Positions 1 through 64,000 of a stretch of DNA of 64,000 nt are shown piece by piece. The translations under genes were made by a program, and so were the position numbers. The stretch spans positions 22,001 through 86,000 of the IMG/VR virus record IMGVR_UViG_3300022939_001737, one strand, 5' to 3'. A model generated the notes under the pieces. The model saw only the letters and a list, made by a program, of their open reading frames with translations, was not told the origin of the DNA and did not search any database. This stretch comes from a virus. Position 1 is the first letter of the stretch, and each line of letters begins with the position of its first letter.

Positions 1-24
1 TCCAGTAACTAAAACAACTTTCAT
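1..24 (-). CDS. 5' end of a gene running off the window (MKVVLVTG...); likely a cytidyltransferase-like or NAD-dependent sugar enzyme
   Basis: ATG at 24 reads MKVVLVTG, a typical Rossmann-type N-terminus. A TATAAATA late-promoter motif (30-37, minus) lies 5 nt upstream. Only 8 codons are visible. Confidence 0.45.
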
Positions 25-63
25 ACTGGTATTTATATGCGTATATTACTGCTAAATAAATTT

Positions 64-702
64 ATGAGTTATATATTACCTACCCAGCAGATAGTTTTTA
101 TTCATATACCTAAAACCGCAGGCGCAAGTGTAATAAACAGTTTTGCAGGTGAAAAAGTATTAATTCCGAACAGTAGAACAAAAAATCAAAATTATCATAG
201 TACTCTTCAAGATGCATTAAACTTCAAAGATGTTGATCATTATTTTAAGTTTACTGTTGTAAGAAATCCTTGGCATAGAATAGTAAGTTGGTATACATTT
301 AGGCGGAGAATTTTAGAGCTTAGTTTGAAAAGGTTTGCAAAAAATGTTCCTGTCAAAAAAGTTGTAAATGATCAAAAAATTATTGCAGACGAATACAGTT
401 CAATGCAAAACTTCCATAAATGGCTTCCTGATTACATAGAAAAACCTTGGGACTTTACTTGGTTTTCGTTAAAGGATAATCAAATAGACTGGATAGACAA
501 TATTGACAGTGTTGATAAAATATTTAGATTTGAAACACTAGGAAGAGATTTTACTAACCATTTTAATCTTACGTTGCCTAAGAAAAATGTATCCACACAC
601 AAAAGCTTTGATTGGCGTAGTCTATATAATACAGATACTATAAAACTTGTAGAGAAAGTTTACGAAAAAGATATTGATGTATTCAAGTATACATTTAAAT
701 AG
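64..702 (+). CDS. Sulfotransferase family protein (Sulfotransfer_2-like)
   Basis: FIHIPKTAG (5'-PSB loop) and VRNPWHRIVSWY (3'-PB) motifs. Start moved to ATG 64, which lies 5 nt after TAAATA (53-58). Confidence 0.8.
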   Translation: MSYILPTQQIVFIHIPKTAGASVINSFAGEKVLIPNSRTKNQNYHSTLQDALNFKDVDHYFKFTVVRNPWHRIVSWYTFRRRILELSLKRFAKNVPVKKVVNDQKIIADEYSSMQNFHKWLPDYIEKPWDFTWFSLKDNQIDWIDNIDSVDKIFRFETLGRDFTNHFNLTLPKKNVSTHKSFDWRSLYNTDTIKLVEKVYEKDIDVFKYTFK

Positions 703-1318
703 GCTTATAAACTCTTTCTTCTTCAAAAGTTGTAAACAATTTATAGCCTAATGAGTGCATAAAGTTTTCTAAGTCTTCTAAGGTATAATTAAATCTAGTT
801 GCACACTTATCAAAAAATTCTAAAACAACAATAGGTTTGCATTTTTTTATTGTATTAACTGCACCTTTTAGTGCAAAATATTCATAACCTTCTATATCTA
901 AATGTATTAGATTACATTCTTCTAGGCCTAAATCATCTATGAGCATAGTTGGTATTTTGCCAATGCCGCGCACATAGTTTTTTCCTCTATTGCCTTCTTT
1001 AATATGTAAGTCAACTAGTCCTCTTTTGTCTCCGATACAAGCTTGATACTTGAATACATTTTGTGTATCTGCATTTTGTGTCAAACAATAAAAATTAAGA
1101 GGTTCTGGCTCAAATGTGTATACCCATTTAAAGTGTTTTGCATATTCTTTTACATAATATCCTGCATTGCCGCCTGCCTGTACAATAACGTTTTTTTGAT
1201 CTACCAATGCACAAATTTTTTGCGGTAAGTCGGCGTGTGTCAACATATAATTCCAACACTTTGTATCAGTCTTTGGCCATATGTAGTCTTGTCTATTTTC
1301 TAACAAGTTTCGCATCAT
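695..1318 (-). CDS. FkbM-family SAM-dependent methyltransferase
   Basis: VQAGGNAG, YTFEP and IHLDIEGYE..ALKGA..TI...KP motifs. Confidence 0.85.
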   Translation of the reverse strand: MMRNLLENRQDYIWPKTDTKCWNYMLTHADLPQKICALVDQKNVIVQAGGNAGYYVKEYAKHFKWVYTFEPEPLNFYCLTQNADTQNVFKYQACIGDKRGLVDLHIKEGNRGKNYVRGIGKIPTMLIDDLGLEECNLIHLDIEGYEYFALKGAVNTIKKCKPIVVLEFFDKCATRFNYTLEDLENFMHSLGYKLFTTFEEERVYKPI

Positions 1319-2006
1319 CTATTGTTCCTTCTAGTCCTTGTGTCAAACTATGTGTTTTTATATTGTCGCCTATACTATAAAAAGGGTGCAATCTTGCTAG
1401 ACTTGGTACTGTAGTATTTGTGTTTAACACCCAATCACCTATTTGTTGGTCAGCTGTTACGTGCCCGTGTTGTCTAATATGTTTTATAAGTTTATGGGCA
1501 CCTTCTGGTTTTAAGATGTAAGCATATGCTCCTTTGAAGTAATTTCCTGTACCAATCTTATAGGGATTTTTTGGACTTTGGTTTACATATTTTTCTATCT
1601 GTAGTTCTGTATCTTTTTCTTCGTCAAGTAGTTGATTGTATTTTTTGCTATAAGGATCTAATCTGTCTAATTTTAAAACGTCTTCAAATTGATCGCAAAT
1701 AGTATTACCGAAAGGACGTAAAATATATCCATCGTGTTCTAGTATACACATAGGTTCACCTTGCTTCAAACATTCTAGCCACAGATAATAGTGACTAAAA
1801 AAGCATCCGCGGACACCTAGTTTTCCTTTTTTAAATTTTCTTTTAGGTTGTATGCCAGTTGCATAATAATGCTTTTTCCAATCTTTACCGTTTATTGCTT
1901 TAAAATATTTTGGTTTTAGTCCGTGTATTTTTGCTTGTTCAAAACACTCCTGGGCCATTCTACAAGAGTGTTCATTTTCTTCTAATCTAATTATGTATGT
2001 TATCAT
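1293..2006 (-). CDS. Glycosyltransferase family 25-like
   Basis: YIIRL, F.AI.G, GCFFSHYYLW, ILEHD and GAYAYILKPEGA match the GT25 (Lex2/LgtB-type) pattern. Confidence 0.75.
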   Translation of the reverse strand: MITYIIRLEENEHSCRMAQECFEQAKIHGLKPKYFKAINGKDWKKHYYATGIQPKRKFKKGKLGVRGCFFSHYYLWLECLKQGEPMCILEHDGYILRPFGNTICDQFEDVLKLDRLDPYSKKYNQLLDEEKDTELQIEKYVNQSPKNPYKIGTGNYFKGAYAYILKPEGAHKLIKHIRQHGHVTADQQIGDWVLNTNTTVPSLARLHPFYSIGDNIKTHSLTQGLEGTIDDAKLVRK

Positions 2007-2668
2007 AGATTATCAATTGCTGTTTGTAAACTTACAACTTTTCTTTGAATGTTACCTTTACGAATAGCAAAACTCCTGTGTGTATTATCAAATGTTTTGT
2101 AGTTAGATCTTTTTCCAAAAACGTGCATTTCCGGAAGTTGGGCTACATTATAATTATCGTATATATGAGTTCTTACTTGTACATCTGAATCCCACTGTAA
2201 TTTATTTTTTAGTACCGATAATGCTACTTTGTTAATATCGGCAATAATATCACTCCGTAAAATTAACATTGCCATTCCGCCTTCAGTACCGTCTTTTTTA
2301 GTTCGTGTAATATTAATTGCGTGGTTAGTTTTAAACAACTCGTTTATTTTTTCTTGGTTTATTTTTTTAATTGCAATTATGTCTACATCAGAAACTACAA
2401 CATTTTGTTCTGCTTCTGGAATACTAAACCATCTTGCAAGTGCATAAAAACCTCTTGCATTAGAATTATCTGATTTATAAGTATTTTTTATATCTTCAAA
2501 GGTTATATGTGTATTTGTAATAAAATTAATATTATTATTTTGTGGAAGATTTAGTCCTACATAATGCAAAGACAATTCGCATTTAGGATAAAATTTTTTT
2601 ATAGTATGACTATAAAAATGATAAAATGTATTATAATAGATAGGATCAGTGGCTGTATGAAAAATCAA
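2003..2668 (-). CDS. Putative GT-A fold glycosyltransferase-like protein
   Basis: DVD motif after a hydrophobic strand (VVVSDVDII). AT-rich; clustered with other glycan enzymes. Confidence 0.45.
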   Translation of the reverse strand: MIFHTATDPIYYNTFYHFYSHTIKKFYPKCELSLHYVGLNLPQNNNINFITNTHITFEDIKNTYKSDNSNARGFYALARWFSIPEAEQNVVVSDVDIIAIKKINQEKINELFKTNHAINITRTKKDGTEGGMAMLILRSDIIADINKVALSVLKNKLQWDSDVQVRTHIYDNYNVAQLPEMHVFGKRSNYKTFDNTHRSFAIRKGNIQRKVVSLQTAIDNL

Positions 2669-3120
2669 AGAGTGGCATCCTCCATACCTGCTACTCTTAG
2701 TTTTACAACGTTAGTAATTTGCCATTGCTTTTGATCAAGTGCTTTGAGTACACCTAACCATTTGTTACGCATTAGTGCAAATTCGTTAATAATTTTTTCA
2801 TAGTCAACAACATCTGCTTCGCCGTCAACATATTTTTCAACATCGCGGCTAGACAGAGCTCGTTGATAGTTTTCAAGATACTTTTTAAAATATGAGCTAC
2901 GCAACCTGCGTAGCTCAATATTCAAATAGTTTAGTATAGCTTCTATTTCTTGTAATTGATTAAAACGATGTTCAACAATACCGGGCATAGCAGCAGCTGA
3001 TTTTTCTACATTACCAACTAGCTTACATTCTTGACGAGCATCTGTCATCTCTTTTTCAAAATGTAATATTGCATCAGGAATTTTTGAAATATCTCTAGAT
3101 ATCTCTGAGTACCATCCCAT
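2665..3120 (-). CDS. uvsY: UvsY-like recombination mediator
   Basis: Helical ~150 aa protein with Y.RAL.SRD.EKYVDGE motif, located downstream of UvsX. Start taken at MGWYSE. Confidence 0.75.
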   Translation of the reverse strand: MGWYSEISRDISKIPDAILHFEKEMTDARQECKLVGNVEKSAAAMPGIVEHRFNQLQEIEAILNYLNIELRRLRSSYFKKYLENYQRALSSRDVEKYVDGEADVVDYEKIINEFALMRNKWLGVLKALDQKQWQITNVVKLRVAGMEDATL

Positions 3121-3359
3121 TAGTAATCCCAATCCTCGTCATTTTCGTCAGCATCATAATCAATAGATTCAATTTCTAAGTAGTAATAGATAGCTTCGTC
3201 TAATACACTATCATTACCAAGGACTTCTTTAAATGATTGATCACTTATTCCATAATCTGCGCATAAGTCGACAAACTTTTCGGCTGCTGCTTCCATATGT
3301 TTTTTATCTAGGTATTCTTTAAAGCACATCCAAACTTCAGCTATTTGTTCTTCATTCAT
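3120..3359 (-). CDS. Small acidic hypothetical protein
   Basis: 79-aa ORF tightly coupled between uvsX and uvsY, with an acidic C-terminus. Confidence 0.65.
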   Translation of the reverse strand: MNEEQIAEVWMCFKEYLDKKHMEAAAEKFVDLCADYGISDQSFKEVLGNDSVLDEAIYYYLEIESIDYDADENDEDWDY

Positions 3360-4446
3360 TGGCTACAATTTCCTCGTCAAGGTTATCCTGCACTGCTTCT
3401 TCGTCAGTGTTGTCGATATTTACCACAGAAGCTTCTTTTTCGAGGTAATCTGACATAACCTTATCGAGTAAATCGCCTTTCCAATTTTTGCGATATTCTA
3501 ATAGTTCTTCGCCGTCAAGTGTTGTATACTTAAGACGATTGCCTTGTTTTTCAATAACACCTTTTGCTTCAAACAGTTCAAGTAGTCCGCTATAAGGATT
3601 CATACCTGTTTCGTATGGAATCTTTACCTGCACACCCTCAAACGGTTTAGCATAACGTGTTTTCATAACTTTACAGCCTGCACGAATACCTCGCACTTCG
3701 CTGATCTTGTTGCCATCTTCATCTTCTTTTAGTTTTAGTTTTTTCATTGCTACAACAATTGAAGATGCATAGATAAATCCTTGACCACCTGATATTTTAT
3801 CATCTGGATCAAACATATCTTGCGATGCATATGTGTGGTTAGTACATACAAGTCCTACATTGTGAGAACCAATCATATTAACTGTATTACGAACAAGTGA
3901 AGTTAATGCCTTAGGCTTACGACCCATATCACCTTTCATATCACCCTTGTTAAACTGATCAACATCTGTAGGTGTTAGCAACATACCCAAACTATCAATA
4001 ACAAACAGTACCTTAGGACGGTCTTCTTCTGGCATTGCCTTATAGTCTGCCATAAACACACTAATAGTTTTAGCAACGTCATCAATCATTGACATATTAA
4101 GTTTAAGTAGTTTTTCTTCTGAAGTGTCTACATCAAGTGCGTGTAACCAGCTCTCATCAAGTGCATTCTCTGAGTCAATAAGAACTACAAAGATACCTTG
4201 TTCTTGTGCATACTTAACAATATTACCTGCACAAATATAAGATTTGCCTGCGCCACTTTCGCCTGCAAATACTGTTACCTTACCCATAGGAACACCTTTG
4301 TTCCAGTCACCTGAAATAAGATAATTGAGTGCATAGTTACCAGTACTAATCCAATCAGTAGGATCGTTAAATCCCGCACTCATACCTGAAATAGATTTAG
4401 TTAATGATGTTCGAAACTTTGTAGGATCGAATGCCTTATTAGCCAT
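3352..4446 (-). CDS. uvsX: UvsX/RecA-like recombinase
   Basis: Walker A GESGAGKS, IDSE.ALD, Walker B FVIDSLG, and SGG.G..YASS. Confidence 0.93.
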   Translation of the reverse strand: MANKAFDPTKFRTSLTKSISGMSAGFNDPTDWISTGNYALNYLISGDWNKGVPMGKVTVFAGESGAGKSYICAGNIVKYAQEQGIFVVLIDSENALDESWLHALDVDTSEEKLLKLNMSMIDDVAKTISVFMADYKAMPEEDRPKVLFVIDSLGMLLTPTDVDQFNKGDMKGDMGRKPKALTSLVRNTVNMIGSHNVGLVCTNHTYASQDMFDPDDKISGGQGFIYASSIVVAMKKLKLKEDEDGNKISEVRGIRAGCKVMKTRYAKPFEGVQVKIPYETGMNPYSGLLELFEAKGVIEKQGNRLKYTTLDGEELLEYRKNWKGDLLDKVMSDYLEKEASVVNIDNTDEEAVQDNLDEEIVANE

Positions 4447-4462
4447 AAATAAACTCCTAATA

Positions 4463-4492
4463 TAAAAAGTGTACGGGGTTTTACCCCCGTAC
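4463..4492 (-). terminator. Hairpin/intrinsic terminator between ssb and uvsX
   Basis: GTACGGGG/CCCCGTAC stem followed by a T-run on the minus strand. Confidence 0.55.
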
Positions 4493-4499
4493 TATACTA

Positions 4500-5489
4500 T
4501 TATTGTTGTTGACGTGATCTAATCATTGCAAGGATATCTTGCGCATCACCTGCTGGCGCTGCTTCAGCAGCTGGTGCTGTAGTAGGCTCTGGTGCCGCTT
4601 CTGCTACCGGAGCAGGTGCTGCTTCAGGTGCTGGTGTTGGTGCAGTTTGACTTGTTGCTGTTCCATTCGATGACGGAACATTTGGATCACCGGTACGTGC
4701 AGCCATTCCGCTTGGACGGAAATAGTTGCTCCAGCGATCTGCGTCATATGCTTCACCATCAACAGATGCTTCGAACATTTCTTGCATAACTTTTACAGCA
4801 GTTTCATCTGGCTTTTTAGGCAGGAAGTCATTAAGATCAAACAATCCATAAGTATCAATTGCAGCCATTTCTGCATCACTTAATGGACGTTCTCTACGTG
4901 CCCAGTTTGATGTGCCGTAGTCTGCATAACCGCCTTTTGAAGTTTTATTAAGACGGAAGTCTACACCAGCAGTATAATCTGTTGGCAATTCTTCCATATC
5001 AGGATCCATAAGAGCCTGCTTAATAATTTGGAAAATTTGTGGACCAATAATAAAGCGTCTGATCGGATTATCAGGTGCTTCGTCATCCGCTAGTGGATTA
5101 TCCGTTACAAAACCTTGGAAGATATATGAACGCTTCTTCCAATACTTACGACCCATATCTTCTAGACTTGGATCTTTAAACCAACCACGTACTTCATTAA
5201 GAATATTACAAGTTTCTCCGTACATTTCCATACAAGGAACTTGGACTTGTACTGGACGGCTAGAAGTATCGCCTTTTACTCCACTAAATGGAAGTTTGAT
5301 CATCAAACGTTCTTTCCAAAAGAAAGTATTGTTTTGATCGCCATCAGGTAAGAAACGCATAGTTGCGCTTTCGCCTTCTTTAATATTCCAAAATGGGTAA
5401 ATTGGGTTTGGACCGCTTGGTCCTGAATTGCCACTTGTGCGTGATTCTTGTTCTTTGAGCTTTGCTCGGATTTCTGCTAATGATGCCAT
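4500..5489 (-). CDS. gp32-like single-stranded DNA-binding protein
   Basis: MASLAEIRAKL N-terminus, RFLP, GxDF.L.K..KGGYADY..S.W, and an Ala/Pro linker with a DILAMIRSR tail; located next to UvsX. Confidence 0.85.
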   Translation of the reverse strand: MASLAEIRAKLKEQESRTSGNSGPSGPNPIYPFWNIKEGESATMRFLPDGDQNNTFFWKERLMIKLPFSGVKGDTSSRPVQVQVPCMEMYGETCNILNEVRGWFKDPSLEDMGRKYWKKRSYIFQGFVTDNPLADDEAPDNPIRRFIIGPQIFQIIKQALMDPDMEELPTDYTAGVDFRLNKTSKGGYADYGTSNWARRERPLSDAEMAAIDTYGLFDLNDFLPKKPDETAVKVMQEMFEASVDGEAYDADRWSNYFRPSGMAARTGDPNVPSSNGTATSQTAPTPAPEAAPAPVAEAAPEPTTAPAAEAAPAGDAQDILAMIRSRQQQ

Positions 5490-5552
5490 AGTTTGTGCCT
5501 CCTATAATGTTATGCCTATGTGCTTGTGCCTATTTCGTATAGCACATAATAT

Positions 5553-5581
5553 ACTATACGCTAGTATTTATAAAAAGTCAA
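5553..5581 (-). promoter_or_regulatory. Sigma70-type promoter with an embedded T4-type late promoter, upstream of ssb
   Basis: TTGACT-17 nt-TATAGT; the spacer contains TATAAATA (5565-5572). Confidence 0.7.
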
Positions 5582-5616
5582 GTACTTTTTACAAATTTTT
5601 TAAAAAAACTAGCGGA

Positions 5617-7926
5617 TTATCTTAAACCCGCTAATTCTTTCATTCTATCAAACCCTTCTGTATCCAACTGCTGTGGTTGTGTTTGCATCTGATACTCATC
5701 GAAGAGTGCTTGTACCTGTTCAATGAAAGCCTTTGCGGGTTCTATGAACTCTTCGCCGTAGTCTTTCTCGACCATAGTTAATACTGCGGTCTCGCCTTTT
5801 GGAAACAGGCCTGTTTCTCTATCATAGTATGATAGTATAAATTCGCCTAATGGTGTCTTTTGGTCCTTTTCAAGTGTAATCTCATCACCGTCTGGGCCTT
5901 GGATCTTATCACCTTTTTTCTTGCCGTCTTTTTTAGCTTGTGCTACAGCACCTGAGTATGCATTGCCTTCTCCCATTTGCTTTACTTGAGCATATGCTGG
6001 TTGAATCATTGTTACATCTGCTTTTTTATCAGTTGACATTGCTTTAAATAATTCATTTACTGCACTATATTTTTCTGGTTCAATGCCTGCATTATCCATA
6101 TCTTGTATTAAACCGCCTAATATTTCTATTTGCTCGTCTTTAACTTCGCCTTTATATTTTTTAGAAGTTTTTGCTATATCCACAAGTGCCTCTAATGCAT
6201 TTTTCTTAACTGTGTCTTGATCAATACCTTCCATCTCAATATCATCTTTGATCTTAACGCAATTATCTACACGCTTGCCACCTTTCATTTTGGTGCCCAT
6301 ACGCTTGTAGCCTTTCCAGCATACTTTGCCGTCTACGCCCTTTTGTTTTTCTTCATCAAGTGTGCGCCAGCTTGGGTTGCCACATTCTTCACATACACTG
6401 TCAGCAAATTGACCCATAGTGTCTTCAAAAGCCTGTTCTAGTTCAAACTCTTCTTTTGTTTTAGGTTCGTCGCCTTTGCCCATTAACCAATTTATTACTT
6501 TCTTGCCACCATAAAGAAGAGCAACAACTGCTAGTGCAGGTAGTGCGTATTTAGATGCAAAATTAGCAACTTTTAGGAAACCGCTGCTGCCTATCGCTGC
6601 TGTAACCTGATCCTGTATAGCTTCTATTCCTGCACCTGCTTGTGCTATTAATGCGTCAGCATCGCCTTTGAGATCAGCAGCCATATCACCAACAGCGTCA
6701 ATTGCATCGCCTGCTTTTTTACCAGCGTATGCTGCGCCGCCTGCTACTGACGTTGCAATAGGATGTTTTACAGCCATTGTGCCTACACCTTTTGCTGCTG
6801 CACCTGCGCCTTTTGCTGCTGCACTGCCTCCTCTTGCAATAATGTTTGCACCTATACGTGTAAGTTGAGGGACCGCTGCTCTAGCCGCTGTCATTATACC
6901 TGCTGCTATAAGCGGGGCTATTTCGTCTAACTGCTCATCTGATTCACCTAGTAAATCGTCTGGGCCTAATTCTTTAGCCTTCGTGCCTTCTTTTACTAGA
7001 TTGTAAATGTATGGGAAAACATCTGCTAGTTCTTCATTAAACTGTTTGATAGTTAGTTCGTCAATCCAATTTTCAGCAACGTCACTTGGTACATCTTCTA
7101 GAACTGGGGATTCAAAAGATTCAAATGCTTCTTTGTATGCTGCTGGTTTTTGTAAACTCTCAATTGTTTTCTTGACTGTAGAGATACGCTCTTTGACAAC
7201 ATCCATATATCCTGCTAGGCTTTCTGCCATTACAGCACTACGACCCATATATGTTTTAAACTTACGTAATTTTGCTAGTTCTTCTGAAAGTCCAACAATA
7301 TGCTTGCCAAAGTCATCATAAGCATTTCCACCTTCAGCAACGTGACGAGCCATTGCTCTTGCACCGCTTAGGTGTTTGTATGGATATTTAAATCTTTCGC
7401 CTTCAGGTGATTCGATGTAGATTTTACCAATCTTTTGTATCCTTCCTGTTGCACTTTCTTGATTAATATTTTCTGTATGCTTAATCATTATACGTGCTTC
7501 GCCTACCTTTTGGTAGCTAACACGACTTGTACCATAAAGTTTTGATTCTGTCATTGTATCGTCCCCAGATCGATTTGCTAAAAATTTGTAGTCTCTTTTT
7601 GTTAGGTTTGTTTTATTAATATCTCTTACACTAAAATCTAACATACGTTTTTTACTGAACACTCTAAGTTCTTTTAAAAAGTCGTACCAATCCTTTTTTG
7701 TTAGTTCGTCTTCGTTACTAATAAAATCTTTGGAATATATTACAGAGAATCCATCTTCATCTAAACTAATACTTACTTTGCCTAAACCTTTGTAATCAAA
7801 ATCAAAAAACTTTGCTGCTTTTGGCATATTAGTCACATTACCGTCAGCATCTCCGATTACTACATCAGGAAATCTGCTGCGTATTTTTTTGAATAGATCT
7901 TCGCTTATTTTCTCTTGTTCCATCAT
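5617..7926 (-). CDS. Large modular hypothetical protein, probable internal head protein
   Basis: 769 aa, immediately downstream of terL, with late promoter 7931-7937. Contains acidic LxE-type sites, an Ala/Gly-rich insert and a CWKGY...NCVK module. Confidence 0.6.
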   Translation of the reverse strand: MMEQEKISEDLFKKIRSRFPDVVIGDADGNVTNMPKAAKFFDFDYKGLGKVSISLDEDGFSVIYSKDFISNEDELTKKDWYDFLKELRVFSKKRMLDFSVRDINKTNLTKRDYKFLANRSGDDTMTESKLYGTSRVSYQKVGEARIMIKHTENINQESATGRIQKIGKIYIESPEGERFKYPYKHLSGARAMARHVAEGGNAYDDFGKHIVGLSEELAKLRKFKTYMGRSAVMAESLAGYMDVVKERISTVKKTIESLQKPAAYKEAFESFESPVLEDVPSDVAENWIDELTIKQFNEELADVFPYIYNLVKEGTKAKELGPDDLLGESDEQLDEIAPLIAAGIMTAARAAVPQLTRIGANIIARGGSAAAKGAGAAAKGVGTMAVKHPIATSVAGGAAYAGKKAGDAIDAVGDMAADLKGDADALIAQAGAGIEAIQDQVTAAIGSSGFLKVANFASKYALPALAVVALLYGGKKVINWLMGKGDEPKTKEEFELEQAFEDTMGQFADSVCEECGNPSWRTLDEEKQKGVDGKVCWKGYKRMGTKMKGGKRVDNCVKIKDDIEMEGIDQDTVKKNALEALVDIAKTSKKYKGEVKDEQIEILGGLIQDMDNAGIEPEKYSAVNELFKAMSTDKKADVTMIQPAYAQVKQMGEGNAYSGAVAQAKKDGKKKGDKIQGPDGDEITLEKDQKTPLGEFILSYYDRETGLFPKGETAVLTMVEKDYGEEFIEPAKAFIEQVQALFDEYQMQTQPQQLDTEGFDRMKELAGLR

Positions 7927-7937
7927 ACTGTATTTAT

Positions 7938-9518
7938 CTAATAGTTGCTACTTACGAAGATTGGCATAGGTGGATCGTAATCATCAATATCTTCTGCTTG
8001 ACTGAAAGTATTGTACACTCTTGGATCCCAATCTTTTAAAACACCCATCATCCTTATTGCAAGTAATGCCGAACTAATCAAATCATCAGTCATTCCTGAT
8101 TTTGCTTGGTAACTAGAACCTGTTGCAACATAACCTTTTAATTCAGATATAAACGGTTTTGAATGTATAATCATTTTATCATTTTCTATCATTGTTTTGA
8201 GTCTGGAACAAGCTGTAACTTTGGTGCTGTGTGTTGTGTTGAATCCTTTGCGGAACTTTCTAACGTGTCCTTTTCTAATGGGTTCACTAACAAACAAACC
8301 AGGGATGTTTTCCTCCCCAAAGTCATTGATAACGATAAGTGCGGCTTCTCCCAACCCATTGTTTTCTACGCTCCAATATATTCCTTGTGGATTCTGTGTT
8401 TCTTGTTCTATGTATTTACATACATCAGCAAGCACTCTGATTTGTCCGGGTATAGCAGTTTGATTATGTTGCCATTCTGCTACTTGTTCGTATGTAGGCA
8501 ATTCGAATACCTGTATTGCCGCATAATCTCCTCCTGTGCCCATCGACGGATCTAATGCAATACAGTATGTATATTGGCTAGTTGGTTTTTTGTACCAACG
8601 TGTCTGCCCCATATTAAGTACAGGACTACCGCCTTCCATCGCGGCTAGTTTTATACTGTTGATAAGTGTTTCATCAAATACTAAAAACTCGCAACCATAC
8701 TCACGTCGAAATTTTTCTTCTCCTATGCGCCCAATTTCAGCAGATTTCCATTCCTCGTCACGGTCAGGATGTTCGTACCAAAATGATCTAAATGCGTGAA
8801 ACCCATTTATTCCTACTTCTGCTTCGTTACCGTGGTCATCAAATTTTTGCTCTGCCTGTTTCCAAATAGTAGCAAATGTATCTTCATCACTATTAGGTGT
8901 GCTTGTAATAATAGCACGACCACCGGTTGCTAGTGTAGGTGATATTGAAGTCCAAAACTCTTCCGCAATGTTAGGTTGCACAAACGCAAACTCGTCACAA
9001 TATAGTAGTGAGATAGACAAACCACGTCCTGTGTTGCCTGTTGTTGTTTGTGAAATAATTCTTGAACCATTTTCAAATTCAATTGAACCTTTGTTATAAC
9101 TTGTAACACCTGCTCTAATATGATCTGGACAAGTTTCGTATACATAACGAATACGTGCCATAATTTCTTGCGCACCTGTGTATTTGTGTGCAGCAATTAG
9201 AATAGTTTGGTCAGGATGGAACATTGCATACCAACACAAATATATACTAGCACAGGTAGTTTTACCTGTTTGTCTAGGCATCATATTAATATTAAATCTA
9301 TAACTATGATAACTGTGCAACAAACGAAGTTGATATTCATAAGGATCAAACATAAGTTTGCCTTGCACAGGGTGTTGTATGTAAGCAAAATGCCTTGCAA
9401 AATGCAAGTACCCTTCATCAGGATCCATACACAACATAAGATCCTGTATCTGTTGTTCAGTAAATGTTTCTTGTTTATTGGCTTTTTTAGTTAATACGCC
9501 GTCTAATGATTTACTCAT
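7938..9518 (-). CDS. terL: Terminase large subunit (gp17-like)
   Basis: PRQTGKTT Walker A, LLYCDEFAF Walker B, TSTPN coupling motif, nuclease ALDPS.G.GGD and DDL. Confidence 0.95.
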   Translation of the reverse strand: MSKSLDGVLTKKANKQETFTEQQIQDLMLCMDPDEGYLHFARHFAYIQHPVQGKLMFDPYEYQLRLLHSYHSYRFNINMMPRQTGKTTCASIYLCWYAMFHPDQTILIAAHKYTGAQEIMARIRYVYETCPDHIRAGVTSYNKGSIEFENGSRIISQTTTGNTGRGLSISLLYCDEFAFVQPNIAEEFWTSISPTLATGGRAIITSTPNSDEDTFATIWKQAEQKFDDHGNEAEVGINGFHAFRSFWYEHPDRDEEWKSAEIGRIGEEKFRREYGCEFLVFDETLINSIKLAAMEGGSPVLNMGQTRWYKKPTSQYTYCIALDPSMGTGGDYAAIQVFELPTYEQVAEWQHNQTAIPGQIRVLADVCKYIEQETQNPQGIYWSVENNGLGEAALIVINDFGEENIPGLFVSEPIRKGHVRKFRKGFNTTHSTKVTACSRLKTMIENDKMIIHSKPFISELKGYVATGSSYQAKSGMTDDLISSALLAIRMMGVLKDWDPRVYNTFSQAEDIDDYDPPMPIFVSSNY

Positions 9519-9532
9519 ATGTATATTTAACC

Positions 9533-9559
9533 AAAAAAATAGCGTCCGAAGACGCTATT
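9533..9559 (-). terminator. Intrinsic terminator with UUCG loop
   Basis: AATAGCGTC-TTCG-GACGCTATT followed by a T-run on the minus strand. Confidence 0.8.
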
Positions 9560-9579
9560 GATTTTGCTGGGGGAATGTT

Positions 9580-10635
9580 TTATTTTTTCTTAGCTTCTTT
9601 GTCTTTTATAGCTTTTTTCATTGGTTCTTTTTTATCGCCATCTTTGTCCATATCTAAAAAGTCAGGCTTTGCTTTCTTTTCAGCAAGTGCTTGCATTAAA
9701 GCTGCTTTAATTGACTCTACAGCCATTGCATTGTCGCCATCTTGTGCTTTAGCATATGCTTTCTTCTCACGGTTAATACCGCCGCTTAGATCTTTTGTCA
9801 TATGCTTGTGATCTTGATATTCTGGGTTTGGTTCATTTTCATAACCTTCGCCCATATTGTCCATATAATCTTCAATGTATTCTTGAGCTCGTGCCATTAC
9901 CATATCAAACTTATCACTGCCGCCATCTTGATCAGCCATAGCATCTGCCATTTCTCCAGCAGCATCTTCTGTATTACCTTGCTTTATTAACATACTTACT
10001 TTAGCAACATCAGGTTCGCCGTAGTACATCATATCTGTATCCATTTCATCTACAAACTTGGCAATCATCGACGCAACTTTAGGATCAGCATCTTCTTCAA
10101 TGTTGTCGGTCATTTTATCGCCAATAGCTGCGCCTGCTGCACCCGGTAATGCGCTACCTACAGCCGAACCTACTTTAGAACCTATTGCACTGCCTGCCAT
10201 TTTACCTGCCAAACCTTTGCCCATTGCGCCAGCAATTCCTGAACCTGCTTTAGCACCTAGTGCAGCACCTTTTGCTGCTAGTGCGCCTGTAGCACCTGTT
10301 GCTGCTCCTGCTGCGGAACCTAATGCGCCGCCTGCTAATGCACCCAGTACTCCTGCTTGTAGATCTTGATCGCCGTCTACGTCATCTTTTCCTGGAATTT
10401 TTGGATCGTCGTCCATTGCTGCACGGAACTTTTCAATGTCAGTACGCATTGGCATTGGCATATCTGCTGGTACTGGCTTTGGACCCATACCTGCGTGTCC
10501 TTGCATAGCGGCTATCATATCTGCAATCTCTGCGCCTGTTTCTGCACTAATTGAAATTGTTGCAGCTTCATTTAACTGCTCTTTTTTTGAATTTTCTATA
10601 TCAGTCATTTGCTGAATTAAGTTTTTCATATCCAT
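9580..10635 (-). CDS. Hypothetical protein with a Gly/Ala zipper; probable internal head protein
   Basis: Start at MDMKNL with a GGAGG SD. Contains EQLNE, a long GxxxG-rich tract and C-terminal DFLDMDKDGDKKE. Confidence 0.6.
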   Translation of the reverse strand: MDMKNLIQQMTDIENSKKEQLNEAATISISAETGAEIADMIAAMQGHAGMGPKPVPADMPMPMRTDIEKFRAAMDDDPKIPGKDDVDGDQDLQAGVLGALAGGALGSAAGAATGATGALAAKGAALGAKAGSGIAGAMGKGLAGKMAGSAIGSKVGSAVGSALPGAAGAAIGDKMTDNIEEDADPKVASMIAKFVDEMDTDMMYYGEPDVAKVSMLIKQGNTEDAAGEMADAMADQDGGSDKFDMVMARAQEYIEDYMDNMGEGYENEPNPEYQDHKHMTKDLSGGINREKKAYAKAQDGDNAMAVESIKAALMQALAEKKAKPDFLDMDKDGDKKEPMKKAIKDKEAKKK

Positions 10636-10639
10636 TGTG

Positions 10640-11197
10640 TTAACCTCCAACGACCGCTTTGCTGTTTTCTGTATCACCTATATCGCTTGATTCTCCTACA
10701 GGTGCACCTTCTGCTGCATCGTGGTCGCGTTCTTTGCGAGCAGTTTCTAATTCTTTTAATAAATCCATAACACGATTGCCGCCTACCGATTCTTGAGCAC
10801 TTTCTCCGCCCATATCTTCTTTATCTAACAAAGTTTCGTACGGAGCATCGTCTTTGGTTTCTTGGTATTCTTCTCTAGGATCGTTCATATTGCGCACAAT
10901 AATATAACTTTGATCTACTCCACAGCATTTTCCTAAATACTCTTGTAAAACTATCGGTGTAGTTGGATATTCTACAGTTGCTTCAAAATATGTCACTTCC
11001 ATATTTTGTAATTGCGGAAAATCTAATGGACGTTCTTGTATAGGCGTTTTTTTACCTGACGACATATTAGACAAGTTGTATTTTTTCAAAGCAGTTTCTA
11101 GCTTGTCAACACATTCAGGTGGACAGTCGCCAGCAATGCCTATTTTGAATTCGTAAGTCTTTTTAGACTCTGTAAGTATTTCTGTAAATGATCTCAT
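10640..11197 (-). CDS. Hypothetical virion-associated protein
   Basis: MRSFTEILTES N-terminus resembles protease-processed T4-like head proteins. Late promoter at 11224-11230. Confidence 0.6.
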   Translation of the reverse strand: MRSFTEILTESKKTYEFKIGIAGDCPPECVDKLETALKKYNLSNMSSGKKTPIQERPLDFPQLQNMEVTYFEATVEYPTTPIVLQEYLGKCCGVDQSYIIVRNMNDPREEYQETKDDAPYETLLDKEDMGGESAQESVGGNRVMDLLKELETARKERDHDAAEGAPVGESSDIGDTENSKAVVGG

Positions 11198-11215
11198 TGC
11201 GCAATGATCCTTTGT

Positions 11216-12058
11216 TTATATATTATTTATCATTATTTGACTAGATTGTTCTTCTCTTCGAAGCCATTCCATTATTCTATTCATTAGGTCAAAATAGTCG
11301 TTATTTTCTTGTGCATTTTTAAATTTAAACACTTCATAAATGTTTTCTAAAAGAAATATGTTATACCATCCAGATGTCATTCTTGTTAAAAAATCTTGTG
11401 CTGCATATACAAAAGCAGTTCTAGAATCATTTTCTCGATAGTGCCTTTCGCAAGCTAGAACAGATATTTCTTCTATAAAAGTATTAATTTGTTCTTGTTT
11501 AGATAAGAGATCGAATTTATCTTTACTTACTTTAACAGTGACATCGTTATCTAATATTTTCGAAAAGGCTGGCTTGTCACTTAGTTTTAACAAATCGTGT
11601 AGTTCGTCGTGGTTTACAAATCTTTGCACATTACTGTTGAAGAAAATTTCCGGAGGTTGATTCATATCCATTTTTTCTCTAAAACCTGCATATCGTATTT
11701 TCCAGTATTTGCGCAGATGTTCAATCTTTACAACATCGTGTTTTGCACCTTTTTGTTGCAAAAAAATGATATCATTAATTGCCTTATCTAGATTATAATT
11801 ATACATTGCGTGTGACATACGTACACTCAACATTCCATCTGGTGATAATATATAATCCTGTATGTCATCTTCAAACGCTTTATAAAAATGCGCTTCTTCT
11901 TCCCATACTATTTCTTCAATCAAATTATTTTTGTTTATTTTGTTTATAATATTTTTATTGTATAAATTATTATCATACACAACAATATCAATATCAACTG
12001 GTTCCCGAAAATAATCTGGAAACCAATGCTTCATAGCAAAGGATCCGTATATAAACAT
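11216..12058 (-). CDS. Putative nucleotidyltransferase (Pol-beta-like GS...DxD)
   Basis: N-terminal IYGS...REPVDIDIVV motif and a C-terminal HDELH domain. Noticeably more AT-rich than its neighbours. Confidence 0.55.
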   Translation of the reverse strand: MFIYGSFAMKHWFPDYFREPVDIDIVVYDNNLYNKNIINKINKNNLIEEIVWEEEAHFYKAFEDDIQDYILSPDGMLSVRMSHAMYNYNLDKAINDIIFLQQKGAKHDVVKIEHLRKYWKIRYAGFREKMDMNQPPEIFFNSNVQRFVNHDELHDLLKLSDKPAFSKILDNDVTVKVSKDKFDLLSKQEQINTFIEEISVLACERHYRENDSRTAFVYAAQDFLTRMTSGWYNIFLLENIYEVFKFKNAQENNDYFDLMNRIMEWLRREEQSSQIMINNI

Positions 12059-12570
12059 TATTTTCCTTTATCTAAACCTTTTAATTTTTCTAAAAGACTG
12101 TTTCTATCTGTTACAACGTAACCTTCGCCATTTACAATATCGCCAGCGACTGCATTACCATCTTTGTCCTGCTTTTCTTTTTTAAGTTGTAATTCAACCA
12201 TCTTAAGTTTTTTATCTAGTTTTGCAACTTTGGCGTCTAGTGATGTTTTTAACATTCCGCCTGCAACTTCAAATACTCTGCCGCTGTAACGACTTTCAAC
12301 ATTCATACCTAAGTCCATTAGATCTTCGTATGCACTCATTGCTTTATCAGCAACTTCGTTAAGTTCTTTGTCAGCCATTTCGCCTAGGCCTTTGACTTGT
12401 GGTAACGCTGCTGTTATTTTATCAAACTCGGCTATTTCACGAAAAGTTTCTTCTCTTTCTATTTCGTGTTTTGTTTGCTCTGCTTCTTGAGCTTCTGCTT
12501 GTTCTATTATTTCTTTAGAATCGGGCAAGTTTAATAAATCTTCTAACTTTTTTGTCATTGTAGCTTCCAT
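12058..12570 (-). CDS. Putative terminase small subunit-like helical protein
   Basis: RVFEVAG.MLK...KL coiled segment resembles gp16-like small subunits of T4-like phages. True start may be MTKKLE. Confidence 0.45.
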   Translation of the reverse strand: MEATMTKKLEDLLNLPDSKEIIEQAEAQEAEQTKHEIEREETFREIAEFDKITAALPQVKGLGEMADKELNEVADKAMSAYEDLMDLGMNVESRYSGRVFEVAGGMLKTSLDAKVAKLDKKLKMVELQLKKEKQDKDGNAVAGDIVNGEGYVVTDRNSLLEKLKGLDKGK

Positions 12571-12586
12571 TATATGCTAGTATTAT

Positions 12587-13024
12587 TTATCGTCTTTTAC
12601 CATTATGGAATATGTCTTGTTCGGTCACTATACGAAAATATATACCTTTTTGTTTGCACCAGGCTCTAGCAGCTTCCCATTTTGCTTGATTGACGACATA
12701 ATGTGCTTGATTAGCTCTTGAACGACCTAGCTTTTCCTTTAGTGCTTGATTGCTAGGCTTTACTTCAATTAATTCTACACGTTTTTTGCCGCCTTTGTCT
12801 GCATAAACAATAAAAAAGTCAGGAACATATATCGTGTGTTTGCCACTCAAAGGATTTCTATAAGGAATACGAACTGCTTCACTAGCCCATTGTGATACAT
12901 TAGGATGTTCATCACAAAATTTCATAAAAGTAAATTCCCAACCTGACCTATATGTTGGCGTTTTATTTCCTACATATTTTTCAGGGTTTTTGAGATTGAA
13001 TTTACCTTGTGCAAAATGTGCCAT
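12587..13024 (-). CDS. gp4-like head completion nuclease (TnsA-like PD-(D/E)xK)
   Basis: NP.KY.G, YRS.WE..FM..CD, WASE, Y.PDF, IEVKP, N.AKW.AA..WC and F.I.TE motifs. Confidence 0.9.
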   Translation of the reverse strand: MAHFAQGKFNLKNPEKYVGNKTPTYRSGWEFTFMKFCDEHPNVSQWASEAVRIPYRNPLSGKHTIYVPDFFIVYADKGGKKRVELIEVKPSNQALKEKLGRSRANQAHYVVNQAKWEAARAWCKQKGIYFRIVTEQDIFHNGKRR

Positions 13025-13398
13025 TATACAATAATTTGACGTTGTTCAAATAACTGTGTTTTTTCAGGAACTCTATAACCTAGTGTGCTTACCTTACTGC
13101 GGTTGATGTTGAGTATTTGTGCAACAATATTGCTAAGTTGAACGTCATTAACTCCCTTTAATGTGTCTATTAATTTAAAAACAGTTATTTGGTCAATATC
13201 TGCTTGCTGTAAAAGAACACTAGCTGTATTTACAGCAGCAATTTTATCGAATCCTCGCTTGAGAAAATAACCAATTACGGCGTCAACTTCTGATGCATTG
13301 TAATTTATTTCTCTATTGTAGTAATTATCAAAAAACTTTTTTGTTAATTCTTGTGTAACCTTTTTTGGATTATCTGAGAAACTATTTGAATCTGCCAT
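13024..13398 (-). CDS. Hypothetical protein
   Basis: 124-aa ORF translationally coupled on both sides. Confidence 0.65.
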   Translation of the reverse strand: MADSNSFSDNPKKVTQELTKKFFDNYYNREINYNASEVDAVIGYFLKRGFDKIAAVNTASVLLQQADIDQITVFKLIDTLKGVNDVQLSNIVAQILNINRSKVSTLGYRVPEKTQLFEQRQIIV

Positions 13399-14618
13399 TA
13401 TACATTAAATCCTTTTGTTGCGTTCACTGCATTTTTTGCAAAGTTTGCTAATTTAACATCATTTGGTATACGATTAATTAAACCATCAGTAATATCTTGT
13501 TGACCAGATGTAGACAAATTTGAATATTGGATAATATCAATTCCTGGCACAGCCCCTGTGTTGATTGCCTGTGCTACAAAGCCTGATCTTGCTACTGGAT
13601 CTGTAGTCAAATTTTCTATTACCGACTGTGTATTGATTACAGTTGATCCTGTGCTTAATTGGCTGGTATCTACCGTTTGAGATTGTAGTGGTACAATTAT
13701 TTGCTCTAGTACACCTGTTTGTGGCGCTTCATTTATATTACTTTGTGGTATTGTTGATGCAGTATTAGCTGCTCTAGCTATCAAACCGTAAGGTGTATTA
13801 GTATTTGTATTCAAAAGGTTAGGAGATAAATTATATCTTTCAAATATACTTTCATCTCTATATCCTATAGGGCTAGGTACATTATCATAACGTGTTTCGT
13901 CTGAAGTAAAGTGTGTAGGTTCACCACTATCGCCTATTCTCCCTTTGTCGTAAAGAACCGATTCATATGCAACTGTCATAGTATTCTCTACTACTCCAGA
14001 TCCGTCTCCATACTCTAAATCACCGTGTTGCCAAGCAGACAATAACGGATTAACTAGAGTATAACTAAACCATTCTTGTCTACTAAGTTGATATATCTTT
14101 ATAAAATCAAAAAATGGAATTTCTTTTGACGGATCGGATTTTTTTACGTTCAAACCATATGAAGGAACCTTTTCTGCATACTTGTCTCTTGGATTAAATG
14201 CGCCGCCTGCATTTATATTTTGGCTCCCGTCTACAAAATACCATTTGTAGTATTCTTCTAACATTGCTCGTGTGGCGCCTAAATTATCATCGTGTAAAGT
14301 AATTCTTACATCTTGATAATCTATCCTAGTTTGTACATTCTTTTTTCTATTATATTGTTGTTTATTTTCTATGCTTGCTCTAAAGCTAGGAAGGTCTACT
14401 TGTTTTGCAAGTACTCCGATCTCCTTTATAAACTTCATAGTATTGAATTGTGTAAAATCAAACAAAGCACTGCTAGGTTGAAAAACCACGTGATAAAGAA
14501 ACTTTTGTTTAGGAGCAAAAGCGTGGCCGTATTCTGTAAACAATTGGTGAGCGTGTCTTGCATCACGTAAATGCACATCAAGGTTTACATTTATTAGATA
14601 TGGATCTATTGTACTCAT
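13398..14618 (-). CDS. Tail tube-like / baseplate-tail tube junction protein
   Basis: Tube-fold pattern (VDLPSF, I.YQDV.ITLHDD, YTLVNP, MTVAYE); adjacent to the tail tube gene. Confidence 0.6.
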   Translation of the reverse strand: MSTIDPYLINVNLDVHLRDARHAHQLFTEYGHAFAPKQKFLYHVVFQPSSALFDFTQFNTMKFIKEIGVLAKQVDLPSFRASIENKQQYNRKKNVQTRIDYQDVRITLHDDNLGATRAMLEEYYKWYFVDGSQNINAGGAFNPRDKYAEKVPSYGLNVKKSDPSKEIPFFDFIKIYQLSRQEWFSYTLVNPLLSAWQHGDLEYGDGSGVVENTMTVAYESVLYDKGRIGDSGEPTHFTSDETRYDNVPSPIGYRDESIFERYNLSPNLLNTNTNTPYGLIARAANTASTIPQSNINEAPQTGVLEQIIVPLQSQTVDTSQLSTGSTVINTQSVIENLTTDPVARSGFVAQAINTGAVPGIDIIQYSNLSTSGQQDITDGLINRIPNDVKLANFAKNAVNATKGFNV

Positions 14619-14653
14619 ACTAATATTTATCCTATGAAAATATGTGCGTATAT

Positions 14654-14686
14654 AAAAAAAGCGAGGACTGAATAAACAATCCCCGC
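14654..14686 (-). terminator. Intrinsic terminator after tail tube
   Basis: GCGGGGA...TCCTCGC stem followed by T7 on the minus strand. Confidence 0.6.
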
Positions 14687-14714
14687 CTTATTAAACGCCA
14701 ATCTATAGTATGTA

Positions 14715-15359
14715 TTAGCCAGTAACTGTTGTACCACCAGTGCCGCCAGCTAAAATTCTAGCTGTAGGCTCGCCGATGCCATTAAAGTCTTCATCTGCGC
14801 CGAACTGGATAGCATTGTCATAACGAATACTTAATGTAGTAGTAACTGGATCGTTAGTTGCATATGCTAGTGTGTTATAGTTTGCAGATTCAATGTAGCA
14901 ACCTACAAGATGGAATCTGTCAATAACATTTGCACCAGTTGCACCATTACCGCCGTCTAGTATTTCTATTCTTGTTTGGAATTTGTATGTACCTGAACTT
15001 ACTGCACTTGACTGTTCAAAGAAATCAAACTGTCTCTGAAGCTGCTGACCAACAATTTTTTGTACATTGTTGTTGGCATCTTCGCGCATTGTAAGTGTTA
15101 CAGGATCCCAAGTGTGCTTACCGGCAAGATATGTTCTTGAATTGTAAGCATCAATTGTAATTTGATCAAATGTTAAGTTTGGACGAGTTACGTCAACTAC
15201 TTGTCTTGAAATTTCTCTAGTACCATCAGCGCCGCCGGTTGTTCCAAAATTATCAAGGAAAACACGGAAACGATATTGTAGCTTAGGCATTAGTAGTGAA
15301 CTATTAGAACCTGCGCCTTCTGTTGGTATCGAAATATTTGTTAAAGTTGTGATTGGCAT
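14715..15359 (-). CDS. Tail tube protein (gp19-like)
   Basis: PKLQYRFRV, V.RP.L.F, YLAGK.TW..VTLT.R.D and L.IRYD motifs; directly downstream of the sheath gene. Own late promoter (15380-15387) and AGGAG SD. Confidence 0.85.
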   Translation of the reverse strand: MPITTLTNISIPTEGAGSNSSLLMPKLQYRFRVFLDNFGTTGGADGTREISRQVVDVTRPNLTFDQITIDAYNSRTYLAGKHTWDPVTLTMREDANNNVQKIVGQQLQRQFDFFEQSSAVSSGTYKFQTRIEILDGGNGATGANVIDRFHLVGCYIESANYNTLAYATNDPVTTTLSIRYDNAIQFGADEDFNGIGEPTARILAGGTGGTTVTG

Positions 15360-15393
15360 TCTTTATCTCCTATACATAGTATTTATACACATT

Positions 15394-15417
15394 TGAGTAG
15401 GGGCAATCCCCTACTCA
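15394..15417. other. Perfect hairpin between sheath and tube genes
   Basis: TGAGTAGGGG-CAAT-CCCCTACTCA; possible terminator or processing stem. Confidence 0.55.
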
Positions 15418-15430
15418 TTATATGCGTATA

Positions 15431-18400
15431 TTATCCTAGTGCCGCTATTTCACCTGTGTTTTTAATTCTTAATGGAATGTAAATAAATTCAATAGCCTTA
15501 ACTGGTTCAATAGCTATGTCTAACCAAAGCTCATTTCTATCAATTCTTGCTGGCGTATTGTTTGATTCATCACAAACTACTAAGAAGTCATATAGTGCTC
15601 TTAAACCTACAAGTTCTAGTAACAGAGCATCTGCTGCTGCTTTAACTTGATCACGTGTGATCTTATCGTTTGGTTCAAACAAGTAAGGTCTTGCTAGTAG
15701 CTCTAGTTGTCCACGTAAGTAAACAATCAAACGTGCTACGTTTACACGATCTAGCGCACTTGCATTTCTTGCACGAGTTTTCTGACCAAACACAACTAAA
15801 CCAGCACCACTTATAAACGTAATTGGGTTTATATTGTTGCTGTATAGTGTATCACGTTGTCCAGTGTTTAATGCAACACTTACAAATTCACCTTCGCTGT
15901 TAATGTAGCCTGAGCTTGTAGCGTTTGTAACACCGCCACGTCTTGTACCTGCTGGAGCAAACCAGGGGAACGCAACTTGGTCATTTAGTATGATTGTTCT
16001 TAGTGCCATATGGCTTGGAGGAACAACAACATTGTTACCTGCATTATCACTTGTAAAGCCCCAAGGATAATACATTGCCATATATTCATCACGGCTTACT
16101 GCACCATCATCGTTATCTTCAACTGCTAGGTTAACGTTAGTTGCCCATTCGTTTAGTGATGTAGCATCAGGCGTCAATCTTGCTGGTGTATCACCTACAA
16201 CAAACGCTGTTAATCTGCGATCGTAGTTTAGAGTGATCATTTCACCTATTAGTTCTGGATAACCAGGTGTAGCAATTAAGTTAAACTGACGTGATTCTTC
16301 GTCACGTATTTCTTGGTTGCTATTGACTGTTGCCTGTAGGCCTTGAACAACTGACTTACGTTGTGCAAAACGTCCAAATGTGCCTGAACCGTCATCATTG
16401 TTTCCGGAATCAGTTACCCATCTGTGTGGGTAGTATGCTTCCATAGACTGATCTTCAAGGTCACCACTATTTCCAACAACCTGGAATCTTCCATTGTCTG
16501 CACTTGTATCAATGTAATTACGCTCAAAACGCTTTACATTGAATCCGCTTCTACGTGTGTTCCATAGCAGCATACCTTCTGGGTAAAGTGCTGGATCTGG
16601 AGCATCTGGATCTAAGTAATCACTGACTAGTAGTTCATCAATATCAGCTGCTGCTGAGTTGGAACCTGCATCTGACCAACGTGCATCTGAAAATAGTATT
16701 CCATTTTCTGTTGTTTGATCAGTTTTATCAATTAGAACCCATTGTAGTAAAGTCGCATTCCAACGGTATACATTGCCGTATTCTTCAATATCTGCTGTGC
16801 TTATCCAAAGATCGCCTTCAACAAGCGAGCTCACATCGTCTGTTTGGGTAGTAGGCGCAGTAGCACTTACAATTGGACCAGTAGCATTTGTGTCTGGATA
16901 CACATTAAGGTATCCTCTCCAGCCGCCGCTGCCGTCGTGTACTAGCATATCAACTTCGTCAACTACAGAGCTATACCATAGTTCGCCATCTGCTGTTAGG
17001 CTTGCAGGCGCATCGTCGCTTGCTGTTGCTTCTAGCGGCTTCCAGTTTGAAAATACTAAATCATTTGCTGAATCGCCTGTAGGAGCAGTGTAAACATTTG
17101 CTTTTTTATTGTTGCCTGTTGCAACAAATCCTGCTAGACCTAGCAATCCGTCTGTATCAGCTGCTCTAATATCGCCACCTAATTTATGTTGGATGCTTAC
17201 TTTGTTTGAAGCGTCAACCAAAGCGACAATGTTAGTAAATCCTGCTGCATTAATTGCTGCTGCTAGTTTATCTGCATCTGTACTTGCACCTAGTGTAATA
17301 AGTGTTATTGTTTTAGATGATCTTGTTAGACTTCCTGCTGTGGTTTCTTCTAAAGTAAATGAGTAAGTACCTGCTGTTAGATTAGTTGTGATTTTGTCAC
17401 CTGTAACAACTGTTGCGCCGTTTGCTACTCTTTCATTTACTTGGAAATCTACTACTATAGGATTAGTTTCATTAATATTTGCATTTACATACAAATCTCC
17501 AGCTAGTAGATTTGACCCACCGCCGGCTTTATCTAAACCAAACAGTGCTGCTTCTGGTGATGCATACATCGGAGCATCAACGCTTGCCCATAATTGTGTA
17601 TCACTGTTATACTTTTTAACACTGAAATCTGCACCGCCGTTTGGTTGTGTAGTTTTAATCCACAATGAACCTGTAGGTGCTTCAGCTGTTCCGCCATCTT
17701 TGTAAGCAGGAACACTTGTATGAGGAGCAATTGTAATTTTAGGTGCAGCATATGTACCTGTAATAATACCTAGTGCGCCGCCATCTTCTGAAGCAGTGTT
17801 TTCATCACCAACTAGTGCTCCGTCACCTGTTTCGATTACAACATCTACTCCGGTAGAATATATTTCTAATGCGCTATCAACTGCTGCTGCTGTTACACCT
17901 GCGATTCCTCTTGCATTAATGTCTGTAGCAAGCTGTGTAATTGTTGTACCAGTTGCAGTTACTTCTAAACCATTAATTATAATAGTATCGCTGAGTGCAA
18001 TTGAAACTGGAGTTTTTGTACCTCTTACAACTGGCCAACTTGCTGACCATTGTGTAGATCCTACTCTTACCCAGTCACCTGCAGATCCTGCATTTGCAGT
18101 TCTTCCTGGTGTTTTATAAAACACTCTAAATTCAGTAGCAACGTCACCTGCATCAATTGTACCGTCTATAGCATAATCGCCTATTTGACCAATTGATGTT
18201 TTTGGTGCTGATGTATTTGAATCAATATCAGATGATTCAACTAAAACTGTTCTTGGTACTACAGAAAATGACTGTCCGCCTGTTGAAGTAACAGGTGCAC
18301 CGTTCCATTCTAAGATACCAAAGCTAGTTGTTTGAGTGTCTATCCAAGCTGCACCATTTGCTGGCTCGCCGCCAGGTGCATCTGATTTTGCTGTTAGTTT

Positions 18401-18751
18401 TGCTAAGTCTAAATCAGCTCTTACAACGTATGCTCTATTAGATACGCCCAAAACTGAATAAGCTGCTTGTAGTCCGTACTCATTTAATTCACCTCCGTGA
18501 ATCATATTGCCGTTTGCATCTGAGTAAAATAACGGATCTCCAAATGTTTCACCAAGCTCTCTTTGGCTGGTGATTAAATATGGTTTACCAGCGTTTGCTT
18601 TGGTTGTACCTGCTGCAATTCCTGCGCCACTGCTTGAAGTTTTATTCGTAGCAGTTGCAACAAAAATCATAGGTACCGTACCAGCTGCGGCCGGAGTGTA
18701 GAATGATTCGTCAATTACATTGACTTCTACGCCTGGTGATACTAATGCCAT
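15431..18751 (-). CDS. Tail sheath protein (gp18-like) with large insertion domains
   Basis: MALVSPGV.V..IDES start; C-terminal YYPW, PPS, WFAPAG..RG, INPI, GQKT, ALDRVNVARL, FEPND, V.CDESNN and IEP.KA.EFI. Confidence 0.95.
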   Translation of the reverse strand: MALVSPGVEVNVIDESFYTPAAAGTVPMIFVATATNKTSSSGAGIAAGTTKANAGKPYLITSQRELGETFGDPLFYSDANGNMIHGGELNEYGLQAAYSVLGVSNRAYVVRADLDLAKLTAKSDAPGGEPANGAAWIDTQTTSFGILEWNGAPVTSTGGQSFSVVPRTVLVESSDIDSNTSAPKTSIGQIGDYAIDGTIDAGDVATEFRVFYKTPGRTANAGSAGDWVRVGSTQWSASWPVVRGTKTPVSIALSDTIIINGLEVTATGTTITQLATDINARGIAGVTAAAVDSALEIYSTGVDVVIETGDGALVGDENTASEDGGALGIITGTYAAPKITIAPHTSVPAYKDGGTAEAPTGSLWIKTTQPNGGADFSVKKYNSDTQLWASVDAPMYASPEAALFGLDKAGGGSNLLAGDLYVNANINETNPIVVDFQVNERVANGATVVTGDKITTNLTAGTYSFTLEETTAGSLTRSSKTITLITLGASTDADKLAAAINAAGFTNIVALVDASNKVSIQHKLGGDIRAADTDGLLGLAGFVATGNNKKANVYTAPTGDSANDLVFSNWKPLEATASDDAPASLTADGELWYSSVVDEVDMLVHDGSGGWRGYLNVYPDTNATGPIVSATAPTTQTDDVSSLVEGDLWISTADIEEYGNVYRWNATLLQWVLIDKTDQTTENGILFSDARWSDAGSNSAAADIDELLVSDYLDPDAPDPALYPEGMLLWNTRRSGFNVKRFERNYIDTSADNGRFQVVGNSGDLEDQSMEAYYPHRWVTDSGNNDDGSGTFGRFAQRKSVVQGLQATVNSNQEIRDEESRQFNLIATPGYPELIGEMITLNYDRRLTAFVVGDTPARLTPDATSLNEWATNVNLAVEDNDDGAVSRDEYMAMYYPWGFTSDNAGNNVVVPPSHMALRTIILNDQVAFPWFAPAGTRRGGVTNATSSGYINSEGEFVSVALNTGQRDTLYSNNINPITFISGAGLVVFGQKTRARNASALDRVNVARLIVYLRGQLELLARPYLFEPNDKITRDQVKAAADALLLELVGLRALYDFLVVCDESNNTPARIDRNELWLDIAIEPVKAIEFIYIPLRIKNTGEIAALG

Positions 18752-18866
18752 TTTCTTTTCTCCTATCAAAATGATATTGTTCTATATGTTGTATTTAGTA
18801 ATTTGCAAACATTTCACCAGGTAATTGCACCAAAAAAAGGGACCGAAAAGGTGAGGTAAATACAAT

Positions 18867-19202
18867 ATGAGGCCATTATGCAAATGCGGACAACGTCCTG
18901 CTGCAATAAATTACAAAAAAGATAATAAAACATATTATCGCAGTCTTTGCGAAACTTGCTTACGTAAGGGAATAGGTCACGGCATACCAAAATGGCAGCA
19001 ACGAGGTTATGAAAAAAAAGATACTTGTGAAAAATGCGGACACACAAGTAAACACCAAGAACAGTTTAATGTATATCATATAGACGGAGATTTAAATAAT
19101 TGCCGTCCTAATAATTTAAAAACAATATGTGCTAATTGTCAAAGGGTAATGCAAAAAGAAGGTTCACGTTGGAAGCAGGGAGACCTTACGCCCGACTTTT
19201 AG
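18867..19202 (+). CDS. Small Zn-finger/HNH-like protein
   Basis: CxC, CxxC, CxxCG, HIDG...NN...NL.TICANC; overlaps the 3' end of the convergent kinase gene. Confidence 0.75.
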   Translation: MRPLCKCGQRPAAINYKKDNKTYYRSLCETCLRKGIGHGIPKWQQRGYEKKDTCEKCGHTSKHQEQFNVYHIDGDLNNCRPNNLKTICANCQRVMQKEGSRWKQGDLTPDF

Positions 19203-19685
19203 ATTTTCAATCAGTTGGTATGTATTAAACATAAGTTCGTTTATTGTGCCATTATTATCAATTGTAAAATCAGACATCCATTGTTCTAAACTCATACTAT
19301 CTTTAGGTTCTGGAGGCAAATGATCACTTCTATCTACCCAAATACAATAATCAAATACATTTGTATTTTTCATTGCAAAGAATTCACGCTTATTTCTCAG
19401 TCCGCAATAAATGTCGTGTTCTTTAAATATTTCTCGACCTAGACGAGCTCCGTCGCCTTTATTAAAATCACAGATAGCATCATACCATTCTGCTCTGTGA
19501 TTATGCCTGTCAGCATAGCACTCTTCTTCATTAGTATAACCATACTTGTCCTTTAACATATCATAGATAAAAAGTTTTGAGCAGAATCGACTACTGGATT
19601 CAAAACTTAGATTATAATTTTGTTGTAATATTTCACAAACGGTATCTTTGCCGTGGCGGCCGTGCCCAATTACTAGCAATTTCAT
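19164..19685 (-). CDS. Deoxynucleoside monophosphate kinase-like (gp1-like P-loop)
   Basis: IGHGRHGKDT P-loop, G.R..RE, I.V.R and D..IDNNG. Confidence 0.75.
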   Translation of the reverse strand: MKLLVIGHGRHGKDTVCEILQQNYNLSFESSSRFCSKLFIYDMLKDKYGYTNEEECYADRHNHRAEWYDAICDFNKGDGARLGREIFKEHDIYCGLRNKREFFAMKNTNVFDYCIWVDRSDHLPPEPKDSMSLEQWMSDFTIDNNGTINELMFNTYQLIENLKVGRKVSLLPT

Positions 19686-19710
19686 TCTATACCTCTACTT
19701 AATAAAATTA

Positions 19711-19739
19711 AGTATAACGTAAAATAGTAACTTTGTCAA
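19711..19739 (-). promoter_or_regulatory. Sigma70-type (early) promoter for the kinase
   Basis: TTGACA-17 nt-TATACT. Confidence 0.75.
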
Positions 19740-20494
19740 CCAATTAAGAAACCGTAACCTGTCCCGCCGGGCACAGCAAGAGATACATCAGACTCTAATT
19801 TTTCTAATTCTGCTTGTGCTTCTGCTTTTAGGGCATCACCATTAAGTGTTGAACCGCCTTGTGGCCCTGCAATAGTAGCAAACTTTGAACGTGCTTCGCC
19901 TAGCATATATTTACAACTTGCTAGTGTGTAATCTTTGATCCATTGAACAGCTAGGTAATCACTTAATAGTTCGCTGTCAGGACGATAGTTATAGCAATAA
20001 AGTAACAGTTCTTCTTCTGCTCTGGGGCGTTGTAACAAAGTTAGTTTTTTACTAGTATTGTTCCATTTAAATTCAATAAACGAACCAAACATTCTACCTA
20101 CTAGCTCTTGGTGCTGAGAAAACAGGTCATATGTAGCAAGTCCGCCCATTTTAGAGCTAGACAACAAATAAGTATTTGTATATGCCAAGTTAAATGGTTC
20201 AAACAAACTACCGCCATCGCCTCCGCCTGTTCTAGAACCTATACTTCTACGAAATAGTTTGCGTACTTCAATTACTTCATTCGGCAAAACATAATCATTT
20301 TGATCAATAACTGTAGTTAAAAACATATATGATTCTTCAACTGAATTGTCTGAACGCTGTCTAAATTTTGTCAATGCTTTTGTAAGTGCAGTTTCATAAT
20401 GTATAGGATCTAATTCAACATCAATCATCCCTCCGCCTAGGAAGGTATTAACATAATCATATACTTCTTGTTTTTGTGTTGCTAAATTTGCCAT
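19736..20494 (-). CDS. Neck protein gp13-like
   Basis: LGGG.IDVEL, W.KDY.LA..K..LGEARSKF..I.GP.GG..LNG; start at MANLAT. Confidence 0.85.
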   Translation of the reverse strand: MANLATQKQEVYDYVNTFLGGGMIDVELDPIHYETALTKALTKFRQRSDNSVEESYMFLTTVIDQNDYVLPNEVIEVRKLFRRSIGSRTGGGDGGSLFEPFNLAYTNTYLLSSSKMGGLATYDLFSQHQELVGRMFGSFIEFKWNNTSKKLTLLQRPRAEEELLLYCYNYRPDSELLSDYLAVQWIKDYTLASCKYMLGEARSKFATIAGPQGGSTLNGDALKAEAQAELEKLESDVSLAVPGGTGYGFLIG

Positions 20495-20511
20495 AGAAGT
20501 TCTCCGTATAG

Positions 20512-20532
20512 TATTTATGTTATCGATAAATA
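20512..20532. promoter_or_regulatory. Back-to-back T4-type late promoters for gp13 and gp14
   Basis: ATAAATA on the minus strand (20512-20518) and on the plus strand (20526-20532). Confidence 0.7.
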
Positions 20533-20537
20533 TGTAT

Positions 20538-21707
20538 ATGCCAAGACTATCATTATATAAACCAGAACGCGGCAATGATTATCATTTTATAGACAAGCAA
20601 GTCTATGAAATGTTTACTGTTGGCGGCACAGACATTAATATACACAAATATTTAGGTCCTGCTAACCCAGCAGACGGCGAAGCTACTGCTGATCAGCCAC
20701 AATATGATGCTGTAAAAGAAACAAATATTCAAGATTTACTTTTCTTAGAAAACAGGGACAGGAAATATGATCCTGATGTTTACTCTATGAGAGGCATATA
20801 CAATGTTCAAGACATTGACTTCGATCTTTCACAGTTTGGATTATTTCTAAGTAATGATACACTGTTTATGACAATTCATATAAACAGTTCAGTAAAAACA
20901 CTTGGTAGAAAAATTATGCCTGGTGATGTAGTTGAACTTCCGCATCTCAAAGACGAATATGCACTTAATGATTATACTATTGCATTGAAAAGATTTTATG
21001 TAGTTGAAGATGTTAATAGAGCAGCTGAAGGATTCAGCCAAACTTGGTATCCGCATTTATACAGACTAAAGTTAAAACAAATCGTAGATAGTACAGAATT
21101 CAAGGAAATTTTAGATTTACCTGCAGAAGAAGGTTCAGATAATACACTACGTGACATTCTTTCTTCATATGAAAAAGAAATGCAAATTAATAATGCTGTA
21201 GTAGCACAGGCAGAAGCAGATGCGCCCAAGAGTGGATATGATATAAATCATTACTATACAGTAGCAACAAATGATGATGGAAGTATTGACCTTAGAACAG
21301 CCGATTCAGAAGAATTAGATGCAAGCGGGTTTACAGTAAGTGCTGACGAAGTAACTAATAGACCAGAACGTGAAGGTTATTCAGGATACCTAGTAGGTAC
21401 AGGCGATGTTGCTCCAAACGGTGCACCATTTGGATTTGGTATACAATTCCCAAGGGACAACAATGAAGGAGATTACTTTTTACGTACAGACTTTTTACCA
21501 AATAGAATGTTTAGATATGATGGGTCAAGGTGGGTGAAAGTAACAGACGATATAAGAATGACACTAAGCAATACACTAGAAAGACAAACTTATAAAACAA
21601 CATTTATTAATAACACAAATGTCAACACAATAAGCGGTGAAGAAGTTGAAGAAAGACAAAGTTTGTCTAAAGCACTTAGGCCAAAGAAACCAACGGCGGA
21701 TAACTGA
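20538..21707 (+). CDS. Neck protein gp14-like
   Basis: MPRLSLY start, IQDLLFLENRDR.Y, DLSQFGLF and GDV.ELPH; divergent from gp13 and upstream of gp15. Confidence 0.7.
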   Translation: MPRLSLYKPERGNDYHFIDKQVYEMFTVGGTDINIHKYLGPANPADGEATADQPQYDAVKETNIQDLLFLENRDRKYDPDVYSMRGIYNVQDIDFDLSQFGLFLSNDTLFMTIHINSSVKTLGRKIMPGDVVELPHLKDEYALNDYTIALKRFYVVEDVNRAAEGFSQTWYPHLYRLKLKQIVDSTEFKEILDLPAEEGSDNTLRDILSSYEKEMQINNAVVAQAEADAPKSGYDINHYYTVATNDDGSIDLRTADSEELDASGFTVSADEVTNRPEREGYSGYLVGTGDVAPNGAPFGFGIQFPRDNNEGDYFLRTDFLPNRMFRYDGSRWVKVTDDIRMTLSNTLERQTYKTTFINNTNVNTISGEEVEERQSLSKALRPKKPTADN

Positions 21708-23119
21708 TGCAACACTTTTATGACGGACAAGTAAGAAGATATCTTACACAAATGATGCGCATACTTAGTAATTTTCCTATCAAAGAAGGCGATGGAAGAA
21801 CCAAAGAAGTGCCCGTTACGTATGGAGATCTAACAAGACAAGTTGCAAATATAATTCGAGAAAATTCTGAAAATAAATTGCCTAGTGCACCTCGTATCGC
21901 TGTGTATCTAACAGGCTTAGAATTAGATAAAGACAGGCTTACGGATGCAACATATACACGTAAGACAAATATTAGAGAACGAGCATACGACGAAACAAAC
22001 GAAGAATATCTAAATTATCAAGGTAAAAACTATACAGTCGAAAGGCTAATACCAACACCTTATATGATGCGTGTTAATGCAGATATATGGACAACTAATA
22101 CAGATCAAAAATTACAAATATTAGAACAAATACTCGTACTTTTTAATCCTAGTTTAGAAATGCAAACTACAGATAACTTCATAGACTGGACAAGTATTAC
22201 TGTTGTAAATCTTGAAAATGTACAATGGTCTAATCGCAGTGTTCCTGTAGGTGTTGATTCGGAAATAGATATTGCTACACTTACTTTTAGTGTGCCAATT
22301 TACATTAGTCCTCCTACCAAAGTTCGCAAAATGGGTGTTATTACTAACATTATAACTAGTATGTTTGATGAAGAAAGAGGAACAATAGAAGACGGCATTA
22401 CTGTGCCTGAATTAAATCAATACGACGATTTTGCAAATTCTGGTATTACAACAAACGAATTTGGAAGCAAATCAGAAACTGACCTTGCACAAAACACAGC
22501 AAATGTAAATTACAACAAGTACGGCGTTTATTTAGATACAGACACTGCCCAGCTTTATTCAAATGGCATAGTAGGTAACAGAGGATGGCGCGAAGTATTT
22601 GAAGCATTGCCAGGCACTTATGCAGCAGATATAAGTAGAATATATCTAACTAATCTTGATAGTGATGCAACTGTTACAGGCACTTTTACCCTTAGTCCAT
22701 TTGATGAGGGTAAAATATTAATTAACTGGGACACTGACAGTTTTCCTAGTGACACAATCATACAAGGTAGAACAAGTATAGATTATATCATAAATCCTGT
22801 GAGTTTTAATCCGAGTGCTATCAAAGTTACAGGCTTAAGGCTATTATTACTTGAAGACTTGGGAGATCCTAATGCAGTAAACGTTCCTGCAGCCTGGCAA
22901 AATACAGATGGCACAGGACTGGTTGCTAAGGCTAACGATATTATAGAATGGGACGGTTCTAAATGGAACATTGTATTTGATGCAAGTGAAACTACAGCAA
23001 TTACTTACACAACAAATTTGAATACAAGTGTACAATATAGATTCAAAAACGGAGAATGGTTTAAATCTATAGACGGTGATTATCCAGTTGGATCCTGGAG
23101 GATTGAGCTTGCAGGATAA
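21707..23119 (+). CDS. Tail terminator / sheath stabilizer gp15-like
   Basis: FYD.Q.RRY, VPV.YG, P.PY......IW and QILEQIL.LFNP. Confidence 0.8.
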   Translation: MQHFYDGQVRRYLTQMMRILSNFPIKEGDGRTKEVPVTYGDLTRQVANIIRENSENKLPSAPRIAVYLTGLELDKDRLTDATYTRKTNIRERAYDETNEEYLNYQGKNYTVERLIPTPYMMRVNADIWTTNTDQKLQILEQILVLFNPSLEMQTTDNFIDWTSITVVNLENVQWSNRSVPVGVDSEIDIATLTFSVPIYISPPTKVRKMGVITNIITSMFDEERGTIEDGITVPELNQYDDFANSGITTNEFGSKSETDLAQNTANVNYNKYGVYLDTDTAQLYSNGIVGNRGWREVFEALPGTYAADISRIYLTNLDSDATVTGTFTLSPFDEGKILINWDTDSFPSDTIIQGRTSIDYIINPVSFNPSAIKVTGLRLLLLEDLGDPNAVNVPAAWQNTDGTGLVAKANDIIEWDGSKWNIVFDASETTAITYTTNLNTSVQYRFKNGEWFKSIDGDYPVGSWRIELAG

Positions 23120-23127
23120 TTAATTAT

Positions 23128-23568
23128 ATGACTGACCATATAATTTGCAGCGGCGCACTTTTTTATACATTAAAAACCAATAGATTTTTATTCTTACATA
23201 GAGCAAACGGCAAGCGTAGTAATATGTGGGGGCTAGTTGGTGGACAAAACGAACTGTCTGAAACTCCGTTCGAAGGCTTGAAAAGAGAAATAGAAGAAGA
23301 AATTGGATTTTTGCCCGATATAAAGAAGACATTACCGTTAGAAAGTTTTATTTCATCTGATAATAAATTTTACTTTCACACTTATTTGTGTGTAATAAAG
23401 GAAGAATTTATCCCCCAACTTAATAATGAACACAACGGTTACGCCTGGTGCAGTTTTACAAAATGGCCTAAGCCTTTACATCACGGTCTACGTAATACTC
23501 TTCAAAGTAAAGTCAATCTACGTAAATTAGACACAGTATTCCAAACTATTAATTTACTTGACACATAA
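23128..23568 (+). CDS. NUDIX hydrolase
   Basis: NUDIX box GGQNELSETPFEGLKREIEEEIG. Confidence 0.9.
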   Translation: MTDHIICSGALFYTLKTNRFLFLHRANGKRSNMWGLVGGQNELSETPFEGLKREIEEEIGFLPDIKKTLPLESFISSDNKFYFHTYLCVIKEEFIPQLNNEHNGYAWCSFTKWPKPLHHGLRNTLQSKVNLRKLDTVFQTINLLDT

Positions 23569-23586
23569 CAAAAAATAAAGTATAAT
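23558..23586 (+). promoter_or_regulatory. Perfect-consensus sigma70 promoter for the heptose operon
   Basis: TTGACA-17 nt-TATAAT, 5 nt before the ATG at 23592. Confidence 0.85.
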
Positions 23587-23591
23587 AAAGT

Positions 23592-24731
23592 ATGAAAGTC
23601 CTAGTTATTGGCGATATAATCATTGACAAATATATCTACGGAAGCAGCACACGTTTGAGTCCGGAGGCTCCTGTTCCTGTGGTTACACAAGAACATATTG
23701 TAGAAACTATAGGTGGCGCAGGATTAGTTTATAAAAATTTAGAAAGTCTAGGTGTTGATGTTACACTTTACGATTATGATCAGCCTAAAAGTGTTAAGAC
23801 TCGTGTAATGTGTGATGGACATTATGTTACACGTATAGATAACGATTATGATGTAAATGGTGCTGAAATACTAAACGATATTCTTAATAAGGATTTTCAA
23901 TGGTATGATTATGTAATATTAAGTGATTATGACAAGGGAGTGTTAGACGAATCTAAACGTATTATTGAACACATTAATAAATTTGGTTGTAAGATAATTG
24001 TAGATCCAAAAACACACGCGACTCATTATGAAGGTGCTTGGTTGGTAAAACCTAATAGTTCTGAATTTGAAAGGTTAGGCTTTACAAAGTGGCTTGGTAA
24101 TATTATAACAACAAATGCATCAAATCCTGTAATAGCAGAAATTGACAAAGAATATTATACTATACCGGTAGACCCCGTAGAAGTAAGTGATGTCACAGGT
24201 GCAGGGGATTGTTTCCTAGCAGCATTTGTTTATGCGTTAACCAGAGGGTATAATCATAGAACTTGTTTAGAACTTGCTGTTAAAGGATCTACAGAAAGTG
24301 TGAAACATAGTGGTACATATATTCTAAAACAAAATGATTTGGAAGAACGTATAATTTTCACAAATGGTGTATTTGATATACTCCACAAAGGACATTTTGA
24401 ATTACTAAACGAAGCACGTAATTTAGGAAATCGTCTAATTGTAGGCATTAATTCAGATGCTAGTGTAAAACGACTAAAGGGCGAGACTAGACCCATTAAT
24501 AATGTGACTAAACGCATAGCACAATTAGAAATGTTACCGTGGGTAGATGAAGTTGTTGTATTTGACGATGATACTCCATATGAATTAATTAAACAAATAA
24601 AACCGCATCTAATCGTAAAGGGCGGTGATTATAAAATAGAAGAAGTTGTAGGTAATGATTTAGCAGATGTACACATAGTTTCAACTGTTGATGGTTATTC
24701 TACAACTAGCATAATAGAGGCAGCACTATGA
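23592..24731 (+). CDS. hldE: Bifunctional heptose-7-P kinase / heptose-1-P adenylyltransferase (HldE/RfaE-like)
   Basis: RLSPEAPVPV, SDY.KG and DVTGAGD (PfkB domain), plus FTNGVFDILH.GH, NSDASV.RLKG..RP and KGGDY. Confidence 0.92.
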   Translation: MKVLVIGDIIIDKYIYGSSTRLSPEAPVPVVTQEHIVETIGGAGLVYKNLESLGVDVTLYDYDQPKSVKTRVMCDGHYVTRIDNDYDVNGAEILNDILNKDFQWYDYVILSDYDKGVLDESKRIIEHINKFGCKIIVDPKTHATHYEGAWLVKPNSSEFERLGFTKWLGNIITTNASNPVIAEIDKEYYTIPVDPVEVSDVTGAGDCFLAAFVYALTRGYNHRTCLELAVKGSTESVKHSGTYILKQNDLEERIIFTNGVFDILHKGHFELLNEARNLGNRLIVGINSDASVKRLKGETRPINNVTKRIAQLEMLPWVDEVVVFDDDTPYELIKQIKPHLIVKGGDYKIEEVVGNDLADVHIVSTVDGYSTTSIIEAAL

Positions 24732-25558
24732 AAATATTAGTAACAGGAGATAAAGGGTTTATAGGTGCAAACGTTGCACAATATTTACACGCACAAGGAC
24801 ACGAAGTAGAAGGATGGGATTATGTACCTAATGCTATTCCGGATCCACAAGGCTATGACTGGGTAATACACTTAGGTGCAAATAGTTCTACAACAGAAAC
24901 AGATGTTGAGCTTATATTAGAACAAAATTTAGAAATGAGCACTAGACTTGTACAAGCCTGTGGTCATTTTGGTGTAAATTTACAATATGCATCTAGCGCA
25001 AGTGTTTATGGAGATTGGCGTCCTACACATTTTAAGGAAGACGGTCCGTTACTACCTAAATCGCCATATGCTTGGAGCAAGTATCTGTTTGATAGATTTG
25101 TAAATCAATACAAAGATGAATTTGATATTACAATACAAGGCTTTAGATATTTTAATGTTTATGGGCAATTCAATGAAGAACAAAAAGGAAATATGGCAAG
25201 TCCGTTTACTAAGTTTACAAAACAAGCAAAAGAAAAAGGTTATATTGAATTGTTTAAAGGTTCAGAAAACTATTTAAGAGATTTTGTCTGTGTTGAAGAT
25301 GTTTGTCGTGTACACGAAAAAATGTTTAGTATCAATGAGTCTGGTATTTGGAATGTAGGCACAGGTCGTGCAGTAAGTTTTGATACTGTTGCAAATTGTA
25401 TTTCAAAAAAATACGGAGCAAAAATTAATTATATCGAAATGCCGGAAAATTTAAAAGGTCAATACCAAGAATTTACTTGTGCAGATTTAACAAAGCTAAA
25501 CAATACTATAGATATGGAATGGACAAACATAGAGGATTACATAAATGCAGCGACTTGA
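24728..25558 (+). CDS. hldD: ADP-L-glycero-D-manno-heptose 6-epimerase-like (HldD/RfaD)
   Basis: TG..GFIG, H.GA.SSTTE, YASSASVYG, Y..SK..FD, RYFNVYG, RDFV.V.D and YQ.FT.AD. Confidence 0.88.
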   Translation: MKILVTGDKGFIGANVAQYLHAQGHEVEGWDYVPNAIPDPQGYDWVIHLGANSSTTETDVELILEQNLEMSTRLVQACGHFGVNLQYASSASVYGDWRPTHFKEDGPLLPKSPYAWSKYLFDRFVNQYKDEFDITIQGFRYFNVYGQFNEEQKGNMASPFTKFTKQAKEKGYIELFKGSENYLRDFVCVEDVCRVHEKMFSINESGIWNVGTGRAVSFDTVANCISKKYGAKINYIEMPENLKGQYQEFTCADLTKLNNTIDMEWTNIEDYINAAT

Positions 25559-25946
25559 AGGATTTGTAAAAAAGGGTTGGGGTTACGAATTAATTTGGGC
25601 TACTAACGACAAATACTGTGGCAAAATTATGGTTTTTGAAAGAGCAGGTAATATGTTTAGTATGCATTTTCATAGAGAAAAAGACGAAAGTTGGTTTGTT
25701 AATTCTGGCAAATTTAAAGTTCGATGGATTGATACTACTAATGCAAGACTTCACGAAAAAGATTTAGCTGAAGGAGATACCTGGCACAATCCACCACTAC
25801 AACCGCATCAATTAATTGCACTTGTTGACGGTAGCAGTATTACTGAAGTAAGTACAGCCGATAGTGTAGAAGACAACTATAGAGTTGGACCTGGTGATAG
25901 TCAAAGAGCACAAGAAGCTCTAGAAAAAGAAGATACTAATGGTTGA
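25545..25946 (+). CDS. Cupin, sugar-phosphate isomerase-like
   Basis: KGWG.E.IW, SMHFH..K.E.W, H..P...HQ and EVST cupin motifs. Confidence 0.7.
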   Translation: MQRLEGFVKKGWGYELIWATNDKYCGKIMVFERAGNMFSMHFHREKDESWFVNSGKFKVRWIDTTNARLHEKDLAEGDTWHNPPLQPHQLIALVDGSSITEVSTADSVEDNYRVGPGDSQRAQEALEKEDTNG

Positions 25947-26553
25947 TATTTATTGGGGAGACGAATCACAACAACCAGGATATATTGCACCTAAGTGTGT
26001 AGTTGGTTTAGATAGAGACGGTGTAATTAATGTTGATATAGGAGACTATGTCTATAAAGTAGAAGATTGGCAGTTCGAAGAAGGAAGCTTAGAAGCTATA
26101 GTAAAATTACGTAAACTAGGACATAAAATAGCAATTATTACAAATCAGGGCGGCATAGCAAAAGGATTGTATACACAACAGGATGTAGATACTCTACACA
26201 ATCATATGTTTGAAGAATTAGGCAAAGCCGGTTGTCATAGCATAGACGGATTGTATTACAGTGAAAGCAGCCACAAAACAGATATGTATGCTAAGCCTAA
26301 CATAGGAATGTTTAGGCGGTGCGAAAAAGAAGTGCCGCACGTTAAATTTTCTAAAGGGTTTTATGTAGGAGATAGGATTAGAGATCTTAAAGCTGCTATG
26401 AAAATAGGTGCAAGACCTATACTAGTTAGAACAGGTCACGGAAAAGAAACTGAAGAACTAATCAACAAAAGATTTACATATCAAAAGATAAAAAAGGCAA
26501 CCAGAGTATTTGATAATTTAGCTGCCTTTGTTGATTATTTAGAAACTGTTTAA
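25939..26553 (+). CDS. gmhB: Heptose-1,7-bisphosphate phosphatase-like HAD (GmhB)
   Basis: LDRDGVIN, ITNQ.GI, KP..GM, VGD...D..AA and LVRTG.G. Confidence 0.88.
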   Translation: MVDIYWGDESQQPGYIAPKCVVGLDRDGVINVDIGDYVYKVEDWQFEEGSLEAIVKLRKLGHKIAIITNQGGIAKGLYTQQDVDTLHNHMFEELGKAGCHSIDGLYYSESSHKTDMYAKPNIGMFRRCEKEVPHVKFSKGFYVGDRIRDLKAAMKIGARPILVRTGHGKETEELINKRFTYQKIKKATRVFDNLAAFVDYLETV

Positions 26554-29500
26554 GCCTGAGCTTCGCCCCATTTAAGAATTAAGTTACCAGTTGTATCTGC
26601 ACCACTAACTTTATAGACGTTTAGAGCTAGTACGTCAGGACCGTTAGGATAAGTACCTCTACCACCTAGTGGAGTATTTGTTAGTTCTTTAAGTTCACTA
26701 AAATCAACAGTTGCACGTTCGCCTGGCTGTGCAATGAAAGAGAAAATTGTTTCTCCTGGCTGTGCATAAGGAGGTTCTAACTGTGTAAACTGGATTGTGC
26801 CGCTACCTGCATTTAATGTTCCTGTGAAAGAGTTATTAAATGTAATTCGATAAAATTCTGTGCCGCCGTGGTTCAACAATGATATATTAGATATAAAGGT
26901 GTTTGCAGGGAAAGTAACAGATCCACCTGTCACTGATGTACCTTGTGTTGCTCCAGAGGCATCAAAACTTGCTTTAGTTATATAAGCAAAGTTTCTGTTA
27001 GTTAAATTACCTCCAAATGTGAAAGTAACTGTGTCTCCGGAGTAGAAATAGTTCACATCATTATTAGTATCAATTTCCCAATTTCCGTTATTTCTTTGTC
27101 GGACTCTTTCTACAGTTGCAGCAGGAATAGTTCCTCCGTCACCGTTTGTACCACCTGTAACAGATCCTATTAGTATAGGACCATTAGTAGAATAACTAGC
27201 GCCTTGAAGTCTAAAATTATCGTCGGTATTGGTCTGGCTAGCTAGTATCCCAGTTGTAATTGCACTTTGAGCCGTGACTGTTGTTACTACAGCTGAAGCA
27301 CCCGTTGACCAATTAACAGACGCACCTGCAGCAATCTGTGCAAAACTTGGTTGACCACCTTGTGCTTCTGTACTCAATGTCTGCCACAAGATATCCGCAG
27401 GGTTTGTAGGATAGTTTTTAGGATTAAGTACCCCTTCAACAACAATACCACCTTCAATAGGTGTTCCGCTCGATTGTCCTTCTGACGTAACTTCTAGTTC
27501 TTGCAACAATAACTGCGCACGATTTAAAAGTTCTCGTTCTCCTAAATCTCCAACAAGTGCGTTTGAAACACTCGGTGACAATCTAATTAAAAATGCTGTT
27601 TGTTTTGATGTTGACATTTCTAACGCTGTTTCTGTATAAGAGAAAATGTAACCGCGGTCTTCATCAAAACCACCATCTGTTAAGAACGCAGAACCCCAGT
27701 GTGATATAAGTGGAGTAATAGTTTGTGATATTAATACAACACCAGTTCTTGCATCGTGATTTGCAGCAAGTCCTGCTGTGTATTGTCTATTTGCGCCAGC
27801 CTGAAAGTTTTCAAATGTTGCACCTCTAATTAATCCTGTTAATTGGTTAAGTGTGTCATTTTTTCCAGTAAAGTCAATAATCTCATTATCTATATAGACT
27901 GTTCCATATTCGGGGAAAAAGCTTGTATCTTCTAATGTCATTACTGTATCAGTGTCATTCAAAGCAGCAGCAAGTTTGCCTGAAGGCCCTTCATTGGTAA
28001 CCTCATATCGTACAGGCAAGTTACCTGAACGCATAAATGCTTCTGTGTTTACGTTTGAGTTACGCATTCTATGACAGAATACAAAGTTACCATCTGAACC
28101 ACGTAGCATAAAGTCAATGAAACCGGCACCATACCAGCTGTACTGAATACCAATCATCTGCATCTTAGCAATATCAATATCGTATCCGCTTGGACCGGTA
28201 CCGTCTAGTCTATCTAAATTAAACTCGCTCTGTTTAACTTTTTTATCAACTACTAAGTTAATCTTTGCACCTGTAATATCAACTACTCCTCTAAAGTCAG
28301 GAGTAACTGTACATTCTGTTTGATCGTTAACGTGTGTAACAACGTGTGTCATACCTTTAATAATAATTCTATCTCCGGCCTTGAGTTGATCTACAAATCT
28401 TGTGTTTGTGCCTGTAATTAGATTGCTGTCAACACCTATTGCCACTGTTCCTGCTAACTGTCTGGTACCTGTGCGTTGTACAACAGATATTTGTGTACCA
28501 TCAAATTCCCAGAAAATGCCATTTTGGTCATCAAATATACCAGAGCGTACTGTAGCGCCGTGCCAGCTAACAACACTCATTTGCGATCCAAAACCTAGCA
28601 CTGCTTCAGTTGCACCTAATCTGCGTTGAGCTCTGATTGTAAAAGTTCTTTCGTCTAATACATCAACAACTTCATAGTCAAATGTTGGCGGTACTGCTGT
28701 TTCAGGACCACTGTTGTATCCTGGTGTTTCAACACCTAGCAGGCGCACTATTCCTCCTGATTGTACACCGTGATCATTATCATCTGTTACGACAGTGATT
28801 AATGAACCAACTTCAACTCCGTCGGCTGTTAAACTGCGTAAATCGTAACTTGGAGCAAATAGCGCACCAGTTGTATACATAATACCTTTACCTGACTGGT
28901 AACGAATATACTTTTTACTTTGACGTATTGCTTGCGCACCGTGTTGCGGGCCGCCCGTACCTAACTGTACACCGCCATCATACGGTCTGTGAATAAAGAA
29001 ACTGTCAGGGCGCGGATATACTATTCCAAGTATTGGATCGGCATTATTTGTGCCTGTATCAATAAATCCTTCAGCCCTTGCTTGATATCGTAGACTATTC
29101 ACAGTTGGCACATCAGTAACAAAGAATGATCCAGCAGCAAGATCGTGATTATTATTGCCGTCGTCGGAACCGACAGACACAATAAAGGTGCCGCCTGGAA
29201 CAAGTCCGTGAGCACTAGTAAATTCTATTTCTAATGTTGCTAATGATCCAAAGTCAATATCTGTTAGCCTAGGCATATCAGCTGTAGTCGCTTCTGACAT
29301 TTGTACTGTAGAAATCAAATCAAAATTTGTTCCTCTAGAAGCTTCAATAAAGTCAGGAGTAAACCCAGTCACTCCTCCTGTACCGTCAACCCCGGATACT
29401 CTTATAGTTAAATCATTTAGTGGTGATATGCCTCCTAATGTATTACCCGAAATAATAATTCTATCTCCGATTTTGTAATCTTGGCCGGTGTTCGTTGTAA

Positions 29501-32500
29501 GTATAGTTCCATACAATCCGTTATCTCTAACTAAACTAAATTCTGCATTAGTACCAACATTAGGATCATTTGCCCCAAAAACATCAATGTATATACCAAT
29601 AGGTTCGTAGCCTGTTCCGCTTGATGATACAGTAACAATTTCACCTTCGAGTAAGCTATTAACCCCTGTCACTGTAATTGTAACATCATTAGCAGGACTT
29701 TCTGCCCCGAATAATGTACCAGGTATAGTTAATTCTTGCCCTATATAGTAATTTTCGCCTCCGTTTACAAGATCAACTACATATACAGCATCATTCTGAC
29801 TTACATTAAATTCAGCGTCGGTTGGCGTTACATTACTTCCCGGTTGTCCTTGAGACGTTGCACCATTACTCGTAACACCACTCACTGTTGTTGCAGTGAT
29901 TTCTCCATTAGCACCTACATTATCAATTACAATAGTTACATCATTAGTCGGCGTTGCTCCGCCTACATCTGTACCTAGTACTGTAAAACTTTCTGTAGCA
30001 AGATAGTTTACACCTGTGTTATTGAATGTCACTTCATAGTTTGTGCCATTTACTCTTACATTAAAATCGGCGTTAGTACCCGAAACACTTGTTGTGCTGT
30101 ATGATACGCCATTATATGTCGTGTCTACATTAGGTGCAGTTCCAGCAAAACTTACGCTTGTAATTGCTCCGTTAGGGTCAACTGCATCAACACCTATTTT
30201 TAAAAACTGCAATGGATTAGCAGTTGCGGAAAATATGAATCCTTCAATCCTAATAACATCGCCTACTGCATATCCTGTACCTGCTTGACCAGATGATACT
30301 GTAACATTTGTAAAAACATTATTTAAAAACGTTACATCAAATGCAGCATCAGTTCCTGTGCCGCCTGTAAAAGTAGCTGATTGTGCAGGCAAGTATATGT
30401 CGTTGTTAAAGTGGGTTCCGCTTATTTCAACGCCGGTTGGCGCGATACTGTCAGCACTATCTAAAACTTCTATTACAGTAATTGTAGCATCGTTTTCTGG
30501 ACTTGTACCGCCTAAACTAGTTCCAGGAATAATAATTCTATCACCTACTTTATATCCTTCTCCGCCGTCGTTAGCTACAGCATCTACAACATATGTAAAG
30601 GAAGAATCTACAGCAAAACTAATATCAAATTTTGCATTCTCACCGTCTGAAGTATCATTTACACCTGTAACTCCTGTATAAGTAGTTCTGTTACCTATTA
30701 CTGGTTCAGTAAAGTTGCCACTAAATGTGATATCGTTGTTTGATATACTATCCACATAAATTGCGTAACCGTCACCTCTGTCTACCGCTAAATTCTCAAC
30801 TACTCCGGCTATATTACTTACTGTAACAGTATTATTTCCTGCCTGTACATCTCCTACAAGCGTTGGTGTTAAATATACTCCGCCGCCTTGTGATTGGTCA
30901 ATAATACCAGTAACCTGTGAACCTAAAGGAATTTGTCCGCCCACTGTTTCTAAGGGAGAACCAATTTCAGGTGCATCGTCGTCATAAGGAATAATTGTGC
31001 TCCCTGATAAAACAGCAAGTTCTGTAGTCATTGTACCTGAACTACCTTGACTTGCTACTGTCCAAGATGAGCCACCTATGTCAGCACCTGTATAAAATCC
31101 TGCTTCTCTTAGCTGAGTATATGTAGTAGACAGAATAGTACCTTGAACTGTACCAACCTTAGATTTTGCATAATATGTAAATTCATTATTGGATGGTACT
31201 GTAACAATAACAAACGAACCTTCTGCTCTTGCAGCACCATTTACACTATCTTCAAGTGCTTTTATAGTAATTGGTGTACCTGGTATAAACCCGTGCGGTG
31301 CAACAGTTTTGACTGTTATTAATGATTGACCTACACCTTGTGTTCCCGCTGATGCATCAGTAGTAACTTCTAAAACAGCAGTATCTGTTCCTGGTACTTC
31401 ATACACTGAAGGATAACCTCTTAGTGTACCAATTGCTGCCCATTTAGTAGGCTGTAAGCCGTACTCAAAGTCAGCGTCAAGCATAGATAGAGGTTGTGCA
31501 ATTCTATTACGTTCGATAGCATCAGTGCCAAAATCATAAGGTCGGGTTGTAACAACACTTCGTCCGTTTTCAATTTTTTCAACAAATACCTGTATTTCGT
31601 CGTCTACACTGTGTGAACTTGTATCATAGTTCAATTCAATAAGTGTAACTGCATCTGTGGTTTGTAGATAAAAAGGAAAGTCATCATCAGCTGAATTATT
31701 ATCCGTAATTCTAACTTTAGCACCTGTTTGTACATTAGTAAAGTTATACATAACTTCACTTCTTGTAGAGTTAGTAATTAAAAGTAGTTCATCTGCATTA
31801 TAACGACCTTGAATCTTTACATATCCTAATCCAATTGGTGCTAATACAGGTAAAGCACTTAATCCGTTTTCTATAACATCAACAGTATTAAATGCAAGTG
31901 TATTAATTTTAGCCGGAGCACCTGCTGTTATTGCACCAGCAGTAGCACTTACAAATGTGTGCAAGCTTGTATCTGAACTTACTCCAACATTTACTGTAAT
32001 AGTATTTGATGTTGTAGAGGTAATCTTAACTGGAGAATAGTAATATTTGTCTTTACCGTAGTCGTTAGGAACACCTGATGCTCTAGGATATGGATGAGTT
32101 GTTGCATTACCGTCTAATGCACAAGTAAATGTTATTCCAGCAGGTGCAATGTGTATTTCGTCGCCAACACTTAATGAGTGGCTTCCAATTGTTACTTCCA
32201 TAAATCCTGTTGAAGGATTATAGTTAGCACCTAAAGGTGTATAACTTAAATCTTGAACAGTTTTGGTTGTATCTATGGTTTGTGATACTTCTGTATTTAA
32301 TTTTGTATATACTGTATTTGTAAAAATATAATCGGTAATTAGAGTCCCAATAAATTCGTGTACATCTGTTTCGGGAGTCCTATCGCCATCAATTTGAGCA
32401 ACACCTTGATCCCAATAATATTTGATTGTATTTTTTAAAGTTTCATTGCCGCCATATCTTAAATCTTCTAAGTATGCATCAATTACATAACCAACATCTC

Positions 32501-32699
32501 TTTCGCATTTTTCTGCATTGTAAGTATATCCTACATAACCAACTTGTCCTTGATTAACTTTGTTTTGAATAAATGCATTTGCTTCTTTTTGTATAAAAGT
32601 TTTGTTAGAACTTAATAGTGAGTATGCATCAGGAAATAAATTATCTAATCTTCCTAATCCTGGTTTGAATACATAATTTTTTATTTGTGTCTTCGCCAT
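26550..32699 (-). CDS. Very large virion structural/fibre protein (2049 aa)
   Basis: N-terminal KCERD helical domain, DADFEYGLQ.TKW, five GxGY..GD.I.I.G..GG..P.ND.TI.V repeats, and C-terminal YQ.GKG / WYGAG domains. Confidence 0.75.
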   Translation of the reverse strand: MAKTQIKNYVFKPGLGRLDNLFPDAYSLLSSNKTFIQKEANAFIQNKVNQGQVGYVGYTYNAEKCERDVGYVIDAYLEDLRYGGNETLKNTIKYYWDQGVAQIDGDRTPETDVHEFIGTLITDYIFTNTVYTKLNTEVSQTIDTTKTVQDLSYTPLGANYNPSTGFMEVTIGSHSLSVGDEIHIAPAGITFTCALDGNATTHPYPRASGVPNDYGKDKYYYSPVKITSTTSNTITVNVGVSSDTSLHTFVSATAGAITAGAPAKINTLAFNTVDVIENGLSALPVLAPIGLGYVKIQGRYNADELLLITNSTRSEVMYNFTNVQTGAKVRITDNNSADDDFPFYLQTTDAVTLIELNYDTSSHSVDDEIQVFVEKIENGRSVVTTRPYDFGTDAIERNRIAQPLSMLDADFEYGLQPTKWAAIGTLRGYPSVYEVPGTDTAVLEVTTDASAGTQGVGQSLITVKTVAPHGFIPGTPITIKALEDSVNGAARAEGSFVIVTVPSNNEFTYYAKSKVGTVQGTILSTTYTQLREAGFYTGADIGGSSWTVASQGSSGTMTTELAVLSGSTIIPYDDDAPEIGSPLETVGGQIPLGSQVTGIIDQSQGGGVYLTPTLVGDVQAGNNTVTVSNIAGVVENLAVDRGDGYAIYVDSISNNDITFSGNFTEPVIGNRTTYTGVTGVNDTSDGENAKFDISFAVDSSFTYVVDAVANDGGEGYKVGDRIIIPGTSLGGTSPENDATITVIEVLDSADSIAPTGVEISGTHFNNDIYLPAQSATFTGGTGTDAAFDVTFLNNVFTNVTVSSGQAGTGYAVGDVIRIEGFIFSATANPLQFLKIGVDAVDPNGAITSVSFAGTAPNVDTTYNGVSYSTTSVSGTNADFNVRVNGTNYEVTFNNTGVNYLATESFTVLGTDVGGATPTNDVTIVIDNVGANGEITATTVSGVTSNGATSQGQPGSNVTPTDAEFNVSQNDAVYVVDLVNGGENYYIGQELTIPGTLFGAESPANDVTITVTGVNSLLEGEIVTVSSSGTGYEPIGIYIDVFGANDPNVGTNAEFSLVRDNGLYGTILTTNTGQDYKIGDRIIISGNTLGGISPLNDLTIRVSGVDGTGGVTGFTPDFIEASRGTNFDLISTVQMSEATTADMPRLTDIDFGSLATLEIEFTSAHGLVPGGTFIVSVGSDDGNNNHDLAAGSFFVTDVPTVNSLRYQARAEGFIDTGTNNADPILGIVYPRPDSFFIHRPYDGGVQLGTGGPQHGAQAIRQSKKYIRYQSGKGIMYTTGALFAPSYDLRSLTADGVEVGSLITVVTDDNDHGVQSGGIVRLLGVETPGYNSGPETAVPPTFDYEVVDVLDERTFTIRAQRRLGATEAVLGFGSQMSVVSWHGATVRSGIFDDQNGIFWEFDGTQISVVQRTGTRQLAGTVAIGVDSNLITGTNTRFVDQLKAGDRIIIKGMTHVVTHVNDQTECTVTPDFRGVVDITGAKINLVVDKKVKQSEFNLDRLDGTGPSGYDIDIAKMQMIGIQYSWYGAGFIDFMLRGSDGNFVFCHRMRNSNVNTEAFMRSGNLPVRYEVTNEGPSGKLAAALNDTDTVMTLEDTSFFPEYGTVYIDNEIIDFTGKNDTLNQLTGLIRGATFENFQAGANRQYTAGLAANHDARTGVVLISQTITPLISHWGSAFLTDGGFDEDRGYIFSYTETALEMSTSKQTAFLIRLSPSVSNALVGDLGERELLNRAQLLLQELEVTSEGQSSGTPIEGGIVVEGVLNPKNYPTNPADILWQTLSTEAQGGQPSFAQIAAGASVNWSTGASAVVTTVTAQSAITTGILASQTNTDDNFRLQGASYSTNGPILIGSVTGGTNGDGGTIPAATVERVRQRNNGNWEIDTNNDVNYFYSGDTVTFTFGGNLTNRNFAYITKASFDASGATQGTSVTGGSVTFPANTFISNISLLNHGGTEFYRITFNNSFTGTLNAGSGTIQFTQLEPPYAQPGETIFSFIAQPGERATVDFSELKELTNTPLGGRGTYPNGPDVLALNVYKVSGADTTGNLILKWGEAQA
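29390..30620 (-). repeat. Five ~90-aa beta-rich protein repeats inside the 2049-aa protein (approximate limits)
   Basis: GGEGYKVGDRII, AGTGYAVGDVI, TGVNYLATESF, GGENYYIGQEL and TGQDYKIGDRII units, most followed by P.ND.TI.V. Confidence 0.65.
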
Positions 32700-32702
32700 T
32701 AC

Positions 32703-33596
32703 TTATAATCCAAATGCTATAGATAGTGCTAGTGCTGTACTATCAGTGTATTGTTTGTTTGTTATATCTTCGTCCGCTGTCGGTGTCGCAGTAACCTTTG
32801 CTGTGCTAAATGATGCAGCAGCCGGTGTAATTGCTCCAATTGTACTGTTATTTATTGTACTATCAATTATTGTTCCTGACAAGCCGGTTGAACCTATTTT
32901 TGATATTTCTTGTCCTTCTATTCGCAAAGATATTTCGTTTACTGCCTCTAACTCTAAGTTATTAGAGGATGCTAAACTTGTAATTCCTGTGCCGCCTACA
33001 TTCAGTGATCCGCCGATATATAAATCTTTTTCAATTCCTAATCCGCCAGCTAACGTTACTGAGCCAGTAGTAGGAGAGGTCGAATTTAAAACATCAGTTA
33101 CACTTATTGTTCCAAATCTTCCTATTGGATCAACAACATTTATGACACCAAAATTAGTACGATTTGTATCTGTATAATACAGCGTATCTGGAGCATTCAA
33201 CGGTATACTAAATCTTAAAGTACCGTCGTTCTTTCCCTGAGCGTCAGATCCTGTTGATCCGTCACTGTGAGAGATGCCTGTGTTGTATAAACCAGAATCT
33301 ATTTGGTTTCCTGAAACTATAAAAAAGTTTAGTACAGGAACATCAAGAGCAAAAGTATATACTGATTGCCTAGCAACACTTATAGAAGGATTTGTGCCCG
33401 TAGCTTCTGCTATAGAAAATGAGTTAGTTTGTGTATCTACTGTTACGGTGAAATCAACAATAGTTACATCGTCATCGTCGCCTGGAGTAGTTGCTGTGAT
33501 AATACTATTTGCAATAATATTACCTTCTTCATCTACAGTGAATCCTGGCCCTTTGAAACCATATTTTGATTCAAACGGTGAATTAATTACAGCCAT
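32703..33596 (-). CDS. Virion fibre-associated protein
   Basis: PF.S.YGF start, APDTLYY...G.INV small domain, TG.V...GGLGI.KDLYIGG fibre motif, and NK.Y.D..A.AL.IAFG end. Confidence 0.6.
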   Translation of the reverse strand: MAVINSPFESKYGFKGPGFTVDEEGNIIANSIITATTPGDDDDVTIVDFTVTVDTQTNSFSIAEATGTNPSISVARQSVYTFALDVPVLNFFIVSGNQIDSGLYNTGISHSDGSTGSDAQGKNDGTLRFSIPLNAPDTLYYTDTNRTNFGVINVVDPIGRFGTISVTDVLNSTSPTTGSVTLAGGLGIEKDLYIGGSLNVGGTGITSLASSNNLELEAVNEISLRIEGQEISKIGSTGLSGTIIDSTINNSTIGAITPAAASFSTAKVTATPTADEDITNKQYTDSTALALSIAFGL

Positions 33597-33620
33597 TATT
33601 ACTCTCCTATATGTTATTTA

Positions 33621-34040
33621 TCAGACAATAGGAGGAGTAAGTGTGTGAAAATATTGTCCTGTGAATATAGCTTTGGCGCCAGTAAAGTTTGTTCCAAGCT
33701 CTGTATCTATAACCGGAGTAAGATTTACATCAACATAACTGTCATTAACTGTTACTTCGACTTCTACAATGTCATTAAGAGTATTATTTCTTGCAAATAC
33801 TACAACACTTGCTCTATCAATACTAGCAGTAACTAATGCTTTAAGTATTTCTTTGTTGTCTCTATCAAAGTCTACACTTATAGTATATTCAACTGTTGCA
33901 AAATCGCCAACGTGCCATCGATCTATGCGTGTAGAACCATAGATTTGTTTCCAGGGACCTTTATGACTTAATCCTGCGTTATTTCTAAATAATACTGTGT
34001 TTTTCATTCCTTTTGCTAGGAATTTTTTTAGATCTTGCAT
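33621..34040 (-). CDS. Hypothetical beta-sandwich virion protein
   Basis: 139-aa ORF with its own late promoter motif (34065-34071). Confidence 0.55.
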   Translation of the reverse strand: MQDLKKFLAKGMKNTVLFRNNAGLSHKGPWKQIYGSTRIDRWHVGDFATVEYTISVDFDRDNKEILKALVTASIDRASVVVFARNNTLNDIVEVEVTVNDSYVDVNLTPVIDTELGTNFTGAKAIFTGQYFHTLTPPIV

Positions 34041-34070
34041 TATGATACCTTGCTATTGACACAGTATTTA

Positions 34071-35864
34071 TCAGTTTTTTACAGTTATTAATTTTCCGTA
34101 TTCGGGCAAGTAAAGATATTCTATTCTACTATTAACTAAAGTACGTACAGCATCATCTAGAGTTTCCACTAAAGGTTCGCCGCCTAAATTGAAACTAGTA
34201 TTGAAAATAATTGGACAACCTGTGCGTTCTTTAAATGCTTTAATTATATTGTAATAGTTTTCATTCTGTTCTTTATTCACTGTTTGTATGCGACAAGTTC
34301 CGTCTACGTGAATAATAGCAGGTATTTTTTCTTCAACACCGGGTTGACAATTTACAGCATACATCATTGTAGGCGACGACTTCATACCGCGTAGATCAAA
34401 CCATTCGTGTGCATCTTCTTCTAGAATTGATCCTGCAAACGGACGAAAGTACTCTCGACGTTTGACTTCGTTTACAAAATCCTTACCATTAGGATCTGTT
34501 GGATCATACATAATACTTCTGTTACCTAAAGCTCTTGGACCATTTTCACTTTTACCTTGAAACAGTGTAACGATATTTCTATCAACCATTAAGTTAATTA
34601 TATCGTCTTGTGAGGCATCAACTATACCGGCATTATACTTTTTCACAACACTTTCGATTTCAGAATCGGTATAGCAGTATGCCGGACCGTAGTAAACTGT
34701 TTCTGCTTGTGGTTTAACTGTAGTATCACCGGTAGTATTGTGATGCCAAAGTAAAGCTGCACCCATTGCTGTGCCTGCATCATTAGAAACAGGCTCTACA
34801 TAAATTTCAATTCCTTCGTCTTTTAATTCGTTAAGGTAATAATAATTTGCTACACAATTTAATCCATAGCCGCCACTTATAACAACTTTTTTACAATCAC
34901 TTAGTTCAACAGCGTGTCTAATTAAATCTGCTACTGCTTTTTGTGATTCTGTTTGTACAGCATACGCCATATCTCTTCTATTATCTAAAGTGGTTATGTC
35001 ATCTGCTTCATAGTTTTGTAAGTACTTGTACATATTTGCATTTACAACAGCACCGTTAGGATATCTTGGTAGTATTAAATTTCTATTTGTTGTAGGAACT
35101 ATACAATCATTATCTTCTATAATTTCAGGAAATTCGTCATTAGGTTTTCCGTAAGGAAATAGTCCCATAGTTTTACCTGCTTCAATACTGCTCCAACCAC
35201 AATATTCTGTTACTGCTTCATATGCTTTTACAATACCTGCTTTGTCTGATAAGGACAAATTAAATTTTGCGTCTGGTTCCCAATCTCCGCCACTAAAATC
35301 CGGAAGATAAACATTAACCAACATATTTCTTGCACCCATTGTTTTGTGCAGTGTTTCGATATTAGCAGGATATGTGCATTTGTAGATACTTTCAGTTTCA
35401 TATACAGTCATACTTTCGTCTCCTATTGTAAGAGGAAAGAAAGTTCCTGCTCCATCAACAATTACTGCAACTGCTTCTTCAAAACCACTATTATAAAAAG
35501 CAAGTCCAGCGTGTAACTTATGATGGAACATTGCCATATCAATCACTTGCGGGTGACCGTCATCCGAATGAGGTAAATCTTCGATTAAACCTATTTTTCT
35601 AGCAAGCCCGGTGTAAATATCTTCACCGGTATAATCAAGTTGTCCCGCACCATTAAGTGGTGTAGTATGTGCAACAACCAAATAATCAATTTTATCTGTA
35701 TACTCTTTAATTGCAAGAATAGATGCTAGAGGTCCACCGTCGTACTTTTTTCTTGTAAGTCTTTCTTCTTCTATACTAAAAACTATCTCGCCATCTTTTA
35801 GAAGACAAACTCCTGCGTTATGTCCTCTTGCAATGCCTGCTATCCAAACTGGACTATTTTCCAT
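34071..35864 (-). CDS. O-carbamoyltransferase (NodU/CmcH/TobZ family)
   Basis: HNAG, EEERL.R.K, HH..HA, DG.G, GK.MGL..YG, GG..LN..AN, E.GPRALGNRS, RE.FRPFA, HVDGT.R.QTV and NTSFN..GEP. Confidence 0.93.
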   Translation of the reverse strand: MENSPVWIAGIARGHNAGVCLLKDGEIVFSIEEERLTRKKYDGGPLASILAIKEYTDKIDYLVVAHTTPLNGAGQLDYTGEDIYTGLARKIGLIEDLPHSDDGHPQVIDMAMFHHKLHAGLAFYNSGFEEAVAVIVDGAGTFFPLTIGDESMTVYETESIYKCTYPANIETLHKTMGARNMLVNVYLPDFSGGDWEPDAKFNLSLSDKAGIVKAYEAVTEYCGWSSIEAGKTMGLFPYGKPNDEFPEIIEDNDCIVPTTNRNLILPRYPNGAVVNANMYKYLQNYEADDITTLDNRRDMAYAVQTESQKAVADLIRHAVELSDCKKVVISGGYGLNCVANYYYLNELKDEGIEIYVEPVSNDAGTAMGAALLWHHNTTGDTTVKPQAETVYYGPAYCYTDSEIESVVKKYNAGIVDASQDDIINLMVDRNIVTLFQGKSENGPRALGNRSIMYDPTDPNGKDFVNEVKRREYFRPFAGSILEEDAHEWFDLRGMKSSPTMMYAVNCQPGVEEKIPAIIHVDGTCRIQTVNKEQNENYYNIIKAFKERTGCPIIFNTSFNLGGEPLVETLDDAVRTLVNSRIEYLYLPEYGKLITVKN

Positions 35865-35866
35865 AT

Positions 35867-36715
35867 TTAATAACCTCTATATGTTTTATCAAAATTGCTT
35901 AATTCTCTATACAACACATCACCATACATTTGTAAATCGTCTATGTTTTGTTTTAATGCATCGCACGTATTAACACAATCTTTTTGTTCTAACGTTAATT
36001 TAGAATTATCTATATTCAAACTTGGTTTTAATACATTATATAACCAATCTATACCTAGAGCAGGTGACGGATGTGGATCTATAAAATCTTTCCATTCATA
36101 TAACAGATCTTGACTTTTCCAACAATATAACCCTATTGGGTCTACCCAATTTTTATTGTCTAATATTTTTTTGTATGGTAAAAAATCTAAATCTTGCCAT
36201 AAATTTATATTACTATTTTGTGCCTCACCATAACTGGAGGGAATATTATAGTCTGAACCTAGTTTTGCAAAGTCCCCTATCGTTGTCATTTTCCAATTAC
36301 AATCTGTAGTTTCTAATAGTTTTATTGTACTATAGATTGCATTCAATGTCAACATTACATAAGATTTTTCATCAAAAAAATTATCAATCCATTTTTTATC
36401 ATAAAGATCTTTATTCGTATATGAAAATAGGCCGCCTTTCGTTTTCCAATTATATTCAGTATCTCTGCCTTTTGGGGGTTGTCTAAACATATGATAATCA
36501 TTACGTAAATGGCTAGTCCATTGAACTACAACAATATCATCTTTTGTAAAATTATTTTTTAAATTACATTCTGCAACTCTATTGGATATTGCAACATTTC
36601 CTATACCGGGTACACCCCAATTTTCAAATTGATCAAATTCTAATCCAAATAAATCTGCATAAGAAGGCCAGGCATAGTTAGTAAAACTACAGCCAAATGT
36701 GAAAAGTCTTTCCAT
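35867..36715 (-). CDS. SGNH/GDSL-like hypothetical protein
   Basis: FGCSFT..WP, N.G..G.GN..I, V.QWT...R and D.HP (DxH). AT-rich. Confidence 0.55.
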   Translation of the reverse strand: MERLFTFGCSFTNYAWPSYADLFGLEFDQFENWGVPGIGNVAISNRVAECNLKNNFTKDDIVVVQWTSHLRNDYHMFRQPPKGRDTEYNWKTKGGLFSYTNKDLYDKKWIDNFFDEKSYVMLTLNAIYSTIKLLETTDCNWKMTTIGDFAKLGSDYNIPSSYGEAQNSNINLWQDLDFLPYKKILDNKNWVDPIGLYCWKSQDLLYEWKDFIDPHPSPALGIDWLYNVLKPSLNIDNSKLTLEQKDCVNTCDALKQNIDDLQMYGDVLYRELSNFDKTYRGY

Positions 36716-37647
36716 TATTTTAAAGCAGTCTTTACCTCTTTCACAATTACATCTTCTATCTTTTCATTCATTGCCATTACGCCTTCGTTCTGTCTATCAA
36801 CATATTCATCTACTGTAATTCTTATAGGAGAGTATATTCTTACACCTTCTCCCATATCTAGTATTTTAAATTTTTCCTCATTCGGATAAGAAACATTTTG
36901 TTCAAATGTACTTCCTAATATTACAGTAGCATTTTTTTCAAATGAGTATGCAATATGCTGACCTACACTATCACAACCTAAAAAATGATCTGCTTGAGCA
37001 ATAATTGCACTCCATTCTCTTAGTCCAATACCTTGGGGTATAGCAATAGGTTCTGTAATTCCGTGTTTTTGAAATTCAAATGCAATTTCGCCCATATATA
37101 CAACAGCAAAATCTTTTGTAAGTTTTTTTACTAGACTTAATACATTTTCTGGTTCGAAACTTCTGCCACTAAAATCAGTGATCATACCATTTTCGTTAAA
37201 CACTCCGCGGCCAAAAGGTTGAAATACAATTACTTTATCTTTTTTTGTTTTTTCTTTAACGTCTTTTATAACTTGAGCTCCAGCAATTTTTTCTTGTTTG
37301 CTTAAAACTATTTTTGGTCTAGGTAAGTCTCTTATACCTTTATCATTGATAGCAATATCATATGCTTCTGCTAAACTTGCTTTTTGATTATAGTATTCCC
37401 AAACACGGTATGGCTCAGGACTAACTAGATCCATATCTTTCAATTTGTCTTCAAACAAATTTTTATGCCAAACATCATATGCCTTTGCGTGTAACAAAGG
37501 ATGTCCTTTATAAAAGTCAGTGCCGCCCTCGCATACAATAATAAAATTGTTATCTGGGTTTTCTTCAGCAAATTTTTCTAAAGCAGGTATTGAACAAACT
37601 ACTCTCCCTGCACCACCGTTTATAAAAAAGGCTTTATCTCTTGACAT
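36715..37647 (-). CDS. Glycosyltransferase family 9 (heptosyltransferase)-like
   Basis: GG.GR.VCS.PAL N-terminus, IVFQPFG, and W.AII..AD.FLGCDS..QH.A (GT9 GxDSxxxHxA motif). Confidence 0.7.
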   Translation of the reverse strand: MSRDKAFFINGGAGRVVCSIPALEKFAEENPDNNFIIVCEGGTDFYKGHPLLHAKAYDVWHKNLFEDKLKDMDLVSPEPYRVWEYYNQKASLAEAYDIAINDKGIRDLPRPKIVLSKQEKIAGAQVIKDVKEKTKKDKVIVFQPFGRGVFNENGMITDFSGRSFEPENVLSLVKKLTKDFAVVYMGEIAFEFQKHGITEPIAIPQGIGLREWSAIIAQADHFLGCDSVGQHIAYSFEKNATVILGSTFEQNVSYPNEEKFKILDMGEGVRIYSPIRITVDEYVDRQNEGVMAMNEKIEDVIVKEVKTALK

Positions 37648-37680
37648 ATTTTAAAATCCTATCTAAGTAATGTACGCACT

Positions 37681-37688
37681 TATTTATA
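37681..37688 (-). promoter_or_regulatory. T4-type late promoter for the GT9-SGNH-carbamoyltransferase operon
   Basis: TATAAATA on the minus strand, just downstream of a terminator-like hairpin. Confidence 0.7.
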
Positions 37689-37716
37689 GGTGATTTTTAT
37701 TTGGTGTAGTCAAAGT

Positions 37717-37739
37717 GAAAGGCGCTCAAGGCGCCTTTC
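37717..37739. terminator. Hairpin ending the fibre-tip operon
   Basis: GAAAGGCGC-TCAAG-GCGCCTTTC. Confidence 0.6.
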
Positions 37740-37760
37740 TATTTAAGTATAAATTAGTAA

Positions 37761-38723
37761 TTATATATCTAAATTGTCTATAGCGTTATTTCTAAAATCA
37801 GGTTCCCCTGCGCCTTCTGCTGGATTTCTCAGTACATTAATCTTCCAGGGTTGAACAAGCTTTAATTTAGACATATTCAATTGTGCACCTGTTCCTGTGG
37901 AACTAGTTGTATAAAACACATTGTTGTACGTGCCTGCATCTGTATGATATGTGTGAGCATAAGACGGTGTTGATTTTTTCATCGCGGTAATTGTCCCACT
38001 TTCGTCTACTTCTGTCACAGTCATAAGTATGTCTGGTGCAGACGTACCATTTTTGAATACAGGATCACTAATAAGCAATCTATCATCTACACTGTAGCCT
38101 GAGCCACCATTGCCAATACTAATTGTCCATCCACATCCGTATAGTTCTGGAAACTGTCTTAGATATCTTTTGTACTTTGCTTGTTTTTCATATACTGCTG
38201 TTGGCATATCTTCAGACGTGTTTTTATCTGAAATTTCTAACAAATGATTTCTACGTTCTAACAATGCGTCCCACGTATCTATAGGTGCCTTCCAAGCAAA
38301 TGGTTTAACCCATTCTTGTGCGCCAGGATTGTATGTTATTTCATTTTTTTCGTATACGTGGTCAGGTAACATAGGATTGTTACGACGATAAGGTAAAGGA
38401 CTGTTTGGAATAATTTCTTCTATTTCTTCTACTGATTCAACATCTATTCCGCCCATATCATTAATAATAGCACAAAGTAGTGTATCTTCGTTACAGTCAA
38501 CTTCAACAGCATACTCATCACTAGTTCCGTCATTAAACTGTCCGTTATTCCAAACTTCTTCTGTAATGCAAGACCCAGTAACTTTATTTGTTTCTTTGTA
38601 TACCATTACATATTTTTTTGCAGGACCATTGTATGTCAATGTTCCTGTATTGTTTTGTTCGTTAGTTTGAGAATACTGATCGTCTGTAACCGGATAAGTA
38701 AATTCTTTTGAAATATTTTCCAT
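37761..38723 (-). CDS. Tail-fibre assembly chaperone-like protein with an inserted fibre repeat
   Basis: W..L...RN.LL..SD....DMP......Y...LR..P motif; paralog of 40280..40930. Confidence 0.6.
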   Translation of the reverse strand: MENISKEFTYPVTDDQYSQTNEQNNTGTLTYNGPAKKYVMVYKETNKVTGSCITEEVWNNGQFNDGTSDEYAVEVDCNEDTLLCAIINDMGGIDVESVEEIEEIIPNSPLPYRRNNPMLPDHVYEKNEITYNPGAQEWVKPFAWKAPIDTWDALLERRNHLLEISDKNTSEDMPTAVYEKQAKYKRYLRQFPELYGCGWTISIGNGGSGYSVDDRLLISDPVFKNGTSAPDILMTVTEVDESGTITAMKKSTPSYAHTYHTDAGTYNNVFYTTSSTGTGAQLNMSKLKLVQPWKINVLRNPAEGAGEPDFRNNAIDNLDI

Positions 38724-38736
38724 ATTAAAATCCTAT

Positions 38737-39516
38737 TTAATAATAAACCACATATACTAGTCCGCCGCCACCCGGCTCACCTCCACAACACTTCGAGTCA
38801 TATTGTTGCGCAGAGTTTCCACCTGATCCTGGAAACGGAGCGTTACCGTACGCACAGGTACAACCGGCGTGCCAGCTTCTACATCCGCCTGGCCCTATTC
38901 TAAATCCACCAGCAGTAAATGGCGCTGTAGCTGTTGCGCTGTGAGCTTGGTCATAGCAATACTGTGTAGGATGGGCTCTTCCGTGTGTGCCCGGAGCACA
39001 AAAATCAAATGTTCCATTTGTACGTCCGCCACAACACCAACACATTGAACAGCATCCGTAACAGTTTTGGAAGTAAAAACACCTTCTGTAAGGACCGAAC
39101 TGTGCTTGACCTCCACACACTCTTGCTAGCCAGGTGCTGCTACCGCCACCACCTTGGTTACAAACGTGTGAACAACATCCGCAACATCCATATTCTGAAC
39201 TTGGGTCCGTACATTTGCCGCTACCAGCAGCACAGATTTGTATATTATCTCCAGGGCATACATTAATGCCTTTTACAGCATATCCTCCAGACGCTGAGCC
39301 GCCACCTTGTTGACAACAACAAACACCAGGCCCGGATCCGCCACCACTCCAAATTTCAAACACTGCATAGCTTACACCTGCTGGTACTGTCCATAAACAA
39401 CAACGACCACCATTTTCCCAGTTACGAGTGCTTGTATTATAAACCATAAACTCATTAGGCTCAATGGTTTCTCCTGCTTGGTATCCAAATAAATAATCTC
39501 TTAAACTTATAGCCAT
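38737..39516 (-). CDS. Cys/Gly-rich fibre-tip (adhesin-like) protein, paralog 3
   Basis: CCLWTVPAGV...FEIW.GGG, ~28 Cys, and GG.GLV.V.Y end. Confidence 0.65.
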   Translation of the reverse strand: MAISLRDYLFGYQAGETIEPNEFMVYNTSTRNWENGGRCCLWTVPAGVSYAVFEIWSGGGSGPGVCCCQQGGGSASGGYAVKGINVCPGDNIQICAAGSGKCTDPSSEYGCCGCCSHVCNQGGGGSSTWLARVCGGQAQFGPYRRCFYFQNCYGCCSMCWCCGGRTNGTFDFCAPGTHGRAHPTQYCYDQAHSATATAPFTAGGFRIGPGGCRSWHAGCTCAYGNAPFPGSGGNSAQQYDSKCCGGEPGGGGLVYVVYY

Positions 39517-39526
39517 ATCGTATTCC

Positions 39527-40279
39527 TTAACTCGCTACCGGATAATATATTGTTACCAATCCGCCTGCGCCATATTGTCCGCAGTATAATGTATTATCGT
39601 GACTTACAGCACTTGCTCCGCCGCCGCCGGGCCAATGTGGATCTCCACCTAGTTGTGTGCCGCAACCCTGACGACAGTAGCTCATTGTTCCTCTGTTACC
39701 TCCTGGTGTAAATGGTGCGCTTGGCATAAATCCGAATGCGTTTTGTGAACAAAAGCTATTTCCTTTTGCACTACCTGACATTCCGCAAAGTCCCATACCG
39801 CCTGTCCAGCTGCCGCAAGCAAATCCTGAGCATCCTTGACAATTACAACCAATCATAAAGTAACAGCGTGTGCCGCCTTGGCCGCCACCGCTTGCACAAG
39901 CAATTACCGAACCACCGTTAACTGCCATAAAACTAGGATTGCCCATACAACCGCAACAGTAACTTTGTGAACATCCTGTAGTTCCCGCTGCACATATTGT
40001 GTATTGTGCGCCTTCTGATACACCTTTTTCAAATTTTCTAGCATAAGAGCCTGAACCACCAGGCCAGCCAGCTCTACAGCAGCACGTTCCTGCGCCGCCG
40101 CCACCGCCGCCCCACATTTCAACAGCAAACCAATTTACACCTGCAGGCACTGTCCATAAGCAGCAAAACCCGCCATTGCTTTGTGTAGTTTTATTTGAGT
40201 TAAAAACGTGAAATTCAGTAAAAGCAACCGAACCTGCTCCACCTTCTCCAACCTGTAGTAGATCTCTTAAACCGGCCAT
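39527..40279 (-). CDS. Cys/Gly-rich fibre-tip (adhesin-like) protein, paralog 2
   Basis: CCLWTVPAGV...EMWGGGG, ~21 Cys, and GAGGLVTIYY. Confidence 0.65.
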   Translation of the reverse strand: MAGLRDLLQVGEGGAGSVAFTEFHVFNSNKTTQSNGGFCCLWTVPAGVNWFAVEMWGGGGGGAGTCCCRAGWPGGSGSYARKFEKGVSEGAQYTICAAGTTGCSQSYCCGCMGNPSFMAVNGGSVIACASGGGQGGTRCYFMIGCNCQGCSGFACGSWTGGMGLCGMSGSAKGNSFCSQNAFGFMPSAPFTPGGNRGTMSYCRQGCGTQLGGDPHWPGGGGASAVSHDNTLYCGQYGAGGLVTIYYPVAS

Positions 40280-40930
40280 TTATTCGCTCCCTGGTTCTCT
40301 TGGCATTTCTACCTTCCACGCTGCAATTTCATCTGCTGTACCATAACCGAATGTAGCAGGTAAATCTCTTAATTTTTGTCTATAATCAATCCACGGTTGC
40401 TTGATTTCATCTGGCATATCTGGAGATATTTTTCCGTCACTGCCTTCTAATGCACCGTTTCTTCCGTTAAGCACATCTTCCCAAGTAAAAGGTTCACCTT
40501 TCATTGGTCCTAGTGTCCAGCTTGAGCCGTCGTGTACTAATTCGTCTTTATTATATGTTTGACTCAGTCTAGCTACTGCTTCAAACTCTATAACTGTACC
40601 GTCTGGTAAAGTTTCTTGTGTAACTGACTCGTCTGCGTATGTAACTTTATCTTCGCAAATGATTCCCATAATCACAGGATCGTCAGCAGCTACTACTTCT
40701 ACTCGTCTATGGTTTACTGGTACAGGTACTTCTGCACCATCTTCCATTGTAGTCAATACAGGTTGTATTTGACTGAATGCTCCAGTATCTTCGTGTACAA
40801 ATATCCAAACTCTGTCTGGTCCTGTATAAGTTGCTGATGCTGTTAGTCCTGCATCTGTGGTAGATGCATACAACTCGTCAGCAATATTGTACGTAAAGTT
40901 TACTGTTGTTTCTGTAATTGGTGTTGGCAT
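40280..40930 (-). CDS. Tail-fibre assembly chaperone-like protein
   Basis: W..V...RN..L..SD....DMP......W.DYRQKLRDLP. Confidence 0.7.
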   Translation of the reverse strand: MPTPITETTVNFTYNIADELYASTTDAGLTASATYTGPDRVWIFVHEDTGAFSQIQPVLTTMEDGAEVPVPVNHRRVEVVAADDPVIMGIICEDKVTYADESVTQETLPDGTVIEFEAVARLSQTYNKDELVHDGSSWTLGPMKGEPFTWEDVLNGRNGALEGSDGKISPDMPDEIKQPWIDYRQKLRDLPATFGYGTADEIAAWKVEMPREPGSE

Positions 40931-40943
40931 CTTTTTCTTTCCT

Positions 40944-41696
40944 TTAAGTATATGAAACTTTTATCATTCCACTAGCACCGTGTTGTCCGTAACAACGTCC
41001 GTCACTACAGGCTCTACCTGTTGATCCAGCACCTGCTGGATTACTAGGAGGTGAACACATATAGTAAACGCCCGATCCTGATGGTTCTTTAGCGCAGTAT
41101 TGTGCAGTTTGTCTATCTGCTTGGAATCCTCCGGAGGTCCAGGTTGATATGTCACTTCTGCAATAACAATTTATATAACTGATGTTTCCTGTTCCGTCCA
41201 TTACAACATCGCCTAAGCCAGTTCCTGATAGTAATCCCCAGCAGCATATATATCCGTAACAAAATCCGCCTCTTGTCATATCAGAGCAGCCGCCGTTTCC
41301 GCCAAGGGCACATCCTATTGTTCCACTTGTTTGTATATCATAAACATAACTTGGTTGCGCTCTAGGTGAGATTCCACAGCAACCATTACAGTCACTTGAT
41401 CCGCCTGCGCAAAGCCTGTATTGACATCCTTCGGCTGTGGCGATAGAAATTTTTGCATATGAACCGCCTGTTGGCATTGTGCCAGCACGTTCACAACATC
41501 TAGCTCCCTGACCTATACCGCCTGATCCCCACATTTCAAATGTAACTCTGGATGTGCCTGCAGGCACTGTCCAAAGGCAGCAACAACCTCCGCTGTTTGC
41601 TCCATTATCATTTAATCTGTGAACATAGAAAACTCTATTAGGATTTCCTATTGACGGCGGTGATTGATCTGAAAGTAGTGTACGTAAACTTGGCAT
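40944..41696 (-). CDS. Cys/Gly-rich fibre-tip (adhesin-like) protein, paralog 1
   Basis: CCCLWTVPAG...FEMWG.GG, ~21 Cys, and G..GMIKVSY. Confidence 0.65.
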   Translation of the reverse strand: MPSLRTLLSDQSPPSIGNPNRVFYVHRLNDNGANSGGCCCLWTVPAGTSRVTFEMWGSGGIGQGARCCERAGTMPTGGSYAKISIATAEGCQYRLCAGGSSDCNGCCGISPRAQPSYVYDIQTSGTIGCALGGNGGCSDMTRGGFCYGYICCWGLLSGTGLGDVVMDGTGNISYINCYCRSDISTWTSGGFQADRQTAQYCAKEPSGSGVYYMCSPPSNPAGAGSTGRACSDGRCYGQHGASGMIKVSYT

Positions 41697-41697
41697 C

Positions 41698-42036
41698 TTA
41701 TGTTCCTGAAATTACCCATCCATATGTAGCGCCAGTGTAAATTAAAATTGGTGCTGAGTTGTTAATGTCTATACTCAAATCATCTGCTGCGCCTTGGATA
41801 TTTGCTCCGTTCCTACCAACAGTAATTGCTGATGAACCTGCATTTCCTCCTACGTCAACAATTTGAACAGTATCTCCGTCTTGTAGTGCTCCGCCATCTG
41901 CTGTAGTATTTGGTAGAGTAACAGTAATGCCTCCGGCAGTACAAAGTACTCTATCATTAACACTTGCGCTATAGCTTACACCGGTAGAAACTGTACTAGT
42001 TGAGTATGTTAAAGTGTTTGTAATGTATCTTCCCAT
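41698..42036 (-). CDS. Small fibre connector domain protein
   Basis: ITVTLP....GD.V.IVD..G......ITV.RNG..I.G...DL...L.Y....GW; start at MGRYIT after late promoter 42059-42065. Confidence 0.6.
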   Translation of the reverse strand: MGRYITNTLTYSTSTVSTGVSYSASVNDRVLCTAGGITVTLPNTTADGGALQDGDTVQIVDVGGNAGSSAITVGRNGANIQGAADDLSIDINNSAPILIYTGATYGWVISGT

Positions 42037-42061
42037 AACAGTTTGTCCTTTATTAATGTAT

Positions 42062-42379
42062 TTATGCAGATGTCTCAATTCCAAAGGCAACGCAACTTAC
42101 GTTAGCTTGAGAGGAATATATGACAATCTTTTGTGTTGCAGCAAGCACTATACCAGTTCTTTCTAGTACGTTTTTGGGTAATAGTTCTGTTTGATATTCT
42201 ATATACTCGCCGTTTGTTGGTGTCGCTAAATCTGCAATTGCTAAATTAACAGTAGTAGGCTGGCTACCCCTGTTAACAATGTTAACACTCGCCACAGTAT
42301 ATGTTTCTGCTGGGCAAGTATAGACAGTTGTATTAGTTGCTGCAGAAATATCTTCACCTGCTAGTCTACCTGTGGCCAT
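42062..42379 (-). CDS. Small beta-sandwich virion protein (paralog family with 53128 and 59926)
   Basis: TVYTCP....V..VNI.N, G.VL...QKI and G.E pattern. Confidence 0.6.
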   Translation of the reverse strand: MATGRLAGEDISAATNTTVYTCPAETYTVASVNIVNRGSQPTTVNLAIADLATPTNGEYIEYQTELLPKNVLERTGIVLAATQKIVIYSSQANVSCVAFGIETSA

Positions 42380-42394
42380 TTTTATATGTCTCCA

Positions 42395-45300
42395 TTATTG
42401 TTGTAAAAAGTAATTCAACGCAACAGGATCACCTGAGATTCCGCCGGTATAATTTACTTTCTGTAATATATTTATCTGAACACCAGTTGTAGTTGTAATT
42501 TCTTGTCCTGAAATAAACACACTACCAGCTGTAATACTGTTGACGTTCAATTCGCCTGCACCACCACCTATCTGTGAAGCGATGTATGTTTTAATTGCCT
42601 TTTGTGTAGGTACAATGTTATCACTGTTAGCAGTAAATGTACCATCTACGCTAAATTCAGTAATTGTTGCACCTGTGCCGCCTAATTCTAATTGTCCTAG
42701 TGTAAGTTCTTGTAGTCCTGAAATATTGAATGCATCTGCATTTAGAGTTGCAATACCAGTTGACTGTTCAACGTTAAACAATCTGCCCACTCTAAAGTTA
42801 CCATCTTGGTCAGTGGATGTGTAGAACACTCTACCACCACCGCCAACAACAACTTCATATTCTGCATCAGGAGAATTCGCTGGTGAGTTAGGGTAGTTTG
42901 TATCAGCAAAGTTACCAGTACCGATATCTAGGAAATCGTGTCCTGTCAAACGTACTTGAGAATAACGTATTCTCATCTCAATCGCTTCAGCGTGTTCAGG
43001 AGCTTCTGTCACTGTCAAATCTGGTGATAGTTGAAGTTGTGCTGTATAAGGACCTGTGCCTTCTAAATCTCTCACAGTAACCAATTTAAAGTATTGATTA
43101 GGCAAGCCACTAAATGTAATATTGGAGCCTGCCTTGGGTTCTTCCGTTAAACCTTCTACTCTTATCAAGTTTCCTGGTTGATATCTATCCATAAAGCCGT
43201 CACCAACAACTTCAGCAGTTGCAGTAGCCATTGCAGTACCTCTACTTGTCCAAGTTGGCTGGCTTAGTACGCCATCTGCAATTCTAACTTCGTGAGGTAC
43301 ATCTACAGTATTGTTTGGATCTACAATTGTCATATTAGGAGCAGTTACATAACCTGTTCCTGGATCCCAAATTGTAATAATTACAATTTTACCATCTTCT
43401 ACTATAGCTCTTCCTTTAGCAGTATCAGCATATAGTCCGCTTCCTGGAGCATCAAAATCTACATATGGTTCAATACTATAGTTTGTGCTATCGTCAAGTG
43501 TTGCTTCAATAGCTGCGCCTGTTAAGTGATCCCAACCTGCTGTACCATCGCTTGCTTTTACAATCGTTGCAACTTTTGTACCAGAATTATATGTATCAAT
43601 TATACCATACTGTCCTGCACCGCGTCCTGCTGTCAAATAAATTACCATTCCTATATACTGACTACTAAGTCTAGAATCAGTGTTAGATAAAGTAATTTGT
43701 GTATTGGTACCAACCTGAGCAACATTTTCAGCACTGATGTAATCTGCGCCGCCAAAATCTTCGTTGGGATCAGTAAGTCTAACTTCAAATACGCCGCCAT
43801 TTGATATATTTGCGTTTGCAACTGATGCACCAAAGCCCTCGCCTGTTACTGTAAATCTTGTAGCATCTCCGACAGTTGCAACATCAAATGTTAGATCTGC
43901 ACCTCCGCCGTTGCCTAGTTGCGCATCAGTGACCGTAATTGTATCTGTAGCAACGTGTCCGCTGCCTCCTTTTAAAATTTGAATTATTGCGCCACCTACA
44001 TCATCAACAACAATTCTAAACTCTTGTCCTGTTCCTGCACCTGAACTAGTACCTGCTACTGTGTATGTGCCGGTTGTTCTATTACTATCTGCTACACCTA
44101 TATTGTTTACAGTAATAATTGCGTCAGTTGCAGTTGTGTAGTCTTGTCCTGCATTCAAATATTCTAATGTTAGTATTTCATTACCATCAGTAAATACTCT
44201 TTGTATTGTTGCATCGAAGTTTCTGTTTGTAACAGTACCAGTAACTGGTACTTCCGTTACATCTACACCTTCAGCAACAGTACCAAATGCACCATAGGAT
44301 GAGTTACCATTTGTAGCACGTATCTTGCCGCCGTTTTCTGCAAGGTAACCAATGTGTGCATAGTATGAGAACACGGAAACAAGTTCTGTTCTACCTAAGT
44401 TTGTACACCATACACCAATGCCATCGCTTACAAGTTGTGTAAAGTCGTTTGCAACAATAGAATCGTTGCCGCCATCGTGTAAATCACCGTCAATTTTACA
44501 TCCAACGCACCCTGTACCGAATGTTGTAACATTTTGCACATAAGGTGATTTGTTTATAATCCACGCATCAACGTGGGCGGGGCCCCAACCTGGATCAAGG
44601 CTAACAAAAGCACCTGCTGTAGGACGTTTAGTACCGTAACCGTTAATAGTGCCTAATGTACCGGTAAGTCCTAATACTGTACAGTTTCTTAAGCCTGTGC
44701 CGTTTCTCACATAGAACATATCTTCAGTCAAGCTACCGTCAACTGCATTTGAATAATAACGTGCATACAGTAAAGATTTATAGTTACCTGTATAAATCAA
44801 ATCGTGTTTAATAGCATCAATGTATCTATGAATGTCTCTTTCGCACTTAGCAACATTATATACATATGCAGGATATGTTGCTGCAATATACGCTGTTACT
44901 TCTGCAACTAAAAAGGCTCTGTTTGCTTCTAAAACTTCTACAGCATAAGTGTAATCTGTTGTTGTGTTAGGAGTGTTTGAACCTGTTGTAGCAGGAACAG
45001 TAGAATCGCCTGTTACACCATTTGCTCTATAATCTATGTAATCATAAATTTGTTGCCAAAGTTCAGCTGCATCTGTGCCAGCCTGAGCAGATCCTGCTGG
45101 ACGAGTTGTATCTTGTGTTTCAGCATTTCCTGCACTTGCTGTTACTGCAACATTGGTTACAACATCGCTTGTAATTGATTGCAGCCTTGAAATAGCATCT
45201 AGCGTATACGGAGTATCTGTACTGTCAACTAAAACTCCTGCTGGTTTAATTCTAGTTGAACGTAATTCGTCTCCTATTACTGCTGTATTTTCAGGAACAA

Positions 45301-47440
45301 TTATTGGAAGGACTTCTTCAAATTCTCCTGTTTTTACAAAAATTGAATTCTGTGGTTTACGCTCTGCCGGAACAGCATCTGTATTGCCCGCTGTAATAGC
45401 ATCAGTTATAATATTAACTAGCGTTTCTAAAGTTGCTTGTGCATCTGCTTCTTCAATTAAAGAACTATCTTGTACTTGCGCAATAGATCCATATTTTGTT
45501 CCTGTGTCAGTGCCTATTAATAAGTCAGACAAAATTGCATCTGCTAATGTTTTAATGTAATTTAAACCGTCTGCTGTCTCTGTAGCATTATCAGCTAGAT
45601 AAGTTTGTCCGTCTGCGCTAAAATATGCTACTGCTGCATCTCTCGAACGCTCGTTACCACCGTGTGATAGATCCCATATTAAAGCGTCAACTACTTGACC
45701 TGTGTCTCTACGACATTTAACTTTGTCGTATACACCTACTAGTGCAGGATATGTTGCATCAATATATTCTACAACTTCTTCCTGGATAAAAGCTCTATTT
45801 TTCTCTAGTAGTTTTTTGGCGTTGTATCTAAGAGCACCTGCTTGTACTTGTTCAGTTGCATAACGAATTGTTTTAAAAGGTCTGTCTAGTGTAACTCCGT
45901 AACTAGGAGCAGGTTCGTCTACGCCGCCGCTGCCTTCTACATAAAATACATTGTTGATAGCACCAAAGTTAGTCCATTCAGGAGCAGTTGCAGTATCGTT
46001 TACTTTTAATACTTGACCTGGTTGTCCTATTCCTAATCTTACAGGTCCTGCGCCGCCATAATAAACTATGTCACCTTCTGTAGTAAGGTTACCTGATTCA
46101 GCACCAGCTGTCAGCAAATTCCAATTGATACCCGTAACATCCTGATCTGGTCTATTTTGTGTAACAGTCTCGTCAGCAGTGTGTGCATATACACAAACAT
46201 AAGTGTTTACACCGTGTTGTACAGAATCGCCCGCGTCGTAGAAAGTACCGTCTGCCCACGTACCTTTCCATTCAAAGCCTTCGTTTAATCTTTCCCAATA
46301 AGTTGTCCACGTTGGATAATTGTCTGTATCGCCAGGTCTTTGAGCTGTGTGTTTTAGAATACACAAATAAGTATAACCGCCTAAACGAACAACATCGCCT
46401 TCAATATACTCACGATTGGTACTATCATCGTCCCAGTCGCCTATAAATTTAAATCCTGTTGTATATAAGTCCCAATCGTCTATATTGTCGCTAGGTTTCT
46501 TTGCTTGGTTATTTGTAATTGCAATATATGAATAACCTCCATATGTAACAAAATCTCCTGGCTGATATGCTTTACCTACACTCCAGGTATCTTCAAATTC
46601 TAGAGATTCAACAAATTGTGCCCAGTTAGATTCGTCTGCTGCTAAATTTGTGCTTCCTGCTGTGTGGTAAGTTGTACAAATCCAAAGTCCGCCACCGTAT
46701 TTCACAACGTCATTAATTCTGTACCTTGTACCAGCAGTCCAATTTGATCTATATTCTATTCCTTTGTGTAGATAATCCCACTTTGATTGATCAGTTTCAA
46801 GGCCGTCTGCAACTGTTGCAGCACTAGTATGTCCTTGGTTGGCAACATACAAAGTTCCGCCGTATCTGACAACATCATTTACTCTATATCTTGTTCCTGG
46901 CAACCAATCATTTGTCCAGTAAAATCCTTCTGAGAAAATATTCCATTTGGCTTGATCTACTTCCAAACCGTCTGCAAGAGTAGCAGCACTTGTATGCTCC
47001 TCGGTACAGATAAAAATTGTACCGTTGTATTTTACAATGTCGTTTATTTTATATCGTGTTGCTATTGCCCAATCAGTTTTATAATCAAAACCTTCTGCAA
47101 ATAAATCCCATTTTGTTTGGTCTAGTTCTAACCCATCTGTAAGATTTGCAGCAGAAGTGTGTGCTTCGTTGGCAATATAAAGGTATCCACCGTATTTTAC
47201 AATGTCATTTACTTTATAATATGTGTTTGTTGTCCAGTCGGATTTCCAATCTGTACCATCTGTAATTTTATTCCAATAGTCAGCTTGGTCAGTTGTAAAT
47301 AAAGCAGGAGCAGTATGACCTGCAATACACACAAACGTATTACCACCATTACGGACTATATCATCCTTGTAGTAGATTGTAGAAGCGGCCCAGTCGCCCT
47401 TCCATATAAATCTAATTCTACCTAACTTAAACTCTGCCAT
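42395..47440 (-). CDS. Giant fibre/spike protein (1681 aa): W-rich repeats, beta-helix-like domain, two KCxRD domains
   Basis: MAEFKLGRIRF.WKG.W; tandem W....Y..ND.V.YGG..Y repeats; SPYVQNVTTFG, ANDFTQ, SQVRLTGHDFLDIGTG and GGGRVFYTSTDQDGNFRVG. Confidence 0.8.
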   Translation of the reverse strand: MAEFKLGRIRFIWKGDWAASTIYYKDDIVRNGGNTFVCIAGHTAPALFTTDQADYWNKITDGTDWKSDWTTNTYYKVNDIVKYGGYLYIANEAHTSAANLTDGLELDQTKWDLFAEGFDYKTDWAIATRYKINDIVKYNGTIFICTEEHTSAATLADGLEVDQAKWNIFSEGFYWTNDWLPGTRYRVNDVVRYGGTLYVANQGHTSAATVADGLETDQSKWDYLHKGIEYRSNWTAGTRYRINDVVKYGGGLWICTTYHTAGSTNLAADESNWAQFVESLEFEDTWSVGKAYQPGDFVTYGGYSYIAITNNQAKKPSDNIDDWDLYTTGFKFIGDWDDDSTNREYIEGDVVRLGGYTYLCILKHTAQRPGDTDNYPTWTTYWERLNEGFEWKGTWADGTFYDAGDSVQHGVNTYVCVYAHTADETVTQNRPDQDVTGINWNLLTAGAESGNLTTEGDIVYYGGAGPVRLGIGQPGQVLKVNDTATAPEWTNFGAINNVFYVEGSGGVDEPAPSYGVTLDRPFKTIRYATEQVQAGALRYNAKKLLEKNRAFIQEEVVEYIDATYPALVGVYDKVKCRRDTGQVVDALIWDLSHGGNERSRDAAVAYFSADGQTYLADNATETADGLNYIKTLADAILSDLLIGTDTGTKYGSIAQVQDSSLIEEADAQATLETLVNIITDAITAGNTDAVPAERKPQNSIFVKTGEFEEVLPIIVPENTAVIGDELRSTRIKPAGVLVDSTDTPYTLDAISRLQSITSDVVTNVAVTASAGNAETQDTTRPAGSAQAGTDAAELWQQIYDYIDYRANGVTGDSTVPATTGSNTPNTTTDYTYAVEVLEANRAFLVAEVTAYIAATYPAYVYNVAKCERDIHRYIDAIKHDLIYTGNYKSLLYARYYSNAVDGSLTEDMFYVRNGTGLRNCTVLGLTGTLGTINGYGTKRPTAGAFVSLDPGWGPAHVDAWIINKSPYVQNVTTFGTGCVGCKIDGDLHDGGNDSIVANDFTQLVSDGIGVWCTNLGRTELVSVFSYYAHIGYLAENGGKIRATNGNSSYGAFGTVAEGVDVTEVPVTGTVTNRNFDATIQRVFTDGNEILTLEYLNAGQDYTTATDAIITVNNIGVADSNRTTGTYTVAGTSSGAGTGQEFRIVVDDVGGAIIQILKGGSGHVATDTITVTDAQLGNGGGADLTFDVATVGDATRFTVTGEGFGASVANANISNGGVFEVRLTDPNEDFGGADYISAENVAQVGTNTQITLSNTDSRLSSQYIGMVIYLTAGRGAGQYGIIDTYNSGTKVATIVKASDGTAGWDHLTGAAIEATLDDSTNYSIEPYVDFDAPGSGLYADTAKGRAIVEDGKIVIITIWDPGTGYVTAPNMTIVDPNNTVDVPHEVRIADGVLSQPTWTSRGTAMATATAEVVGDGFMDRYQPGNLIRVEGLTEEPKAGSNITFSGLPNQYFKLVTVRDLEGTGPYTAQLQLSPDLTVTEAPEHAEAIEMRIRYSQVRLTGHDFLDIGTGNFADTNYPNSPANSPDAEYEVVVGGGGRVFYTSTDQDGNFRVGRLFNVEQSTGIATLNADAFNISGLQELTLGQLELGGTGATITEFSVDGTFTANSDNIVPTQKAIKTYIASQIGGGAGELNVNSITAGSVFISGQEITTTTGVQINILQKVNYTGGISGDPVALNYFLQQ

Positions 47441-47477
47441 TTAAAAACTCCGCTTCTATAATGTATTTATGCATTTC

Positions 47478-50400
47478 TTAAATTCCAAATAATTGCAGTG
47501 CAAGATAATCACCATCTACACCGCCACCTGTTTGATTAACTAGTACAGGAATATTAATTTGGTTATCTGATGTAGTAGTAATATAACTTGCACTTACTTT
47601 AACTTGTCCCGCAATCAAAGTATTCGTTAACGCATCTGAACCACCGCTTGAAATTCTACTTTCTAAGTATTTTATAATCGCTGCTTGTGTTGGAACAATG
47701 TTATTAGAGTTTGCAACAAATGAGCCATCTTTAGAAAATTCTCTAATAACAACCTGAGATCCGCCTATTACAACTCCACCTAGAGAAAGTTCGCTCAAAC
47801 CATTTAATTCAAATAAGTCTGCATTAACTGTAACGCTACCTGTTGCTTGTTCTACTTCAAATAATTCACCTACCCTGAAGTTACCATCTTGGTCTGTTGA
47901 TGTGTAGAACACTCTGCCGCCGCCATTATCTACAGTTTCGTTAAATGGCTGTGGTTCATTTAAAGAGTCAACACCTTCGAGATACAAATCAGGATATCTT
48001 GTGGTATTGGTATTTCCTGTTCCAATGTCAAGGAAGTCGTGACCAGTCAATCTAATCTGGCTGTACTTTTCTCTAAGTATAACACTTTCTTCGTGTGCCG
48101 GAGATTCAAGATCTCCTAGTGTTGGACTAATAGTAATTTCAATGCTATAAGGACCAGTTCCTGTAGTACTAACAACTTTAGTTAATCTATATGTTACATC
48201 ATCAATTCCATTGATCACAACGTTTGCACCTGGGCCAGGAATAGCGGAAACATTTTTTAAGAATAATGTTCTTCCAGTTTGGAATATATCTGCATATCCA
48301 GGGCCGGATACTGTTCCTATAGCCGATACATATGCGTTACCCCTATTACTAAATACAGGTTGCGCAAGCACTCCGTCCCTTACAAATGCTTCATATAATG
48401 CTTCGGCTGTGTTGTCAGGATCATAAAATATAACATCAGGCGCACTATCATACCCTCCGCCTGGATCGTACATTTTCACACTAGTCACCCTGCTGCTTTC
48501 TACGATTGCTCTTGCAATTGCTTGTGCACCTGATTCTATTTCAATGACACTTGTGTAGTCAAATGCTGGTGCAACCCAAATTTCTGTGTTGCTAACTCCA
48601 AATTCGTATGATTGAGTAGTACCGATAGAATACTGTGTGCTATCTTCTGCAAACCATTGCCAAGCCCAGCCGTCTTGGCTTTTGACTACGTGGGAACCGC
48701 TAGTAGATTCAGAGAATGCTAAAAATTCTCCGTTTCTATAAATTACTCTGCTTGTATAATAAGTAGGTAAAGTAACAATATGATTATCACTTGAGTACCA
48801 AGTAACTCCGTCAAAACTGTATGCAGCTTGTGCCTCATATGATGTAGGAGCATTTGAATTATCTGCTCCTACTGCTACATATCTTCCGTTGCCGTATGCA
48901 ATATCTAACCAATTAGGTTGATTCAAAGCACTAATGTTATTTGTTTCGGACCAAGTTATCCCATCAAGACTTATTGCAGTTACACTATCTGCTTTGATAG
49001 CTACAAAACCTTTTGACCCGTATGTAACTGAAGCCCAAGGTGTTCCTCCAACATTTGTAAATGTTGTGTAACTCTGACTTGAACCGTCTTGGTTACATTT
49101 CGTTGCTCCTTGTTCCCAAACAGCAACAATTGTGCCGTTTTTATCTGTAGTAATTGCTGACCATTGATTATTATGACTATCTAAGGTCCAATTAATCCAG
49201 GTGTTTGTTTGAGATTGATATCGATAAACTGTACTAGATCCTGTATGTAAAAAATATGCATAATCGTTATCACTTGTAGAAAGTAATCCGCTGCCTACAC
49301 TATCTCCTATACCTGTCAAATCTAGTGCTGTAATAGTAAAGGTTTGCCCGTCATTACTAAAAGCAGCATCTCCCTTTGTATTAATAGCAATCCAAGTACC
49401 ATTATCAAAAGGAGCACTTGCACCGTAATTTTCTATCCATTCAATACTACCAATGTACTCATTGCCCGGACCTGCAGTGAATCCTTCTGGATAATTTTTT
49501 GTAATATTAGGTTGTATACTTACAGGCGGCGCTTCTATTTCAACCCTTGGTTCTAAACTGTATCTAGTTGTTGTATCTAATGTACTGACAATCGGTCTAC
49601 CTGGATCTAAATTTTGCCAACCTGCTGTGCCATTGTATTCTTTAGAAATAATGGCTACCTTTGTTGCTGCATTGTATCCTGTAATATAGCCATATTGTCC
49701 AACTCCTGCACCTGAAACAATAACGATTCTCATTCCTATATATTTTTCGGGTGTTCCGGTTTCATCTGCTGCTGCAAGTGTAATACTAAATTCATTGCCG
49801 CCTTGTGCATTGTTAAGCAAGTACTGATAATTAAGACCGCCAGGTATACTACTATCAGCTTCACCTAAAATTCTAATATTAGATAAACCTTTAGATCTTA
49901 CTTCGTCGTAAATTGCTGCGGCGCCTGCGCCTGTCCCAGTAAATTGAATCTGTGCGTCTGGTGCGCCTGTTACAGAGTTAAAATAGTGTCCGCCTAAATT
50001 ATCGTACTCTAGTGCAACAATTTCGTTACCATTTGTTATCACTCTTGAGACAGGTGCTTCTTTAGTTTGATTATCTATTTGTGCTGAAATAGGAATTTCA
50101 GTTGCATCAACACCTTCAGCTACTGATCCATATAACCCATAGGAGTTGTTACCATTTGTTGCACGTACAACCCCGCCATCTTCAGCAAGATACCCAATAT
50201 GACAAAAATATGTAAACACCGATACAAGTTCCGAGCGTCCGCCATCTTTTGCCCAATAACCTATACCATCACTTAAAACTTGGGTAAAGTCGTTTGCTAC
50301 TACTGATCTATTTCCGCCGTTATGTAACGATCCATCAACTTTAAGTCCTATACACGCAGTTCCAAATGTTGTAACATTTTGTACGTAGCAAGATTTGTTT

Positions 50401-52736
50401 ATAATCCAAACACTTTGATCGTCAGGACCCGATCCAGGATCTAAACTTACAAATGCACCGGCTGTGGGGCGTCTTGTAAAATATTGGTTAGGATCACCAA
50501 GTGTACCGCTTAATCCTTGTAGTGTCATATTTCTTATACCACTACCATTGTTTACAAAGAACATATTTTCTTCTTCATAACCAGGTGCAGGTTGTATCAC
50601 AGTTCCACGTAATTCATCACCAACTAGCGCACAGTTTCTTGGCAATTTTATTGGTGTTATTTCATCATATATTCCAGTTTTAACAAATACAGTTGTATTA
50701 GGATATGTATCTATTGTGACTGGCATAACTATATCATCGCCGGTTTGAACATATGTAACATTTTCTGCACTAAGAGTATCTGCTATAGAATTCAAATAAT
50801 TTACTAGTTCTAAATATCTTAGTGCTTCTTCGGATGTTGCTCCTGCTACAAATAATTGTCTTTCTAATGCAGGTATAGTATCAGCAACATCTAGTCCTAC
50901 ATTAATATCTAAATCACCGTAGGCTGTGCCTGTTCTCGGATTAGTTGCATTAAGTGCAGCTGATAGAGTCGGAGCTTCTGCTGCCAAGGTTCCTAAAAAA
51001 TCATTTAAGATTGCTGTTGATATTACTGTTACAAATCCGCCAGTTGCATTAGTATATCTTGTAGGATTATATTTTACTTCACCTAGATTATTATATATGT
51101 AATCAAGTGCATACTTTACTGTTCTAAATGGTGCACTAATTGTTCTGCCGTTTCCTATGCCGTCTGTGCCGTCTACACTTACATAAAATGTGTTAGGTAC
51201 TTCTTCAAAAGCATCCCAGCTTAATGCACTTGAATTGCTAACTTTCAATGCGTTACCCGGAGTTCCAATTGCTAACCTAAGTGTTTCAGAACCGTCGTGA
51301 GTTCTAATATCACCTATTGTTGTTAATACATTTGTATCTTTGCCTTGAAGTAGCACTCTCCAATAATTTTCGTTTGTATTTTCTATATCTAAATCAGGTC
51401 TAGTATCACTTTCTGTACCAGTATGACGTTGTATACAAATATACAATGTGCCTGCATATGTTACAATGTCGCCTAGATAATAAACTGTGTTGTCAATCCA
51501 AGTATTTCTAAACTGTCTACCTGTTACTAAAACTCTCCAGATTGTGTCGTTGCTATCTGGAAATGTTCCTGAATTGTCTGTAATTGCTTCCCATAAATAG
51601 CCGCTATTTCTAACAACGTCTCCGGTAAGATAGTTTACATCAGATGCCCATTCTCCTATAAATCTATAACCTTGTGTAGCTAATTCCCAGTCACCTTGAT
51701 TTTGAAGTAATCCATTTGCACTAGGAACTGATCCTACATTGTTTGTAAGTGCTGTATAAGAATAGCCACCATACTTTACAACATCGCCTATATCATATTC
51801 TACACCAGAGTCCCATACTCCTTCATATTCTACACCTAAAACCCAAACATCCCATACTGCATCGTCTACTCTTAAACTGTTTTGCGAAGTATGGTGTTGG
51901 TTTGCCTTAAATAATGTTCCGCCTGATTTTACAATATCGTTCTTTTTATAACGTGTCTCAGGTAACCAATCACCTTTGAATTCTATACCTTCAACAACAA
52001 TTTCCCATTTGTCATCCGAATCTTCTAATCCTGCAGACACAGTTACCGCAGATGTATGCTCTTCTGTACATCTATAAACTATTCCGCCGTACTTTACAAT
52101 ATCATCAATTACATAGCGTGTGTTTGTCTGCCAGTCTGTTCTCCAATTATCACTTCTTGTAACAAACTGCCACTTGTCTTGATCGTCTTCTAAACCTAAA
52201 GCATATGAGTTAGCAGCAGTATGTTTTTCTGTACAAATATAAGTTAACCCGTTGTATATAACTACATCGCCTAAATCATAATTTGAAATAACACCAATGT
52301 CTCCTGGAACATTTGGATCAGGTGCAACTGTCGGAGTCCAGGTATTACGCCAATTATATGTTGTAGCAACAATAGTCCATTTTGTAATATCGGCTATAGG
52401 TCCTTGAACTATTTGTGCAGTACTCTGATGACCTTCAATACACTTATAGACGTATCCCTTCCATTTAACAATATCACCTAGTTTATAATACGTATCATTT
52501 GTCCAATCTGCTTTCCATTCGGTGCCATCAAACATTAATTCCCATCTCGGAGCAGGTTTATTGTTTACTACTGCTGCTAAATCAGTGTAAATATTATTAG
52601 CAGCCGATTCGTGTCCTGTCAAACAAACATATGTTTTTGCACCATAAACTACAATATCGTCTTTAACATATTGTGTAGATACCTGCCAGATGTTTTTCCA
52701 TCTAAAACGTATTCTGTCAATATTAAAATCTGCCAT
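47478..52736 (-). CDS. Giant fibre/spike protein (1752 aa), paralog of the 1681-aa protein, with an extra YGNG/S.DG.TW propeller-like region
   Basis: Same N-terminal W repeats and the same NVTTFG, ANDFTQ, RLTGHDFLDIGTG and TDQDGNFRVG blocks. Confidence 0.8.
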   Translation of the reverse strand: MADFNIDRIRFRWKNIWQVSTQYVKDDIVVYGAKTYVCLTGHESAANNIYTDLAAVVNNKPAPRWELMFDGTEWKADWTNDTYYKLGDIVKWKGYVYKCIEGHQSTAQIVQGPIADITKWTIVATTYNWRNTWTPTVAPDPNVPGDIGVISNYDLGDVVIYNGLTYICTEKHTAANSYALGLEDDQDKWQFVTRSDNWRTDWQTNTRYVIDDIVKYGGIVYRCTEEHTSAVTVSAGLEDSDDKWEIVVEGIEFKGDWLPETRYKKNDIVKSGGTLFKANQHHTSQNSLRVDDAVWDVWVLGVEYEGVWDSGVEYDIGDVVKYGGYSYTALTNNVGSVPSANGLLQNQGDWELATQGYRFIGEWASDVNYLTGDVVRNSGYLWEAITDNSGTFPDSNDTIWRVLVTGRQFRNTWIDNTVYYLGDIVTYAGTLYICIQRHTGTESDTRPDLDIENTNENYWRVLLQGKDTNVLTTIGDIRTHDGSETLRLAIGTPGNALKVSNSSALSWDAFEEVPNTFYVSVDGTDGIGNGRTISAPFRTVKYALDYIYNNLGEVKYNPTRYTNATGGFVTVISTAILNDFLGTLAAEAPTLSAALNATNPRTGTAYGDLDINVGLDVADTIPALERQLFVAGATSEEALRYLELVNYLNSIADTLSAENVTYVQTGDDIVMPVTIDTYPNTTVFVKTGIYDEITPIKLPRNCALVGDELRGTVIQPAPGYEEENMFFVNNGSGIRNMTLQGLSGTLGDPNQYFTRRPTAGAFVSLDPGSGPDDQSVWIINKSCYVQNVTTFGTACIGLKVDGSLHNGGNRSVVANDFTQVLSDGIGYWAKDGGRSELVSVFTYFCHIGYLAEDGGVVRATNGNNSYGLYGSVAEGVDATEIPISAQIDNQTKEAPVSRVITNGNEIVALEYDNLGGHYFNSVTGAPDAQIQFTGTGAGAAAIYDEVRSKGLSNIRILGEADSSIPGGLNYQYLLNNAQGGNEFSITLAAADETGTPEKYIGMRIVIVSGAGVGQYGYITGYNAATKVAIISKEYNGTAGWQNLDPGRPIVSTLDTTTRYSLEPRVEIEAPPVSIQPNITKNYPEGFTAGPGNEYIGSIEWIENYGASAPFDNGTWIAINTKGDAAFSNDGQTFTITALDLTGIGDSVGSGLLSTSDNDYAYFLHTGSSTVYRYQSQTNTWINWTLDSHNNQWSAITTDKNGTIVAVWEQGATKCNQDGSSQSYTTFTNVGGTPWASVTYGSKGFVAIKADSVTAISLDGITWSETNNISALNQPNWLDIAYGNGRYVAVGADNSNAPTSYEAQAAYSFDGVTWYSSDNHIVTLPTYYTSRVIYRNGEFLAFSESTSGSHVVKSQDGWAWQWFAEDSTQYSIGTTQSYEFGVSNTEIWVAPAFDYTSVIEIESGAQAIARAIVESSRVTSVKMYDPGGGYDSAPDVIFYDPDNTAEALYEAFVRDGVLAQPVFSNRGNAYVSAIGTVSGPGYADIFQTGRTLFLKNVSAIPGPGANVVINGIDDVTYRLTKVVSTTGTGPYSIEITISPTLGDLESPAHEESVILREKYSQIRLTGHDFLDIGTGNTNTTRYPDLYLEGVDSLNEPQPFNETVDNGGGRVFYTSTDQDGNFRVGELFEVEQATGSVTVNADLFELNGLSELSLGGVVIGGSQVVIREFSKDGSFVANSNNIVPTQAAIIKYLESRISSGGSDALTNTLIAGQVKVSASYITTTSDNQINIPVLVNQTGGGVDGDYLALQLFGI

Positions 52737-52740
52737 TTTC

Positions 52741-53118
52741 TTATCCTAATCCATTTGATGACGAATTTTCATCGTATACAAATCTTTGATTTACTCTTGC
52801 TACTAATTGACCTTCATCGTCGATATAATATGCAATATTTCTATCATCCCATTTAAACTGTTCATAATTTAAATTTTCATATACTAAATTATGATTTACA
52901 TCTCTGCCTTCATAAAAGTCTTGCCCTTCTTCAAAATCAGGAAAGTTATTTGTTGGATCTCCTGATTTGTTAATTTCTAAACTGTCTGTTCTACTTAGTT
53001 GATCAATTTTGCCTACAAACAATTCGCCTTGATCTGTTCTGCGCAAACCGTAAAAAAATCTGTTTTGTAGGGCTCCTACAATATGATCTGGTGATAATCC
53101 ACTATAATATTCTGCCAT
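52741..53118 (-). CDS. Hypothetical virion protein
   Basis: FYGLRRT..GEL, Y.QF.WD...YYID..G.LV.R.N; lies in the fibre operon. Confidence 0.6.
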   Translation of the reverse strand: MAEYYSGLSPDHIVGALQNRFFYGLRRTDQGELFVGKIDQLSRTDSLEINKSGDPTNNFPDFEEGQDFYEGRDVNHNLVYENLNYEQFKWDDRNIAYYIDDEGQLVARVNQRFVYDENSSSNGLG

Positions 53119-53127
53119 TTTTATTCC

Positions 53128-53457
53128 TTATACGATATCCACATAACTTATTACTGCATCAAGTGCTTCGTCTTGATCAGCTTGTAAATATAATTGATTG
53201 TTTGGTGCTAGAATTAATTTTTCTGCTGGCGCAAGAGCGTGAAATGTACTATTAGGAGGTATCATTACATCTTTCATATAAAATCCCATAACACTACCGT
53301 CGTCGTGTACCATTATGCTTGCATACACCATAAAGTCTGTAAGATTAGCTAGTGTCATACCGATTACAGTTGACCTAGTTGCTCCGTCAGTTTCTATTGC
53401 AAGTATAGGTACTGTCCCTATTTCCTTAACTACTTTATTTAAAAAACTTGTTGCCAT
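53128..53457 (-). CDS. Small beta-sandwich virion protein
   Basis: STVIG..LAN, IPP....EKLIL and D.V.SYV; paralog of 59926..60264. Confidence 0.6.
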   Translation of the reverse strand: MATSFLNKVVKEIGTVPILAIETDGATRSTVIGMTLANLTDFMVYASIMVHDDGSVMGFYMKDVMIPPNSTFHALAPAEKLILAPNNQLYLQADQDEALDAVISYVDIV

Positions 53458-53461
53458 TTTA

Positions 53462-56413
53462 TTATCCTAAAACCAATACATATTCTAATACAAGATTTTC
53501 TGCCTGATTAAATGTAATTGAACCTGTAGAACCAGCCACTGACGCCCAACTAAATCCATCAAATATTTCTAAGTATCCTTCTTCAGTGTTATACCGAATC
53601 ATACCTGTTTCTCTATATGCTGGAACAGGTCTTTGCGCACTAACACCTAATGGTACAACAAATCCGCCTGTACCTTCAATTTTAACATATCCATCTCCTG
53701 TTTGGTTGAATTCAAACACACCGCCTGGGTCTGTATTAGTTAAAACAGAATCTTTTACTGAAATATTGTCAATTACAACTGAGCCTGTGCCATTACTTTG
53801 TAATTGTAAATCAGTATCAGCTGTTGCTGTACTTATTGTATTTCCATCTATTACAATATCATCAACTTCTACTCTAACTGTAGATAATTTTGTTGAATCA
53901 ATTGTTGTATTTAAATTACTACCTGTGTAGAATCTTATTGTATCATCATTTGCACCAGGAGTAAGTTCTGCTGTAATATAAGTGTCTTGATCTAAATCAT
54001 ATACACCATTAAGTGCAATCCAATTACCGTCATAACCTTCAAATAAGTTTGTATCTGTGTTGTAACGTATCATACCTTCTACAGGAGTAGGTCTACTTGC
54101 AGTATCACCTGTTGGCAATTGCAGACCGCTTGTGCCGTCTATTCTAATAGTACCATTAGCACTGTCTAAAATTATATCTCCAGCGGTGCTTGATATTGTA
54201 TTTCCACTTATTCTTAAATTTCCAGTATCAATATAATTTCCTGTTATTACAGTAGAAGATCCTCCTGTAGTGACAGTTATACCTTGTGTTGCTGCAATGT
54301 TTACATCACTTGCACTGAAGTTTACTGTGCCGTCTTCTTGGTTTACGTGAAATAAATCACCTACTCTAAAATCTCCTTTGTGATCGACTGAATTATATCT
54401 TACTTTTGCATCGTTTAGTTCTACAACTTCGTTTGCTTGTATCACAGTAGCAGTATTGTTTGTAGTTTCTTTTCCATTGCCTATGTATGCAAGATTTTGT
54501 CCAATAGCATAAACAATAACTCCGGGTCCGTCGCCCCAAAGGCCGTAATTGCCATACACACAAGCACTAGCAATCATTCTTATTTCAGCACCAAAGTCTC
54601 TTAGATCATAATTCAGTATTTCTGTAGCCGATGCAGCACCACTTGTAATACTTTGAGGTGTTGTATCAAACCCTATTAGATCAGTAAATTTGCCATCAAC
54701 AATAATTGTGTCTCCGTCAACACTGTCTATGGTTGCAGTTGCAACTGTTGATGCATCTGTAGATGTAAATGTTATAGTGTTGCCTTGTGAAAAGGTACCT
54801 GTCACTCCACCTAATTTGATTCTTGTTTTACCGTCGCCTGAAAGACCATCATTGCTATCAAATGCAATTACTCCTCTATCGGCAAAATATGTAAAACAAT
54901 TTAGCCATTCAACTCTTGCACCATTTGTACAAGTAAGTCCGTCTACTCCTGGTGTAATAAAAGTTACGCTGTGAAATAAACAACCTGCTTCTCTTGAATT
55001 TGCAGTTGCATAAGCACCGTCTATATAAGCGCCTTTGCCTGCATCTCCAGAATTAAAACCTCTAGGATCACTTACACTTACTGTGCTTCCTTTTGTAATT
55101 ACAGATATGTTTCTTACGTAAGGAGACCTGCTTGTAACTTCAAAGTCTGTAGCAAAACGGAATCCATAACCATTATCAGGAAATGTTCTATTACCACCAT
55201 TACAGCTGAAAATTAATCCTTTTACAAAAGCTGTTGTACCAATTGTGCCTGCAGGTCCTGTGTAATATATTACAAGTTCACCTGTTGTGTAATCATATGT
55301 AGAACTATTAATTGAGTACTCTACACTATCAATCGTTACTGTTCCACCACTTACATAAGAATGGGCAAAAGGTGCAGTGCCTACGTTAAATGTAGCTACA
55401 TTTGTTGTAGTACCTGCTATTAATTCAAAAAAGTTTCCGCCACTATAAAAATCTGCAACTGTTAAATCTTCAACAGTTGTTTCACCATTTAACAAGAATG
55501 CATCATTATATCTTGTAGTTGTTGTAGGCACAACTTTTACACCACGTAAACTATGGCCTTTAACTGTAACTCCTGCAGGAACATTTAAAGGAAAATCTTC
55601 TGCGTATACTCCAGGATATATGTGTACTGTATCACCACTTGTTGCCTGAGATAATGCATATTCTATACTACCAAAAGGATCATTTGGATGATCTCCGGTA
55701 TAAGCATCATTACCATTTTCTGCTACATAGTAAATGTTGCCCTGTCTAAGGGCTAAGTCAATTCCATCTGCGTCTATACTGTTTGCACTAATTGTTCCTG
55801 CAAAGAAGTTTTGTGTCCAGACATCGGCCCATCTTTTTCCTCCGGAATTAGGATCACTACCTAAACTGTATGTATCAGTTGCGTCTGGAATTATATCAGA
55901 AGCTATTTCTGCATTAAAGGTTACATTGTCAGTATCAGCATCACCGATTGTAATATTACCATCTGCTGTGATAGTTCCTGTAGCAAAAACATTACCGTAT
56001 ACATTTGTATCTGCAAACACTTCTACAGATCCTGTGCCATTTGGTGCTAATTCTAAATTTTCATTAGAAACATTAGTGCTAATAACATTGTTTTCAATAT
56101 CAATACTATCAACACTCAATCGAGTTTGGTATACAACATTATCAGCTGTGCCTAATGTTAATGTAGGTTGTGATGTTGAAATAGTTGTACCAGTGATGTT
56201 AATGTCACCTATATTAGCAAAGTCACTAACTTCTAATCCAGGTGCTCTAACACTGCCATTTACATCTAAGTCGTATTGAGGTGTGTTAGTTTTTATACCA
56301 ACACGGCTGTTATTCACATCTAAATATAATAGGTCGGTCTCAAAAGCAAGATCCACACCTTCCCTAAGAAGGTTTGCTTTTAAGAGCGGACCGGATATAC
56401 GACCAATAGCCAT
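53462..56413 (-). CDS. Fibre/baseplate protein (983 aa) with beta-helix-like domain
   Basis: MAIGRISGPLLK.NL.R.G.DLAF, YYVA.NG.D...GDH..PF, SPY.RN..VIT.G and G.IRYNT...FEGY repeats. Confidence 0.75.
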   Translation of the reverse strand: MAIGRISGPLLKANLLREGVDLAFETDLLYLDVNNSRVGIKTNTPQYDLDVNGSVRAPGLEVSDFANIGDINITGTTISTSQPTLTLGTADNVVYQTRLSVDSIDIENNVISTNVSNENLELAPNGTGSVEVFADTNVYGNVFATGTITADGNITIGDADTDNVTFNAEIASDIIPDATDTYSLGSDPNSGGKRWADVWTQNFFAGTISANSIDADGIDLALRQGNIYYVAENGNDAYTGDHPNDPFGSIEYALSQATSGDTVHIYPGVYAEDFPLNVPAGVTVKGHSLRGVKVVPTTTTRYNDAFLLNGETTVEDLTVADFYSGGNFFELIAGTTTNVATFNVGTAPFAHSYVSGGTVTIDSVEYSINSSTYDYTTGELVIYYTGPAGTIGTTAFVKGLIFSCNGGNRTFPDNGYGFRFATDFEVTSRSPYVRNISVITKGSTVSVSDPRGFNSGDAGKGAYIDGAYATANSREAGCLFHSVTFITPGVDGLTCTNGARVEWLNCFTYFADRGVIAFDSNDGLSGDGKTRIKLGGVTGTFSQGNTITFTSTDASTVATATIDSVDGDTIIVDGKFTDLIGFDTTPQSITSGAASATEILNYDLRDFGAEIRMIASACVYGNYGLWGDGPGVIVYAIGQNLAYIGNGKETTNNTATVIQANEVVELNDAKVRYNSVDHKGDFRVGDLFHVNQEDGTVNFSASDVNIAATQGITVTTGGSSTVITGNYIDTGNLRISGNTISSTAGDIILDSANGTIRIDGTSGLQLPTGDTASRPTPVEGMIRYNTDTNLFEGYDGNWIALNGVYDLDQDTYITAELTPGANDDTIRFYTGSNLNTTIDSTKLSTVRVEVDDIVIDGNTISTATADTDLQLQSNGTGSVVIDNISVKDSVLTNTDPGGVFEFNQTGDGYVKIEGTGGFVVPLGVSAQRPVPAYRETGMIRYNTEEGYLEIFDGFSWASVAGSTGSITFNQAENLVLEYVLVLG

Positions 56414-56535
56414 CTCTTCTCCTCAATACGGGGATCCTGTCCCTCTAGCCAAATTCTCAGCCTTTCGGCTCTTTGCTGGTTAACCACAGTTTGGACCTGC
56501 AAGTATTGGTCTTACATTGCATTAATTATATTTAT
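56414..56535 (-). promoter_or_regulatory. Late promoter plus ~110-nt structured 5' leader of the 983-aa gene
   Basis: ATAAATA at 56529-56535; stems CCAAA/TTTGG, AGCC-GAAA-GGCT and GGGA/TCCC next to the GAGGAG SD. Confidence 0.55.
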
Positions 56536-56547
56536 CGTTTTTTAGGA

Positions 56548-59343
56548 TTATCCTAGTATAAGCACGTAAAGATCAAGCAAATCGTTAATGATAGCTTCGT
56601 CTACTCCTCCGCCTGCGCCTGTTGCAGATTGCCACGAAATTGTGTCATAAACTTCTAATTGGCCCGTGCTTGTGTTATAACGCATCATTCCGTCAGGGGG
56701 GTTAGCTGGTCGATCTATATCAGGTCCAGAAGGTATTACAAGTCCTTTTCCTCCACCGAACTTAATGTATCCGCTAGAATCTCCTCTGAGGATTTGAATA
56801 TCATTGGATGTATTAATAATATTGTTATTTTTTATAATAATATTGTCTATGATTAGAGATTCGTTTGTTACGCCTCTTTCTAAAATCAAATCAGTGTCAA
56901 TTGTGTTACTTGAAACAACGTTGCCGTCAAATAACACATCATCTACACCTAATCCGTGTATACTTACTTTGTCTACATCAATTGTTCCTATCTCAACATT
57001 GTCAACTGTAAGCACAACTGAATCGTTTGTAGGATGAACATCTACACTAGTTTCTCTATCTGAAGAATATATTCCGCTAAAACTTAAATTACCTGTAGAA
57101 AATCCTTCAAACAAATTTGAATCTGTATTGTATCTAATTTCGCCTTCAACATCATTTCTTTGAAGATTAGTACCTCTTGCAATTATTAAGGCAGGGTTGT
57201 TTGCTAAATCTAAATAGTCACTATTAGGTGAAAAAATTAAACCGTCGTTTGTAGTTGTAATAGTGTTTCCACTAATTCTTATATTTCCTGTTTCTATAAG
57301 TGTGCCATCTATGTAAGTTATATTGTCATTTTCTCCTATATAAAGAGCACTTACATCATCTAAATTTACAGACTCAAGATCAAAACTTGTAGTGCCGTCT
57401 TCAAAGTTTGCAAAAAAGGCATCACCTACTCTAAAGGTTCCAGATTGATCAGTTGTAACATAATGTATTTTTCCGTTATTAAGTTCAACTGTTTCTTGAT
57501 CTTGTAAAAAAAGACTTAAATCATTATCTACATTTTTTCCAGCGCCAATGTATCCAAAATTATGTCCTATTAGATACATTAGGGTATCTGCACCGTCTGC
57601 TTCGGCACCGTAATTTCCATATACATTTGCAGATCCTATTGATCTTAATTCTGCACCAAATCTAGAACCGTTACTGCCTAGTCCTAACAAACCTTGTGTT
57701 GCATATAATCCTCTATTTGCAAAGTATGTAAACGAATTTAACCATTCAACTCTAACACCGTTAGTCATTGTAATAGTATCAACGCCAGGTGTAATAAATG
57801 TTGCACTATGGAATAGCATACTACCTTCTAGCGTAGCACTGTCAAGTACACCTCCGTCGATATATGCTCCGCCTCCTGCATCTCCGCTTTCGAAAAATCT
57901 TGGATCTGGGTGTACTTCTTCAAAAAATTGACTGTAAGTAGCTTTGTCACTGAAATATAAAGCTTCTAATGCAGGTCTAAATTCATCGTATACCCACATA
58001 CCAGGACCGTAAGCATAAGTTCCGTCACCGTATCTTACAGCGTCTAACGCATCACCTGAACTTATTTCAGCAGCAAACGAAGCATAATAAGGTACAGTTG
58101 GATTTGTGGTAGTATTACTAATATCACCATATAAGTATCCTGATGGACTTTGTGTTGTAAAAAAGTCTACTAACGGTCCTGTAGTAATGTTAGCAGCGAG
58201 TTGTAATATTTCATAAGATATAGCAGACCATTTTATAGGAGGTGCATATTCTGTGCCCTTTGTAATCACTGTTACATTTCTAATATACGGAGATCTTTCA
58301 GATATAACAGTTCCGTTTTGAAATACAAATGCATATCCTGGTGCATAAAAGTCTTTTATTGTAACATCTGCTATAGTTGTATTTTGTGTTAATTCAAAAG
58401 CATTGTTAGTATTTGTTGCAGTTGTTGGTTTTATTATAGTGTTTCTTAAATCTTCTCCACGTATTGTAACATTTTCTGGTACAACTAATGGAAATGTTTC
58501 CTCATATTCACCTGGATAAATGTGTATTGTTACCGGACCGCCGGCACTAGAATCTGATACGCTGAGTGCGTGTGATATTGTTCTAAAAGGCCCGTGTTGA
58601 TGATCACCGACATTTGTATCGTCGCCGTTTACAGAAACATAAAAAATATTTCCTTGTCTACGACTTAATGAAGTATCCTGGATAAAGACTGTATCAACTT
58701 CTACTCTTTCTCCGTTGAGTAAATTACTATAAATGTTTAGCCATTTTTTATTTTGTCTTCCTAAATCACTTGTATCAGTAACATCTGGTATTATGTTGCT
58801 GTTAACATCAGCAGCAAAAGTCACATCATCTTGATCATCACTACCGAATACAATGTCACCTGTAGTTTCTATATTTCCAGTTGCGTGTAAATTACCTGTA
58901 ATATTAAAATTACTTCTAATATTGACTGTACCGTTTCCGTCTGGTCTTAATTCTATATTAGAATCAGCAACTGTTGATCTAATAGTGTTGAAATCAAGTT
59001 TTAATCCATCTGTGGCAATACTTGTAGCAAATATATTACTACCACCACCTAAATTAATATCGCCTGCTGTTGTTGTTATTTGACTATTTTGTATTTCTAA
59101 ATCTGCAACATTAACAAAATTCGTTGTAAGATTATTTGCTCCAAGTGTATCATTTACTGTAAGGTCATCAACAGGTGCATCTGTACGTATACCTATTTTA
59201 CTGTTTACAACATCAAGATGTATAAGAGGAGTTCCGCCTGCTACATCAGCAGAAACATTTGCGAAATTTAAATTTACGCCTTGTCTTAATAAATTATCTT
59301 TGAGTACGCCACCGCCAATGCGGCCATTTTGTGGTTCAGGCAT
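56548..59343 (-). CDS. Fibre/baseplate protein (931 aa), paralog of the 983-aa protein
   Basis: GRIGG..LK.NL.R.GV.L.F, RQGNIFYV..NG.D...GDH, FITPGVD..T.TNG.RVEWLN.FTYFA and RYNT. Confidence 0.75.
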   Translation of the reverse strand: MPEPQNGRIGGGVLKDNLLRQGVNLNFANVSADVAGGTPLIHLDVVNSKIGIRTDAPVDDLTVNDTLGANNLTTNFVNVADLEIQNSQITTTAGDINLGGGSNIFATSIATDGLKLDFNTIRSTVADSNIELRPDGNGTVNIRSNFNITGNLHATGNIETTGDIVFGSDDQDDVTFAADVNSNIIPDVTDTSDLGRQNKKWLNIYSNLLNGERVEVDTVFIQDTSLSRRQGNIFYVSVNGDDTNVGDHQHGPFRTISHALSVSDSSAGGPVTIHIYPGEYEETFPLVVPENVTIRGEDLRNTIIKPTTATNTNNAFELTQNTTIADVTIKDFYAPGYAFVFQNGTVISERSPYIRNVTVITKGTEYAPPIKWSAISYEILQLAANITTGPLVDFFTTQSPSGYLYGDISNTTTNPTVPYYASFAAEISSGDALDAVRYGDGTYAYGPGMWVYDEFRPALEALYFSDKATYSQFFEEVHPDPRFFESGDAGGGAYIDGGVLDSATLEGSMLFHSATFITPGVDTITMTNGVRVEWLNSFTYFANRGLYATQGLLGLGSNGSRFGAELRSIGSANVYGNYGAEADGADTLMYLIGHNFGYIGAGKNVDNDLSLFLQDQETVELNNGKIHYVTTDQSGTFRVGDAFFANFEDGTTSFDLESVNLDDVSALYIGENDNITYIDGTLIETGNIRISGNTITTTNDGLIFSPNSDYLDLANNPALIIARGTNLQRNDVEGEIRYNTDSNLFEGFSTGNLSFSGIYSSDRETSVDVHPTNDSVVLTVDNVEIGTIDVDKVSIHGLGVDDVLFDGNVVSSNTIDTDLILERGVTNESLIIDNIIIKNNNIINTSNDIQILRGDSSGYIKFGGGKGLVIPSGPDIDRPANPPDGMMRYNTSTGQLEVYDTISWQSATGAGGGVDEAIINDLLDLYVLILG

Positions 59344-59367
59344 TATTCACTCCCTCTGACAATGTAT

Positions 59368-59925
59368 TTATTTGTCAAAGTTATGAATAACGGTTACAGG
59401 TTTTCCTAAAGGCACAGCAGAGTTAAAAACAATATACCATCCTGCTGCATAAGGTGGATTAGGACCAATACTTGGTACGTTTGTTCCGTCACTTTGTTCA
59501 AGTGTGTAGTTAGTGGTTGAAATTTGTAAAACGTTTTCTATCAGCACCAGTACGTTTTGAGCTGCTGCTGGCACTGGATAAACAGTGTCTCCGCTATCTA
59601 ATGGACCAAACACTGTTTCTGTTGCATCTCCTACACCTAAATTTTGTTGTGTAATACCAGGATTTTGATAAGGTTCTTTGAATCGAATATTGCGCCAAGC
59701 ACCGTTTTGGTAAGCTTCTAATTCATTAGATGTAGTATTATATCTAATCTGTCCATCTACTGAGCCAGTTGCTATACCTACTTCGCCTGGTCTTTGTGCT
59801 TCAACACCTTTAGGTACTAACATTGCACGTTCGCTGTCTGCAATAATCTGACTGTCAATGTCGTATATTACACCTGCACCTGAAGGATTTCTTACATTTG
59901 TTGTTTGACGCTTAATTAATCTCAT
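59368..59925 (-). CDS. Virion fibre-associated protein
   Basis: VPKG...QRP, GQIRYNT....E.Y, and V.IENV.Q....Y.L...F...VP.GK.VTV. Confidence 0.6.
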   Translation of the reverse strand: MRLIKRQTTNVRNPSGAGVIYDIDSQIIADSERAMLVPKGVEAQRPGEVGIATGSVDGQIRYNTTSNELEAYQNGAWRNIRFKEPYQNPGITQQNLGVGDATETVFGPLDSGDTVYPVPAAAQNVLVLIENVLQISTTNYTLEQSDGTNVPSIGPNPPYAAGWYIVFNSAVPLGKPVTVIHNFDK

Positions 59926-60264
59926 TTAAACTTCCAAGTAACTGATTGTAGCTGCAAGGTCAGTAACGTTATTTGGATTACCGTTTCCTGGTTGTGCTAC
60001 AAATGTAATTTTATCTCCTGCTTCTAAAACAATTTTTTCTGTATCAAAAGTAAAGGTTTCTGCTCCAGGTAAATTTAAATTGTTTATAACTCGTGTTACT
60101 GAGTTATCTAATGCGCTGCCGCTTGGTATTAGATGCATATCGAATTGTGCATCAGAACTACCATTATTACAAATTAATATATTAGTTACAGCGTAAGATT
60201 TACCTCCTGGAACTAACACTCCGTCAATCTGTGTTGTTGTTAATTGTGTGTTAATTATTGCCAT
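59926..60264 (-). CDS. Small beta-sandwich virion protein
   Basis: YAVT.I.ICN, ETF.FD.EK.VL..GD and ATISYLEV. Confidence 0.6.
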   Translation of the reverse strand: MAIINTQLTTTQIDGVLVPGGKSYAVTNILICNNGSSDAQFDMHLIPSGSALDNSVTRVINNLNLPGAETFTFDTEKIVLEAGDKITFVAQPGNGNPNNVTDLAATISYLEV

Positions 60265-60273
60265 TTTTTATTC

Positions 60274-61323
60274 CTAAAATAACATTGAAAATAACAATGC
60301 TCTGTTTTTACTTACCAGTTCGTCTCTATTACTTTCGTCATTAACGAAGAATATACCTGATTTACCTGTAGATTGATTGCTAACGTATAATTTCGAACCA
60401 TCTGCAGGTTGCGAAGGCTGCATAGTAACGTCATCTATTCCAGGCACACTGTTTAAATGTAAAGTATCATCTATTCTTACGCTACCAACCCCTGGTGCAG
60501 ATAAAATTAGATCTTCGTTACTAGAAATAGTTTCGATTTGTGTTCCTACAATTCTAACTTCATCTAGTTCCCATCTATCCTTATACACTCTTGAAACAAC
60601 ATCAGAATCGATACTAAATGTAATTACGCTGTCGTCTCCTGTAGTTTCTTGGTCACGTATAACAATACTAGATGGTGTGATTGTACCGTCACCGATTTGA
60701 CTTAGGAATACATTTGCAAAGTTATATGCTACATAATCAACAACTGCCTGCGCATTAGGTAAAGCATCAGGTGCAATTACAGTTCCTGTTAGTGTATCTG
60801 TGTTGTCATATTCAAATACACATTTTTCATAATCGGTTATACCTGTAACTGATACTACTGGACCTCCATTACTATTGCCTAGGCCATCTGTTGTTGGTAC
60901 ACCGCTACTTATAAGGTACAAGTCGCCGCCGCCGGTAGTAATGCTATTTGTTCTTATACCAATTAAACCTTCGTTTTCATCCTTAAAAACAAACGATCCT
61001 TGTCTACCACCTGGATTCAACCAAGCTAAATCTTCATCAAAACCAAAAAATACATCAGGAAATGTACCTCTTTCAATTTCAAGACCAGAAAATCCATCAG
61101 GACCTTGAATACCAGCTCCGCCTTCGTCGCCTGTATTAAGATGAATAACTCTATCTTCGATATTTAAATCAGTTGTATTAATTGTAGTTGTTTCACCTTG
61201 GACAACTAAGTCACCTGTGATATAAACTTCGCCAACATTTAATCCTGTATCCAAAGTTATTCTATTACCGTCTTGAACAGTAATTTTATAATTTCCTTTA
61301 GGTACATTTACATACTTTGACAT
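60274..61323 (-). CDS. Virion structural protein
   Basis: ITGDL.V.G.TTT.....L.IED..I.LN.G...G.EI.RG fibre motif; C-terminal ELVSK..AL.FSM.F. Confidence 0.65.
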   Translation of the reverse strand: MSKYVNVPKGNYKITVQDGNRITLDTGLNVGEVYITGDLVVQGETTTINTTDLNIEDRVIHLNTGDEGGAGIQGPDGFSGLEIERGTFPDVFFGFDEDLAWLNPGGRQGSFVFKDENEGLIGIRTNSITTGGGDLYLISSGVPTTDGLGNSNGGPVVSVTGITDYEKCVFEYDNTDTLTGTVIAPDALPNAQAVVDYVAYNFANVFLSQIGDGTITPSSIVIRDQETTGDDSVITFSIDSDVVSRVYKDRWELDEVRIVGTQIETISSNEDLILSAPGVGSVRIDDTLHLNSVPGIDDVTMQPSQPADGSKLYVSNQSTGKSGIFFVNDESNRDELVSKNRALLFSMLF

Positions 61324-61343
61324 TCTTGATTCCCAGTAATAAT

Positions 61344-61363
61344 GTGGGGGATTGCTCCCCCAC
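61344..61363. other. GNRA-capped hairpin
   Basis: GTGGGGGA/TCCCCCAC stem with a GCAA loop on the minus strand. Confidence 0.55.
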
Positions 61364-61372
61364 TACACGTTA

Positions 61373-61813
61373 TTAGCCGTCGCCTTCAGTATCGTCAGCA
61401 CCTGTTAGTACGTCATCATCTGTACCTAGTGTTGCGTCAGCACCTGCGCCTACACCTGTACCAGCTTCTTCAACTGCTACTGTATCGCCTGTACCTGTAA
61501 AGTCCCAAGTAGTAACAGAACCGTTGTCCATTGTTACTTTGCGTCCTGAAATTTTAGTAACTTGACGTGCTGTTCCGCCGTCGTCAACAACAATTGACAT
61601 TTCACCTTCTAGCAAATCAGCCGATGCTTTATCAACTAATGTGCATAGGCCTGTATCTGTGCCGCCTGCATTTGAAACATTAAAACGCTTTGAACCTTTT
61701 TGATTTACAATGTAGCCCGGTGTAGAACCGTTGCCTGCATTAAATTGAACTTTAATTTCGTTGCCACCTGCTGTAGGTGCTCCGAAGTATCTTTTGTTAA
61801 GTGGTCTTCCCAT
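61373..61813 (-). CDS. Hypothetical virion protein (MGRPLNK...)
   Basis: Start at ATG 61813 with an AGGAG SD. GYIV.QKG..RF.V and V.KIS motifs. Confidence 0.65.
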   Translation of the reverse strand: MGRPLNKRYFGAPTAGGNEIKVQFNAGNGSTPGYIVNQKGSKRFNVSNAGGTDTGLCTLVDKASADLLEGEMSIVVDDGGTARQVTKISGRKVTMDNGSVTTWDFTGTGDTVAVEEAGTGVGAGADATLGTDDDVLTGADDTEGDG

Positions 61814-61914
61814 TTGTTTTCTCCTATTTAGAAGTCCGATGCGGGTTCTATCCGCTACGCTGTTGGGACAGCATAAGTCCGCCTTGCGGCACACTATCTG
61901 ACACAAGTATTTAT
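61814..61914 (-). promoter_or_regulatory. Late promoter plus ~90-nt structured 5' leader
   Basis: ATAAATA at 61908-61914; three consecutive hairpins and a duplicated GGACTT. Confidence 0.55.
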
Positions 61915-61923
61915 CAAATAAAG

Positions 61924-61956
61924 AAAAAGCCCGACACACTAATGCATCGGGCTTTT
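61924..61956 (-). terminator. Intrinsic terminator of the ncRNA unit
   Basis: AAAAGCCCGA...TCGGGCTTTT stem; T-run follows on the minus strand. Confidence 0.75.
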
Positions 61957-61959
61957 ATT

Positions 61960-62168
61960 AAAGGGTGGGTGAAGGACTTGGGTTTACCTCCAACTAAGCG
62001 CCTAGATACCTGTCTATGTTACGCCTAGAACCTCAGTTCTGCTTAGTATCGCAGTGTGCGTACTGCTTGTCTCCAAACTCTACGCCGGGCACTACCCCTA
62101 ACCAAGTGCGCTTATCTCCTCTAGATCGGAAATTATTAGCGCCAACCCGTATAACAACGTCTTGTTAT
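61960..62168 (-). ncRNA. Stand-alone structured ncRNA, manA-RNA-like
   Basis: GC-rich ~200 nt with no credible ORF, between a sigma70 promoter and a terminator. Segments TTAGGGGT...CCGGCG and AGTTGGAGGT...AGTCCT resemble, from memory, manA-motif RNAs of marine phages. Confidence 0.55.
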
Positions 62169-62174
62169 ATTATT

Positions 62175-62202
62175 AATATAACATCATTAAAACAAATGTC
62201 AA
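62175..62202 (-). promoter_or_regulatory. Sigma70-type promoter for the ncRNA
   Basis: TTGACA-16 nt-TATATT with an extended -10 TGn. Confidence 0.6.
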
Positions 62203-62220
62203 CCACTTTTTTATGTTTTT

Positions 62221-62763
62221 TTAAATTTTTCTTCTTCTAATATCTAATGCCCGACTTGCACGATACATTTCTATACTTACTTTGTTTGATTGATTGCCTC
62301 CTAGTATCAAATAATATTTTATATTATCTTTTACATATGTTTGCAAATAAAATCCTACGTGACCTTGCCAGCCTTTATCGCCTCTTGGAAATACAACCAA
62401 ATCTCCTGGTTGAATATCTTCTTCGGATACTTTGTCACCCCAAGTTAAAAAGGAACGTGCCATTAGAGGTACATCACTAATACTTTCACTTCCGGGTATT
62501 CCGCTTTCGTGCAGTACACTATTAACAAAAGCTGCACACCATTCTGTACGTACAGGATCAACACCTGTATAGCTGCGTAGTTCTTGTCTGTCTGTACTTT
62601 CGTGAAGTCCGTAATAGTTATAAGCAGTAAGTGCAGGATTGTCTGCACTTATTTGTATAGGAACTTCTCCTCTAACAGCAGGTATTGGAACTGATTGTAC
62701 ACATCCTGTAAAAACAAATAATCCTATAAAAATTAATATGTAGTGTTTCATAAAATCTTTCAT
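62221..62763 (-). CDS. TIGR02594-like (CHAP/NlpC-P60 fold) peptidase with lipoprotein-like signal
   Basis: WCAAFVN.VL...G, ARSFL.WG, GD.VVF.RG, GHVGF and LGGNQ; hydrophobic N-terminus ending FTGC. Confidence 0.8.
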   Translation of the reverse strand: MKDFMKHYILIFIGLFVFTGCVQSVPIPAVRGEVPIQISADNPALTAYNYYGLHESTDRQELRSYTGVDPVRTEWCAAFVNSVLHESGIPGSESISDVPLMARSFLTWGDKVSEEDIQPGDLVVFPRGDKGWQGHVGFYLQTYVKDNIKYYLILGGNQSNKVSIEMYRASRALDIRRRKI

Positions 62764-62774
62764 TTGTGTGAGTC

Positions 62775-62803
62775 AAAAAAATAGGGCGTTGCCGCCCTAT
62801 TTT
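62775..62803 (-). terminator. Intrinsic terminator after major capsid gene
   Basis: AAAATAGGGCG-GCAA-CGCCCTATTTT followed by a T-run on the minus strand. Confidence 0.85.
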
Positions 62804-62826
62804 AATTTTTAACAAAGTACTTAGAC

Positions 62827-64000
62827 TTAGCTGAATGAAACGTTGTTGTTTGTAATATCAACTTTGCCTAGGTAGTCTGCTGCGTTACCTAGTGATGACG
62901 CAGTGTTGTTAAGCTCAACGTAGCCATAACGTGTCATAAATGATACTGTTGGCTCGAATGTGCCTGGATCTAGAACAACACCTGAGCTCATTAGTGGGAT
63001 ATATGGGCAATAGAACGCTGCTGCGTCTGATTCACTTGAACCCTTATAACCTACTAGTACTGCTGAGCCGTCACCAGCGTATGTGTTTACATACACTTTC
63101 ATTGCGTTGTTTAGTGTACCAACCATCTTAGTGTTAGTTGGAGCTTCGAATGCACCTTCTGTTGTACGAGCGAACGCAGAAGTAGTTGCTGACTGTAGAA
63201 TTGTTAGCGCGAATGGCGAAACAACTGCCCAGTTACCAGCACCACGTCTTGTACGCTGTGCAATCAAGTTTGACACTCTGTTGATTTGAACTGCAAGTGC
63301 TGCGTGTTCGTCACCAACAAATGTAGCTGTACCTGATACTGCTGCTTGATCATAAGTTTCACTTGCAGTGCCTGCTAGTGTACCTAGTGAAGCTAGGATC
63401 TCTTGATCGATTTCAGCGGTAATTTCTTGTGCTAGAGCAGCCATAATTTCTGCTTCAACATCGATACCGTGCTGTGATTGAGCATCCTGAGCTGCCTCAA
63501 ATGTCCAGCGAGCTGACAACTTACGTGTCTTAGCTTCAACTGTCTGCTTGAGGATCTGGATGCTTAGTTGATTACCAGCTTCACCTTCTAGTGCTGATGT
63601 TGAAGCTGCTTTGTCGTCAAGTGCACCTGAATATGCTTCAGCAATTTTGAATGGGCTTAGAGCTTCTTCGCCTGCTGTAGTATCAGTACCTGCAGTTGAG
63701 TTTACAGAGTCGCTGTAACGTACACGTAGAGTGTGGATCTGACCAACTGGACCAGTCATTGGTTGTACACCAACTAGTTCGTTTGCAATAACTGTTGGCA
63801 TTACACGTCTGATTACTGGAAGAATCACACGGTTTAGTGTCGCAACGTTACCAGCTGAAGTTGCGCCTGCAGTTGCAGTCTCAGCCAAATACTTGCGAGT
63901 GTTTTCTAGCGTAGCAGCCATAACAGACTTCTTGTTGCCTTGCAAGCCTTCAAGAAGAGCAGTTTTGGTGTCCTGCCAGCGGCTTTCTAATAGTTCTGAC
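62827..64000 (-). CDS. Major capsid protein (gp23-like); start codon straddles the window edge
   Basis: RRVMP..IA.ELVGVQPM.GP.G.I, V.AK.RKL.A.WT.E.AQD..HG.D.E.E, EID.EI, FYCPYIPL and F.TRYG. The frame stays open to the window end (…SELLESRW). Confidence 0.96.
   Translation of the reverse strand, partial: SELLESRWQDTKTALLEGLQGNKKSVMAATLENTRKYLAETATAGATSAGNVATLNRVILPVIRRVMPTVIANELVGVQPMTGPVGQIHTLRVRYSDSVNSTAGTDTTAGEEALSPFKIAEAYSGALDDKAASTSALEGEAGNQLSIQILKQTVEAKTRKLSARWTFEAAQDAQSQHGIDVEAEIMAALAQEITAEIDQEILASLGTLAGTASETYDQAAVSGTATFVGDEHAALAVQINRVSNLIAQRTRRGAGNWAVVSPFALTILQSATTSAFARTTEGAFEAPTNTKMVGTLNNAMKVYVNTYAGDGSAVLVGYKGSSESDAAAFYCPYIPLMSSGVVLDPGTFEPTVSFMTRYGYVELNNTASSLGNAADYLGKVDITNNNVSFS

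Follow-up and report, generated by a model that had tools for sequence, protein, structure and literature searches.

Phycobiliproteins are cellular light-harvesting proteins, and the locus described here raises the question of why stretches resembling their pigment site should stand inside giant virion proteins of a phage, whether these stretches belong to true phycobiliprotein relatives and whether they hold a bilin. The window that we analyzed is a 64,000-nucleotide stretch of the IMG/VR virus record IMGVR_UViG_3300022939_001737 (positions 22,001 to 86,000 of that record). A first-pass annotation made from the letters of this DNA had pointed to three copies of a K-C-x-R-D module in two virion proteins, likened them to the chromophore site of phycocyanin alpha and suggested that they might be globin-fold, possibly tetrapyrrole-binding domains.

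Three copies of one module in two giant virion proteins

The three K-C-x-R-D stretches, 22 residues each, proved exact on the minus-strand translation, and no further in-frame C-x-R-D site of this kind was found in the six frames of the window. They lie in two genes, P0001 and P0002, with the following features:

26550..32699, minus strand: gene of a 2049-aa virion structural protein, P0001 (ORF list, translation; PHROG phrog_5838 'virion structural protein', E 9e-251)
32196..32633, minus strand: module 1, P0001 aa 23-168, halves in canonical order (half-module HMMs)
32445-32510, minus strand: KCERD site of module 1 (translation)
42395..47440, minus strand: gene of a 1681-aa tail fibre/tailspike protein, P0002 (phrog_9851 'tail fiber protein', E 2e-227)
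46121..47398, minus strand: CBM_5_12 carbohydrate-binding repeat array, about aa 15-440, limits approximate (Pfam PF02839)
45836..45958, minus strand: predicted first strands of a right-handed beta-helix and cap helix, about aa 495-535 (AF2)
45344..45826, minus strand: module 2, P0002 aa 539-699, canonical order, inside the predicted beta-helix (HMM and AF2 model)
45653-45718, minus strand: KCRRD site of module 2 (translation)
45218..45343, minus strand: predicted beta-helix strands between modules 2 and 3, aa 700-741 (AF2)
44984..45217, minus strand: C-terminal half of module 3 (G-H helices), aa 742-819 (C-half HMM, E 2e-10)
44747..44962, minus strand: N-terminal half of module 3, aa 827-898 (N-half HMM, E 1e-21)
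44783-44848, minus strand: KCERD site of module 3 (translation)
44372..44716, minus strand: predicted resumption of the beta-helix body, about aa 909-1023 (AF2 strands from model residue 430)

P0001 begins with a phycobiliprotein-like module, in which half-module HMMs recognised the N-half at aa 23-100 (E 1e-24) and the C-half at aa 104-168 (E 1e-13), and whose position was also matched by the A2 profile in a search of the phage's own record. Module 2 has the same order, with the N-half at aa 539-610 (E 1e-30) and the C-half at aa 616-699 (E 2e-18). In module 3 the half-module HMMs placed the C-half upstream of the N-half, i.e. in reversed order; the AF2 model puts helices at model residues 261-331 for the C-half (block pLDDT 87-97) and at 349-422 for the N-half, and the A2 profile match to this C-half spans query positions 81-156. 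These matches strongly support reading module 3 as a module with swapped halves, the ends of which, given the swapped order, would meet at the F-G loop. Thus, the unit of about 150 aa that had been proposed for all three copies holds for copies 1 and 2, while around the site at 44783-44848 the C-half precedes the N-half. That the copies are related was borne out by blastp of P0001 against P0002, which returned both P0002 copies (E 1.9e-9 and 2.1e-8), and by the half-module HMMs, whose matches to the three copies lie at E 1e-21 to 1e-30, any other match in the window being at E 0.06 or above; the PHROGs names agree with two virion proteins. A megablast search of the phage collection with the P0002 gene as query gave no match.

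The remainder of P0002 resembles a tailspike. CBM_5_12 (PF02839) was passed at 148.4 bits against a cut-off of 26.2 (E 5e-44, 8 stretches), and PDB sequence matches were to chitin-binding domains of deacetylases. A neighbouring 1752-aa protein also carries CBM_5_12, at 149 bits. The AF2 model of the P0002 domain that hosts the modules (md5885ec57ddb, pLDDT 80.2) is a parallel beta-helix, which starts with a strand at model residues 19-22 and a helix at 46-55, and whose inter-module strands lie at 219-254, with an FVKTG landmark that is kept in orthologues. Structural alignment with VIA matched this domain to alginate lyase 6kfn (Z 13.0), the Pam1 tailspike 7eea (Z 12.5) and Pel9A (Z 12.1), and more generally to pectate/alginate lyases and phage tailspikes (cyanophage Pam1, Acinetobacter phage Fri1 gp49, CBA120 TSPs) at Z 13.0-10. 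The alignments begin at about model residue 16 and span residues 16..544/568 with only about 146-179 residues aligned; because so few residues are aligned across so long a span, the lyase and tailspike matches must skip both helical inserts. Among the matches listed for the longer P0002 model, those found were to module 2 and to the beta-helix. The models thus strongly support that modules 2 and 3 form loops out of a tailspike-like beta-helix.

Homology and predicted fold

Profile searches against the PDB pointed to phycobiliproteins. A profile of the three window copies found phycobiliprotein chains in 18 of 20 matches (E 0.11-1.2), and one of 50 sequences found phycocyanin alpha in 32 of 37 (best E 0.0022, the alignment covering only profile positions 6-61), both with the module Cys on Cys84; HMMER likewise aligns the K-C-x-R-D of all three copies to the phycocyanin alpha site. 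Furthermore, the PF00502 cut-off of 22.2 bits was passed by all five multi-module relatives scanned (26.3-38.7 bits, as a sum of weak stretches), the family was precomputed on 47 of the 120 relatives listed, and among 50 single modules it was matched by 13 at E<=1 (best 5e-5), being the sole Pfam family matched by more than two. The proteins and modules of the window itself gave no PF00502 match at E<=1 or E<=10, the only Pfam match of the modules at E<=10 being a 12-bit one to IBN_N, and P0001 and P0002 searched whole with phmmer against PDB sequences gave only CBM-type and noise matches.

Structure prediction extended the likeness beyond the motif. The AF2 model of module 2 (m856a3eb577ff) has a pLDDT of 91.6 and a pTM of 0.88, and all but one of its listed Foldseek matches were phycobiliproteins (TM 0.53-0.68 over about 155-168 columns). 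With VIA-align, the best 8 rows were phycobiliprotein or phycobilisome chains (Z 15.6-12.6, rmsd 2.0-2.6 A; best match Z 15.6, 2.2 A over 146 of 171 residues), values to be read knowing that helical models may reach Z about 14 through arrangement alone. A second AF2 model, built from a different alignment, again had phycobiliproteins as best matches (Z 14.8-12.7). The predicted models have the phycobiliprotein-type globin fold with helices A/B, E, F, G and H, and agree with phycobiliproteins in helix order, helix length and the G-G turn. An ESM Atlas feature search returned only phage-tail clusters, with scores <=0.80, within noise.

A coincidence of motif, with AlphaFold reproducing a memorised phycobiliprotein fold, would fit the absence of significant Pfam matches for the window's own modules, the marginal PDB E-values and the many phycobiliprotein structures in the AF2 training set. 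We consider it extremely improbable, since a Pfam model independent of AF2 passes its curated cut-off in 5/5 relatives, the structural match extends well past the motif helix, two models from different alignments agree, and helix order, length and G-G turn coincide. Homology to phycobiliproteins, together with their type of globin fold, is therefore highly probable, and PDB profiles, relatives and models alike support the globin/phycobiliprotein reading first made from the sequence, for which structure prediction followed by Foldseek had been named as the check. All these data strongly support placing the module in the phycobiliprotein superfamily, as a diverged branch from which phages draw repeat or insertion units for their giant tail-fibre, tailspike and baseplate proteins.

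Distribution of the module

The module, about 110-165 aa long, was found in 1322 representative giant proteins; these virion proteins, of 1000-6000 aa, contain it as a single unit, as tandem copies or as an insertion. Homologues of similar length amounted to only 12 matches of 87-307 aa, most on contigs of about 1 kb, so that a free single-domain form is unsupported. It was present in 16 of 16 further Kyanoviridae genera. The tail fibre of podovirus S-SBP1, which matches the relative P0198, does not carry it. The phage studied here, from an aquatic source, is a jumbo myovirus and not a classical cyanomyovirus, its TerL leading to jumbo phages. No psbA/psbD family match was obtained in its own record or in 5 relatives, a manA RNA is present, and no tRNA genes were found in the window. 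The module is thus not confined to Kyanoviridae and also occurs in a jumbo-phage lineage without psbA and cpeT.

This use as a building block, with up to 36 copies per protein chain at periods of about 108-120 and 145-165 aa, is what would be expected if a phycobiliprotein relative had been exapted for fibre extension and decoration, as a stiff helical bead or spacer without pigment. The 76 loci orthologous to P0002 agree with such a scaffold in that their copy number varies, giving eight different architectures (NCCN, CN, N, NNCCN and others). At these loci the N-half directly precedes the resumption of the beta-helix in all 76, and the terminal order is C-half then N-half in 52.

Conservation of the putative chromophore site

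In phycobiliproteins, the Cys of the site (Cys84/82) stands on helix E, and the Arg and Asp that come after it contact the bilin. Over 1625 module instances, which are phylogenetically dependent and were found by an HMM that rewards the motif, Cys was kept in 93%, Arg in 93% and Asp in 96%, and all three in 1478 of the 1598 instances scorable at all three positions; the conservation of C, R and D across homologues, which the first-pass annotation had wanted checked, is thus high. The site residues, moreover, decay as a unit: Arg was lost in 2.3% of Cys-keeping copies versus 53% of Cys-less ones, Asp in 0.07% versus 35%, and the downstream Tyr in 0.8% versus 25%, while another invariant Asp stays (2.4% lost among Cys-less copies). 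Because the predicted fold matches and C, R and D are conserved, neither sequence nor fold speaks against the earlier reading.

Close orthologues, with identities of 49-96% along the full aligned stretch, no longer have the Cys in 8 of 26 module 2 copies and in 11 of 37 module 3 copies, with the rest of the module conserved. The persistence of such Cys-less copies accords with a scaffold, in which Cys, Arg, Asp and Tyr would owe their conservation to a buried polar cluster or to contacts between modules; their coupled loss could indeed reflect a buried polar network with no ligand site. Nevertheless, copies without the triad keep the rest of the module, therefore the site appears dispensable for folding and yet is actively kept in most copies. 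In addition, a scaffold should not keep the chromophore-contacting K-C-x-R-D at such levels when identity to phycobiliproteins is about 15%, and it is unusual for a scaffold that each module of an extracellular protein should have a single conserved Cys, left unpaired for want of a second one. We regard the pigment-free scaffold as a serious possibility that falls somewhat short of an even chance. Judged from these substitution patterns, the joint keeping and loss of Cys, Arg and Asp points to a working ligand site.

The ligand need not be a bilin: a metal, some other cofactor or a component of the host surface could occupy the pocket, making the module a receptor-binding or regulatory fibre domain. 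Such a role would suit a module that has CBM_5_12 repeats and a tailspike beta-helix as neighbours in receptor-binding proteins and a site that acts as one functional unit, and globin-fold sensor domains with other ligands rank next structurally (Z 11-8). We hold this to be distinctly unlikely, as conservation falls precisely on the residues of the phycobiliprotein bilin site, the invariant columns do not contain a heme-ligating His pattern and no known precedent was found.

According to the explanation that we propose, the Cys84-type bilin site (K-C-x-R-D ... G-G) would be kept by selection acting on Cys, Arg, Asp and the downstream Tyr as a unit, and because of this unitary selection we infer a linear tetrapyrrole as the ligand of most copies, probably attached to the Cys by a thioether bond. 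The host, or a phage heme oxygenase and bilin reductase, would supply the bilin during assembly, and the fibres would therefore carry pigment. The whole statement, that the modules are phycobiliprotein-type globins which bind bilin, is one that we put at about an even chance.

Bilin and lyase genes

Co-occurrence of the module with bilin genes gave mixed results. The absence of bilin synthesis and lyase genes from the window, already reported in the first reading, extends to the phage's entire 86-kb record, in which PF00502, PF05996, PF06206 and PF01126 all gave 0 matches, this record being about 25% complete (CheckV). In two relatives, G003 and the 357.6-kb G001 (rated 100% complete), a heme oxygenase gene adjoins a bilin reductase gene, the hemO-FDBR pair of G001 being of pelagiphage type within the jumbo-phage lineage. 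Phage P-SSM2 encodes a heme oxygenase and a bilin reductase and showed no module by hmmsearch --max on six frames, and pelagiphage Mosig has a heme oxygenase/PcyX-type cassette and no module; these two phages rule out bilin genes as an obligate partner of the module.

CpeT was not upheld as an obligate partner either. Among 21 named phages, 15 had both module and CpeT, 4 the module only, none CpeT only and 2 neither (Fisher p 0.07), so that CpeT is absent from 4 of 19 named module-bearing phages, and it is absent from 5 of 5 jumbo relatives as well; S-SSM4 and ACG-2014d have two weak CpeT candidates each, below pass. Modules in phages without detectable lyase or bilin genes, and bilin genes in phages without modules, are both in line with the scaffold.

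Comparison with known systems

Phycobiliprotein alpha and beta subunits (CpcA/B, CpeA/B, ApcA/B; PF00502) share the globin-type fold and the K-C-x-R-D...G-G site with the module, and differ from it in more than sequence identity. In the predicted models the module does not have the N-terminal X-Y helical hairpin that builds the alpha-beta monomer: residues 1..154 of the module 2 model align to chain residues 27..184, the alignments starting at about chain residue 27-49, and a unit of 110-165 aa lodged inside other domains leaves no room for the hairpin. Assembly into (alpha-beta)3 phycobilisome discs is argued against by the fibre, tailspike and baseplate context. Whereas phycobiliprotein subunits are cellular, the module is embedded in large virion proteins, with no free-standing form in evidence. 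Antenna mimicry, one of the uses first suggested, is improbable for the general reason that phycobilisomes lie inside the cell.

A parallel in architecture is the phycobilisome core-membrane linker ApcE, which, like the module proteins, has a phycobiliprotein-type domain, in its case a bilin-binding one, inside a large multidomain polypeptide; this domain matches the module 2 model with Z 13.7 (rmsd 2.2 A over 116 residues). ApcE attaches its bilin without a separate lyase and its attachment Cys lies elsewhere. Unlike the module proteins, ApcE anchors a cellular antenna and has a single domain of this type.

Globin-fold bilin binders that do not harvest light are also known, namely the BBAGs (Rockwell et al. 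2023, PMC10151467) and the globin domain of photocobilin (8j2w), which matches module 2 with Z 11.3, below true phycobiliproteins. In contrast to the module, they are cellular, single-domain proteins. In PMC11480375, BBAGs are proposed as partners for phage-made bilins, and the passages of PMC10151467 on phages and viruses concern reductases only. Literature searches turned up no account of phycobiliprotein-like modules in phage virion proteins.

A possible link to light-dependent adsorption

Phages P-HM2, P-HM1 and S-PM2 are reported not to adsorb in the dark, while P-SSM2 and P-SSP7 do, according to PMC6628666, where light-sensitive tail fibres are given as one possibility for adsorption that needs light and is independent of photosynthesis. 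Module matches follow the same division, with 4 in P-HM2, 4 in P-HM1, 9 in S-PM2 and none in P-SSM2 and P-SSP7, a correlation over n=5 phages that is confounded by relatedness and has to be weighed against the presence of the module in all 16 further Kyanoviridae genera. The most likely use of the modules would be to make the receptor-binding apparatus respond to light, a speculative proposal that we think rather unlikely to be right. In its fullest form, on which we would lay equally modest odds, the virion itself would be a photoreceptor: light would alter the conformation or energy state of bilin-loaded modules on its tailspikes, fibres and baseplate, and adsorption would be gated in this way.

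If true, a virion photoreceptor would explain the light-dependent, photosynthesis-independent adsorption of S-PM2 and P-HM2. It would also give a purpose to the heme oxygenase, bilin reductase (PebS, PcyA, PcyX) and CpeT genes of phages, and would cover the hemO-pcyX cassettes of phages whose hosts make no antenna. A large, diverged phycobiliprotein branch inside the receptor-binding machinery of phages, with the pigment site kept, is unexpected, and it bears on two open questions, why some cyanomyoviruses adsorb only in light and what phage-made bilins are for. With these modules, both questions, and with them that of a virus particle that would carry pigment and respond to light, become testable at the bench.

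Results

The first-pass annotation had reported three copies of a KCxRD motif, at 32445-32510, 45653-45718 and 44783-44848, and the minus-strand translation of these stretches matched the reported text exactly; the six frames of the window held no further in-frame C-x-R-D site of the KCxRD type. The copies lie in two giant genes:

26550-32699, minus strand: P0001, 2049 aa, virion structural protein (PHROGs)
42395-47440, minus strand: P0002, 1681 aa, tail fibre protein (PHROGs)

Both P0002 copies were recovered by a blastp search with P0001 (E 1.9e-9 and 2.1e-8), so the copies are genuine paralogous modules rather than chance motifs. Between the two giant genes lie the following:

34071-35864, 39527-40279 and 40280-40930, all minus strand: Nol-like carbamoyltransferase (E 3e-159), Gly_rich_2 domain protein and phage tail assembly chaperone domain

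The profile of the three copies, searched against 1.84 billion representative proteins, matched 1322 proteins at the E<=0.001 level, 477 of them also at E<=1e-30. Of the 1322, the 150 best are 830-6382 aa long and contain around 1600 domain instances, with up to 36 matched stretches per protein and a median copy-to-copy spacing of 158 aa that falls into two classes (~108-120 and ~145-165 aa). A free-standing module is practically missing, with only 12 matches of 87-307 aa, mostly from ~1-kb contigs. Many multi-module relatives have the N-terminal domain of the major tropism determinant (Mtd_N) at their start, located at aa 5-45 in P0052, P0172 and P0198; this domain alone is the part common to the relatives and to fibres of Cellulophaga, Rhodococcus and Gordonia phages.

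Phycobiliprotein chains made up 18 of the 20 PDB sequence matches of the three-copy profile, all at sub-threshold E-values (0.11-1.2), and the module Cys was aligned with Cys84 of phycocyanin alpha. An alignment of 50 full units gave a best E of 0.0022 over profile positions 6-61 only, corresponding to helices B and E, and phycocyanin alpha accounted for 32 of its 37 matches. As independent evidence, the Pfam model PF00502 was precomputed on 47 of the 120 longer relatives listed (our count), and in all five relatives that were scanned it exceeded the 22.2-bit cut-off (26.3-38.7 bits, E 8.5e-6 to 1.2e-9), as a sum over weak stretches. Single modules alone matched PF00502 at E<=1 in 13 of 50 cases (best 5e-5) and no other family was matched by more than two of these 50; the window's own modules fall below every Pfam threshold.

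The AlphaFold2 model built from the full-unit alignment (target P0002 aa 530-700) has six helices (pLDDT 91.6, pTM 0.88). Among the Foldseek matches listed from the PDB (E from 1.7e-3, TM 0.53-0.68, ~155-168 columns), all but one are phycobiliprotein entries, the exception being rank 12, titled 'Bacterial fluorescent protein'. VIA-align, which is independent of Foldseek and covered 48,161 representative chains, placed phycobiliprotein or phycobilisome chains at ranks 1-8, including phycoerythrin beta (Z 15.6, rmsd 2.2 A, 146 residues), far-red allophycocyanin (Z 14.4) and the ApcE bilin-binding domain (Z 13.7), although a shared arrangement of helices can by itself bring helical models to Z ~14. 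The photocobilin globin domain (Z 11.3) ranked below these chains and globin-coupled sensors (Z 11-8) lower still. The predicted module appears to lack the X-Y hairpin of antenna subunits, because the model aligned to chain residues 27-184. A second AlphaFold2 model, from another alignment, reproduced the phycobiliprotein ranking. The ranking of these predicted structures is family-specific, in agreement with the sequence evidence. Together with the architecture described below, these data strongly support a reading of the modules as diverged domains of the phycobiliprotein fold that serve receptor-binding virion proteins as repeats or insertions.

HMMs for the two halves of the module (N-half, helices up to F; C-half, helices G and H) located the units as follows:

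P0001, module 1: N-half aa 23-100, C-half aa 104-168
P0002, module 2: N-half aa 539-610, C-half aa 616-699
P0002, module 3: C-half aa 742-819, then N-half aa 827-898

An IMG/VR scan with P0002 aa 480-1200 returned 105 relatives, from which 76 loci were kept. In 76 of 76 loci the last half before the conserved beta-helix sequence is an N-half directly adjoining it, and in 52 the terminal order is C-half then N-half. The commonest patterns were NCCN (26 loci, the window's own), CN (16), N (14) and NNCCN (6), followed by NCN (4), NCCNCNN (4), NCCNN (3) and NCCNCNNN (3); module 2 is missing in 11 of 37 aligned orthologues. AlphaFold2 on the orthologue alignment (631 aa, pLDDT 80.2, pTM 0.79) predicted, in sequence order, strands with a cap helix and then module 2 with its six helices; four strands separate these from four long helices, after which comes a beta-rich body. 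In VIA-align, phycobiliproteins matched residues 55-205 of this model, and alginate lyases, pectate lyases and phage tailspikes, among them the cyanophage Pam1 tailspike (Z 12.5), matched residues 16 to 544/568; since the aligned residues number only ~146-179, the latter bypass both helical inserts. P0002 is thus a fibre with eight CBM_5_12 repeats (Pfam) and a predicted tailspike beta-helix, from which two phycobiliprotein-like modules loop out. In the second insert, module 3, the halves are permuted so that both ends lie at the F-G loop, and we infer that they pack as one globin domain. In some orthologues, L026 and L030 for module 2 and L084, L094 and L052 for module 3, ~75-80 aa of beta-rich sequence separate the first helix from the Cys helix, an insertion within an insert. 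Adjoining P0002, a 1752-aa fibre protein (47478-52736, minus strand; fibre PHROGs) has the same eight CBM_5_12 repeats (149 bits), and the half-module HMMs found no phycobiliprotein-like module in it.

Across the 1625 module instances of the hmmsearch alignment, C and R were each kept in 93%, D in 96%, a Tyr in 95% and a later Asp in 98%. C, R and D were all kept in 1478 of the 1598 instances scorable at the three positions, and C was lost in 85, most commonly to F (23), T (14), S (12), Y (9), A (7) and W (6). The site behaved as one unit, with coupled losses: where C was present, R was missing from 2.3% of copies, D from 0.07% and Tyr from 0.8%, and where C was gone, from 53%, 35% and 25%; the later Asp was missing from only 0.4% and 2.4%. 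The Fisher p-values (~1e-41 and ~1e-40) overstate this coupling, since the instances are mutually related and the HMM used contains the motif. Among close P0002 orthologues Cys was lost in 8 of 26 copies of module 2 and 11 of 37 of module 3, mostly together with R and D, and the adjacent helix was still conserved, so the triad is not required for the fold. The triad decays fast once selection is released, yet it is maintained in most copies. We read it as a putative ligand site, the alternative being a buried polar network. We see an even chance that most module copies bind a bilin, which would sit at the conserved Cys; the main rival, in which the module is a pigment-free scaffold, is somewhat less probable.

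Discussion

The window's own phage was placed by its terminase:

7938-9518, minus strand: large terminase, nearest to jumbo phages

The nearest sequences were those of the Pseudomonas PA5oct group (52.7% identity), together with Agrobacterium Atu_ph07, Rak2-like and GAP32-like phages, and no cyanophage was found at E<=1e-100. The 86-kb record is only about 25% complete (CheckV), so the full genome is probably ~340 kb, and the largest IMG/VR relatives reach 357.6 kb, rated 100% complete. With its terminase, the size of its relatives and its T4-like parts (UvsX, sheath, tube), this phage is a jumbo myovirus outside Kyanoviridae. Two Rfam RNAs sit among its late structural genes, manA (61961-62167, minus strand; 79.3 bits, gathering 55.2, E 1.6e-18) and, following it, 'freshwater-2' (61811-61893, minus strand; 73.9 bits, gathering 49.9), which may hint at a non-marine sample.

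In named phages, tblastn with module 2 matched 257 records, whose first organism word was Synechococcus (204), Cyanophage (42), Prochlorococcus (10) or Marine (1); the genes hit carry the annotation tail protein, short tail fibre or gp7 baseplate wedge. When the query was a multi-module relative, records from outside the cyanophages matched its Mtd_N terminus only. The full-unit profile found the module in 19 of 20 Kyanoviridae-type cyanomyoviruses, P-SSM2 being the sole exception, and did not find it in podovirus P-SSP7 or in pelagimyophages Mosig and HTVC008M.

The first-pass annotation had noted that the window lacks bilin synthesis and lyase genes, and this holds for the whole 86-kb record, where PF00502, FDBR (bilin reductase), CpeT and heme oxygenase are all absent. 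Five jumbo relatives, with 4-10 module matches each, had no match to psbA/psbD families or CpeT. In two of the five, G001 (100% complete) and G003 (67%), heme oxygenase and FDBR genes lie side by side; the G001 FDBR shares 54.8% identity with its counterpart in pelagiphage Mosig and no more than 28% with cyanophage PcyA. The G001 pair is directly adjoined by ClpS, HSP20 and an IMPDH/GMP-reductase gene, and curli genes (curlin repeat, CsgG, E 5e-50, and CsgF) lie a few kb away:

G001 (complete, 357.6 kb), locus L113 (G001:C1:324000-335000), 1080-3228 and 4920-8147, both minus strand: ORFs

Among 21 named phages CpeT is present in 15 of the 19 with the module and in neither of the two without it (p 0.07), which does not bear out a strict pairing of CpeT and module. 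P-SSM2 and Mosig have FDBR and heme oxygenase and no module; S-PM2 has the module and neither gene. A 3792-aa ORF of S-PM2 (NC_006820) has its module matches at 166342-170301, the first of them ~1.9 kb downstream of cpeT (163961-164470, E 1.8e-40); in P-HM1 and P-HM2 cpeT and module are far apart. Since hosts can supply bilins, this pattern is compatible with a link to the module but is no proof of one.

In the openly searchable literature we found no description of phycobiliprotein-like or PF00502 domains in phage tail fibres; in PMC10151467, mentions of phages or viruses concern reductases only, and PMC11480375 does not settle what phage hemO-pcyX is for, suggesting that its partners could be BBAG globins or phytochromes. 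Passages of PMC6628666 report a lack of dark adsorption in P-HM2 and P-HM1, cite Jia et al. 2010 for S-PM2, and describe dark adsorption for P-SSM2 and P-SSP7; the effect is presented there as independent of photosynthesis, with host receptors or tail fibres as its possible basis. Module counts are 4 in P-HM2, 4 in P-HM1, 9 in S-PM2, 0 in P-SSM2 and 0 in P-SSP7, concordant with the light dependence reported in those passages in five of five phages, a small sample confounded by relatedness. We speculate, as an unlikely scenario, that a pigment carried on the fibres could make adsorption light-dependent.
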